DNA of 64,000 bases, taken from positions 354,826,001-354,890,000 of the forward strand of contig OZ024740.1 in NCBI GenBank assembly GCA_964016885.1, read 5' to 3'. This DNA comes from Eledone cirrhosa (Eukaryota). Positions 1-64,000 of this stretch are shown here, one piece after another. The translations under genes and the position numbers were made by a program. Position 1 is the first letter of the stretch. Every line of letters starts with the position of its first letter. The notes below the pieces were generated by a model. The model ran no database searches. It worked only from the letters and a program-made list of their open reading frames with translations, and was not told where the DNA came from.

Positions 1-175
1 GATTGTCCACCAACACTACAACAACAAGAACCATTCCTACCACCACCATCACTAATACCATAACTATAACCAGTACTACCATAAACATCACCAGCACCAC
101 TACAACAACCACAACCACTACTGTCATAACTATCATCTCCCATCACTATATCATAACGATAACCACAACCCCAAC
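1..175. repeat. degenerate ACC/ACT/ATC trinucleotide low-complexity tract
   Basis: Visible triplet repeats; explains the Thr/Ile-rich ORF 3..248. Confidence 0.85.
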
Positions 176-534
176 ATTACCGCCACCGGTGTGCATTCTG
201 AGTTCAAATCTTGCTCTGACCAACTTATATGGAATATTCAGCCTGTAGCTTCTGTTTCCTACTTATATAGTACATACAGCCCAATAGACTAATCATAATC
301 ATCATCATCATCAACACATAACCCTTGAGAGCCTTTTGTTGAACTCACGCTGTTGCCAGCATCTGGGCAAGGTCTTCAGTTTGAGGGCAATTTCCACTCT
401 CCCTATTAGGAAGGCCCTGAAAAGAATCATGGGGACTGTTATCATGGTCTTTTCAACACAACATCCTTCCACTCATCGCAGTCCTTTGTCAACTTGACTG
501 AGCTGAATAAACAGTACAGATATAATGGGATTAA

Positions 535-700
535 CCCTTTTGATAGCAATCTGCTTAATACGCCACATTCACGAATGCATCTTTGCATAAAAAGTGAACA
601 CACTATACCATAAAATTATAATTTTAGTAAATCCTTCTTAAATTCTTCATTAATTAATTGAAATACAAAATATTTCATTAGAAATATGGTAAAGTAAGGG
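535..700. mobile_element. piggyBac-like MITE, family B
   Basis: TTAA at 531-534 and 701-704 flanking CCCTT...AAGGG termini; related copies recur, e.g. 10914-11154, ~29540-29800, ~31525-31720, ~43370-43858, ~50050-50258, ~62690-63175. Confidence 0.65.
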
Positions 701-1429
701 TTAATACTGACTAGTCATCAGTTTATATGTCCAAGTGTCTTTAAAAAAAGTTAATGACATTGGAAACTAAAATAAGGATACTTATAGTATCTTTACTTAC
801 AGACATATCCTTGTGACAATTTGAAATATTAGAGGAAAGACTTTTTGTGATGTTGTTTATAGCGTTGTGTTGTACTTTTCAAGAATGTTGTGCTAATGTG
901 GTTTCATGCGATACAGGACATTAAGAATAAACAATCAACACACTGTAATGATTTAGAAGAAAATATCTAAAAACAGGTTTGTTAATTCAAATATTTACAG
1001 TATATTTACCAGAGGATATATAGTGAAAATAAAGATTTTAATTTTTAAAGGTTTTTTTTTTTATATGTAATAAATTTATCAAATTTTATTTCAAAATTAC
1101 TTAAATATATTTCTAGGATAAAATTACATAAAAATAATAAAGAATTTAATATTCAGTCAAACATATAAAAAAGCAGACATAGTGCTGTTTTGTACTTATT
1201 GCTAATGCTGTTTCATGTGATGTAGGATGCTAAGAATTAACAATGGAAAAAGCAAAAATGCTCAGTTCCCAATATTTTTAATTGATATTAAGTGAGATAC
1301 CTCTATAGCTACCAGAGAAACCTGATTCAACCTGTTATTGCTATTGATTTAAACTGAATATAAATTATTGGTGATCATACATCTACATTTAGATTTTTGT
1401 GCAAGTTGTTTAGCATTGAAGTAATTTCT

Positions 1430-1671
1430 ATATATATACATATATATATATACATACATGCACACACACATAAATATATAGATACATACACACATGTACA
1501 TCTATACATACATACATACATACATACATAAATGCATATATGCATAGATACATACATTCATTCACACACACACACAATATATATATACATACACACACAC
1601 ATATACACATACATGCATGCATGTGTGCGTGCGTGTGCTTCCTTGCATGCGTACATACATACATACATACA
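1430..1671. repeat. compound (TA)/(CA)/(TACA) microsatellite
   Basis: Direct reading; source of spurious ORFs at 1375-1795. Confidence 0.9.
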
Positions 1672-2282
1672 TGGTGGCTGCCAACTCGTTTTCGAGTACG
1701 GCTACTACTTTATATCCATGTAGGAGAACCCCTACCGATGCGCTGAACGAGTGTGACTTTTTAGTCCAGCCAGCGACTTGAAAACTCTGATACAAACACT
1801 ACACTTGTGGCAATTATTGACACATAGTGCTGGGACCTTGGTACCATGTGACGACAAGTGCAGAGAGATCTCCAGAGATAAAGCAATGCCTGTGCCGTGA
1901 AGCTTTTATAGTGAGCAAAGGCACTGCACAAAGTCAGTCCCACTCTCTTAACCAAGATGATATTTACCAAAAAGAAGAATAAGTCAACATCATTGGATAC
2001 CATCAGGGTTGCAGGTGTTATATCAGAGTTTTCCTTCTCCTAGAATTCTGCCTTGACAAAGTATGTCAGGTCACCAGTTGGTGCTACTGGTAACATGTAT
2101 TCCAGTACAACCTGTCCCATGGTCGGGTCGTTGGCGACTAAACTGGCGACCCTACCAAGATTTCTTGGTGAGGAGGGTGACTTTGGACATCCTGCGGGAC
2201 TAAAAACAAAACCTGTCAAAGGGCAAACAAGCTCTTAAGAGTCAATGGCCATCCAAAATCACCGGGAGAGATGACCCCTTAA
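1672..2282 (-). mobile_element. non-coding ~600-bp insertion in (ATAC)n, possibly derived from an RTE-type 5' UTR
   Basis: GC/CpG-richer block bounded on both sides by ACATACAT repeats; minus strand contains CTAGGAGAAGGAAAACTCTGA, which I recall from RTE 5' UTRs (not verified). Confidence 0.4.
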
Positions 2283-2777
2283 CATACATACATACATACT
2301 TACATACACACACACACACACACACCAGTGTTATCAGTTTTACAAAATCAGTTGAATGTGTATAATTTTCAGTATCTTAATTCTATATTTTATCACATGA
2401 AGTCAAACTGATACCAAATGTTCTTTTGCATACCAAAGAAGTTATCATGATACTGTTTTACATATTTGTAATTCAACACATCACTATTCACATTATATAT
2501 GTGAACTAGTATGATTCTTATCCCTCACAGCCTGCTGCTAGTTAAAGCTGTACTACCCATATATATTTTTTACACTTAGTGTCCTCTTGTATTACATTCA
2601 TTAAAGATAAACGACAGTACTATATCTGCATCACAATTACCTTTAACACCCTGTAATGATTTAGCAGAAGATATCTACATGTTGGTTTATTAATTCAAAT
2701 GTTTATAGTATCTTTACTACTGGATAAATCACTGTAAAAATTTTCAGATTTTTTAACCCTTTAGCATTTGCAAATTT

Positions 2778-2960
2778 TTTAACCCTTTAGCATTTAAACC
2801 GGCCATATATGGCCAAAATTCTCTCACCTCTTTCTGTTCAAACCAGCTATAACCAGCCACTCATACTTATGTTAAGGTATTGTTCTTAAAATAAATAATA
2901 TAAAAATCTCATAGATTTGATATGTGAGATAAAGCCTTTACCATGAAAATATAATGTAAT
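2778..2960 (+). mobile_element. piggyBac-like MITE family A, 3'-truncated, with a duplicated left end
   Basis: TTAACCCTTTAGCATTT occurs twice (~2753 and ~2779), then the same internal sequence as 11388-11608. Confidence 0.7.
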
Positions 2961-3133
2961 GTAGCTGTAGTGCTGTTGTATACTTTTCAAGAATGTCATA
3001 TTGATACAGTTTCATGCAGTATAGGGTGTTAACAGTTAAGACTAGAAGTATCTAATATTGCAATTTATTGACAATGATCTATCCTCTAATAAAGTTACTG
3101 TAACGTTTGAATTAACAAACCTGTCTTTAAATA

Positions 3134-3262
3134 TCATCATCCTCATCTTCATCAGCATCACCATCATCATCATCATTTTTACATCCGTTATCATCATCAT
3201 CATCATCACTATCAACATCCTCATCATCATCATCATCAACATCACCATCGTCATCATCATTT
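3134..3262. repeat. (CAT)n microsatellite, probably a minus-strand RTE-type tail
   Basis: CAT triplets followed by TTTACATCCGTTTTTCTATGCTTGCATGGGTTGGATGG, the reverse complement of the RTE 3' end at 42505-42559. Confidence 0.75.
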
Positions 3263-3428
3263 TTACATCCGTTTTTCTATGCTTGCATGGGTTGGATGGA
3301 TCCTTTTCAGCACAGCATCTCTCCTCATGCTTCATTCCTTTGTCATCTCCTCTGTGAGTCTCAAATCATTCAAATATGTTAAGAGACAATTAACAACCTT
3401 GCATAAGCAACATTATTTTTTAGAAAGA

Positions 3429-3614
3429 GCGGTGGATTGGCAGAATCAGTAGAGGGTCAGACTCCATGCTTTGCAACATAGAGTTATGGCCCTTTACGTC
3501 CTGAGTTCAAATCCTGCCGAGGTTAACTTTGCCTTTCATCCTTACAGGGTCAATAAAATAAAGCACCAGTAATGCACTGGAGTAATTACTGGCCTTGTGC
3601 CAAAAGTAGAAACA
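3429..3614 (+). mobile_element. tRNA-derived SINE, full length
   Basis: A-box-like TGGCAGAATCAGTAG, B-box-like GAGTTCAAATCC, central GCCTTTCATCCTTAC...ATAAAATAAAG, ~15-bp TSD ATTATTTTTT(T)AGAAA on both sides. Confidence 0.85.
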
Positions 3615-4788
3615 ATTATTTTTTTAGAAAAAATGACTGCATTACTTTAAAAATTAAAAATCAAAATTTTGTGTCCAACACTGCAAATTTTTACAAAGAT
3701 CAATTCAGTAGTAAATACACTCTAGACATTTGAATCAACAAATGTAAAACAACAATGATGATGATGATGAAACTAGTTTTAGATATTTTCTGCTAAAAGA
3801 TTACATGATGTTACAAGATAATTGCAAATGTTCACCAGTAAAATACAGAATTTGATTTTTCTTTCTTCTATCTGTCTGTTTGTCCACCCGGCCAGCTGTC
3901 CATCCATCCCTTTGTCCATGTGCCTGCCTGTTTATCCATTGATTTCTCCTTCTATCCCCCCCTCTCTCTCTCTATTTCTCCCCTCCTTTCTCTCTCACAC
4001 ACAGAATTGGCTATGCTACATTGTGAGAGTGCAATCATAAGTAGTATCTTTTATTAGAAATATGGTAACAAAAACGTTAAAATCACACGAGGTTCTAAGT
4101 TTTTATATAATCCAAATTCTTGATAATTTTCAAATTATGAGGAGTGCACCCCACCCAAGGAAGGAGCCCCATGGGTGGAGTGACTGAAGCAGTGGTTTAT
4201 GCTACCTGTTCTTCATGGCAATGCCTTCATCATTTTGTCTGCAAGACAGCTGAGATATACCACATAGACTGGGGTGTAGAATTTGCCACTCCCTACTTCT
4301 TTGTTGACTTTCACCATTCATTTTTTTGTTGCAAACTTTATATAATCCAACTGAAAACGTAAGTAGTGGCTTTTATTAGAAATATTGTAACAGAAGGGTT
4401 AAAATTATGTACATTGAATAAGAGAATAACTGTTTGATATAAAAACAAATACAGTGGAATCTCAGTTCTCAAATGGCTCTCATCATGAACAAATCAGTTC
4501 ATGAACAATTTTTCAGTTTCCTAAAAAAGTAAAAAAAAAAAAATCTTATAAATAAAATAAGCTATGTGTGCAAATATAAGTTTCCTTTTAATTGTTTGCT
4601 GGTTGACACGCAGAACTAGAATTTGTGTATAACTGTAATATGACACCAAATGTGTATAACTGTAATATGACACCAAACATTATATGATACTATAATGTTT
4701 TCATTGATGTTAAATATAAAACTAGAATGTGGTCCCATGTAGGGTTTTGTACAATCATTGTGCAAGCAATTCAATATTTTCCTGCTAA

Positions 4789-5187
4789 CCCTTTAGCATT
4801 TACATTACTCTATATTTATTATTGTATTTTCACATAATATCAAATCTACAAGATTCTGATGATATTATTTATTTTGAGAACAATACCTTAACATAGGTAT
4901 GAGCAGCTGGTTATGGCCAGTTTGAACAGATAGAGGTGAGAGAATTCTGGCCGGATACAGCTGGTTTAACCCATTACCATTTAAACAGGCTGTATCTGGC
5001 CGGAATTCTCTCATCTCTTTCTGTTCAAACCGGCCATAACTGGCTGCTCATACTGATATTAAGGTATTGTTCTCAAAATAAATAATATCAAAATCTCATA
5101 GATTCAATATTATGTGAGATAATTAAGTTAGGTAAAGTGTTTACCATGAAAATATAGTAAATATAGAGTAATGTAAATGCTAAAGGG
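4789..5187. mobile_element. two piggyBac-like family A MITEs in inverted orientation
   Basis: Copy 1 at 4789-4965 (minus orientation); copy 2 at 4970-5187 begins at the TTAA (4966-4969) near the end of copy 1 and ends GCTAAAGGG-TTAA. Confidence 0.75.
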
Positions 5188-5419
5188 TTAAACTAGATTA
5201 CATTATAAATTTACACTTTTGGGGATTTTTTTAATATCAATTGTTTACATGGTTTATCTGCTGGATATATTCCCAACTCACACAAACACACATGTACAAT
5301 ATATTGAGATTACTTAAAATTGCAAATATATATTTATTTATATGTGTGTGTGTGTGTTTGTGGTGGCATGGAAAAAATGTTTATATATATATGTGTGTGT
5401 GTGTGTACAATGTTAATGT

Positions 5420-5752
5420 AAGAGAACAACAGAGCTTGGATTAACTGAAAGAAAAATTGGGTATAAGAGGAATCAGAATTAGTGTGCAAGAGAGAAAACT
5501 GTGTTGGTATGGACATGTGATGCACAGGATGGTGATTGCTGGATGAAGAAGTGCTAAGAAATCCCAGTCGAAAGATGTTTCAGTAGAAGAAGGCCAATAA
5601 AGATCTGGGCAGGGGTGGTGAGAGCTGATCTCAAATCACTGAAACTCACAGTGGAAATGATGAAGGATTGCAACGTGTGCAATGTTGTGCTGAAAAGGAC
5701 CCAGCCAACCCAGCAAGTTTGGAAAAACATGTAAAATCAATGATGATGATGT
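5420..5752 (+). mobile_element. decayed RTE LINE 3' fragment
   Basis: Remnant RRLCWYGHV-like coding signal (tgttggtatggacatgtgatg) and a (GAT)n tail. Confidence 0.6.
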
Positions 5753-5877
5753 TGTATGTATGTATGTAAATATGTATGGACCTGTTAATTCCTGGTTCAG
5801 CTGTAGGGGCGCCTTAGTGACATACATTGTGTCTTAGTCATTTTAAACTTGGTGGAACCTAATAGACATAGAATTAG

Positions 5878-5880
<3 letters not shown>

Positions 5881-5939
<59 letters not shown>
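5881..5939. repeat. (AG)n microsatellite
   Basis: Direct reading. Confidence 0.95.
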
Positions 5940-5944
<5 letters not shown>

Positions 5945-6209
5945 ACCCTAGTACTGAACTGGCACTTTATTGACCTAAAAAAGATGAGAGGTAAAGTTGA
6001 CCTCAGTTGAATTTCAATTCATTGAATGTACAGAAAGAAAGCCTGCAGCAGCAATGATTCTGCCAATTCATTGCTCTTTTGAATATAACTATGAAGGATT
6101 TTGTTCATTGCACTAGTAACAAAAACTGTTCCTAACAATGGCACAATTTACACATCTTGGCAGAGAGAGTAATTGATTAAATTGACCATAGGTATGTGCA
6201 TGCATGGTC

Positions 6210-6522
6210 CCGAAACTCCTGAGGGAATCAAAAAGGTGCCATATTGACATACAGCATTTCTAGGTTATTTTTCTAAACCTGACAGAGCCTGTCTCCTCTC
6301 CAGCAGATTTCTTCCAGAGAAGGATAAAGAGTGAGAGAATGGAAGTGAGAAAGAGGTATAGAGGAAGAATCCACACCAGTTCTGTACTGGTACTTTTTAT
6401 CAACCACAAATGGATGAAAGGTAAAGTTGATCTTTGCAGGATTTGAACTCAGAGAGCAGAGAGCCAGAACAAATACCGCAAAGCACTCTATTCGACATTC
6501 TAATGACTCTGCCAATTTGCTG
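6210..6522 (-). mobile_element. SINE, long-tail subfamily
   Basis: Same central domain as the other SINEs plus the tail CTGGAAGAAATCTGCTG...GGAGAGG...CTCTG; relatives at 6895-7140, 23685-24020, 26575-26785, 62848-63085. Confidence 0.7.
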
Positions 6523-6894
6523 CATGTCATAGTTCTTTATTAGTACTTTATTGTCTATCAGTAGAATCGAAAGGGAAACTGGTGTAATATTCACCTCCAA
6601 AATGAAACAGGTGTAAAAGTCACCTCCAAAGCGAAAATATTTTAGCACTTCATTTGCATAGACTTTGAAGTTGGTGAAAATTGGCAAAATATTGATATCG
6701 TATATAAGTTGACCACCCATTATACGATTGATTTTTTTGTCACATATTTTTGGCTTATGAGTATATATGGTATTTTGCCTGATATTCTAATGATTCTGTG
6801 AATCTACTGCTATCAGTTGCACCAGATATTGATGAATAAAAACTTAACTTTTAACATCCTGTACCAGAGTTCAAGAAATTTTGAGATTTCCTAA

Positions 6895-7140
6895 TGGCCA
6901 TGGTCAACTTTACCTTTCATCCTTTCGAGGTTGATAAAAAAAAGTACCATTTTAGTACTGGGGTAGACTCTTCCTCTATATCTCTTTCTCACTTCCTTTC
7001 TCCCACTCTCTGTCCTTTTCTGGAAGAAATCTGCAGTATTCAGACCTGGAGAGGGGATGGGCTCTGCCATGTATAAAAATGCCCTAGAAACACTGTATGT
7101 CAATAAGGTGTCCCTACAATTCCTTCGGGAGTTACCGGAC
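6895..7140 (+). mobile_element. SINE, long-tail subfamily, 5'-truncated
   Basis: GGTCAACTTTACCTTTCATCCTTTCGAGGTTGATAAA followed by the shared tail. Confidence 0.7.
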
Positions 7141-9444
7141 AAAAAAAAGAAAATGGCTATTGGGTGAGAATTTCATATTTTAGGAGCAAATTTCTTGTTT
7201 TATCCAACTTAGTCTACTTACATAGCTGAATGGTCAGTAAGCAGGAAGTGATTGTGGTTATATTATAACTATTAACTCTTAACATCCTGTACCACATCAA
7301 AACTCAGAGTGCAGAGAGCCAGAATTAATACCACAAAGAATTCTATCTGATATTTTAATGACTCTGCTAATTTGTGCCCTGTTTTATCATAGATCTACCC
7401 AAATGGGGCAGATCTGTAGCTAAACAACCTTAACTGATGGGCAAAGAACTGTTTATCTCTTTTGTTGTATATAGACAAAGATGTAAATGCCAATGAAAAA
7501 TATTGCTCTTTGAACAAATTCCATTGAGTTACAGACGATCTCTCATCACTCCTGCTTTCAGAAATACAGAGAACCAATTATTGGATTACAGTTAACCTGT
7601 AACCAGTGACTCATCTTCATTATCGTCATTTAATGTCAACTTGTCCATTTTCCCTGCTACCAAGGGCTGGACAGGTCATCAACAGATTCAGAGTACTTAA
7701 GCTGAGCTACTGACCCTATAGATGGGCTAGGGGCCTGCATCTTGCTTGCATTCCTGCCCTCTACTGAGTGTTTAGACAGGCTGGTGGCCCATAACTAGCT
7801 TACATTCAATTCTATGTTTGACCAAATGCATTTATTATTTTTAAATTGTGATAAAAATTAAATACTCAATGCAAATATAAGCATACAGAGAATCAATTCG
7901 ACATCAGCGGCACAAAACCTGGATATAATAATGTTAAAAAAAAGAACAATAAAGTTGTTTTTTTTTTCCCGCTAAAGGTAATTGCTCTCTTAGGTCTTTC
8001 TTTGTAAAATCTATTGTGTTCATATTAATTCATATCAATAGAGAGTTCCATTGAAAATATGCTTTTGAATATAAATTATTTAATATAATAAACCTCTTTT
8101 ATAAATGCTTATAAAAGCAAAACAATTTACATTTATAATTTGAAAGACATTAAAAAAATATAACATTGAAAACGTTTGTTGGAAGGAAAAGCTTATAACG
8201 GAATAACTTTGTCATTTTCAGTAACTTGAGCCATTATTTGACGCAAGCTTTTGTTCTATTTTTGGTTACATTTGATAATTAAATAAACATAGGAAATAAA
8301 GAAGTAATTAATTTCATTTATTTATTCTAAACTGCTTTTGCAGATTTTTGGGTCAATATTTTAATTTATTATGTATGCATTTTGTAATGATGTTAGGTTT
8401 TTTTTGTTTTTTTTTACAAAATATAGACACACAAGGTTATTTTTTTGCTTTTAATGGACATAAATACAATGAAAAACTAATAAATGATTTACAAAAGAAA
8501 TAATAGCCAGAAAGAAAGAAAAAAATGGATACTAATTGCTGAGTCATCTCAAGAAAATATAACCAGTGTTGATAATTTAAATACCTATTTAATTTTTTTG
8601 TTAGCTTCTATTCCTGTAAGTTTAATGTATAATACTCATATCCAACCCATACTAGTATGGAAACAGATGTTAAACAACTATTATGATGAGGATGATGATG
8701 CTGATGAGGATGACACATGACTGTGTCCTTTCCATAAGCCAAGTGGAAAAATGGCAGAGTTATCAGAGCATAAGACAAAATATTTTGCAAGATTTATTCT
8801 GGTTCTCTGCACTTAGAGTTCAAATTCCACTGAGGTCAACTTTGCTTTTTATCCTTTGGGGATTGATACAATAAAGCACCATACTAGAGTGGTGGACTGA
8901 CATAATTGTTAAAGCATTGGATGAAACTCTTTGTATTCTGAGTTCAAGTTTCTCTGCAGCTTGGGTGATAGACTTAATCTGTTGCCCAGTTTAATACCAC
9001 CACTGGTTGCTAAGGTACTTTTAGCAGAGTCTAATCCCTTGCAGGCATTTGGAACAGGTCTCTGGTTTGGGGATAACTTTTTCTTCCCTCTCATTCAGCA
9101 GTCTTGGAGGCTGAAAAAAGAATCATGGGCACTGTAAATGAAAAATGTCTGTTGTGATTATAGTGCCATCACACCAGCCTATATTTTTCTTACTTTTTCC
9201 CCATCTCTAGCTAATGCTTATGTTTCAACAAACATTGTTCTAGTCAATTTCAAGAACATTGTTAACACATTTTTTCTTTTTCCTATTGTCATTCTTTTAT
9301 ACTTTTAGCACTATTTTCTAGTACAGATTTTGTCCTGATCTGTTAAACTTGTAATATTACCCATATACTCTTAGTTTTCTTCTTTCATTATCATGTGAGA
9401 GTTGTTGACTGAATTGACAGTGAGTTAACTCTATCATTACTATA

Positions 9445-9655
9445 CAGGGTGTATCAAATTGAATCATCCAATTTTATTTACAATTTTTACAAATGCTCAA
9501 TATGTAAATAACTTTATAAAAATTTATAAATAAAAGTTATAAAAAAAGAATAAAACTTTATATCCAGACATGTATTGTATCAGTTATCACATGATTATAT
9601 GGTCATTTGTTAAAAAAAAAAGCCTTTTGAAATATAGCTTTTTTGATATACACTG
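9445..9655. mobile_element. Tc1/mariner-type MITE
   Basis: TA-CAGGGTGTATCAAA ... TTTGATATACACTG-TA: imperfect 14-bp TIR with TA target duplication. Confidence 0.7.
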
Positions 9656-10039
9656 TATTTCTAATGAAATAAAGTGTTTTAATTAGTTATTGAAGAATTT
9701 GGAGAAATTGCCTGAAATTATGAATTATTTCATTATTATGTTGGTATTTGTGACTTAACCTAAAAAAAGTATAACTGTACTGCAAGGTTATAATTTAAAC
9801 AGAAACCCTTTAAAGTAGATTATTTTGTTTCAGAGAATTAGAGATGGTTTTGAGCAAGCTGGTATCAAAAAAGTTTAACTAATGGCTAAAGGATTAGCAG
9901 TTTATATTTTGCTGCTGGTATTGTGCTAAATCTTTGTTCAAGAGGCTTAACTCTTCCTGGTCCAGTCTAGTCAGTTGTAAATAGATACTATGGTTAGGTA
10001 AAATTTATTGTGAGAATATTATATTAATAAACAACTATT

Positions 10040-10398
10040 TTGTTTGGAGTAACATTACTCAATAAAGTGCGAAGCTCGGAGATCAGAGAGTCACTCCAGG
10101 TAGAGCCGCTAATTCTCCGAATTGAGAGATCACAGCTTCAATACTATGAACATGTGGTTAGAATGTCTCAGGAAAGAATCACTGGACAGATTTTATGGGC
10201 AAAACCAACAGGCAAGAAACCCTAGTGTAGACTCCGAGAAAGATGGTTGGATAACAACCATGAGTTTGGCTGGTCATGCGTGGGGATCCAACCAGATCAG
10301 TTGGAGATGGTTGCTTCCGACAGGACCTGCTGGAAAGAGTGTTTGAGGACTCTTCCCCTATGACCCTCTCAGGAATAAGTGGGAAAAGAAGAAGAAGA
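10040..10398 (+). mobile_element. RTE-clade LINE 3' fragment, second family
   Basis: GVTLLNKVRSSEIRESLQVEPLILRIERSQLQYYEHVVRM...GKKP is a typical RTE ORF C-terminus; ends in a (GAA)n tail. Confidence 0.8.
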
Positions 10399-10913
10399 CT
10401 ATTTTGTTAGCTAGGTTTGCTGCTGATTTCAAGTCCTCATATATGGCACAACCATAATAGAAATGTTATACTGTAACTCTGCTTTGATCAGTAAGTTTTC
10501 AAAAGCTCTTGCTTGTGTGTCAATAACCTAGTACACAAGATCATTGGTAATCCAACCAGTATAACTGATGTTTTAATCATTGTTTTAATCATCTGCATAG
10601 TGTTAATTTCTAATTTAGGCATAAGATTAACAAATTTGAAGAAATGGCAAAGTTGATTAAATCAACCCAAATATTTGGCTCCTACTTTATTTTATCAACT
10701 CTAGAAGGATGAAAGACAAAGTTGACCTTGATGGGATTTGAAACCAGAATGTAAAGAGCCAGATCAAATACAAATTATGTGATGCTCTATCAATTCTGCT
10801 AATCCATTTCGAAACTTAACTCTATGAAATTAAATGATCTTTCTAGATTGTTACATCTTTCTCCTCTTTGACAATTATCTGTTGATTTAAAACTCATATA
10901 ATAATTGGTTTAA

Positions 10914-11154
10914 CCCTTTCATTACCATATTTCTATTGAAAATACTGTCTATAATTTTGAAAATAATCAACGATTTGCAGGGGTTTTATAATTTAACTAG
11001 TTTTCTTATTATTAAGTTCATGTTTGTATCATAACCTGACAAAATTTCATAAACAAAATTATGATAGGTTTTTAGATAAATATAAATACTTTAAAATATA
11101 AAAATTTGAATCATAGAACTAGAAGCAGTTTCAGGCGGTTTGGTATTGAAAGGG
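10914..11154. mobile_element. piggyBac-like MITE family B
   Basis: TTAA-CCCTTTCATTACCA ... TGGTATTGAAAGGG-TTAA. Confidence 0.75.
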
Positions 11155-11387
11155 TTAATGTGGATATTTCAATCATTAATCTGAAATGTGAGGCAAAATT
11201 GTTTTATCATATTTCACCCATTACTTAGTTAATGCCTGTAGCTCTCTTCAGGCCATCCAAAGTTAATGGGATGGATGGATGAATGTAGCATTAAACAAGG
11301 GATTGGGTTCAAATGTTTGCATCAGAGTGAACTCTGTTAAACCCACCTAAAGGCTAGGTGTTGGTGTTAATCTGGATGACAGATTAA

Positions 11388-11608
11388 TCCTTTAGCATTT
11401 AAACCGGCCATATCCGGCCAGAATACTCTCACCTCTTTCTGTTCAAACCAGCTGTAATCAGCCACTCATACTGATGTTAAGGCATTGTTCTCATAATAAA
11501 TAACATCAAAATCTCATAGATTCGATATCATGTGAGATAATTATGTGAGGTAAGGCCTTTATTGTAAAAATATAACAGTAAATATAGAATAATATAAATG
11601 CTAAAGGG
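11388..11608 (+). mobile_element. piggyBac-like MITE family A, full length
   Basis: TTAA-TCCTTTAGCATTTA ... TAAATGCTAAAGGG-TTAA. Confidence 0.85.
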
Positions 11609-12163
11609 TTAAGCCAGTCACCTAAAATACTTCAGGCCACCGCTTTACACTGGTACTTTATCTATTGATTTTTGGTAGGCTGAAAGACAAAGTTAACCTC
11701 AGTGAGATTTGAACTTAGAACATATGGAACTGGGATAAATACTGCAATGCATTTCATCTGACACTCTAATGATTTTACCAATACATCACTCATATCTAGG
11801 CAAAGGCATTCCACTTTCAAGAACCCAGTCTATTTAGCTATAATTAGGTTATTCTACGGAGCTTCAGCTTCTTCCTCAATCAAACTGTAGTAGTATATAA
11901 TTGATAGATGATTGTTAAATTGCATTGCTAAGCTCAAATTATCTTATAAACATAATTTGCTACAAAATAGCATCTTATCCAGGGTGAAATCTGTCCTATT
12001 ATAAATAATAGAGGTACACTTTAACAAGCTAAAACCACAAGAAACTACAGCACATTACAGCCTTCACAAGAATGTTCCATCTAAGATACACAGTTATATA
12101 TGTCATACAACCAAATCACAAAAGGTAATTAAAACATGCACAAAAAAGAGAAGAAATATTAAT

Positions 12164-12363
12164 TAAGAGGGTTAGCTGGAAAGTTCATAGGCTGACCAAG
12201 ATACTCTCATGGAATGACCAAATGAGGTTTATTTTTCAACATAGTCCCTGAAAAGGAACAATGCTATTATTAATAAAGAGAGTTGAAATTAATGTATGCA
12301 AGATTTCACAGCTCTGGCATCACTCCTTTATAGTCAGCCTATGAAGTTTTCACTCAGATCTTG
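12164..12363. mobile_element. mariner-like MITE, decayed
   Basis: AAAGTTCATAGGCTGAC ... GTCAGCCTATGAAGTTT inverted ends; a partial copy is at ~52355-52430. Confidence 0.6.
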
Positions 12364-12856
12364 AAGATTTGTTTGAAACAATATGCTATATCAATCATAT
12401 GTTAACTTAGCTCAGGAGTACAGAACTAATTTTTTATGCACGAGAGCTAACAAAATACTATATCCTCTCTCTGTATATATGTAAACACTTAACAATCATT
12501 GGTAGTTAAAACATCAATTAAATTATAGCCTATCACTACATATCACTCTATAAATGCTACAATAAAACATATAATACTTTATCTAATGATGACAAAGTAT
12601 TGCATAGTTGCACAGTGCAACATGCAGTCAATAATTATCACCAAAATATAATTAAGCAAGTAAACACAAAGATGGTACTTATGTATTTTACCAATTTAAA
12701 AGTAGTTACCTACTCACTAAATGTCATCAATGAGAAGTGTCAATAAATTTTTACAATGCCACAGGAGCAATTTGTATTTAAGTATCTAAAGCAACTCTTC
12801 TCCTGGTGTCATCTGTTCATCTGTGGTGTCACAGACATCATATGACATATGATTAA

Positions 12857-13065
12857 TCTTTTAGCATTTACATTACTCTATATTTACTATTGTATTTTTG
12901 TGGTAAAGGCTTTACCTCGTAATTATCTCACATAATATCGAATCTATGAGATTTTTATGTTATTTAATTTGAGAACTATACCATAATGCCAGTATGAGCG
13001 GCCGGTTATGGCCAGTTTGAACAGATAGAGGTGAGAGAATTCTGGCCGGTTTAAATGCTAAAGGG
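12857..13065 (-). mobile_element. piggyBac-like MITE family A
   Basis: TTAA-TCTTTTAGCATTTA ... TAAATGCTAAAGGG-TTAA. Confidence 0.85.
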
Positions 13066-13779
13066 TTAAACTTTTCTAGAGGAGATCTATACAGTGTAAT
13101 AAACATAGATGCTGATATGTGATTTATGAGAATTCTTGAGTGTGCTATTAACAAATTAAGATGACTGAATTCCTTTTTACACTTGTCACTATTAATAAGA
13201 ATAAATTGGAGGACCATGTCTTGCTCATACGTACGTTTTTGTTTTTGCATGATTTCTATGGATAGATGCCCTTTCTAACACCAACTCCTTTACAGAGTGT
13301 AGTGGGTACATTTTATTGTAGTACTAGCACTAGAGAGATTGCCTTGTCTCCTGTGAAATTAAGAGTCTTCTCTACTCTATATTGCTTCTGTACTTTCAAG
13401 GCAAACATGACTAAAAGAGTGAATAGAAGAGAGACGGATGACCAAGGTAGTGAAAGAAGAGAGAATATATATGTGATTGGGTGTTGGTGGCAGAATAATA
13501 GGAATGAGAGAGTGGTAGGAGAGAGTGTAAAGGATGAGAGAGACAGTGATTGCTACATGTTTGTAGTTAGTAAGGAGAATGAATTGAAAAATAGCATGGG
13601 CAGAGTGATGGGACAGCAATAAAGATAAGTGGAGCCAAACCCGTAGCCAGGTTTTCTGCCAGGTAATGCCATTCGAATATATGTTAAAACATGGGGATTC
13701 CAAAACAAAATAAAGAAATATTGTTTAGTAAAATATATATATTATTCCAAACAAAGACACATTATACAATGAAATGTCC

Positions 13780-14050
13780 AAAAAATAGTTTTCGTGGTTT
13801 CTTTAACCACTCATTTGCAAAGTCTTCAAATTTAATTTTTTCACATTCATCTTTTTCAAAAAAGATGTATGTCAAATTGCATTCTTTGTAAGGTGACTTC
13901 TTCTTTGTGGTGAGTCTATGTGAGCCATAGCAGAAAACAGGCATTCAACGCTTGACATACTATTGCCACATGTTAATACAATTCTGTATAGCATTATTAT
14001 TGAAATCTTGTTTGATGACATGGCTGGAATACCTTTCACAAAAAAGAATT
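13780..14050 (-). pseudogene. hAT transposase C-terminal dimerisation-domain relic, frameshifted
   Basis: Two overlapping frames give LYRIVLTCGNSMSSVECLFSAMAHIDSPQRRS and NLTYIFFEKD...FEDFANEWLKKPRKL, matching the hATC pattern (SxERxFS...R...L) by eye. Confidence 0.6.
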
Positions 14051-14089
14051 TCTGAGACAATTTGACGCAAGAAATAATGATTTCTGATT

Positions 14090-14283
14090 TAGACACAAGG
14101 CCAATAATTTAAGGGAGAGGAAAGTCAAATAAAATGGCCCCAGTGCATTACTGGTTCTCTATTTTATAGACCCCATAAGAATGAAAAGCAAAGCTAACCT
14201 CGGCAGGATTTGAACACAGAATGTAAAAGGACATAACTATATGCTGCAAAACGTGTTGTCTGATGCTCTACCGATACTGCCAA
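14090..14283 (-). mobile_element. tRNA-derived SINE
   Basis: Reverse complement of the 3429 family. Confidence 0.75.
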
Positions 14284-14410
14284 GATACAAGAAATAATGA
14301 ATCAGCAGTAGTTTTTGAGTGGGAGTTATCTTATTATCACCAGCAGGACGAAAGGCCTCAGTGGTATTTCAATTCAGAATGTAAAGAGACATAACTAACT
14401 ACCATAATAA

Positions 14411-14598
14411 GTGGATTGGCAGTATCGGTAGAGGCTTGGACGCCATGCTTTGCAGCAAAGAGTTACGGCCCTTTATGGTCTGAGTTCAAATCCTGCCGAG
14501 GTTAACTTTGCCTTTCATCCTTACAGGGGTCGATAAAATAAAGTACCAGTAATGCACTGGGATAATTGCTGGCCTTGTGCCAAAAGTAGAAATAATAA
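14411..14598 (+). mobile_element. tRNA-derived SINE, full length
   Basis: Very similar to the 3429 and 55127 copies. Confidence 0.85.
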
Positions 14599-16109
14599 TA
14601 AAATCATGCTGAGGGAACAAAATACTACAAGTGCTTGAGAGTCAAATCCCTCTCAAACAGGCTTTTCATCAGGCTCAAGTGCACAGGGGGGTGGGGAGAG
14701 AGCTTCAGAACATTCTGGGTGAGCCATCTAATCCAAGGAACATATTTCAGGGTATTTTTTATAAACTTTATTTTCTTAATTTGAGTTTGAAGGTGCACCA
14801 TTGAAAGGTAAGGGTGATGGGGGCTGTACCATTCAGTATTAACCCCTTCCCCAGTAACAGGCCAACTCTCAAAAGAATGGCTCTTTTCTTTGATTTTAGA
14901 ATACTTCATCATCAAGTACTTCAAATGGTTGAACATATTTGCTGTAAGGTAGAAGAGAACTTTAATGTTTTAGAACAGTGTTAGTCTCTTCAGATTATAC
15001 AGTTTTAATCCTTAAAGTAGCTTTTAATTCTTGAACTTTTTTCTCATAATGTCAACTATATTTTCTTAACTTGCTAAGCATTTTGCTCAGGTCATAATAT
15101 AATTACTATAGCAAGGGTTAGTGCTATATCATTATGCCAACTAAATAACTACTTATGGTGCAGACTGCAAAATGTGTGTAGAACTAACATGATTTGAAAA
15201 TCAAAGTTGTTGAATTTTGTGTGTATGTGTGTTGGGATGTTAGAATTTGTCAAATATTACTATATAATGAGTAGTTCAGCTAGCTTACTGCTAGGGCCGG
15301 TGATATTATTAAGGCCAACTAGGGTACAGACTGCAGAGAGGTGCATTACTGAACCTTAATGGATCACAGTTTAATAAAAATCTGTATAATTAACTCTTAA
15401 CACCCTAAAATGGTTTAGCAGAAAATATCTAAAAATGGGCTTGTTAAATCAAATGTTTATAGTATCTTTACTAGTGGCCAGGACAAATGTATATAATAAA
15501 TAAATCGCTAAACATCTTTGCTGCAGAAAGAAGATTATTGTGGAAATACCGAAAGTGGTGGAGAGGGTCGTATGGTGTTATGAATTATCACATGATTTAT
15601 TGTTAGTGTGGAGTATGTAGTGAAAAATGCAGATTTAATATGATCAGAGCAAGAAGTTTAAAAAACTAGATAACCAAACTAAGTTAAAGTTATACTATTT
15701 GGGAGAATGGGGTATATATTGTAAGAGCTAACTAGCCTAGGATGCTAAATATCCAGCTGTCAGAGCCAACACGTCTCTTATCAATACGTATCCTATATAA
15801 ATCCCAAATGAACATTGACATGGAGAATGTAAATTAAGATACATTATTTTGAGTAGGGCATTGATCTTATTGAAAACTCAAAAAGTTGGACAAACATTAG
15901 CCAAATCTCATCCTTTTTTTTTTAATTTGATGATTGCAAGAATTATTATAGAGAAACTGTATAAAGTAAAGACTGACTGTCCTTAGTGATTTCAGATAAA
16001 TCAATCTGAAAAAAATAAAAATAAAAAAAAGAACATAAATTTTCATAAGAAAATGTATCTATTTTCTTGAGAGTAAAGTTTTGGAGAAGGTATGAGAGGA
16101 GTGGGTAGA

Positions 16110-16172
16110 TGCACAGCGCGACGACTAAATGCGCATGCGCTTGAACGTAAACATGGCAGCAAATAGGCAAGT
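16110..16172 (+). promoter_or_regulatory. candidate housekeeping-gene promoter / first exon
   Basis: TGCGCATGCGC at 16130-16140 (NRF1-type consensus), AAACATGGCAG at 16149-16159 (YY1-like, contains ATG 16153), at the start of a CpG-richer zone. Confidence 0.5.
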
Positions 16173-16748
16173 GTGAAATTTTCAATGTTGTTTGTTATAA
16201 AGACTTTAATGAATATCTATGAACGACTTTGATACAAGTTGGGATTTTTACAATACGAAAGAAAAATAAAGGAAAGTACACATACAAAAAAACAATATAA
16301 GTGGAAAACAAACAAACAATTTGTAAGCTGTCCAAAATAGGTATGTCTTCGTATTTTCACTCATGGTAAATAGATTAATGTAAAGAAAAAATATCAAGTA
16401 AAAAAAAAAAAGGGGAAAAGACACGAAGAAAACAACGAACGAGTGAAGTCTGTCATCGGTGTTCTTCGCGGAGGAGGACTACCTCTTACTCGCTCTGATT
16501 TGTAACGTAATTACTGACTAAAATCAACGGCCGTCACCAATGCATGTTACTGTCTAAGAAATTATTTATCTGATTTTTTCTCCACTTGTTTTTGCTCTTT
16601 TCTTAAGTCGGTGTCCGAAATGTGTTAGAAGTTGGGGCAATTTGTGTAAGCTTTGTGGCGTGTTTTGTTACGTTTGTTGTTTTCCTTCAACGAGGCTTAT
16701 CTGTTGAATGCAGCTGACATCCTTAACTCCTGATTCCCTACTTTTCAG

Positions 16749-16840
16749 AGGAAAGGTGATGGAATGCCCCGTTCATTCAGCTTCTACAACAACAAAGCGT
16801 GGAAAAATAACAATACAAATAAACGGTTATTTAAACTGCG
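16749..16840 (+). CDS. candidate exon of an unidentified host gene
   Basis: Acceptor CCCTACTTTTCAG, donor G|GTAATT; open in two frames (GKVMECPVHSASTTTKRGKITIQINGYLNC in one); no homology recognised. Confidence 0.3.
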
Positions 16841-16876
16841 GTAATTGAAAATATGTCAACGAATGTGTGTGCGTAT

Positions 16877-17189
16877 ATATGTATATATATATATATTATA
16901 TATATATATAGAGAGAGAGATAGATAGCTATATATATATATAGAGAGAGAGAGAGAGATAGATAGCTATATATATATATATAGAGAGAGAGAGATAGCTA
17001 TATATATATATAGAGAGAGAGAGAGAGATAGATAGCTATATATATATATATAGAGAGAGAGAGATAGATAGCTATATATATATATATAGAGAGAGAGAGA
17101 TAGATAGCTATATATATAGAGAGAGAGATAGATAGATAGATAGATAGCTATAGATATATATATATATATATAGAGAGAGAGATAGCTAG

Positions 17190-17227
<38 letters not shown>

Positions 17228-17256
17228 ACACACACACATATATATGTGTGTGTGTA
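16877..17256. repeat. compound minisatellite (TA)n(GA)n-TAGATAGC
   Basis: Higher-order unit repeated about 8 times. Confidence 0.9.
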
Positions 17257-19404
17257 TGGTACATTTATACAATTGCACCCGTCTTGTGTTGGAAGTGAAA
17301 TTTATGTTTTGCATATGCTTTTTAATGTTTTTTGAACGAATTTAGCCTTCAAAGCTGTCGGAAATTAATATTTTTTTTAGTTAACTGTTAGCGGGAGGGG
17401 CACCCTCGGAGTTCTCGGATTTTTGAGGTGAATATTACACCGGTTATGTTTTGGAGGTGAAAACAGTTTTCCCTATTGTTTTTGATGTTTTGAATGAGTA
17501 ATTGTAGCAATTTACCACTCACGCACTTATATATATATAATATTTGAACGGATAAACAATCTCATCTGCTGTCTCTGTATTAATTAGTAATGATATTGAA
17601 TCGTTTTACTTGGTACTACTGTGGAGTGTATAGATTAGATCGTTTGTCCATATATATATATATATATATTCGTTGCCAGATGTACTTTTTAATTACTGTA
17701 GTTACAATACAAGATAACCGATTACACTATAGTACCGTGCTTGGGGTGTTGTAGAAGGGCTGTAAAACAAACATTTTATTCTTGACATGCCCCCTACACA
17801 ATCTTTGCTTAATTTTATGTATTGTATTGTCCGTACGATTATCTTGTTTAACTTTTGTTTTCACTCTTATTTAAAAGAAAAGTAGCAGCAATAATGGTTA
17901 TATATGATTACATAATTCACATGTAATTTTGCTTTGTTATATATAACATACATACTCACATTTAGCTAGATGGTTTATCAAACATAAAGATAATTATCTT
18001 GCCTTTCACCTGTGCAATAACACCATCAAAGCATAAGCATAGTGCCGCTATCTCTTATATATTTCTATCTCCCCCTCATCTGATTATTCTAGTTATTTAT
18101 TTCTCCTTTATCTTAGAATATCTATCATCATAACGATTCAAATATACATGAAGTTTTCTTAGTTTCTTTTCATGTTTGTCGTCTATTTAATTCATATCGT
18201 TCTTGGAGAGTCGGCTGCAAATATCTAGTTTATTGTCATGTAACAGCCCACGCTTTTTCGCCGTGTGTCACCAGACAGATTCCACGTGTGACAAATAAGT
18301 GGACTAGATTCTTTGGAGAACCACTTGTTTTCTTCATCTCTTCGCTCGCTTCCTTCGGCATCGTTTCTTTAGATTTCATTCACCAGTGGTTATCTCTCTA
18401 CACGACTTGATGCCATATCGTTCTGTTGACCCTCCCCCATCATTTCTTTTAAAAATTATATATATTTTTAAAGATATAAACTACAATGGTGGTTAGGATC
18501 TTTCATATCTGGAAACTGTCCCAAACCGATATCTAGCCAGTACGGATTTCTGGACAGATACATGAACGTGTGTTGTAGCAATGTTAACTACTGTCTCCTC
18601 CCTGTGATCTACACCCACCACTATACCCCAAATTCTTCGTTAAGTTATAGGTTATATTTATTCTTATCGGTTTCATATTATTGTCTTTACGTAATAGATT
18701 GGAAAAGCTATTGAATCACTTAGTTGCATCAATATAGTTTGTCTGTTAGTTGAGTTGTAATGTTTTTATTCACAGTAATTAGAGTGTATATTACTCATTG
18801 TAGTTAAATATTTAAGTACTTCTCCGTGACTAATAATATGTTTAGTAAATTTGAACCGATTGTTTTATTTTGACCTCAAACATTTTTCTTTTTACAAGCG
18901 ACTTAAAACTCATTTTAATAACGAACAAATATTAGTTATGGGTTCATCAAAACGAGAATAAACTCCAACAACTGGAGACCTAAGCCAATTATATATAATC
19001 ATATGTAGCTTGTGTCTAATTCTTTCGTAGTTTTTGTTATAAATTTCTTCTTTGATGTATAGCCGGTATATCATTCAATTTCTGCTCTTAGTCTTCTGAT
19101 ATCGTACCTTTTGATACATTATCCTATGTATTATCACCTCATATAGAAGTCCTACTGATTAAAATTGCTTCCGCCTTGTTTTATTTATTTATTAGATATT
19201 TAATCGTGTTTAAATATTTTTACATAATGCATGTTATCATTAGTTATGTGCTCATCACATAGCAGTTTATATATAAATGATAAAAACGCACCATTATTCA
19301 ACTGGTGTTTAAAGAGAATTCAGTGGTTACTGCTTGGGTGGGAAGAGGATTTTGTTTGTTTCATGTTATAAATTCCCTCACTTTTTTTTGTATAACATAA
19401 AAGA

Positions 19405-19800
19405 GTTTGGTAGAATTGTTAGTGCGTCGGATGAAATGGATTGCAGTATTTCGTTACGGTCCTCTACGTTCTGGTTTCAAATTTCGTCGAGGTTAACTTT
19501 GTCTTTTACTCTTTCGGGATCGATAAAATAAAATATCAATAAAGTACGGAGGTCGATTTAATCGACTTTACACTTCCCCAAATTGCTTGCCTTGTACTTG
19601 AATTAGAAATCATTGATTGGCAGTATCGGTAGAGAGTCGGACTCCATGCTTTGAAGCATAGAGTTACGTCCCTTTATGATCTGAGTTCAAATCCCGCCGA
19701 GGTTAACTTTGCCTTTCATCCTTACGGGGTCAATAAAATAAAGTACCAGTAATGTACTGGATAATTGCTGGCTTTGTGCCTAAAAATAGAAACAATTATA
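19405..19800 (+). mobile_element. two tandem tRNA-derived SINEs
   Basis: Older copy ~19405-19612, then a younger copy 19615-19800. Confidence 0.8.
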
Positions 19801-20764
19801 ATTATTTAGTCAATAGGACCGTAGCAATGTAGCTCAAATCCTGTCACGGTGTCCTTTGCTTTCAGTCTCTCCGAGGGATATAAAGTACCTTCTATATTAA
19901 GTTGATACTGTTGATTGTGGCTATTACAGTAGTCTCACTGTTTTTGAATGATCAATCCATAGATGGGAGCCTATTGCTTTAACGCCTAACAAATGCTACT
20001 GGTAACGGTGATGGTACTAGGGTTACATTAATGTCCATGAAACTGGGATTAGGGTGGGGTGGCGGTGTTAGACGCTATAAGCCCCCTCCCCACCATCTTC
20101 TATCCGACTGTGAAACTGAGAATTAAAGGAACACCATCCTCATGCATAACCACCCCATTTCCATCAGTTTCCATTCAATAACATAATTAATTTTACATTT
20201 AATTATGGAATTGTGATTATTGCCAATTAACTTCTTGTGTGTCCTTCATTGATAACTTCCCGCATCCCGAAAAAAAGAAAAGAAAAAGGAAACTGCTTAG
20301 TTTCGACTGCTAAACTTTTTATTACACGTATCTATTGTGAATGGAAAAAATTCACGCTTTTGGCTCGGAAAAAATTATACCGGAATTTAAGTGTTTTAAA
20401 TAAATTATGATGTTTAAATAAAATATGATTTTTCTCCTGTGATTTTTAAACAATTTCCCTCTGCTACTTACACATTCCTCCCTGAAGGTTTTTTTTTTAA
20501 ATTTCTTTTTCTGGTTGGCGGTGAGGTATGTATGAGTCAGGAAAATTAAACATTAGAAATTACCAGGGCTTTACATTTCCTCCACTTATTAATTAATATC
20601 TATGACAAGTCGATTTCTAGAAGTGAACTTTGTGTGTGTAAACTTTTCAGTGATTTTACATTTTTATTTGATTATCTTAATGTCAACAGAACAAATGAAT
20701 GGGTAGATTTAACTTTTCGCTTTACATGATATTATTTTTTCACGGTAAATATTTTGTTATGTGA

Positions 20765-21060
20765 AGGCGCGGGATTTTGTGGTTAAAGTGTTCGGCTCAT
20801 GATCATAAGGCCGTGAGTTATATTCCCGCGGCGTGTTGTGTCATCATGTTGTTCCAGTCCACTCAGCTGGCAAAAATAAATTGTACCTATTTTTCAAAGA
20901 GTCAGTTTTGTCACACATTGTGACACGTTGAATCTCTCTCAGAACGACGATAGGGATACACGTGTCTGTGGAATGCTCAGTCACTGGCGCGTTAATTTCA
21001 CGAGCAGCAACGTTCCGTTGTTCCAACAACTGGAACACCCGTTGTCAGAATAGACGGAGC
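20765..21060 (+). mobile_element. second tRNA-derived SINE family
   Basis: tRNA-like head GTGGTTAAAGTGTTCGGCTCATGATCATAAGGCCGTGAGTT; its body is homologous to the minus-strand copy at ~36370-36560. Confidence 0.6.
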
Positions 21061-21331
21061 TTTGCAATATTTTGTGGATCATTAAATTACATAACACTAT
21101 TACGTTTCATTTCTCTGTTCTGTGTCTCAGCCCTGCCAAAGCTGATTTTGCCCCCATCTTTTCGGAGGAAGGTGTACTAAAGTGAAACATGTAAAATAAA
21201 ACGCAATCTAATTGTAAGCTCGAGCCGGTTTTAAGGGTCAGTATTTTCGCATCAAACCATGAGAGCATGCTATTCCATTTCAAGAAATATCTTAACCCAG
21301 CATGTCTATACAATGAATAGATGGAGTAGAC

Positions 21332-21498
21332 CAGGGTTTTCCAAATGTTTTCAAACGCTGAACCCTTTTAGGTTCAGAAACTTTTGGGGGAACCCCAAAG
21401 TCTTATACTGTTATATGGTCGTAATATAAATATACTCCTCTACCTTTTTTCATGGAACCCCAGGCAATCCTTTGCGGAACCCACTTTGGGAACCACTG
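21332..21498. mobile_element. hAT (Charlie-like) MITE
   Basis: Perfect 8-bp TSD GAGTAGAC (21324-31 and 21499-506); imperfect TIR CAGGGTTTTCCAAA / TTTGGGAACCACTG. Confidence 0.85.
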
Positions 21499-21707
21499 GA
21501 GTAGACTATATGCCACCCTCTAAAACCTTACTTAAGTCACAGTTTGTGTGTCCCAGAAGTTATGTTGTATTTTCATCATCTTATCTAAATTTTAAAGAAA
21601 TTAAACAAACAAAACCTTAAAAATCATTGGACATCAATATTTAGAAAGATGACTATTTTAAGTAATCAATCAATCCTGATTTTATGCATATATTTTAGTT
21701 AGGTAAA

Positions 21708-21815
21708 TAATTGTTTCTACTTTAGGCACAAGGCCAGCTATTATCCCAGTGCATTACTGGTACTTTATTTTATCGACCCCGTAAGGATGAAAGGCAAAGT
21801 CAACCTCGGCGGGAT
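21708..21815 (-). mobile_element. SINE, 3' half
   Basis: Reverse complement of the 3429 family tail. Confidence 0.8.
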
Positions 21816-22512
21816 GTAAATAATATGTATATCTGTGTGCGTGTAACTACAGTCATGACTGTGAGGTTAAGAAATTCTATTTGTAAGTTTGATCCCACTG
21901 GAAAAGTGTCTTCCACTATAAGCCTTGGGCTTTTGTGGATAAATTTGGTAGATGGAAACTGATGAAGTGTGTGTGCGCGCCTCTGTGTATCTTTGCGTTG
22001 TCATCACTTGGGAAAGAGTTATGAGGCAAGTCAAAGTGAGTGCATCTTGATCATGCGCTTGGTTTTGTACGATTAAATGCCCTTCCTAATACCACCCACC
22101 TTACAGGGTGAGCTGCGTGCTTTTTGTTGTGGCACCAGCATTACCACCTTACAGGGTGGACTGGGTATGTTTTATAATATAAAAAGGAGAAAGAGCAAGT
22201 ATCAAACTACATGTTGCTTGCTGTGTCAGAGGGGTGGGCTTGAAGTGAGTGGTTGCACATGGAAGTGGGTTGTAGAATGTGTCCTGCTCTCCATGCATGC
22301 GTACATGGGTTGGACAAGACAGGAGCAGGGGGAACACATCATTGTTAAACAACTAATTTCCATGTCTGTCTGGACTAGGTAGGCTGTCAGTTCTCTAAGA
22401 CTAGGCTGGACATAGAGGAAGACATCCCACCGCGGGAGAAGGAAGCACCATGACCCTGAACAAGTGAGTGGTGTCATATGTTGGATATTCCTAACTTCTA
22501 TTTCTAATTCTT

Positions 22513-22569
<57 letters not shown>

Positions 22570-22667
22570 TAACAGATTAACTTTTTGCTCTACGGTTCTT
22601 ATATATTTGATATATATTTATCCTTATCGAGCCCTCTTTGGATTTTAGTCTTCAAATTTATTATTAT

Positions 22668-22705
<38 letters not shown>

Positions 22706-22743
22706 TAGCGAGGTTTTTTATATGAAATCGTGTGTCGAAACAA

Positions 22744-23204
22744 ATATTGTTATACTTGGGGAGGGTCATATTTGTGTAATATTGCCAGAATTAATAACAG
22801 AACACACTCACTGTTTGGTTGGTTTTCGCTTCTCGCTGTCTTTTATATCTGTAATCTAGCTTACTCGGTCCTCAATGTTGCCATTGACTGACCGACGGTC
22901 AAAAATATCACAGATACAATATAGACATAAACACATATATATAGTTTACATAATTTACATAAATCTTTCGTTGCACATCTGCAACATCGTCAGTGGTGTT
23001 ATATTTTCCTCCTGTTGTGTTTATGTCTATATTGTATCTGTGATATTTTTGACCGTCGGTCAAATGGCAACATTGAGGACCGAGTAAGCTAGATTACAGA
23101 TATAAAAGACAGCGAGAAGCGAAAACCAACCAAACAGTGAGTGTGTTCTGTTATTAATTCTGGCAATATTACACAAATATGACCCTCCCCAAGTATAACA
23201 ATAT
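22744..23204. repeat. long inverted repeat (~190-bp arms, 80-bp spacer) between (TA)n tracts
   Basis: 22744-22935 is the reverse complement of 23016-23204 apart from one 3-nt indel. Confidence 0.95.
22958..22996 (-). ncRNA. hammerhead ribozyme core with weak stem I
   Basis: Minus strand: CA-CUGACGA-U-GUUGCA(GAUG)UGCAAC-GAAA-GAUU-UA-UG; 6-bp stem II, only 2-bp stem I. Confidence 0.55.
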
Positions 23205-23212
23205 ATAAATAT

Positions 23213-23244
<32 letters not shown>

Positions 23245-23684
23245 CATAGATGGAGTTATATACACACACACTCTCTCTATTCCATGATTTGCTCCTGTAT
23301 AGCAGGCAAATCTCATTCGGGTTATTCTCTGTGATGGTTTTCTATTTTGCCATGCTCTTTTGTACACACAAACGCGCGCAAAATCATTAAATACACCACC
23401 TTAGCAAAAGTCCCAAATTTATAAATTAAACAGAAATTATCTGAATGAGATGTTTGAAGGGGGTGTTATTTTGTTCGGATAGCTGATCTGATCGCAAACA
23501 AAAGAAGCCAAGCTGAAAATAATTATGTAAAACACATGTTTGTAGAGTTTTATGTGTTTTCCAGTGTTGTATGTACTCTTGTGAAATCTTTGACGCGTTT
23601 TCACAAAGATCCAGACATTAAAATATCACTTTTCTGTTCGGGTGTTATTGGTGTTCCCTTTTTCTTCTACCTATGTCTATCAAG

Positions 23685-24020
23685 GCAGCGAATTGGCAGA
23701 GTCATTAGAACGTCGGATAACATGTTTTGTGGGCCTTCGTTCTGGCTCTCTGCTCACTTGCGTTCAAATTTCGTCAGAGATCAACTTTGCCTTTCTTTTT
23801 TTTTTAGGTTGATAAAAAAAAAAGGTACCAGTCTAGTATGGGGGGGGGGGGGGGATTCTTCCTCTATATATCTTTCTCACTTCTCTGTATCACTCTCTGG
23901 AAGAAATCTGCTGTGTTCAGATCTGGAGAGGCGATGGGCCCTGCCAGGTTTTAAAATGTTCCTCGAAATGCCGTATGTCAATATAGCACCCCTATAACTT
24001 CATCAGGAGTTACGGGTTCA
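23685..24020 (+). mobile_element. SINE, long-tail subfamily, near full length
   Basis: GGCAGCGAATTGGCAGAGTCATTAG head, GTTCAAATTTCG B-box, shared tail. Confidence 0.75.
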
Positions 24021-24290
24021 CGCCATACCATGTGCATCAATTCATTTTTAAATTTGAAGAATATAGTGAGATAGATAAACCTTTTCATTATTAAGCTGAT
24101 GTTTGAAAGATTACTTAAATAAAATTATAGTGGAAGGTTTTAATATAATATGAACCTTTTAAAATGAGTAGCTGTGTATCATAAACCCAGGGTAGTTTCA
24201 GGTGGATTGGTATCAAAAGGGGACAACAGAGTTGTAGCGGCAATGAAAACAGAACTGCTATTTCATGACAGTCATTTTGAAAATTTTTAC

Positions 24291-24646
24291 TACTAGAATT
24301 TTTTTCAACACATTGACGCGTATGTGTATATGTGTGTGTGTATGTATATGTGCATATGCATACATTTATATGTATGAGTATATAAATATAAACACACAAC
24401 CACCGACACATTTACAAAAATACACACTCACACACATACATTCACATAAATACACATACATTCACACACACACATTTACACAAACACATACACTCACACA
24501 GCGTAGCAAATGAAACGCCAACCGCTGTTTTGCTATAGTTTTTTCACCATCCCCTTCCTTCCTTTTACACACACACATACATTCACATAAACACACATAC
24601 ATATTGTGTGACGAACGGACGGTAGTCGTTCAAATTTATATAGAGA
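24291..24646 (+). mobile_element. CA-microsatellite-containing repeat, copy 1 (possibly Helitron/Helentron-type non-autonomous)
   Basis: Direct homologue of 24991-25326; starts ACTAGA and ends GACGG...TTTATATAGAGAT. Confidence 0.45.
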
Positions 24647-24990
24647 TTACACACGTTTATAAAACGTTTGTTGGGGGAGTTCTCGAGTGAAGTATCACAG
24701 AAAACGTGTACTTTTCGATGGATTTGAAGTCTATATTCATTTAAAACACATTAAAAAAATCATAGGAAAACATATTTTTCATTTTCAAAATTCTAACCAA
24801 ACCTATCAACTTACTACCCTTGAAATAAAAAGAAAATGATGCATTAAACTATTTTAACATTGTTTAAGTTCATTGACTGAGATGAGACCAGTGAACTGAT
24901 CGATACATAGTGCTTTTAATAACTAAGCAAAATATGTCATCGCTGCACCAGTATCAGTGTTTTTTTAGTAATTTCATTTCATTTTTAATG

Positions 24991-25326
24991 AACTAAGATT
25001 TTTTTTCAACACGCTGACGCGTATGTGTATATATGTGTGCATGTACATATGCATACATTTATATCTATGAGTATATAAATATAAACGTGCAAACTCAGAC
25101 ACACTTACAAAAACACACTCTCAGACATACATTTGCACATGCACTCACACACACAGCGTAGCAAATGGAACGCCAGTTGCTGTTTTGCTATAGTTTTTTC
25201 ACCACCCCTTCCTTCCTTTACACACACATACATTCACGCAAACACACACACACACACACATTCACGCAAACACACACACACACATTGTGTGACGGACGGA
25301 AGTTGCTTAAATTTATATATAGAAGA
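24991..25326 (+). mobile_element. CA-microsatellite-containing repeat, copy 2
   Basis: Shares TGACGCGTATGTGTAT, GCGTAGCAAATG and GCTGTTTTGCTATAGTTTTTTCACCA blocks with copy 1. Confidence 0.45.
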
Positions 25327-26026
25327 CACTGGCTATGATTTTCAAATAATTTTGAAAATAATCAAGTTTAGTGGGATTTAGTCATATACCTTTTTCATTA
25401 AGTTTCACTTACATTAAATTGTAATGGAGGTTTTTTTTTATAGATAAATAAATAAATGAAAACTGGGCAGTTTAATGTGGTTCGTTATCAAAAAGATTTA
25501 TCATTGTAAACAAAACAAAATGGTAACATCAGTATTATCCTCTAGTTTGGGTTACACACAGTATAACTAATTAATTATTCACTGGACCATGAGATTTAGT
25601 TAAGATAATCCGAATGATTGAAGTTTGGATATCCAAGGTTTGACTTTAGAATTATAATACAGACAAATTTCCAATATACATTAAGACAATATAAATACAA
25701 TATGAAGGATATCCCCTAGGTTTCGGAAACTACTATCATTTTTTAAACTGGTTTCAGTCATTAAACTCTGGCTATGCTGGGACATTTCTTTAAAGAGCTT
25801 TTAATTGGTCATATCAACCCCAGTACTTATTATTTGAAGCCTAGTACAGAAAATAAACACACACATGGTCACACACAAACACTTTCTACTGTCTCTGCCT
25901 AATAAATTCCCCTCACAAGGGACTGGTCAACCCAAGGCATAAGACATTTGCCCTAGATGCCACACAGTGAGACTGAACCTGAAACCATGTGACTGCGAAG
26001 CTTAACCACGTGCCTATTAATAACTA

Positions 26027-26205
26027 TGGATTGGCAGTATTGGTAGAGCGTCAGACACCATGCTTTGTAGCATAGAGTTATTGCTTTTTACGTTTTGAGT
26101 TCAAATCCCGCCGAGGTTAACTTTGTCTTTCATCCTTACGGAATGGATAAAATAATAATGCACTGTGGGGTAATTGCAGGACTTGTGCCAAAAGTAGAAA
26201 CAATT
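26027..26205 (+). mobile_element. tRNA-derived SINE
   Basis: 3429 family. Confidence 0.85.
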
Positions 26206-28477
26206 ATTTATAAAAACAACTATAATAAAGAAAAACGTAACACAGACTGAGAAAGAAAATAGGAATTGTATCAAATGTGACAAAAGACGCTTAAATTCAA
26301 AGTTCAAAAAGCAATAGTGCAGTTGATCGCCCCCTCATACCCCTAAGTTTAAAAAAGAAAGCAGATTCTCCCACACACAAAAAGACGGCTGAGCAAAATA
26401 TAAACAAATTGTTTTCTATATTAATTAAAAAGACATAGGTAAAGTTGAATGTAACTAATAAAAGAAACAGGTGGGGAGCTATTGAAAACTTGTAGTAACT
26501 GATTTTCAATGTATACTTGTATAATGTGTCTGTGACCAGGTCATAAAAGTACAATGATACTTTTTTGACACTTCGTAATTGGTGGCGAATTATCAGTGTT
26601 TAGAATGCTTTGTAGTATTTCTTCCAGATACTCTGAGCTCTGAGTTAAATCCCACTACTGTCGACATAGCCTTTCATCCTTTGAGGTCTATAAAAAAAAT
26701 TTATCATTTTAGTCCAGTATTGGGGTTGATTCTCTCTATCTCTTTCTTCTCCTCTGGAAGAAATCTGCTGTGTTCAGACCTGGAGTACATTGACCGTACA
26801 ATTAAGTAATAAACAAGTTTGTGTGTTCTTAAATAGCTTTTAAATAATTCTTTTATGATACATACATAGAAGTTGAATAGATAGATATTGCATTGGTTCT
26901 AATGATGAGCCTTCTAGTGGTTCAGTCCATAGTTCTACTTACTAATTGAATTATAATGTTAAGTAGCTGAGTATTTCACAAACATTTGTATTCTTAAAGT
27001 AACCCTCAGGCAGGATTAACATAACATTGAGTATAACAATGTATACTGTTTTTTTGCCTTAAATATAAAATTTAACTGACAAGCTCCCATGCTGCTTACA
27101 TCTACACAATTTCACTCACAAAACATGGTATCAAATGGGTTAATAGGTAGTCTATATTAAAAATTAAATGTTCAAAATTTCTGAAATTTATTCAAGTAAT
27201 AAAGAGGAAGTAAATATTATTAAAAACGCCCAAATAAGATATATGATAATCATCATCATCACTGTTTAACGTCCATTTTTCCATGCTAGATTGATATATG
27301 TAATATTCTGAACTAGACCCAGAGCTTCTGTTACAGTTTTGGGATTAGGCGGTGGCTTAAGTATATATACTGTACATGTGTGTTATTTTTATTATTAGCT
27401 CACACTTTTTTTTATCACCAATACAAGACCAAGAAAGAGATTAAAAACATGATCATACTAACATATTTAGAGTCAATAAAAATCAGTGTAGTAAAAAACA
27501 AAGCACAAGTATATTGAAATGAATTATTGGAAGGGCTTAAACCACAAAAGCTCCTTAGTGCTGGAAGTTTGTTTAAAGTTGCATTAGTTTGTTTAAATTT
27601 GTTTTGCAAGATTTTTGATTTGAAATTTTGTGTTCATGTTGCTAATAAAAACACATACAGCAGTTAATTTTCACACCAGTTTTATTATAACTAATGCATT
27701 CCTCGGTTACTAAACTAACCGGTTGGTTATTTGTCATATTTAACAAACAAACTGAAATGAAACTCAACTGGTGTGTGTTTATTGGTAGCATACACGACTC
27801 TTCCAAAGTAATAACAGTTTCTTTAAAATGTTGAATATATGATTGTTGCCTACACTAAAATATAGATATGATCACTGAAATAAGTTAAAGGCTTGGGATG
27901 TTACTTAACTTTCAGTCAAAAATGTACAGGTGCTGTAAATTTCTTCAGTAGGATGAGAGTAAAAAAAAAATTGAGTGGACAATGTATTTGCATACCACAA
28001 AAACAGACTGGTAAACTTTTCCCTCTGTGATTACAAAACTGTTGGCGATTGTAATTAATAAGTAGCTACTTTAATTATTTTTAACTGGTGGTTTTGTTAA
28101 CCATTATAAACTTCTAGTAGATAATTACTGAAAATACCGCTAATTGGGATTCTTATATATGTTGGTGTTTGAATGAAAGTTTTTTGCGACTACTGTGGTT
28201 TTATTTTATATTTCTTTCTTTAAATAATTTGGAAATCGAAGGAAGAAAAAAAATACAGAGCTTTGTAAGCATGTTTTGAATTGTAAAACAAACTACTTGT
28301 TTCTTCTCTTCATTGAGAATGTATATTAGTTGAATAAGATATTAATTTCTTTCCAGAATTGACTGCAATTTTGTTAAATTCTATTTCTATATATCTATTC
28401 TATATGTCTTGACTAACTTTTAAATTTCTTAAAATAGTTCCACTATTTATGCAATGATTTTTCATTTGTTTTATATA

Positions 28478-28999
28478 TACTCAGTAATAGAGAAGACTCG
28501 CCTTACCTAAATACAAAGTAAAACCTACTACAGTCAGTAGGCATCTCTAACAAAATACACCCCACCCCCCACCCCATCCACACCGCCCCTTCAATGTAAA
28601 GTTATGTTGGTGCCACAACATCCAGGCCGAAACAAATGAGATCGTGTAGGTGTCACGACAAAAAAACACACAGTCCATGCTGTAATGTGGCCGTGTAGGC
28701 AACAGGGTAAAAACCTCCCAGCCCCACACTGTAAATGTAGTTGGTGTTAGGAAGGGCATCCAGCTGTAGAAAACCCGCCAGACAGTCCACGCTGTAATGT
28801 GGCCGTGTAGGCAACACGGTAAAAACCTCCCAGCCCCACACTGTAAATGTGGTTGGTGTTAGGAAGGGCATCCAGCTGTAGAAAACCCGCCAGACAGTCC
28901 TATGCGAGCAAGACAATCACTCTTGCCTCAAGTGGGAAAACCCCCCGTCCAAACCCATGCAAGCGTGGAACACGGACGTTAAACGTTGATGATGATGAT
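28478..28999 (+). mobile_element. RTE LINE 3' UTR copy with an internal 112-bp tandem duplication
   Basis: Near-identical to 42164-42559; duplicated unit 28670-28781 / 28782-28893; (GAT)n tail. Confidence 0.9.
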
Positions 29000-30759
29000 A
29001 ACAATACCATTGGGAGTTACATTTTCTTAAGAAATGGATTTGAGTAAAAAAAAAATCAAATGTTGTAAATTATCTGTTTTGCAAAACTGACTTTGTTTTT
29101 ATTTCATTCACTTCTCAAATAGTAAGAAGATATTCTGGAATTTATTAATTTAAAAAATTTGGTTTGACTTTTCTAGGTTATATACCACACCCCAAAATAA
29201 ATGTATTTTAACAACAACTCAACAACTTTGGGACAGCATCTGGAAATATAATAAATACCACTGACTTACTAGCATTGTCATAGTTCTCTTCATTTAAATG
29301 GCATAGAAGGAAGAACTGGCACTAGATCACTTTGGATATTTAAGTGTAGAAATTACAGTAGATTTCTGAAAAACTCCAGTATCACAGCAAAGGTTATAGA
29401 TGTATATGATTATTACAGAGAACATCATTGAAGAATTTATAATCAAAACAGTTGATATAGAACATGGTATAACATGAATAGCAGAAGCACCTTCATTTCA
29501 CTTGGAATAAAAGTAGACTTATAAATCATAAAATGTGCTTAATCTTTGTGATACCAATCTGTCTGAAATCATTCTACTTTCTGTCACAACACAACTTTGT
29601 GTATTTTAAAGTGTTTATATTTATTTATAAATCTTTCCATCATAATTTTTGTAAAAACCATTTTTTAAATCTATGCTCCAGTTTAATATGGAGAAAATTA
29701 GTAATATTACAAAATCCTTCCAAATTCTTGATTATTTTCACAATAATTTGAAAATAATAACCAATGTCTTTCATTAGAACTATGATAATGAAAGAGTTAA
29801 AAAAGCTTTAAAGCTATGCTACGTACTGAAACACATGCACACAAACACACGTGCATTCACTATTTATGTTGTAAAATACTAAGGGAACAGTTTGAGATCA
29901 CTGATGTCTTTTGCTTGTTATATCTTCATCATACTATCAATTTATAAGGCTTCTCTTACTTCAACAGAAAGGAACTAAGCAAATTAGACAAGCAAAATAA
30001 AGCTTAGAGGTATGTGAACAAATGTTATTGCTCTAAATGTGGCACAAGTAAGTGAGTTCAAAATCTATATTAATTATGTAACAGTGCTTGCTAGTAATAC
30101 TGTGAAGTAAAGGTGATGCTCATAAATCCACAGTTTTTTTTTCAGCTGTTTTAGTCCTAAGCACCATACTAAACAATTCAGTTAGGTCAATACAGTTAAT
30201 TACCATTTTGAATTGTTGCTGGTTTAGTATTAGAGGTAATACACAGGCAGGGATGGGTGTAGAGCTGAGAGGTGTGTAGCTTTTATGAAGGGGACTGGAC
30301 AGGCTGACATGCAGTGGAATCTAATATGTGAAGGTATAGTGAGTGCACTGAAGTTTAGGTGAGTGTGGTATTCAGTCAACAAGTTCAATGGGGCAAAGAA
30401 CAGTGTGTTAGCATTGGAAAAGATAGCCAATGGATACAGTTTGATAGTAGGCTGTTGGCTGTAAACTGTTGCTGGCTGTAGTTTATTTATCTATGATTGT
30501 CACTCTCATGTATTTAAAGAAAAAAGAACAAAACTAAACAATAACAAAACTAAACAAACAAAAAACCTATAAAAACATTTTATGAGTTTGAGGAAGTACA
30601 ATATTCATAGCTAGGAAGCCTTCTCAAATTTGTGGGGTTGAATGATTGTTTTTTATGTGATGGGGACTGGGGGTGGAAATGTTTGGAGGGAGTAGTGCTT
30701 GAGGGTGATCCAGTGGGGATGTTAAAAGGAAGAGAGATGGAAGCAATGTGTGGTATACT

Positions 30760-31385
30760 AGGACTGGCCCTCAGTTGGACAGTGACTGCTTGCACATCGG
30801 TGTTTCCCTGAGACTTGGCCTTTGCAGCTGTGAGCCTCACAAATGCTGCTACAGTACCACTGTGGATCCTTTTGCTTTCCATCCACTCTCATGCCATCAC
30901 AGTGCTGGTCACTTGCCACACAATGCTGTTCTCAATGAAATCATAAAGCATGGTCTGCATGGTGCAGGCTTTCCTTCCCAGCTCAAACCAGCAGGGCTAG
31001 ACTGAGGGGATGGCAAAAGGCCAGACGGCCTGACAATCTTCCTGTTCTTCGGCGGTAGGCCCCTCATCTGGGATGCTACATGCTGTGACACCTTCTCTAG
31101 TGACAACTTAGTGCATTCTGCTACCAGTCCAGCCTCTGCGACCCACCAGGCCAAAGAGAGCAAATTGTCCAAGTATCGGCCACTCTCTGATAGGTTTGTG
31201 GTAGAGCCTGTTACAGTGGAGACTTCTGGCATTCTCCCCTCTCCCACTCCCAGACTACATTCCTACTCACTGCTATCAAAGCAAAATTGACTGCCCACAG
31301 GTGCGAGTCCCGCGAAGTGGAGTGGCTGTTCTAGTGCATTTCCCTCGCTGTCCTCTCGGGCAATGTATTTTTCATCCTGTTGACC
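30760..31385 (+). pseudogene. CRE-like non-LTR retrotransposon 3' fragment (Zn-knuckle plus restriction-like endonuclease)
   Basis: CLHIGVSLRLGL...C...HPLSC...HNAVLNEII...GLD*GDGKRPDGLT...LIWDATCCDT...KY...PVTVETSG; stops present. Confidence 0.75.
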
Positions 31386-33239
31386 AAGCCCTAGAGGCAG
31401 AGGGTGTTAGTTGGAGGTGCAGGATACTTGTTTGGACGTCCCACATTCACTCACTCGATCTTATTTGCAAGTTAAAAATAGAGACTCCTGTAGTAGCTGT
31501 TATAATAGGACACAGCAGTGTTTAACCCTTTCATTATCATATTTCTGAAAAAATATGCTAAATTTAAATTAACCAATGAAGAATTTGGAGGGAGTTATGA
31601 AAATTATTCTAGTTATTAAGATGGTATTTTTAAAATTGTTGGGAGATTTTAATTTAAATAGGAACCTTCTATTGTTCCATACAACCAGAAGTAGTTTTTG
31701 GTGGGTTACTATGAAAAAGCTTAATGTTGTTTAGCCATAGATAATTTCTGATAGAGTAGACATATGATGAAAGAAATTTCAACAATGATCATTTCATTTC
31801 TTTTCAAATATAATGTGTTGAGGATTACATTATCCAAAGAGTTCTTTTTTAAGACATTCAGGTGTAATCTGAGGGCGACTTGGCCACCATGTCCAGCTGG
31901 ACGGTGGGGATGACTCTATAGAGACTCCTTTATTGGCTTCATAGGAATATAGCTGTTGTTGAGACAGTTCTGATTGAACAGATCATTGAGTAAAGTCCTT
32001 TTAGGAGTATCTGTGATTACTCAGTGCTCTTCTCTTTCTATGGTGGTAAAGAGAAATTTGGTTGCTATTTCTTGATGGGCAAGTAAGCAGGCTCATTGTT
32101 AATATAGAGAAGGAAGGTTTGGAAAGCATAAAAAATTCTGATAGACAGCAGAGTTGATAGAATGTGGGCTGTAGGAAGCTCAGTCAACATATGCTATGAT
32201 GGAGAGGTCTGAGAGGAAGTTTCTTTTCTAGGATTTCAGAACATGTAGAAGCAATAAAGAGGGAGCTTTGCTAGAAGATAATCATGCTAGTTACATTGGG
32301 AAAGTTTGTTGCAGGAAATAGTTTCTTTGTGTGGATGCAGCATTACTGAATGGTTAAAGAGTTCACTTCACAATCATAAGATCTTGAGTTTGATCCCTCT
32401 GCATGGTATTTTGGGCAAATGTCATTTACCATAGCCAACCAATGCATTGTATAATTATGTTAATTGTTCCTACTTTTGGTACAAGGTCAGCAATTATCCC
32501 AGTGTATTACTGGTTTTTATTTTATCGACCCCGTAAGAATGAAAGGCAAAGTTAACCTAATTAAGTTAATGAAACTGCATAAGCAAGACATTCTTGAAAA
32601 ATACACAAAACAGCACTATGACTCCATCACATTAAATGTTAAAGTCTTTACTCTAATATTGCAATTTTCACAATGATCTATTCACTAGTAAAGATAATTT
32701 AAACATTTGAATTAAACAAACCTATTTTTAGATATTTTCTGCTAAAACATTAGAGGATGTTTAGAGGTGAAGTGTTTATATTTACCAAAAAACATTCTTT
32801 CATAATTTTATGTAAGATAAATAAGAAAGTTATATTACTAAATCCCTCTAAATTTTTTGATTATTTTAAAAATGATTTCAAAGTTACAGGCAGTGTCTTT
32901 CATTATAAATGTGGTAATGAAAGAGATAATATATTAGAAATGAGGTTAATTAGCCAAAGGGATAGTCACTGTTTATATGTTAATAGGTTGACATACATAT
33001 TTTCTACATGATCTTTCCTAGCAGATGATAGCTGATGCAGTTCAGTATTGAACCATAACAGTACTAACAATAATATCCTGTGTTATTATCGTTAGCAGAA
33101 TATTTATTGATATTATGCTTTTAATAAATATTTGTTGGGTTACAAGAGAATATTTACAATGAACTTATGTTAGCATCATTATAATTCAGTATTTTAAGTT
33201 CTGTTTTTTTTCAATTAACAAATCACTTTGGCCACAAAC

Positions 33240-33480
33240 TCCAGTTCTGCTGCCCGTAATGCAGAGAGGAAAGGAAGACAAGCAAATACCAGGGCTTCCT
33301 CTTCGCACAGGTCACTGTCGAAACCTCTGGCATCATTGGGCGCTGTACTGCTGAGCCCATCCATAAAATCAGATGATCACCATCCCATCTGAGTCAGGAA
33401 CCCCGTTAGGTGGGGTGGCTGTTGCAGCGGGTATCGCTGGCCATTGTCCACAGAAATGCTTTTGCCTGTGGAGTACAGCC
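33240..33480 (+). pseudogene. second, shorter CRE-like endonuclease 3' fragment
   Basis: AARNAER...VTVETSGIIG...WLLQRVSLAIVHRNAF, parallel to the end of the 30760 fragment. Confidence 0.6.
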
Positions 33481-35779
33481 CAAACACCACTCCACCTCAG
33501 GCATAGAGCCTATCACTCTCTTCCATTTCCCCTCTCTTTCTTCTGTGGCTTAATATTCCTTGCCTTTTCCCTCCTTTTCCTCTCATTTATGGCATTTATA
33601 GCCCTTTCTCCTACTTTTCTATACAGTCAGATCTGCCTTTCTTTATCCCTTCCCTCCTCTGTCATTTGCTTGGATTTTTTTCTGTTTGTTTTTCATATTT
33701 CCATCAATATTTGTAATTACACAACTGTGAATTGATTTATTGTCTGTAATTTTATTTTATAATAATACCGACAGTTAAATAAATGTATATTACCTGCTCT
33801 GTGCCTTTATTAACAGTAAAATTAGATATGTCGGGATCCTCTTTCATTTACTCTTATTTATTATTTCATATACACACTGTATATGTGGTTGGTGTTAGGA
33901 AGGGTATCCAGCTGTAAAGTAGCCAGCCAAATTTACAGTCATTGCTGGAGAAAGGTGCAACATGGCCAACCATGCCTCCCGTCATCAACAACCCTTCTAA
34001 CTCATGCAAGCATGGAAGAATTGATGCTAAACAGAAATGATGATGAAATGATGATACACACTTTAATTTGCAAAGATAAGGAAAAACTGATCAAAACCAA
34101 AGTAGTGTTTATCCTTTCTAATTATATTACTGAGATTATTCTATGTTATTCTGAGTTTTTCTGTTACTCAGTATATGTCAAATATTGTAGGAGAAAGCTT
34201 TGTTGCCCCCCCCTCCTATATATATATATGAACAATAAGCATTGTTGGTTGCAGAATTTCAATATAGATCACTGACACTGAAGAGTCCTCTCAACCTGTT
34301 TTTTGCAAGGTTTCTACAGTGGGATGCCCTTCATATCACCTTACAAAGTGTACTGGGTGCATTTTTCATGGCACCAGCACTAGAGAGGTTGTCTAATATA
34401 ACAAGAAGCAGACCAAATTTAATTCAGCATAAAAACTTCAGCTTTGAAATTAGTTTATTTTGTCAAAAACTGTCCTTTGGTAGATAATACTGAAAGTATG
34501 ATCATATATTTGATTTTAAAAGTTTAATGTTAAAAAAACAAGACAAAAACAAACCTTGCTTTATTTCTTGAAAGGTGGTGTTATGTATTTTAGCTTTGAT
34601 TTCACACGTGATTTAGTATTAAATATAGCACAGCTAAAGATTGCCCTGAAACAATGTGATTTATCAGGAAATATGTTTGAAAGCTATAGAGATCAAAGAT
34701 ATTAGAAACAGAATATCATCTCTTAATACAAAGTGTGGAGGTTGATAACAAAAGCAAAGATCACATAAATAATATTTATGGTTAAGATAAAAAGAGTTAG
34801 TGGAAGACAAAAATATGTTGGAAACATTTTTGAGGGTGCATCAATCAGAAATCAAGAAAATGTTTTCAGATTTTGGGAAAAAACAAGCTTTAGATTCTCT
34901 ACTGTTACTACCTTGGTTACAGACACATTCACATACAAGATATTTTCTATTTTATGTTGTTTTGAAGCAAGTTTCATAATTCTGTTTACCTCAGTTTGCT
35001 TGACTAACAACAGATTCCATTCTTATTTTGTTTCAGCATACATCTGAAACATGCAAATTCAGAAATTTTAAAATACATTCTAGTTGTATAGGCTATGAAA
35101 AATGGATTTAAAAGACAGCATAAAAATGAGAAATCTTTATTAATATGCTTTGTATAAAAAGTGAATCTTTAATCATATTGTGAAGTGTTATCTAAAGTTG
35201 ACTGTTTTGGACAATAGTGAAACAGTAGAATCTGAGGAAACTTACATTTCACATGTAAAATTGTACCTCTATATAGGGATGTTACCTAGTCTTTCCTTTA
35301 AATGTGTTCCCCTTTTCTGAAATAAAATAATTTCAAATTGCAATTTGACAAGCTCACCCACAACAAATCATGCCACAGGTCATAACACCAAATGACCTTC
35401 TCTACCACTTAGGATATTTTCACAGAGCTACTACATAGCAAAGATGTTTTGCAATTAATTTATAAATCACAGGAAATTATTATATAGTTTATGTTCAGGT
35501 TCAGCAATACACTTCTCTGATCTGTTCTGTAAATGGCTGGCTGCCGAGTTGGCCTAATGTTAACACCAGTCTTGTCTCTATTATAGCTACTATAAAATAA
35601 ACCTCTTTAATGGACAGTAACCACCGTGTTACCTTTCATTTGATAATTTGTGTCAATTTCACTTATTAATTTTTTTCTTCTGAGCTGATTTCATAGTAAT
35701 AAGAGCAATTGATTATTATTATTTTTTTTTTGGTCTTCATTGATTGCTTTTGTTTCTTTTTATAATTTTGTTACCTAGG

Positions 35780-36100
35780 AGACATGTTGACTGGAGAAGT
35801 TAGAACTGGACTTGATGAGGGTGGCTAGAGAGAGCTGTGCAAAGAAGTTCCAGAAATTGAATGATGTGCTAATGAGGAGGGGAGTGTCATTGAAATTGAA
35901 GGGAAAGATGTATGCTGCATGTGTAAGATGTGACAAGATTTGTGGGAGCGAAACATGGGCAATGAACTATATAATGTTATGATGGAGGAGAAAATTAGAG
36001 CAAGGAGGTTGATGAGGGGGGATATAGAGGATAGGGCAAAATGGAGAAGCCAGCTATGGAACCTGCAAGGCTGACCCCTGCTTTAGGTGGGAAAATGGCC
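35780..36100 (+). mobile_element. old RTE LINE fragment
   Basis: VRTG...KKF...LMRRGVSLKLKGKMYAACVR...GSETWA, decayed. Confidence 0.65.
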
Positions 36101-39100
36101 TAATGCTTGTTATCATTTTCTAATTTTAAGCAAATAATATATAATTGTCTTTTAAATATTGATTTCGAACTTGGGCACAAGGACCGTTGATACTCATGTG
36201 CTTGACTGACACTTATTTTATCCACCCCTCTCTGAAGCCAAACAGACAAAATTTCCTTCAATAAATTATGAAATGTAAACATTCACAAGAAAATTTAATA
36301 CTGATGCTCTACCGATTCTGCCAATCCTTTGAAGTAGATTTTCAACCTCTGTTAAATGGTCGAATGAACTTCCATAGGTTTTGGCAATTAACGTTCCAGT
36401 TGTTCAATTAACAGAGCAGCCTGTTTACGAAATTAATGTGTAAGTGGCTGAGCATTCCACAGACAGACACATGTGCCCTTAATGGAATTCTCCTGGAGAT
36501 TCAGCATCATTGTGTGATGAAGCTGGCCCTTTGAATTCCAGGTACAGTCCCTCCAGCAGGCTTCCAAATAGTTCTTATCTACCTAATTTCACTCACAAAA
36601 CGTGTTGACACAAGTCTATGATAAATGACACTTTCCCAAGATACCATGCTGTGGGATTGAACCCAGGAAGTAATGATTGCAATGTGAACTTCTTAACCAT
36701 TTAACTATGCACTCTCTTGAATGGTAAATGTAGACAGACTGACATATTTCATCTTTTCATTTGAAAGTATGATATATTTTATGTTGGGATTTTTTTTCTT
36801 CTTTATAATGGAATATGTCTTCAAAACCTCCAACAGCAAATACCCCCCCCCCCCCCCCCCCCCAAAAAAAAAGAAGAAAATTGAGTTTGTTAATGCAATG
36901 GAATATTTGAGTTAGGAAATACTTAATAAAAATGTTCTGTAGTCAATTAACTATTAACATCCTGTACCACATGAAGCCACATTAGCAAGACATTTTTGAA
37001 AAGTATAAATCAGCACAATGACAACATCACATTAAAAATTAAAACTGTACATTTTTATGATAATATAAATATAAATGAATGTACTATGAACATTTGAAAT
37101 AACAAACCAACCAGCTTTTAGATGTTTTCTGTTAAATCATTAGAAGATGTTATGATTTAATGAAAATGTTCTGTACTCAATACAAACCATCTTAATAATT
37201 TAGTTTTTTAATATGAAATTTTGTATTTAATCAATTATACATAAGCAAATTATGTCAACTATATTTTACAAAAAAAAGTTATAAAATGCTGGAAATAGGA
37301 AAATAAAAAAAAGATAAAAACAAAATTAAGTAACGAACTGAGGGGGGAAGTGGCAAAGGAGGGCAGATCTGGCTGTAAAAGAAAGTTGAGCAAAGGGCTT
37401 TAAATGAGAGGAAAAGGAGGGGAAAAGCAAGGACTATTAGGCCATGGAAGAAAGGTTTGGAGTTTGATTTACAGTAAATGATACTTGCTAGGCAGTGGGA
37501 TCAAACCCCAAACCTTATTGTTGTGAAGCAAATTTAACTACTCAGTCATGTTGTGTCTATATGTAGACAAATGTTTTAAGCCTATTTTCCCCATTAAAGT
37601 AGAGGTTAGCCCCACGGGTCCCTTAACTACAGACACATCATGGGGTCATTTTTGAGACAATGTCTTATGGTTGGGTGCTCTTTCTGGCCCCGACTCTTTT
37701 AGTCACCAGTAACATACAAGGATATAGTGTACCTACTCTAAACTGGCTTAGACACAATCATAGCTAAACAGATTGCTCTATATGAGTAGATATAACTTTT
37801 AATGAGACAGTTTAAGTTTAGAGAGATATAGATAAATTCTACTATTAAGGTTGAATTATAAATCATTCTTCATATAAAAGTGGAGGTTCAAGTCTGTTGA
37901 ATGATGTGGTCTTAATAGGGTATCCAGAAATTGATCCTGTGTTGTGACTACAATGCAATATCAACTAATGACATGGTGAACAAGGAAAGATATGAGTACA
38001 GGACAGCATTTTTATGATCATTGGTTAACTAGATGTTTTATTCTTTTACTGGCTTCTGTCACTAAACTGTTGCCATACTGAGGCAATGGCACAGGGGCTT
38101 CAAGGGTATCAACTATATCAACCTACACTTGATTGACATTATTTTATTAGCCTTGGAAGGATAAAAAGCAAAGTCAACCTAGGTAGGATTTGAACTCAAA
38201 ACGTACAGGTATTGTATTAAATACTACAAGATATATTGTTGAATGCTTTACCAATTCTACCATCTATAGTCTATGTATGATTAGATCGTAAAGACAAATT
38301 TTACAATTGATGTTGAATTAATAATTGTTCTTCAGATAAAAGTAGAGGTCAGCTCTGTTGAGCAAGGCATTAAGAAGCACTGAAATGTGTGGTTTATTAA
38401 GAATAAAGGGAGGAGAATACTTCTGTAATTATATACCTTACAAGTATGTTTCATTCACTTAATTACTTTTTATTCCTCCCAACACTTTCTCTCTCATAAA
38501 TCCATTTGAATACATTAAAAGGACAAAAAAAACAAAAAACCCCAAACAAAAGAGACATTCTGCTTTCCAAATATAAGAAACTGAGATTTTCGCTAGCTCC
38601 TCTGATTATCTACACTACAATGTATTGAAGATTAGTTTAACAAAGCCATTGTAGCTAAAGAAGTGTTTTCAGCTGCTTATGATATTAATGTCCTATCTTC
38701 AGGCAAATGTTCTGAATATTTCCACTATATCCTGTCTTTTTATAATCACTAGTTAGATTTGTTTCAAATATAGATTGAGTATATTGTTAAACACTAGGTC
38801 ATCCCTGATCAAGCAGACCGATGATCAAAGGTGTTTAAGATGGTCATATCAATCCTTTTTTTTTTAGAAAAGTATATCTAGAACTACATACTCAAGTGTG
38901 TTCTTTTTTTAAAGACTTTAGAATGTAATTTGAGGTGAATTTGGATGCCATTTCTATTTGATTGAATGTCCGTGTAGCGAGTCTTTTCTGAGAACTGATT
39001 TTACTGTGACCATTACTGAAGACTGGGTTTCTGGATACAATTGCTCTCTTGACAAATCCTGTTGATTTATTTCGCTTTTAGACTTTTCTAATTTTAATGT

Positions 39101-39144
39101 TTTTCAATGTTTGTAACATTGAGAACACAGATTTTGTTTTTCAG

Positions 39145-39162
39145 AATATGAAACCATTGCAG
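39145..39162 (+). CDS. candidate 18-nt microexon (xYETIA)
   Basis: TTTTGTTTTTCAG|AATATGAAACCATTGCAG|GTGAGA: strong acceptor and donor, length a multiple of 3. Confidence 0.35.
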
Positions 39163-40415
39163 GTGAGAAGCAACAATTATCTCAACCAGGCATAAAAATA
39201 AATTCATCAGTTGTCTGGTTTACAAATATGATCATAGGTTTTATCAGAATTCACATAACTTATGCTAATTTAATTCTTACTCACTGAATGTGTGTTTTAT
39301 TTTTCATTTGCAAGCTGTTTTTGCTTCATTACATTTAGTGATGGGATTAATCACAATTCTGTGATGATAGGATCAGCTATTATATTATAGATTATAACAC
39401 CTGTCTCTAGAGCAGATTATTCTCAAGCTTTATTTGTTACATTCAAAATAATTTGCTTCAACATGGTTTAATGTCAGTGATTTTACTACTTTTATGAAAT
39501 CAAGTCCTATTGAAATGTGTGTAGAGGGAGTTAGGAATTTTGCTTTGCCATCATGGAGCCTTGGGTTTGATCCTATTGTGTAGCATTGAAGAAAAGTAGC
39601 TTCTCCCATAACTTTGGATTGACCACTGACTTGTGAGTGAAATTAGATGGAAACTGGAAATTCTTTGGATAGCCTTGTTGTATTACACCGATGAACTGTA
39701 TAGCAGTGGCCCCCAATCTTTTTGCACCATGGGCTGGTGTCATGTAAGGCAATTTCTCCACAGACCAAGGAAGGGGGATCGGTGTCAATCATGTGCATAA
39801 CAAAACACAATAAACAATAAAAAGCATATATAATCAACTCATCCAATCATCTCATTCCATTTCTCTACATAACATTCATCACTTGCTCTATTGTCATAAC
39901 TCCTCACACCCAACCATTTACAATCTTCCTCAACACACGACCAAGCCATCCCATTCCATTTCTCTTCACAAAATTCATCACTCTCTATTCTCATCATCCT
40001 CTGCAATTTATTGTTTGTCTTCCCTCTCAGTGATACTCCACTAATCCACTGAATCATCCTTATTGTCATATCATGCTCTACTTTTATCATCTATGTCTCT
40101 TCTCACACATGCAGCATTTACCTTTCTCCACAGTTTCAACAACATTCCTCTCCTCACTATAACACCACTCAGTTCTTGGAACTTCTAAGTGCAGTATAAT
40201 TAGTACGTTTGAGTATATATTGATTATATATATAATAAAACATTTCCTTATAACTTTGAAAGTATATTTGCTTTTTGCTGGATGGTTCATAAACAATTTA
40301 ATGTTGTTATTTTCTTATAAATTTGTTGGAGAAGAGTAAAGTTAATTGATTTTTTTTGTATTTGTTTTGCAAGATTGTTGATGTGAAATCGTGTGTTGAG
40401 ACAAATATTGTTATA

Positions 40416-40586
40416 CAGTGAAATTCCATTATAATGAAATTAATGGGGTATAAAAAAAAATTGTTGTAACAAAAAAATTCTTTATAATGAAAGCAACTGA
40501 AACAAATCGAGCGTTTGTTTGTTATTACCTGAGGGATTGAAGAACATTTTGTTATAATGATATTTGTTATAACAGAATTTTACCTG
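40416..40586. mobile_element. pogo/Tigger-type MITE nested in an older repeat
   Basis: TA-CAGTGAAATTCCATTATAA ... TTATAACAGAATTTTACCTG-TA; it splits the repeat whose uninterrupted form is at 22725-22770. Confidence 0.65.
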
Positions 40587-40790
40587 TACTTTAGGAGTGT
40601 CATTTCTGCCAGTTGAATTTCACTTTGGTTTTGTTAGCAGTCAGGTTACTAATCATTTCTCAGTTAATTTAGTAAACTAGATGGTTATTTAAATTTTATA
40701 GTTAATTGTCAAAGCTCTTTTGTCACATATTCTGTGGCCTTCTCTGTTACTATTCTTGCTCTTCTGTATCTCCTCTTTGTTTTGAATAAT

Positions 40791-42559
40791 CGACCAGGTC
40801 ATGAAGGTCACGGAAAAAGTAATAGCGCAACTAATCAGAGAGAGAATTGATCTAGATGAAATGCAGTTCGGGTTTGTGTCAGGCAAAAGTACCACAGACG
40901 CTCTTTTCATTGTACGACAACTACAGGAGAAGTACCTAGCTAAAAGTAAACCCCTATACTTAGCTTTTGTCGACTTGGAGAAAGCCTTCGACAGAGTCCC
41001 CCGTTCCATTATCTGGTGGGCTCTTAGAAAACTAGGTGTTGATGAATGGCTTGTGAGAGCTATACAAGCCATGTATAAAGAAACAGTCAGCAAGGTTAGA
41101 ATTAACAACGAATATAGTGAAGAGTTTAGCGTAAAAGTTGGTGTTCATCAGGGCTCTCTTCTTAGCCCCCTACTATTTATTATTGCCCTTCAGGCTATAA
41201 CAGTGGAGTTCAAGACCGGCTGCCCATGGGAACTCCTATACGCAGACGATCTAACGCTCATAGCTGAATCAATGGCCGAGCTAGAGAAGAAATTCCAAAC
41301 ATGGAAGCACGGCCTAGAAGCAAAAAGGCCTTAAAATTAACCTGGCTAAGACTAAAGTTCTAGTTTGTAGGAAGGTAAATAAGGCGCCGGTCCCTTCCAG
41401 GAAATGGCCATGCTCAGTGTGTAGGAAAGGCGTAGGTAGAAACTCCATTTTATGTCCCAAATGCAAAGTATGGGTGCATAAAAGATGTAGTGGGATCACA
41501 GGTAAGCTAACTAAGAACATAGATTTTACATGTGGCTGGTGCTCTGGTGCAATAAGTAGCAGCAAGTGCCCACAAAATACTAGCTCTTTCAATTGCGCAG
41601 AGGGTTCTATAGAAATAGTGGACAGCTTCCGTTACCTGGGTGACAAAATCAGCAGTGGGGGAGGGTGCTCTGAAAGTACAGTAGCTAGAGTCAGAACTGG
41701 ATGGAAAAAGTTCAGAGAGCTTATACCACTATTAGCCGCTAAAGGGTTCTCCCTAAAAATGAAAGGCAGGTTGTATGATGCCTGCATACGAACAGTAATG
41801 TTGCATGGCAGTGAGACCTGGGCATTGTGTGCAGAGGATATACGCAGACTAGAGAGGAACGAAGCTTGCATGCTCCGCTGGATGTGTAATAGTAATATAC
41901 GTGAACGGCAAAGCATAAACGAACTAAGGGAAAAATTAGAAATAAGAGGGATCAGATGTTGTTTACTCGAGAGAAGGCTACGTTGGTATGGTCACGTGAT
42001 GCGCATGAAAGACGACAGCTGTATAAAAAAGTGCAGGGCAATAAAGATAGACGGTAGCCACGGAGTAGGCAGACCCAGAAAAACCTGGGCCGACCTGATA
42101 AATTCCGACCTCACACACTTACACCTCTCCAAGACAATGTCACTGGACCGAGATCTTTGGCGGTACTCAGTAATAAAGAAGACCCGCCTTACAAAGTAAA
42201 ACCTACTACAGTCAGTAGGCATCTCTAACAAAATACACCCCCACCCCATCCACATCGCCCCTTTCAATGTAAAGTTATGTTGGTGCCACAACATCCAGGC
42301 CGAAACAAATGAGATCGTGTAGGTGTCATGACAAAAAAACACACAGTCCACGCTGTAATGTGGCCGTGTAGGCAACACGGTAAAAACCTCCCAGCCCCAC
42401 ACTGTAAATGTGGTTGGTGTTAGGAAGGGCATCCAGCTGTAGAAAACCTGCCAGACAGTCCTATGCGAGCAAGACAACCACTCTTGCCTCAAGTGGGAAA
42501 ACTCCCGTCCAAACCCATGCAAGCGTGGAACATGGACGTTAAACGATGATGATGATGAC
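40791..42559 (+). mobile_element. 5'-truncated RTE-clade LINE (RT domain, Cys/His finger, C-terminus, 3' UTR, (GAT)n tail)
   Basis: QFGF...STTDALF, FVDLEKAFDRV, GVHQGSLLSP, YADD at 41239-41250; one extra A in 41322-41326 separates ORF 40801 from ORF 41417; stop at 42199. Confidence 0.95.
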
Positions 42560-44750
42560 AAAAAAGACAAAAAAGCTTTGATAATTAAATATGGCAATTA
42601 AATAACCACCCGATTACTAAACTAACCGAGGAATGGATTAATTATGTGATTAATAATAAAATCGAAGTGATACTTATTTGAATTTTTAAAATCAAAATTG
42701 AGGGGGGATGGTGGGTGTTAGGATGAAAGTGAAAGGCAAAGTTGATCATGGCAGGATTTGAACTTAGAACGTAGTGATATATAATTAAATACTGCAATTC
42801 TTTATATGACATTCCACTGTTTCTATTTTTATGCAAACATGAAGAATAGCTGATATAGTATGATATATCTGTATTTAAATCATCGATCAGTTAACTTGAT
42901 GTAACATAACCACTTAGTAATAACAGTATAACAGTTGTCTGCATTCTTCACATTAATAAAGAAGTAATTTGATTGTTATTTATTTTAGGACTAGTGATCA
43001 GCTTCATAACTGACAAATTGGTATGATATCAACCTTTATATATATATAATGTGTGTGGATGTGTCTATATATACACACACACACAAACAACAATAAAATC
43101 ATCACCACCACAACTCAACAAACTACCACTATCACTAAAGCAACCAACATTTCCCAACTATCATTATATAATGTCTATTTTCAGTTCATAGACAAGTTGG
43201 GAACAACTTATTTTCTATGCTGGATTTAGTTGAAGCTCTCTATCTGACAGCAGATCAAGCAGTACTGAGAGAAATATGGTAAAATAGGAAGACAAACTGT
43301 TTTTTTCCTCTTCTCAAAGTGTGATACTCAACTTGCCTCAGTGAAACTAAGTTCAAAATACATACAACTTAATCCTTTTTTGCTATATTTCTAATAAAAG
43401 ACACTGCTTCTGATATTTGAATAATTTTGAAAATAATCAAGAATTTTGGAAATTTAGTAAAAAAACTAACTTTCTCATTATTTAGCTGGTCTTTGGAGCT
43501 TAACTTGAACCACTTGATACCAAATTGCTGAACTGCTCTTGGCTCTATGGCACAGACCTGTTTATTGTAAAGTGTACATATTTATCTAAAAATCTTCCAT
43601 CATAATTTTATGTATGAATCTTTATGTTCCAAACATCAGATAATAGTGAGAAAGCTACTAATCTATCCAAATTTTTGATTATTTTAAAAATAATTTGAAA
43701 ATTGTTTTTCATTAGGAACATGGTATTGAAAGGGTTAACAAAGGTTCTCACAGAGAATTACAATGGAAGGTTTTTTGATAAATACAAACACTTTAAAATG
43801 AACGCCTTTGTATCATAGCATCAGAGGTGGTTTCAAGTGGTTTGGTATCAAAAGGGTTGTGTGGGTAGTGTTAACATATTTATCTGAAATATATTGTTGT
43901 CAATATCATTATAATTCTTCTAGAATCCACACTGTTTTGATTGGTTTGATCTCTGTTTGTCAGCATATGTCTCATTCTGGCTTGTGTCCATGAAAGCAGA
44001 CTGGATTTAAACTGGATAAGATATCTAACTATTATTGAAGATCATATACATTAAAACAGATAAAGTTGATAGTATGAACAATTATGACATTGTGAAAAAG
44101 GTGTTTTACGATTCACTATTTGTCTATATAATATAATATAAAGGCAGTGAATTGGAAGACTCTTTAAAGTGTTAGATTAAATGATTTGTAGTGTCTGTTC
44201 TGGCGCTCTGTGATCTGAATTCAAACTCTGCTGAGGTCTTTCATCCTTTCAAGGTTGATAAAGTACCAGCCCAAGGTCATGGATTGGAATTATTGGAGTG
44301 TCAGTTGTGATCCTATGTAGTATCAGCGCTTTGTGCCCAGGTATATTTTTCATATTATTAAAATATAGTTTTATTAGTTTCCACAATATCTTGAGATAGC
44401 AGAAGTTTGTTAATCTCTTTCTTACCATATTTCTAATGGAATACATTATTTGTTTTAATTATTCTTTAAAATAATCAAGAATAAATAATTAATAAATTAA
44501 TAAATAAAATAATTAACTTTCCATTATTAGAACATAAAACTTTTTTTCCATAAAATCATGATAGAATGCTTAGGTTTAAATATAATTTCTTTAAAATGGA
44601 GCAGTTTTGTTTCAGAGAACAATGGGGTAGTTTCAAGTTGGGTTAAGGTGTGACTTATCATGAGGGTTAAGGTGTGACTTCTGCATTATAAAGCCAGTTA
44701 GGTTCAGTGAGTTATTTGACTAGTATGCATTTGTTACATTCAAATTTTAA

Positions 44751-44956
44751 CCCTTTAGCATTTACATTACTCTATATACTATTGTATTTTTGTGGTAAAG
44801 GCTTTATCTTACATAATATCGAATCTACGAGATTTTGATGTTATTTATTTTGAGAACATTACCTTAATGTAGGTATGAGCAGCCAGTTACAGCCAGTTTG
44901 AATAGAAAGAGGTGAGAGAGTTCTGGCCGGATATGGCCGGTTTAAATGCTAAAGAG
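44751..44956 (-). mobile_element. piggyBac-like MITE family A
   Basis: TTAA-CCCTTTAGCATTTA ... TAAATGCTAAAGAG-TTAA. Confidence 0.85.
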
Positions 44957-45639
44957 TTAAGTCAGATTTTTTTTAAGTTAATTGTTTTTTTTTTACTGTT
45001 GTCTCAGGGCCTCTATGAGAAGTGGGAGGGAGGCACGAAGATATTCTCCACCTGGAGGCTTGGCTCAAATTCAGAATAGGCTTTGCTGAAGGCCCTCTAT
45101 GTTCTTGGTGTTAAAGTAGTGACTAATTAAGTTTATGCTGGTTTATGTATAAAAAACAACAATCTTTAGTGATCTTATAGTTGTTAAAATCTTTGCTTTA
45201 AACACCATTTAGTATGTTATAAAGTAGGTGATTGAAAGGTGACTTACTTTCTTCTTATTTATTTATCTTGCTATTATCTTGAAGAGAATTTAAATATGAC
45301 AACCTGTGATTTATTTTCATGGGAAATATATTTGTTTCTACAATGCACGAGAATAAGGTTGAATGATGTAACTAATAAACCTACAATAGATCAGTTTATC
45401 TTTGCTGTGAGCCAACACATGTAATTGTGATTTTAGTGTGTTGCTGGTAGGTATTGTTTATTCATCTAGCTTGTTTTCTTTATACCTCTCCCTACCATTT
45501 CTCTAAAAAATGTTTGCTTTCTTTCTCTCACATGTAAACAGATATGCATGAACATGCAGATGTATGTACACACACATGCTAACTTTGTATGTACACACAC
45601 TAATACACTTTCTCAAACATATACAGGTGTGTACTTCAG

Positions 45640-45880
45640 ATACAACACGTTTAGGTATATGAATGTGTGTATATATACATCTACTTATAACAACACAGAC
45701 ACAACACATTTAGGTATATGTATATGCTCATAACAACATACTTGCATATTCCCTCATTTAGGTATATGTATGTATAAATACATATGCTTATAACAACACA
45801 GACACAACACATTTAAGCATATGTATATATGTATATACTCATAACAACATACTTGCATATTCCCTCATATGTATAGACTC
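45640..45880. repeat. local imperfect tandem repeat
   Basis: ACAACACAGACACAACACATTTA and CTCATAACAACATACTTGCATATTCCCTCAT each occur twice. Confidence 0.7.
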
Positions 45881-45957
45881 ACACATAACGCAGATATTTA
45901 CAAAAAATGTATAGATAATGATATGCCTTATATTTTTGACATTTTTAGACACAATAC

Positions 45958-46777
45958 TGAAAGGCAGGCTGTATGATGCCTGCATACGAACAGCAATGTT
46001 GCATGGCAGTGAGACCTGGGCATTGTGTGCAGAGGATATACGCAGACTAGAGAGAAACGAAGCTTGCATGCTCCGCTGGATGTGTAATAGTAATATACGT
46101 GAACGGCAAAGCATAAACGAACTAAGGGAAAAATGAGAAATAAGAGGGATCAGATGTTGTTTACTCGAGAGAAGGCTACGTTGGTATGGTCACGTGATGC
46201 GCATGAAGGACGATAGCTGTATAACAAAGTGCAGGGCAATAAAGATAGACGGTAGCCACGGAATAGGCAGACCCAGAAAAACCTGGGACGAGCTGATAAA
46301 TTCCGACCTCACACACTTACACCTCTCCAAGACAATGTCACTGGACCGAGACCTTTGGCGGTACTCAGTAAGAGAGAAGACCCGCCTTACCTAAATACAA
46401 AGTAAAACCTACTACAGTCAGTAGGCATCTCTAACAAAATACACCCACGTCCCACCACCCCCACCCCATCCACACCGCCCCTTTCAATGTAAAGTTATGT
46501 TGGTGCCACAACATCCAGGCCGAAACAAATGAGATCGTGTAGGTGTCACGTCAAAAAAACACACAGTTCACGCTGTAATGTGGCCGTGTAGGCAACACGG
46601 TAAAAACCTCCCAGCCCCACACTGTAAATGTGGTTGGTGTTAGGAAGGGCATCCAGCTGTAGAAAACCTGCCAGATAGTCCTATGCGAGCAAGATAATCA
46701 CTCTTGCCTCAAGTGGGAAACCCCCGTCCAAACCCATGCAAGCGTGGAACATGGACGTTAAATGTTGATGATGATGA
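45958..46777 (+). mobile_element. RTE LINE 3' fragment, same family as 40791
   Basis: Near-identical to 41760-42559; premature TGA at 46134-46136. Confidence 0.95.
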
Positions 46778-47869
46778 ATACAGTACAATACAGCTCCCCA
46801 CCACTCATATCAGATTATAACATACAGGATAATGAAGTTAACTTACAAATATAACATCTGCTGACAGCATTATAATGCACCTGAAGAGTATCAAGAACTG
46901 TTAACTTACCATATATACTCGTATATAAGCTGAGAGATATGTGACAAAAAAAAAAAAAAAATTGATTGTAAAATTGGGGTTGGTTTATACGAAGTCAATA
47001 TTTTGCCAATTTTCACCAAATTTTACATAAATGTGGTGCAAACATACTTTGGAGGTGAATATTACATTGGTTTCACTTTGGAGTCTGCATTTTGCTTACA
47101 TTCCTGCACATAGTAGAGTGCTTTGACAGGTCAGGAGCCTGTGATTCGCATATGAGCCCCTGCACTGCTGAGTGCATTTTATCATGCCACCCATACTAAA
47201 GAGGTTGTCATGTCTTTGATACCCTTTTTCTCAGTGGTTTGCTTTAGCTGGATGCCCTTCTTATTATCAACCACTTTAGAGTTCTCTTGACCCTTCGTTT
47301 GGCAGGTTTTTTTAATCACTAAATGCTTTTTTTTATCATTAATCACTTTACATGTGTGAGTGCATTTATCAAGTAACTCACCAACACTAGAGAAGTTGTC
47401 ATGCCCTTGACACAACTGCAGAGCCGTGTACTGGGTGCATTTTTTCTTACACTAGCGCTGTTGTCAGTCATTTACTCAGGAATGGGGGTGGCCATGGGTA
47501 TATGACATGTGTGATGGAGTGGTGGAATTTGGGTGGGTAAAGAGTAGGAGGGTATGTGATGATCACAGATATTAAGGTGTTAAGACTGGTGTGTTAAGAC
47601 TTAGAGGGGAAATGATCCTGTCTAGATAATATGGGTGTTAGGATTTTTAAGTGATTGGGGTGTTAATCCTGGAGATAGAGTATGGGTTGAGGTTTACTGT
47701 GATAGTGAGAATAACTACTAAAGGGGTTGAATAGGATGTTGAATGATGGCGAGGATAGTTAGCAAGGAGCACTTGTGGAAGGGGAAGGGCACAGATAGGT
47801 CGGTAGTTGGGTTTTCACCAGAACAGCATTTTGACAATCCTGGATATAGATATATATATATACACAAAC

Positions 47870-48830
47870 AAAAGTTTGGCTGTATGATGTCTGTGTACGA
47901 TGCACAATGCTGCATGGTAGTGATTCAATTCAATTCAATTTAATATATTTGGCAGAAATTAAAACATAGATGCCATGTAAGGAGGGGAGGGGGCAAAATT
48001 TACACAGTCGGATGCATGGGCAATGAATGCAGAGGATATGCGAAGACTTGAGAAAAATGAAGCAAGCATGCTTCAATGGATATGCAATATTAATATGCAT
48101 GATGGACAAAGCATAGGTGTGCTGAGAGAAAAGCTGGGTATATGAAGAATCAGATGTAATGTGCTGGTTTGAGAGCTAATGTGGGTAAAGATGTGTATGT
48201 GTAAACTTGTCTTGCACATCGCCTTTCTTTATTTCCTCTTTTGGTCACTTCTGTGCACCAACACACTTCTCCTTGTCCCCTTCCTCTTTCAATCTTTTCT
48301 ATATTTCATCTGTCACCCACCTTGTGGATTGTCTCTCTGTTGATCACTGGCCGCTGGTCTCTGTCCTTTGATGCATTATTGCCCAGCGCTGTCTTTGACA
48401 GCGTTTAGCTGTATTAACGGCTGTTCTAGTGATGAGTTTTCCCATTTCTCTATGTATTCAAATACACTCTCGCTTCATCACAATCAGAGGCAACATTGTG
48501 TTTTCATATATATATATATACACTCAGTAGGCACCTCTCCACCACCCTCCCACCTCTGACCACACCTCCCTTACTCTGTAAAATTATGTTGGTATCAGAA
48601 AAAAAACATCCAGCCCACACTGTAAAGTGGTCGTGTAGGTGTCATGACAAAAATCACCCAGCACATACTGTAAATGTAGTTGATGTTAGGAAGGGCATCC
48701 AGCCATAGAAACCAAACCAGAAATAGACCTGTATGAGTGAGACACGGTCATCCGACCCAACTTGCCTCTAATGAGACAAACCCGTCTAACCCATGCTAGC
48801 ATGGAAAATGGACATTAAATGATGATGGAT
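47870..48830 (+). mobile_element. older, interrupted RTE fragments
   Basis: LYDVCVRCTMLHGS...WAMNAEDMRRLEKNEASMLQW (47880-48170) and a diverged 3' UTR at 48520-48830. Confidence 0.65.
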
Positions 48831-48857
48831 GAGATATATATATATTGAAATATATAA

Positions 48858-49116
48858 TGAAAATTAACCTAAAGTTAGGCGCTTCAATGCACATACTTTT
48901 TTTACTATGAAAAATAGGCTAACAAATTGGGCATAAAAGTCCCTGGATGGAAAAATGTTGACAGCATTGCCCATCATACACCATACAGCAGATGTGAGTC
49001 ATGTCCCATGGTCAATGCAGTCAACTTTCCTCCCGGGGCTTTTACGCCCAATTTGCTAGACTATTTTTCATAGTCAAAAACATGTGTATTGAAGCTTCTA
49101 ACTAGGTTAATTTTCA
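48858..49116. repeat. decayed long inverted repeat between TA tracts
   Basis: TGAAAATTAACCTA...ACTATGAAAAATAG...CAAATTGGGC...GTTGAC.GCATTG.CCAT is mirrored after a ~33-nt spacer. Confidence 0.8.
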
Positions 49117-51444
49117 ATAAATACATATCTGCTCAACGTTTCTAAAAATAGACCATATATATATATATATATAGCAGAGTATAAAAGTTTTAATATAGAT
49201 GAGATTCTACAGGACTAGAACTGTTTCATTCTTGAGAAATCATCAGGATGTGTGTGTATCTTTCACTGTTATGTATCAGTGAGGGATATAATCTGTACTG
49301 GAGATAAAACTGAATAAATTGCTGATTTGGGAAGGAAGTCCTTTGAGTTAGAGACATACTTTTATCACTGCGGCCACCAGAAATGTTGTGAACCAATGAT
49401 TGGCTCATTGCAAACTTGTAATCAATGACACTTTTCTTCACAAATCACAATATAAAACAAACAATATAACATAATCGCAACTAAAACTGTTAAGCTAGTG
49501 TGGAAGATAGACGTTAATCGATGATGATGATAATATGCAAACAAAGTGACTCCAAACCAATACTATCCATGAACTCAAGCAAATGTTGTCTATTTACCTA
49601 AACTCAGCCTTACCTTTCAGATATATTCTACACTAGACGTAAAGTAAAAAATAATTTGGCTTTTCATAACTAAAAAATAATTTGGCTTTTCATAACTAAA
49701 CCCCAAAACATAACAACAACCATATCTATAGTATGGGGTGATGGATGAGATGAAGCTGCAGCTGCCATATTACTTAGTTTTTATATATATATATATCTCT
49801 GTAGCAATGTATGTACATGTGCAGGCATCTAACTATACATGCGCTGTAAAACTATTATCATCATAATCCTGATGATAATTATCATCACTAGGAAAACAAA
49901 AGTTGTTCATCACTACAGTATGGTTTCTCCTCAGTCAGTGTTATTGTCATTTCATCATGAAACTTCACTGTTCTAAAACCTCATCTAATTACTTGCCAAA
50001 AGGTCTTACATAATCGAGATATTTGACACTTTTGTGATTAAATTTCCTATGATATACAGTCTATTTCAATTAATTAATAATGAATTTTGAGGGATTTATT
50101 ACAATTATTAATTATTTCATTACTAAGATAACAACATAACATGGTTCTTATATAAAATTATGTTGGGAGATTTTAATTTAAATAGGAACCTTTTAAAATG
50201 AGTGGTTTTATTTCATAGAACCAGAGGTGGTTTTGGGCCAGGCTGGTATCAAAAGGGTTAATAAAAAACAGGTGAAACTTATATAACAACAACAAACTAT
50301 GTTTTTTTTATTTGTCTTGGAGAGGAAATAAGAGCTTAGAAATGTGTTAATCTCTTGAGTGATTGTACACTCGAGGAACAAACAATTTAATCTTGTTTGT
50401 CATGTCAAAGATTAGTATGAGTTCTCAATCATCAATTAATTGAGATACTACTTCTATCTTAATGTTAATTAATCTCTTTTAATAATTTAGATCCACCCAC
50501 CAATCTAATTTTGAAATGGCACTTATTTTATACTTCAGTCAGACTCTGGCAATAGAAGGGAAAGAAGTGTGAGCAATTGTGATTATCAGTATGAAACAGG
50601 TGATAGCAGTAGTTGACCGACTTGTTAATATGTTGATTTACTCACTGTAAGATTGATACTTCACATTCCATTATGGTACTTTACTCTGAAAGCTGATATT
50701 TAGAGCATAACAAAATAAAAAAATATATATATAAAAGAATCTTAAATAAAATTTTGATAGGTTTTAATATAAGGATAAGTATTTTAAAATGAGCAGTTTT
50801 GTATCATAAACTCAGGGCAGATTCAGGTGGTTTGATATTAAAAGAGTAATTAGCTAGTGGGTCTAGGTTCAACATATAGGTATACCTTGAAGGTATACCT
50901 CCAAGATGATTTTTCCAAGATATACTATGCAAACATGGAATCTTCAGTGGTACCTGAAAGGTTCAATGAGTTATGGTACTTTCATATCCTCTTTCTTTTA
51001 TTTATTTATTTATTTCAGTTTTGTGACCCTTTTGTCACTTTTATGCTGTATTTAACTCTTAATGTCCTCTACTGCTTGAAATTAATTAAGCAAGGCATTC
51101 TTAAAAAAGTACAAAACAGAATTAATTTAGCTTACTGCAAATTTTCACAATGATCTCTCCACTAGTAAAGATACTACAAACATTTGAATTAATAAATCCA
51201 TTTTTAGATATTTTCTGCTAAATCAATACAGGATGTTATGGTAGCTTTTTATATTGAAATTAAATGGGGCTACAACAGCAGCAAACAACAATCATTATAA
51301 GGCCAAGTTTTCTGTTAGCCATGTAGGCCCCATGAAAAGCTTTATATTCATCATGGTGTCCTTTTTGAAACAATGTTTTACAATTGGATGTCCTTCCTGG
51401 TGCCAACACTTAAAATATTTAAAATTAAATAGCCCAATCATAAT

Positions 51445-51585
51445 AATTGTTTCTACTTTTGGCACAAGGCCAGCAATTATCCAGTGCATTACTGGTACTT
51501 TATTTTATCGACCCCGTAAGGATGAAAGGCAAAGTTAACCTTGGCGGAATTTGAACTCAGAATGGCAATGACCGTAACTCTATGC
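51445..51585 (-). mobile_element. tRNA-derived SINE, 5'-truncated
   Basis: Reverse complement of the 3429 family. Confidence 0.8.
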
Positions 51586-52971
51586 GTTAAGATTAATTTA
51601 TATAAAGGAGAGCCAGGTCCACGGAGCACAGCCCCATTACCACCGTGCCCTAGGCCCAGAACCCAATCACCCTCCCCCTCCACCATTCTTCTGTGACACT
51701 AGAGCCCTTGCCAATCCCTTCCTTTCCTGTTTTTTTTATTTATATTTTATTATTTTACATTCCATTCTCTCTTAATCTAATCTTTTTTTCTCTTTCTATT
51801 AAATTGTGTTTCGTACCTATCTGGTGTTGGTGCATTGATTTCCAGTTTTCTAATTATTGTATCTAAATTTCATATATGAAGATTATTATCCATGGCCTCA
51901 TCTGTTCAATATTTTTTGATTGAATTTTGTCTGAAATTTTTTTTGTTTTATATGAACTCATTTAATACATGCGCTACCCTACATTTGGCATATATTTGAT
52001 TTTTATTTCTATGAAAGGAATCGGTTGTATGCAGGAATCTGTTGTTTTTCAATTACGTGGACCCTCATGTGTCAATAGGTTTGTCATTTCCGATCTCAAC
52101 TGCACAAGCTTTTCATATATTTCTCTCTTCACACACACACACGCACACACTATCATTTTACATTTTCTTTCCATGTTGGCATAGGTTGAGTAAGTAATTT
52201 CTGTGTTAGATCTTATTCAGAGTTATTGCTCTTTTGGATGGGTCAGAGGATCACACTTTGCTCATGTTCCATTTTTGGCAATGTTTCTATAGTGTAATAC
52301 CTTTCCTAACACTAACTATGGTATTTAGGTCATGTTTGATCCTCTATAAGTCTAATATGAGAGTCAACTGAAAAGATCATAGGCTGACCAAGATACTCTC
52401 ATGGAATGGCCAAATAAAGTACATTTTTCAAAGTACCTAAAACTGATGTTGGTCCTTTGATATAGAACTGTTTGTTTTAAAATGTTTATGTTTATCTAAA
52501 AACCCTCCAGCACCATTTCCTGTAAGAACCTTAAGTTCCAAATGCCAACTTAATAATGAGAAAGTTAGTTATATTACTAAATCCCTTCAAATTCTTGATT
52601 ATTTTCAAAATCATTTGAAAATCCTAGGCAGTGTCTTTCATTAGAAATCTGGTAATGAAATGGTTAATGTTCAGAATGCTTGTGCTTATTTTTAACATTC
52701 TCTCTTCTTCAAAGCTTTCAATCAATTATTTTCTAGTTGTTAATCTGTATTACTCTGGAGCATCTTATCTAACCACAGAATTAATAAACTTTAAGTGTCT
52801 CAATAAAATATTAATTATGTAACCCATAGTTAATTACCCTACATTGTTACTATTCTATAGGTGGCCCCTGTCTATCAAGCCTCACACTTCATCAGTTGTA
52901 CTATATATATATATATATATATATAATAATAATAGTAATAAATCGAAAATATATCACTATAGCATCATATT

Positions 52972-53031
52972 TATTTCATTATATATATTTCTAGGATACT
53001 AATTTATAGTATGCTTTTATCAGATAAAATA
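52972..53031 (-). ncRNA. hammerhead ribozyme, probably inactivated (CUGAUAA)
   Basis: UAUUUUAU-CUGAUAA-AAG C AUACUA(UAAAU)UAGUAU C CUA-GAAA-UAUAUA-UA-AUGAAAUA; homologue of 57046-57110. Confidence 0.65.
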
Positions 53032-53111
53032 CAATATTTGATGTATAAGATAGTGACATACCTGTTTAATACTTATCAACAAAGCATATAACTCATTGTT
53101 TATATATATAT

Positions 53112-53773
53112 AGCATAAACGAACTAAGGAAAAAATTAGAAATAAGAGGGATCAGATGTTGTTTACTCGAGAGAAGGCTACGTTGGTATGGACACGTGAT
53201 GCGCATGAAAGTCGATAGCTGTATAACAAAGTGCAGGGCAATAAAGATAGACGGTAGCCACGGAATAGGCAGACCTAGAAAAACCTGGGACGAGCTGATA
53301 AACTCCGACCTCACACACTTACACCTCTCCAAGACAATGTCACTGGACCGAGACCTTTGGCGGTACTCAGTAACAGAGAAGACCCGCCTTGCCAGTAGGC
53401 ATCTCTAACAAAATACACCCCGTCCCACCACCCCCACCCCCACCCCCACCCCATCCACACCACCCCGTTCTATGTAAAGTTATGTTGGTGCCGCGCCATC
53501 CAGGCCGAAACAAATGAGATCGTGTAGGTGTCACGACAAAAAAACACACAGTCCACGCTGTAATGTGGCCGTGTAGGCAACACGGTAAAAACCTCCCAGA
53601 CCCACACTGTAAATGTGGTTGGTGTTAGGAAGGGCATCCAACTGTAGAAAACCTGCCAGACAGTCCTATGCGAGCAAGACAATCACTCTTGCCTCAAGTG
53701 GGACTACCCCCGTCCAAACCCATGCAAGCGTGGAACACGGACGTTAAACGTTGATGATGATGATGATGATGAT
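53112..53773 (+). mobile_element. RTE LINE 3' fragment, same family as 40791
   Basis: Near-identical to 41912-42559; abuts a (TA)n run; (GAT)n tail. Confidence 0.95.
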
Positions 53774-54458
53774 ATATGAAAGACGTAAAATAAGAATATT
53801 ATAAAAATTAACTTACTTACTAAAATTTCACTCCAACTAATTAGTTTCTGAAAGGGAATAAACATGGTTTCCGAATGGAACGCATGGAGAAGGCCTTTCG
53901 TCATCAGGAAGTCTATTCTCAGCTAAGTTCCCAGGCGATGCGTGGACACAGGGAACTTATACAAAAATAATTCAGTGGATGGAAAAAAGCAATAAATTCC
54001 AAGACATTGAAAAAATCACTGCCTACTTGGTCGGTGGCAAATTCAAAAGAATCAATCACGTGACATCGAGGTTAATCAGTGAGGAGTGGGGTGTTAAGAA
54101 GACAGTAGCCGAACTATTACTATGAACTATAGTAGCAGTTTTGGCAAATTTTTGCTCAACAAAATAATTAGTATATAATTATAAAGAATTAGTATATCTA
54201 CCAACATATATATACAGATGCATACCTATGCTAGCAAATATATAGGTTTTGTCTTAGTAACTTTGTGGTTCAATGCATTTAGGCTTGATAGACAGGCGCC
54301 ACATATAGAATAGTAACAATGTAGGGTAATTAACTATGGGTTACATAATTAATATTTTATTGAGACACTTAAAGTTTATTAATTCTGTGGTTAGATAAGA
54401 TGCTCTTTTAGTAAGTAAGTTAATTTTTATAATTTTCTTATTTTACGTCTTTCATATA
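53773..54458. repeat. inverted repeat pair B/B' (53-bp arms at 53773-53825 and 54406-54458)
   Basis: TATATGAAAGACGTAAAATAAGAA.ATTATAAAAATTAACTTACTTACTAAAA is mirrored with one mismatch. Confidence 0.9.
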
Positions 54459-54465
54459 ATTCTTT

Positions 54466-54468
<3 letters not shown>

Positions 54469-54550
<82 letters not shown>
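54469..54550. repeat. (CT)n microsatellite
   Basis: Direct reading; explains the RERERE ORF. Confidence 0.95.
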
Positions 54551-54561
<11 letters not shown>

Positions 54562-54774
54562 TTATATATATATATGTATGTATGTATGTAGATAAATCTA
54601 CCAAAATATACGGTAGTATCCAGTCCGTATGAAGAACTCAATGTAATCCAAATATCATGAAAAGAGAAGATGCATTCAAAAATTGTCGATGAAAATCATA
54701 GGAAAACAGAGTCAAGATAAATTAATAAAAACAATGAAATAAAAACAAACAACAAGTTCCTTATATTAAAAAAT

Positions 54775-54910
54775 TCATCATTTTACGATTGTTTCTAGGA
54801 TGTATATGTGTATTGGTATGTATATCATATAGATCTATGTAAAAATATTACAAATTATCAGAGGAAATATACATACCTTCACATATTCATGCTGTCTTCA
54901 GAAATGATGA
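54775..54910 (-). ncRNA. type I hammerhead ribozyme with a ~100-nt stem II
   Basis: Perfect 9-bp stem I UCAUCAUUU/AAAUGAUGA; CUGAAGA (54901-54895); long imperfect stem II including GGUAUGUAUAU/AUAUACAUACC; GAAA-C(AAUC)G-UA. Confidence 0.75.
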
Positions 54911-55126
54911 GATTTGTTTATTGAAAAAAACCAACAAAGATTTAATATAAAAGGCCTGTTTGGGAACAGGTTTTGAATTGACCAATAGAAAAGTAGTTAG
55001 AGGTCAAGTTGATAGATTAGGGGTAGAAGAGTGCAGACTTATGTTTTGAATGAAAAGAATACTTTGGGGATGAAAAGAGGTCAAGCCAGTGAAGGGTACA
55101 CGAAAATTTGATGTTATTAAAGAAAG

Positions 55127-55400
55127 GGGTGGATTGGGAGTATCGGTAGAGGGTCGGACGCCATGCTTTCCAGCATAGTTACGTCCCTTTATGATCTGAG
55201 TTCAAATCCCGCCGAGGTTGACTTTGCCTTTCATCCTTACGGGGTCGATAAAATAAAGTACCAGTAATGCACTGGGTGATTGCTGGCCTTGTGCCTAAAG
55301 TAGAAACAGTTATTAAAGAAAGGGTCGATAAAATAAAGTACCAGTAATGCACTGGGTAATTGCTGGCCTTGTGCCTAAAGTAGAAACAGTTATTAAAGAA
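55127..55400 (+). mobile_element. tRNA-derived SINE with a duplicated 3' tail
   Basis: Full SINE to ~55308, tail repeated at 55322-55388; GTTATTAAAGAA occurs three times (before, between and after). Confidence 0.85.
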
Positions 55401-56434
55401 TAATGTTAAAAACGAAGGAAAATAAAATTTTAGGGTAATTTTAGTGAGAAATACCAATCTTATTTAAACCACAAGAAATCTAGATCTATAACAAGAGATT
55501 AAATTAATTGATAGGTTATAAGGATAAATTTATATTAATTCATATGAATGTGATAAATAAGAATTAGATGTTATTAGAAAGTGTTGTTAAAAAACGAAGG
55601 AAAGTAAAATTTTGGGATAAGGGTAGTAGTGAGAAATACCAATCTTATATAATCTAGATTCATAACAGGAAATTAAATTAATTAATTTTTAGGTATACTT
55701 TTAGGTATTAATTTTAGGAAAAGAGAGCTGTAAGAGGGAAATAAAATTATGAAGTTCTCTGTTAACTAAATAAAAAAAACTAAATATAATAATGTGAAAA
55801 ATATAAGTGTAAGGTGTATATTAATTAGGTTTATAATATTTGAAGGTTCTTCTAATTTATATATATATATAAAATAAAAAAAAACGGATTATAAAAACTC
55901 ACATTAATCCACTATAAATGAGCTCAAGGGAGAGACCCGGGCTCTTTATAAGACAGTAAATGGAGAAAAGTACACAGAGATGTGTGTTCAATTATAGGGG
56001 ACATAATACCACCAGAGTGAAAATCATATAATCTATGAACAGAATGGAAAGGATAAATCAAAGTATAAATTAAAGTGTACACATATATATATAAGGAAAA
56101 AATATGAAATCGAAAATGCAACTGGAGTCTTTTTAAGAATATTTATTTGGATCCTTTATCGGTTTTGCGGTTCTTATGCTTTTCAAAAGTAGAATTGAGA
56201 TGGAGGGTTTGTGGTTTTTCTCGCATCGAGAATTTCATCTTTTTTCCTTATACTGTAGGACATCTTGTTTTTTTTTCATTTTGAAAAAACCCCTCATTTT
56301 CTAATATATATATATAAAGTATATACATGCATACACACACACACACACACACGTGTGTGTTTATTTTTCTCATTTTCTCTGTTCCTTTCTCTCATCACTC
56401 TTTACTTACTATTTATGGTTTATTTCTAACTCTA

Positions 56435-56466
56435 TCTTTTGATGAAGGACGTCTGAAACGTTAAGA
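56435..56466 (+). ncRNA. minimal hammerhead relic (C3 to U)
   Basis: UCUU-UUGAUGA-AGG(ACG)UCU-GAAA-CG-UU-AAGA; palindromic ACGU stem III. Confidence 0.5.
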
Positions 56467-56890
56467 CTCTCTTCCTGCTATTTCAAGCAGTAAAGTAATA
56501 TATTTCTTTCATGTACTGTGCCGTTTGTTTTGTTATTTTTATTATTTCTTTCTACCTTTTACAAATACACACATCATCATCATCATCTTCGTTTAACGTC
56601 CACTTTCCACTTCAAGATATATGTACATACAGTTATTAGTTTTCAGTTTCTCTAACACTAAATCCAGTGTCAATAATTTAGTCGTAATAAATGTAGGTTT
56701 GGTTTCATCATCATTACATTGCTTACTGAAATACTCAAGATAATCATTTGTGATTTGTGCTGAAACAACCCCTTGGGGCAATAATATCGGGGTGGAAAAG
56801 CATTAGAATAATAATGTAGGTAGCTGACTACTTGCTCTGTTAGATCAGGTGATTTCATTTGAAATGTTATCTGTTCTTATCTTATATTGG

Positions 56891-56935
<45 letters not shown>

Positions 56936-57045
56936 AAAGTTCTATTTAAATTGTTGGAAGCTCCCGGGAGCTTCCAGCAGTAATGGTTGCATTCTTTAAG
57001 GGTATGTCAATATTTATTTATAAAACTGCTCTATATTATATATTA

Positions 57046-57110
57046 TATTTTATCTGATGAAAGCACACCATAATTTAACTTGGTGTCCTTGAAATATGTA
57101 TAATGAAATA
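57046..57110 (+). ncRNA. type I hammerhead ribozyme, intact core
   Basis: Stem I UAUUUUAU/AUGAAAUA (8 bp, one GU), CUGAUGA 57054-60, stem II AAG-C-ACACCA(10 nt)UGGUGU-C-CUU, GAAA 57091-94, quasi-palindromic AUAUGUAU, predicted cut after 57102. Confidence 0.8.
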
Positions 57111-58172
57111 AATATGGTTTTATAAATATAGTTTCCATTTGTTAATATCGTATATATATATATGAGAGAGAATATCTGTGTGTGTGCGTATTTGTTCATA
57201 GTTTGTGTTGAAAAAAAAAATTTGTTGTAGCTTGTTAAACAATTTGCTCCTACTTGTTTTTATAAGATCACTTAATGTATTTTAAATATTACTATTTTTA
57301 TATTTGTGTAATGTCTTATTACATTTTCAACTTGTTTTTCTTTTGTTTTTGTTTGGATGTAATTATCTTCATTGAATATTGTTTTTCTTCTTCTTTGTAA
57401 TCCAGTGATATTAAACTTCAGATTGGCAAAGTTTATATTCAATTTGAGTTTAGAATTTTAGATTTTATTCTGTGATTGAGTTTAATAATTCCTGTTTTCT
57501 GTTTAGTTTTATTTTATATATATAATCCTATCTCTAAGGAGTGATGTTTACCTTGTATTTTGTTTAATATTTCTTCTCTGAAACCAAAATCACTGATGTG
57601 CAGAAAGTATTAAGAGACAGAAATAGAAACCACATTTACCTTACATTTTAAATGAAAATATCACACAGTTCTTCGTAAACACAAGTTGCTGGAGAAAATT
57701 TTGAAATATATTTAACCCACAGTTTGAAACTTATCTCCTGTAGCTTTGTGTATATAGATGTGTATGAAAAACATTGATCATAGTAAGGTTGTTGAACTTA
57801 AAATTGTTGGAATTGTTGTTTAATATTAAAGTTATTTTAGTGCAATTAAATCATGGAAGAGTCAATTTAGCTATTCAGGAAAAACAACAACAAAAAACAA
57901 AATACTCATACACACATAAACTATTAAATTCACTGTACATCTATCATTTATTTCTTAATGTCAAAGCTTCCATCACACTGTTTGTAAACTGGTCATTGAC
58001 ACAGTTCCTCTGCAACTGATTGAATTAGGTAACCAAACTGCAAAGGGTGCAACAAAAGATTTGACACCAAGCAATAAATCATAAATTGTAAAATGAATCA
58101 AATTTTTTTTGTGTTATTTGAATGGCTAAAATGACTCCACCATGACATATTTACTTTAGTCTCAACACATGG

Positions 58173-59188
58173 TCATCATCATCACCGTTTTACGTCCGTC
58201 CTTCCACGCTAGCATGGGTTAGACGGGTTGTCCTGTTGTGGGCAGTGTCGGCTGACCATGCCTTGCTCATACAGGAACTGATTTGGCTTGATTTCTACAG
58301 CTGGATGCCCTTCATAACACCAACCTCATTTACAGTGAGTGCTGGGTGCTTTTTCGTGGCGCCTACACGTCCACTTTACAGTGTGGGCTGGGTGCTTTTT
58401 TGCCGTGGCACCTCCATGACCACCTTGCAGTGGGAGGGTGTGGGGGCATATTGTCTATATGCTTCAGCTTGTATCCATGGGAGGTCAGGTACTCTGTATT
58501 ACTGCATGACGCCAGAGGTCACGGTCGTGTGTCATCGCCTTTGAGAGGTGTAATTGGATAAGGTCGGCTTTTATCACCTCATACCAGGTCATCTTGGGTC
58601 TCCCCACTCCGCGGTTTCCATCGACTTCTAGTGCTCTGCACCTTTTTATGCAGCTGTCATCCTTCATACACATCACATGTCCATACCAACACAACCGCCT
58701 CTCCTGCACACATCATTTGATTCCTCTTATGCCCAGGCTCTCTCTCAATTCATTTATGCTTTGTCGTTCGCGTATATTACTATTACACATCCATCGGAGC
58801 ATGCAGGCTTCGTTTCTCGCTAATCTAAGTAAGTCTTCCACCTTCAGCGCCCAGGTCTCACTACCATGTAACATTGCTGTTCGGATACACGCATCATACA
58901 GTCTGCCTTTCATTTTGAAGGAGAAGCCTTTTGCAGCTAGCAGTGGCAGTAGTTCCCTGAACTTCTTCCATCCCGTTCTTACCTTAGTTATTGTACTTTC
59001 TGAACACCCACCTCCGCTGCTAATTCGGTCACCTAGGTAGCAGAAGCTGTCTACTGTCTCTACAGAGCCCTTCCAGAGATTGGTGGTACTTGTTTCCTGT
59101 GGCTGTTTGCTGCTTGCTGTCCCAGTACAGCTGCATGTGAAGCCTACATTCTTAATTAAGCTTCCTGAGATCCCGCTACATCTCTTCA
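58173..59188 (-). mobile_element. RTE LINE 3' fragment, sister subfamily
   Basis: ORFs 58713..59189 and 58485..58709 are homologous to ORF 41417..42199; related 3' UTR and GAT tail. Confidence 0.92.
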
Positions 59189-61545
59189 TCTGAATCTCAG
59201 ATCAATTCACTTGTCAGACAAGTACATATGCTGAAAATATACATTGCCATCATTATGCAGTTTGGGTTTGACTCTATGTCACCTGTGCAGAAACCCATTG
59301 AATGAATGTTTTTAGGTGGTAGATTTAATTCATTGATCAGTTTAATACCAATATATAGCAGTTGCTGCCAGCAATCAGGTCTCTGATCTGAGGATAACTC
59401 TATATCTTGATGAGCTGCTTCTTATTGTTTCCAGACACAAGTCATGGTTTCTTCCTTCCTTTCTCCCACTAGTCTCAGGGATTCATTCAAGATCATGGGC
59501 ACTGCTGTTCTACTTTTGACTAAGTCATGGAAAATTAATACTGTATAGACAACTTTGCTATGTGGTTGCTTTGAAGAGCTGCCTAAATTATGATTTTAGA
59601 TCTGTTTTTCAGTACAATAATCCAGGGGCCAGCAAACTACATACAGCCCACAACTTCATTTTATCAAGATTGTCGACTTCATTGAATTTGTGACATTGCA
59701 TGCAAACATTCTTTGTTTTTCGTAACAATATTTGGTTAGCAAACTATAAAATTCAGTATTATAGAAAAATCTCATTTTCGCAGAAGACTCAAATGAATCA
59801 ATGTTTTACATTTACATATTAAATATTCCCCACCTTCTCCAAAAGTCTAAGATCCCTTCACTAGGTGAAAAAATGAATGTTTGCTCAGGTGTTTTCTTGG
59901 CAGTTCACTAGGTCTTGCCTGCCTGGCTAAAATGCTTATCAAATTATATATAAACTAGGAAAAAATGCTAAAAACTTTAGTGGTGTGGTATTTTCCTGGT
60001 AAACCTTTGTTGGTAGTTGTCCTGCTCCTCACTAATATATTTTTACATGCCTGACACCACAAATTTATCCAAACTGACATCAAACTGAAACTGTTTTCCT
60101 TGTGACATTATTATACACACAGACTAAAACATTTGTGTTGGATGAATTTAAATAACACTAATTGTGACTGCTATTTTTTTCTTCCCATCATGCTGTTCTC
60201 TTGATGTTGTTATGACTCTTATATTGTATTATTTTCCCTGCCCTAATTTGTTTATATGTATTATTTTGTGTCATATTTCTGAATCTTGTGTAGTTTAGCA
60301 AAATAAATATTTTTATTAACATAATTAAAGGATTTTGTGGTATCAGGAAACGCCAGCTCTTATGGTTATTCTTTATACTACTGTTGAAAAACATTTATTT
60401 TATTGTATGTTAAGCACATATAATGTAACACATTGAAGTAATTAAAAAACAAGTTGTTTTCATACCTTTATACAATCATGGTTTATTTTTTATTTGCCTT
60501 GACCTTCAAGACAAAAACATTTCTAATCTGCTCACCTCCAGAAAAGTTTTCTGCTCCCCACTGTTGATATTCCTTAGCTAAGATCAATAACAGTTTACCA
60601 ATTCGGTTAAAAACAAATGTATTATTGCTAGATGTGTCATTAGATGTAGTAAGTTTTCAGTTTTTATTAGTAAATACAAGCTTTCTGAAGAGATTTGGCA
60701 GAACTAATTTATGATTCAGTGGCCCTATTCTTTTTCCAAGTAAGACAAATTGTATATTAATCTGCTCTAGAGATGATTGCAGACTTTGATTTGTGTCACA
60801 TACTTTTGGTTACCTCTTTTGATACCAATGTGCCTGAAATTGTCCTGGATTTATTACACAAAAGTGCCCATTTAAAAATGTTTATACTTAAATTAAAACT
60901 TCCCATCCTAATTTTATTTAAGAAATTTTTGTTTTAATAATGGTAAAGTTAGTTATTTTATTAAAGCCATCGATTTTTAAAATTATTATTTTCAAAGTTA
61001 ATTGAAATACGTAAACAATATTTCATTAGAAATATGGTAACATAAGAATTAATGTTTCAGCTACACACCACTATGACTTCATTTTGAGATGTGAATTCAA
61101 GTCATCAAATCAAGGAATATGAATTGTCTTTATTGTTGGATGAATTAGAGAGCAAAACTTTCCTAAGCCTATTTACCCAGAGAATGTGATCATCTCTTTT
61201 ACTCTTTTACCTGTTTCAGCCATCCGGCTGAGGCCATGCTGGGGCACCGCCCTTGGGATAAAAATTTTATAACAAGTTATGAAAATAAATTACTTGTTTT
61301 CTTGGTATTAAAGAAATATTACATGAAAGATTAAAAAATCAAAACAAGTGAATATATAGCTCTATATTCTATGTATTTAATTTGTCTCTTGCTCTTCCTC
61401 CTTTTCCTCTCTCTTTGAATAGATGTACACACAGAAGCGTCCATTTACTCAACAGTTCAATGAGCATTTATGTTTTTGCATGAAAAACCAACAACTATAA
61501 AATACAACACATAATAGAATGTATATATATATATCTGAGTGTATG

Positions 61546-61598
<53 letters not shown>

Positions 61599-61697
61599 AA
61601 TGAAGTAATTCCGTCGGAAAAGTCCAGGAAAAAAGAGTGCTCTATGTAAGCAACAGAGCTTAATTATTATTATGTAATAAACAACATAAGGCAATTA

Positions 61698-61757
61698 TTC
61701 CATTTACCAGTGGTTTCTTAAAAGCAAAAGGTTTTGCTTTCAATCCTCAGAACGAAA
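61698..61757 (-). ncRNA. type I hammerhead ribozyme (mirror copy)
   Basis: Exact reverse complement of 61969-62028. Confidence 0.8.
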
Positions 61758-61968
61758 AAATCCTGGTTTGTTTATTGAATTTGGATCTTAAAAACAAAAA
61801 AAGCAAGCTATATGAAAGTGAGGCTGGAGAAGGAAGAAGGAAAGGAAAAAATAAAAACAAAATAAGACTACTTATTTTTTCCTTTCCTTCTTCCTTCTTC
61901 AGCCTCACTTTCATATAGCTTGCTTTTTTTGTTTTTAAGATCCAAATTCAATAAACAAACCAGGATTT

Positions 61969-62028
61969 TTTCGTTCTGAGGATTGAAAGCAAAACCTTTT
62001 GCTTTTAAGAAACCACTGGTAAATGGAA
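61969..62028 (+). ncRNA. type I hammerhead ribozyme, intact core
   Basis: Stem I UUUCGUU/AAUGGAA, CUGAGGA 61976-82, stem II UUGAAAGCAAA(ACCU)UUUGCUUUUAA, GAAA-CC(ACU)GG-UA, predicted cut after 62021. Confidence 0.85.
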
Positions 62029-62054
62029 TAATTGCCTTATGTTGTTTATTACAT

Positions 62055-62096
<42 letters not shown>

Positions 62097-62847
62097 TGAG
62101 GGAGCTATTTATTATAACCATGGATAATGTTATCAAATTTAGCAGTTCTCAAACTCTATCTAAAACGATCCGAATATTTGTCAACTTAGAATCAAATGGT
62201 ATGATATTGTTATATTCTCTGCTTAATGCTCTCAACTGGTTATTGTTACCAAAAAAGCTCCATCCCAAAGTAATTACATTAAGCAGCTTCCACTGCACAT
62301 TCAACAACTAGATTGAGCATTTTCAGAGAATAATTAATCACCAGTACCCCCCCCCCCCCCATGCATCCCTCCCATACTCCCCCCACTCCTCACTCACCCC
62401 CCTCCACACTTTCATTCATTCATTGTTTGTATGCATATGTTGTTTAGTTAGGGTACTTCCTCAACTTCTGTCATTATCTATTCAGTTAACAAGTTATAAG
62501 TAGTTCAGGTGTTTTAGTAATATCAATCAGTTCTTTGTTATTCCTTAAAACATTCTTATATTACTTCATATGGTGTGTTTGTTTTAGCTGGTGCATTCTT
62601 ACTGACTTATTTTTATCAAGCTAACTTGTTGAATACAGGAGAATCTCCATTCAATCTAGGTCAATTAGTAGTAGTGAAAGGGTTTAATTCTTTTGATACC
62701 AAACCACCTGAAAATGTCTCTAGTTTCTATGATATGGAACTGTTTATTTTAAAGTGTTTATGTTTATCTAAAAACTTTTCATCAACATTTTATGTAATAA
62801 TCATTATAAAGTTCTGTTCCAAACATTAACTTAATAATGAGAGCACT

Positions 62848-63085
62848 GTCATGGCATGGTAGAACCCATCTGCTCTCCATGTCTGAACACAGCAAATTTC
62901 TTCCAGAGAGGAAGTGAGAGAGAGATATAGAGGAAGAATTGACCCCAGTACTGGACTTGTGCTTTTTTTTTTTATTGACCTCGAAAGGATGAAAGTTGAC
63001 CTCAGTGGGATTTGGAGTGCAGAGAGCTGGAATGAACACTGCAAAGCATTCTGTTCAATGTTATAACAATTCTGTCAATTCTACG
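62848..63085 (-). mobile_element. SINE, long-tail subfamily, nested in a family B MITE
   Basis: Reverse complement of the 23685 family. Confidence 0.7.
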
Positions 63086-63229
63086 CTTTGCTATTATATT
63101 ATTAAATCTCTTCAAATTTTTGATTTTCAAAACCATAAGCAGTGTTTTTCATTAGAAATATGTTAAAACAACTAGTTAAGATATAGCTTACTTGGTAAAT
63201 GTGAAACGATTACCACACAATACTTCTCC

Positions 63230-63385
63230 TGTGTATAATCAAACTCCCCTTTTATTTCACCAACTGTCAAAACATCCGGTAACTCACTTACTTTATAAAC
63301 TGTGCAGCTACAATAATGTCCAGTTATTACTTCCTTTAAAACATTGTAATGTACGGTCCAACTGACATGTTATACAATATCAACA
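63230..63385 (-). mobile_element. putative 3' LTR of the Copia element
   Basis: Minus strand: polypurine tract AAAGGAAAGGGAGA-T, then TGTTG...AATAAA...TACACA. Confidence 0.5.
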
Positions 63386-63489
63386 ATCTCCCTTTCCTTT
63401 GAAAGTTTCAGAATTATTAAAACCTATGTATGTCAACATAAACTATTAAAGTCCAAACGAAAACCCTAGAAAAAAAAACAAAACTTTAA

Positions 63490-64000
63490 AACGGTTCTTT
63501 AATCTGTAAAAGATCCCTTGTTCAAGGACTTTCAATAGTCTCATTGATGAAGCCCCAGTTTTTGTCAAACAGTCTAACTGTCCATTTTCTACCATTTCTT
63601 TGATTCTACTGATCTCCAGTTGCAATCTCTTTATTAAAGTGTACTGCTTCAATCCTCTTTACTTCAAAACCCCTGGTAACAAGTCTTGCTTTAGTTATCA
63701 GTTTTTCTGATGTCTCTTTCAAAGTGTACACCCATCTTGTTGACACACATTCTTGTCCTTCAGCTTTCACTTCTCTGTACACATTATTCCTCTTCCAGTT
63801 TTCAAGTTCTATTTTCTTTGTTTCTGTCCAAGATATCCTTGAAAACAAGAACGTCCTCTGCTAGTTCAGTTAAAAATTCCAAATCTTCTACCACTGGTAG
63901 GTCAACTGATTGACATATTCCTTCAAATTCAGGTTGTAAATGTTCTAAATTTAACCAGTTTTTATTTCTCCCTGTTACTTTTCCTGGCATGCTTAGTATT
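63490..64000 (-). pseudogene. Ty1/Copia pol relic with an internal deletion; runs off the window
   Basis: ELENWKRNNVYREV...VSTRWVYTLK...KARLVTRGFE (RT start) followed directly by KRLQLEISRIKEMV...DCLTKTGASS (RNase H end). Confidence 0.85.

Follow-up and report, generated by a model that had tools for sequence, protein, structure and literature searches.

Four (TA)n-bounded blocks in a 64,000-nucleotide stretch of Eledone cirrhosa DNA (contig OZ024740.1; hereafter the window) are, with a probability that we place at roughly three in four, the 3' ends of Penelope-like elements (PLEs) of three or more families, truncated on the 5' side because reverse transcription, which would have been primed at a cut in a TA repeat, stopped early; one of these families (B) likely belongs to the Hydra clade. 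Families A, B, and C are most likely of a mostly known kind, namely ordinary truncated tail ends of PLEs, and the main yield would be an annotation fix: palindromic, ORF-less, TA-embedded repeats, which are easily filed as MITEs or as unknown, are PLE debris. Since no PLE ORF is linked to the blocks, their membership is read from non-coding features only, that is, (TA)n flanks, inverted truncated pairs, one-sided tails, and a match to Hydra-clade termini, which support the link to PLEs drawn in an earlier note on this DNA as well as its claim of several families.

Motif coordinates are given here as C3, the first core base. Seven hammerhead sites had been listed in the earlier note; five of them carry a hammerhead-type motif (four intact, one with a G8A change), located in only four (TA)n-bounded insertions of three families (A, B, and C), whereas one is at chance level (56439) and one is no hammerhead (54775). 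An intact type I core (CUGANGA, GAAA, and UH in this order) is found at four of the seven, 22993(-), 57054(+), 61750(-), and 61976(+). The latter two, flagged as 61698 and 61969, are the two arms of a single insertion (block B) and share the core CUGAGGA, a GUA triplet, and helices I, II, and III of 7, 11, and 3 bp, respectively. The 57046 site reads CUGAUGA at 57054(+), with a helix I of 8 bp and a helix II of 9 bp; this intact motif of family A copy 1 stands on a long interrupted helix I, and the same copy holds a 28-nt palindrome at 56952-56979. At 22958, the core was confirmed as CUGACGA at 22993(-), with a helix II consisting of a bulged U plus 6 bp, the first pair being G-C; the fold of this family C motif is weak and its helix I has just 2 bp. 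CUGAUAA (G8A) at 53023(-), flagged as 52972, is a homologue of 57054 (alignment score 137, matched by 0/200 shuffles), a decayed sister with a likely dead hammerhead; helix II of the two family A copies differs by two C-G to U-A double changes. The 56435 site, UUGAUGA (C3U) at 56439(+) with a helix II of 3 bp, is not above chance and possibly represents a decayed minimal motif. As a hammerhead, 54775 was rejected: it has no helix II ahead of GAAA, sits in a decayed hairpin, and shows no significant likeness to family A (44/200 and 30/200 shuffles score equally well). Also dropped were a fifth intact core at 53907(-) that is without helix I, and the one-mismatch matches at 63155, 38335, 45639, and 57689, plus 60577, seen only at chance-level settings.

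With descriptor settings picked after the sites were already known, the strict descriptor gave 3 matches in the window, where 40 local dinucleotide shuffles averaged 0.025, and an intact core with a helix I of at least 2 bp gave 4 against 0.02 per shuffled window; strict counts were reached by 0/40 shuffles, which places the intact cores far above background. Allowing one core mismatch and weak stems yields 7 matches versus 2.3 (equalled in 2/40 shuffles), and the loosest descriptors admitting 56439 find 1.85 and 2.4 matches per shuffled window. Rfam did not detect the motifs, as none of the 46 matches at E up to 1 belongs to a hammerhead family; all lie under the gathering scores and are hairpin or microsatellite look-alikes. 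That every site is a chance match in AT-rich, hairpin-rich DNA would hold for loose descriptors (1.85-2.4 chance matches per window), explain 56439 and 54775, and fit the lack of Rfam matches, but this reading deserves virtually no credence in view of the shuffles under strict settings and of the conservation across copies, and for five sites it is already refuted. In 15 pairwise comparisons among families A, B, and C, the hairpin at 54775, and the 56439 site, only the two family A copies were clearly alike; for one further pair, family C and the 56439 region, 2/200 shuffles scored as high. A pattern scan of viral contigs gave 0 loci, and the 25 loci matched in metagenome contigs were all rejected as chance 18-mers without core or flanking likeness.

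The four confirmed blocks are all flanked by (TA)n at both ends (Table 1), in support of the proposed (TA)n targeting; their sizes had been put at 200-1300 bp and amount to 175-502 bp. Long inverted repeats occur in two of the four blocks, B and C; the other two, which are the family A copies, show no inverted copy. In both B and C, two 5'-truncated copies stand head to head, their 3' ends pointing outward, and on one side the 3' end is extended by a 'tail' of 41 nt in C and about 70 nt in B, and within each pair the truncation points differ between the copies (17 and 80 nt apart). The right copy of block B is identical to the left arm at 189/190 nt, and the arms of block C align over 189 columns with 0 mismatches and one 3-nt gap. 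In the left copy of block B, the hammerhead occupies 61757-61698 (predicted cut after 61705), and the T-rich upstream part resembles a PLE 3' UTR. Overall, the sense hammerhead is near the 3' end, and the distances between predicted cut site and downstream (TA)n are 39, 49, 55, 111, and 258 nt; as background, 4.7 % of positions are within 120 nt of such a (TA)n run and 9 % within 260 nt. The window also has palindromic elements without hammerheads.

Table 1. Features of the four blocks and of two further sites (positions in the window; C3, first core base).
Feature	Positions	Strand	Remarks
Left target repeat, block C: (TA)16	22671..22702		
Family C one-sided 41-nt tail	22703..22743	-	
Block C left arm, 3' part of longer copy	22744..22935	-	
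Block C spacer, 5' part of longer copy, whole hammerhead	22936..23015	-	C3 22993, predicted cut after 22960
Block C right arm, more truncated, without hammerhead or tail	23016..23204	+	then TA-rich repeat 23203-23243
Family A copy 2, (TA)12 and (TA)6 flanks	52926..53100	-	G8A, C3 53023, predicted cut site 52980
Decayed hairpin, 66% self-complementary, no complete hammerhead	54765..54921		
Hammerhead-like site, C3U, 3-bp helix II	56427..56470	+	not above chance
Family A copy 1, (TA)19 and (TA)6 flanks	56932..57150	+	C3 57054, predicted cut after 57102
Left target repeat, block B: (TA)24	61547..61594		
Family B one-sided tail, about 70 nt, between two 3' ends of other copies	61596..61664	-	
Tail hairpin and five following bases	61634..61659	-	shared with Hydra-clade PLE consensus termini
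Block B left copy: arm 61665-61854 and 17 further nt	61665..61871	-	C3 61750
Block B right copy	61872..62061	+	C3 61976, predicted cut after 62021; ends in (TA)18 62060-62095

The arms, spacers, and tails of B and C fit the published anatomy of PLE insertions: copies are normally 5'-truncated (PMC8969392), and an inverted 5'-truncated copy, a 30-40-bp tail at one end, and a (TA)n bias are among the features described in PMC8557442; the family B tail, at about 70 nt, exceeds this length. Likewise, the minimal hammerheads of PLE pLTRs presented by Cervera and de la Pena (2014, PMC4209133) are of type I with a long helix II and a short palindromic helix III, and are described there as mostly solitary and derived from truncated elements, with pairs on opposite strands 100-700 bp apart. 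Family C shares their bulge and G10.1-C11.1 pair, whereas families A and B lack this pair and have a helix I of 7-8 bp plus further interrupted pairing; the passages of that paper used here do not deal with motifs from cephalopods. One could also regard blocks B and C as foldback/MITE-type DNA transposons at TA, with hammerhead-like words incidental in terminal inverted repeats, given the near-perfect inverted arms of 190 bp, the TA-rich flanks, and the window's other palindromic elements without hammerheads. This is very improbable, as one-sided extensions of 41 and 69 nt keep the repeats from being terminal at both ends, family A copies have no inverted arm, the junction of the window is rare among copies and others are seen, so that there is no single fixed unit, and the variation spares the hammerhead core and the tail hairpin, with a match to Hydra-clade termini.

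Animal non-LTR retrozymes, to which the earlier note had compared the blocks, are likewise described (PMC7229834; bioRxiv 10.64898/2026.07.22.740005) as short and AT-rich, without coding capacity, carrying type I hammerheads, and related to PLE pLTRs, and the AT-rich units of 175-500 bp with type I hammerheads in the window are in line with this. The comparison fails on architecture, however: retrozymes are defined there by head-to-tail tandem units, and the present blocks are solitary or head-to-head, with no head-to-tail copy in the window. Paired motifs on opposite strands cannot cut one RNA twice, and excision from tandem transcripts by successive hammerheads, followed by circularisation, is scarcely plausible as the origin of these blocks.

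Sequencing runs show family B to be very abundant: two runs from a single sample gave 2698 and 2382 contigs, and a RAD run gave 8538 reads. A second organism has it in 36 contigs. Its copies have two alternative 3' ends, both at (TA)n, with loose ends at 61597-61600 (48 contigs, run X1) and 61670 (38) that continue into (TA)n and some into (GT)n. RAD pile-ups at 61607, 61693, and 61778 were rejected as RNA or element ends; they coincide with AATT sites and are restriction ends. The variable places compared (35 of a longer list, with 43 further variant rows left out) all lie among 217 positions outside the core, helix III, and the tail stem, and the 37 positions of these three parts have none (Fisher p = 0.004). 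This comparison covers family B only and stops short of proving core invariance. Three of the four listed changes in helices I and II swap G.U for Watson-Crick pairs, one listed change disrupts the loop-closing pair of helix II, and the tail hairpin has four in its 5-nt loop.

The 5' side of family B bears on a further scenario, in which the blocks derive from dedicated short non-autonomous PLE derivatives, i. e., RNAs of 250-500 nt with hammerhead and tail that are transcribed alone and copied in trans by a PLE protein. From 61816-61848 to 61860, family B depth declines by a factor of about 100, the pattern expected of a fixed 5' end, and the window lacks an ORF; moreover, non-autonomous PLEs with pLTRs are described for Chlamys in PMC8557442, and vertebrate retrozymes are proposed as PLE pLTR derivatives in bioRxiv 10.64898/2026.07.22.740005. 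At 61850 and 61871, however, contigs and reads continue in related low-complexity sequence instead of ending (34 contigs in run X1; 2760 RAD reads, possibly from one locus), and other family B copies extend upstream past the window's truncation point. The junction region of the window is covered at no more than one thousandth of arm depth, and other junctions exist, namely 61806 to 61880 (16 reads) and three opposite-strand joints (3-4 reads or one contig each). Together with the differing truncation points within each inverted pair and a family C that ends in an apparent ORF start, this makes the scenario rather unlikely. The earlier proposal of non-autonomous families mobilised in trans, for which the lack of an ORF in 64 kb was the only ground, is not supported, and such families are not needed because truncated copies explain the data.

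As the copies are 5'-truncated, the absence of ORFs is to be expected, and the earlier observation that no Penelope RT/GIY-YIG ORF is visible was confirmed, with no PLE protein domain among the 192 ORFs of at least 62 aa in the window. A motif at 54640-54690 that we take to resemble a PLE C-terminus has no Pfam support, and a protein atlas search with 53907-54122 gave no match. Beginning at ATG 22769, the final 26 nt of the family C arm and the tail give an open frame of 22 codons, likely the start of the element's ORF. A relic at 40364-40416 differs from this frame at 8/53 nt, six of them at third codon positions and five synonymous. Two word-based searches with the family C peptide gave no match, while a profile search returned three unnamed singleton proteins (58-91 aa), alike in just this short stretch and probably other family C copies; six short words of the peptide had one unrelated match in the PLE ORF file. 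EN+ PLEs are marked by a linked ORF for a telomerase-like RT with a GIY-YIG endonuclease and by a partly tandem pLTR-ORF-pLTR order; neither the window nor these peptide searches tied an RT or GIY-YIG sequence to any block.

For family B, the closest likeness is to the C-terminal-endonuclease PLEs of the Hydra clade (Hydra-1_Obim, Hydra-1/2_Ajap, Hydra-1_Crog, and Penelope-13_HM; Craig et al. 2021, PMC8557442), which share (TA)n insertion, a hammerhead in sense orientation some 40-115 nt before the 3' end, a T-rich 3' UTR, a near-palindromic helix III with a 1-nt centre, and a 13-mer plus hairpin downstream of the hammerhead; an inverted 5'-truncated copy, as in family B, is listed for Penelope-13_HM. 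Family B differs in its longer helix II (11 bp) and in that no ORF was seen, and it is another family, because its hammerhead sequence has 0 matches in the supplement of that paper. It bears the clade marks of (TA)n insertion and a canonical hammerhead; in the protein, the clade is marked by RWK, DKT, a CxCX5C linker, and the lack of CCHH. Sequence likeness to Hydra-clade termini is not a published clade criterion. Comparison by eye and exact-word search showed that helix III of Hydra-1_oBim differs at the loop base only and that the tail-hairpin 13-mer occurs twice in the 584,131-character supplement, both times at Hydra-clade consensus ends, with no exact-word occurrence in the Naiad or Chlamys consensus files, where line breaks can hide matches. 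The small hairpin that family B shares with distant relatives may be a signal read by its enzyme. We tentatively suggest, at somewhat less than even odds, that Hydra-clade PLEs carry a conserved stem-bulge-stem between two RT start sites, from sea cucumber and coral to this genome and with compensatory inner-stem changes, as an RNA signal that positions the RT/endonuclease; this would explain a tail of twice the textbook length and, together with the hammerhead, constitute a roughly 170-nt minimal module for (TA)n insertion. A tail hairpin goes unmentioned in the main text of PMC8557442, and the conserved stem-bulge-stem between two 3' ends is possibly the one new point here.

The truncated-end reading can be framed after the Poseidon element of Anolis (PAc; Frangieh et al. 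2024, PMC11167929), which likewise has two adjacent internal RT start sites that define the tail, AT-rich targets, and a 3' end inside the ORF start, as family C appears to have; the family B tail, in contrast, looks non-coding and is longer. The mechanism was shown in vitro for PAc and is extended to the present blocks only by inference. An RT/GIY-YIG protein would bind the RNA near its 3' end and cut both strands of AT-rich DNA, and cDNA would start at either of two nearby internal sites, giving a short or a long ('tailed') end; if both strands were extended and both cDNAs aborted, joining of the truncated ends, a step that we infer, would yield an inverted pair. Young head-to-head pairs may serve as clean fossil products for this two-strand priming model. 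The tail hairpin, if it is a protein-binding signal, would offer a testable handle on two points named as open in PMC8557442, the formation of PLE tails and inverted ends and the aiming at microsatellites.

The hammerhead itself, a ribozyme type that cleaves after H17, would work in precursor RNA of full length or in tandem, probably in dimeric form or assisted by protein, and is likely a passenger in truncated fragments. In predicted folds, the hammerhead of family B reaches -10.7 against a minimum of -11.3 kcal/mol and that of family A copy 1 -6.0 against -10.5 kcal/mol, while that of family C lies 4.4 kcal/mol over the minimum; for a 76-nt segment of family B, the fold of lowest energy sequesters the core in a different hairpin. 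The earlier note's wording of self-cleaving elements is not supported as given, and read-through RNA of the block B inverted pair is predicted to bury its own hammerhead in a 190-bp duplex.

Five of the seven hammerhead sites proposed in an earlier note hold up and correspond to four insertions of three families, in line with its claim that several families are present. They were assessed with a type I descriptor (helix I, CUGANGA, helix II, GAAA, short helix III, UH), the settings of which were picked once the sites were already known, and with 40 shuffles of the window, made in 1-kb blocks, as controls; positions refer to the first core base. Three sites combine an intact core with helices that all reach at least 4 bp (see table), as compared to a mean of 0.025 in the shuffles. 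Admitting a helix I of 2 bp adds 22993(-) (4 matches vs. 0.02), while one core mismatch combined with strong stems adds 53023(-), which carries G8A (4 vs. 0). The other two sites fall away: 56439 surfaces only at settings that yield about 2 chance matches per window, and 54775, which lacks helix II and bears no significant likeness to family A, is matched at no setting. The strict sites stand far above the controls. An Rfam search of the window gave no hammerhead match.

The blocks carrying these motifs are likely 3' ends from Penelope-like elements (PLEs); the finding is real, if mostly ordinary. The long inverted repeats described around the hammerheads are borne out by the paired arms of blocks B and C, whereas the family A copies are solitary. 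Block B (family B), flanked by (TA)24 and (TA)18, has arms identical at 189 of 190 nt, and both hammerheads read outward, so that its two copies meet with truncated 5' ends. Of the two, the left one is longer by 17 nt at the 5' end and by a tail of ~69 nt at the 3' end. Block C (family C) follows the same plan, with arms that show no mismatch and one 3-nt gap, a 41-nt extension on the left side, and an 80-nt spacer that is part of the left copy and contains the hammerhead. The family A copies are 78% alike across 119 nt, share the same endpoint before (TA)n, and are set apart in helix II by two double changes, both C-G to U-A. The distance between predicted cut site and following (TA)6+ run is 39, 49, 55, 111, and 258 nt. 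Family A copy 1 has, close to its left end, a 28-nt palindrome with outer bases that resemble the family B tail hairpin; it may represent an inverted partner's tail, but no arm matching it was found.

Copy data from reads and contigs concern family B, one of the three families, and cover 61596-61905. Two runs on a single sample gave 2698 and 2382 aligned contigs, a RAD run labelled as the same species gave 8538 reads, and a second organism gave 36 contigs; the family is plainly abundant, although summed depth gives no copy number. In one of the contig runs, loose ends before 61597-61600 (27 and 21 contigs) and before 61670 (38) continue into (TA)n or, in some records, (GT)n, which gives two alternative 3' ends ~70 nt apart. 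Arm depth in this run exceeds 100,000, whereas 61860-61870 is covered at 300 and positions past 61882 at 0; the window's own junction is thus rare, with short unique contigs possibly filtered out too. The abrupt fall near 61850 is also compatible with a non-autonomous unit of fixed length. Records extend upstream at 61850 (34 contigs) and 61871 (2760 RAD reads, perhaps one locus) into a stretch rich in G/T when read in the sense of the element, of which 30 letters are visible, too short to reach an ORF. An alternative junction, 61806 to 61880, occurs in 16 reads, besides three weak opposite-strand joints. Conservation is patterned: among the rows listed (40 of 83), all 35 variable places fall in the other 217 positions and none in the 12 core, 4 helix III, and 21 tail-stem positions (p = 0.004). 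Within the ribozyme, the changes in these rows touch N7 and two bases of loop 2, turn G.U into Watson-Crick in three cases, and in one case break the loop-closing pair.

Returning to PLE 3' ends, the element kind and anatomy are already in print, as the accessible parts of several papers attest. Minimal type I hammerheads in PLE pseudo-LTRs are mostly solitary, 'probably related to truncated PLEs', or paired on opposite strands 100-700 bp apart, and have a bulge ahead of helix II and a G10.1-C11.1 pair (PMC4209133); both of these features recur in family C. 5' truncation with an inverted 5'-truncated copy and a tail at one end is described in PMC8557442, where the tail is 30-40 bp and thus shorter than in family B, and truncated, inverted, and tailed PLEs are presented as routine (PMC8969392). 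Retrozymes, by comparison, are defined through tandem units (PMC7229834, bioRxiv 10.64898/2026.07.22.740005). Octopus vulgaris has 31 recently active Penelope-like families (PMC13282606). No cephalopod hammerhead study was found in our literature search. Exact-word searches in the available text of one PLE library (PMC8557442 supplement) detected none of families A, B, and C, which are therefore counted as new members.

Mechanistically, a PLE RT/GIY-YIG protein would carry out target-primed reverse transcription at (TA)n, with cDNA starting at either of two internal sites; reverse transcription would abort early, and two truncated cDNAs would join into inverted pairs. According to the accessible text of PMC11167929, a Poseidon protein in vitro cleaves AT-rich DNA on both strands, extends both, and starts at two adjacent internal RNA sites matching the tail; its hammerhead requires protein and is dispensable for insertion. 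No link of an RT/GIY-YIG ORF to family A, B, or C was found in the window or, for family C, by protein searches. Any action of the ribozyme would take place in the precursor RNA. For RNA transcribed through block B, 190 base pairs are predicted (-312 kcal/mol), a duplex that would hide the motif, and since the two motifs lie on opposite strands they are unable to dimerise within one RNA. Lunse and co-workers reportedly observed in 2017 that small PLE hammerheads cleave as dimers. The block C motif sits entirely within the loop of a long hairpin and could still fold, with a weak fold predicted for its hammerhead and a competing one for that of family B. These fold predictions count against the reading as PLE 3' ends, as do the lack of an ORF link, the restriction of copy data to family B, its long tail, and the depth fall near 61850. 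In print, a monomer stayed uncleaved, and dimers cleaved weakly (PMC4209133, in part).

Family B probably belongs to the Hydra clade, judging from sequence likeness; nearly every family of this clade, among them one from Octopus bimaculoides, lies in (TA)n with a canonical hammerhead (PMC8557442, as far as accessible). The family B helix III equals that of Hydra-1_oBim save the central base and the cleavage-site base, and its hammerhead sequence is absent from the available supplement text. The tail holds a hairpin (predicted; z = -2.5 for the 77-nt tail). Two occurrences of a 13-mer from this hairpin are present in the 584,131-character supplement, one at the 5' start of Hydra-1_Ajap, the other downstream of the Hydra-2_Ajap hammerhead, both behind an identical 6-7-nt 5' stem. 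By eye, Hydra-2_Amil shares the stem-bulge-stem with a different inner stem, Hydra-1_Crog has a looser one (long end ~115 nt beyond the cut site vs. 109 in family B), the Hydra-1_Obim start shows partial likeness only, and the Hydra-1_Amil end lacks it. The main text of PMC8557442 contains no hairpin, stem-loop, or palindrome wording, and our literature search found no description of a Penelope-like pseudo-LTR tail hairpin; Repbase entries, subscription papers, or figure images may hold one.

The end of family C reads as an open frame of 22 codons. Against relic 1 of three decayed relics akin to its tail, 8 of 53 nt differ, 5 synonymously in this frame, and none of the five alternative frames gives more than 2 synonymous changes; this one short comparison fits a 3' end within an ORF start, as in an Anolis element. 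Protein searches found no full-length protein for this frame. Relics 1 and 2 extend beyond the block C endpoint with the reading frame kept.

The window (34% G+C) is rich in microsatellites and repeats, and by the likeness of these repeats its host is probably a cephalopod of octopus type. As the note had claimed, no Penelope ORF is visible within it: a Pfam search of 192 stop-to-stop ORFs of at least 62 aa gave 5 matches at E <=0.001, none a PLE domain, nor did any emerge from thirty readings made on the blocks and on LINE pieces, 27 of which had stops written as X. The LINE and its fragments are presumably RTE-type. Three further palindromic blocks gave no hammerhead match and are candidate MITE-like elements or old PLE pairs. 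The inner part of the 688-bp element is a 98% inverted copy of a segment 1.4 kb off, an order not accounted for by simple nesting.

Coordinates of features in the window
Feature	Position	Remarks
Strict hammerheads	57054(+), 61976(+), 61750(-)	intact core
Family A copies	56932-57150(+), 52926-53100(-)	
Palindrome, copy 1	56952-56979	
Block B	61596-62061	arms 61665-61854 / 61872-62061
Tail hairpin	61634-61659(-)	with the five bases after it
Block C	22703-23204	arms 22744-22935 / 23016-23204
Family C relics 1-3	40364-40416, 27574-27634, 37202-37238	
Broken LINE, RT domain	40786-42196	RVT_1, E 1e-23
Whole LINE piece	40786-42560	PHD-finger-like insert following RT domain
LINE 3' fragments	45950-46780, 53112-53770, 58146-59200	end in (GAT)n
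SINE-like family	3435-3620, 14140-14600, 19405-19784, 26029-26208, 51441-51590, 55114-55400, others	abundant, both orientations
688-bp element	53773-54458	53-bp terminal inverted repeats (98%), TA at both extremities; 87-codon open frame 53862-54122
Its inner part / inverted copy	54281-54405 / 52758-52882	
Palindromic blocks	48851-49123, 4786-5190, 55870-56305	78%; 75%; decayed, between two TA runs
Plus-strand frame	54576-55115	protein-like across several stops; no Pfam match
Possible copia-type fragment	63609-63860(-)	weak RVT_2 match, E 1e-4, under curated cut-off
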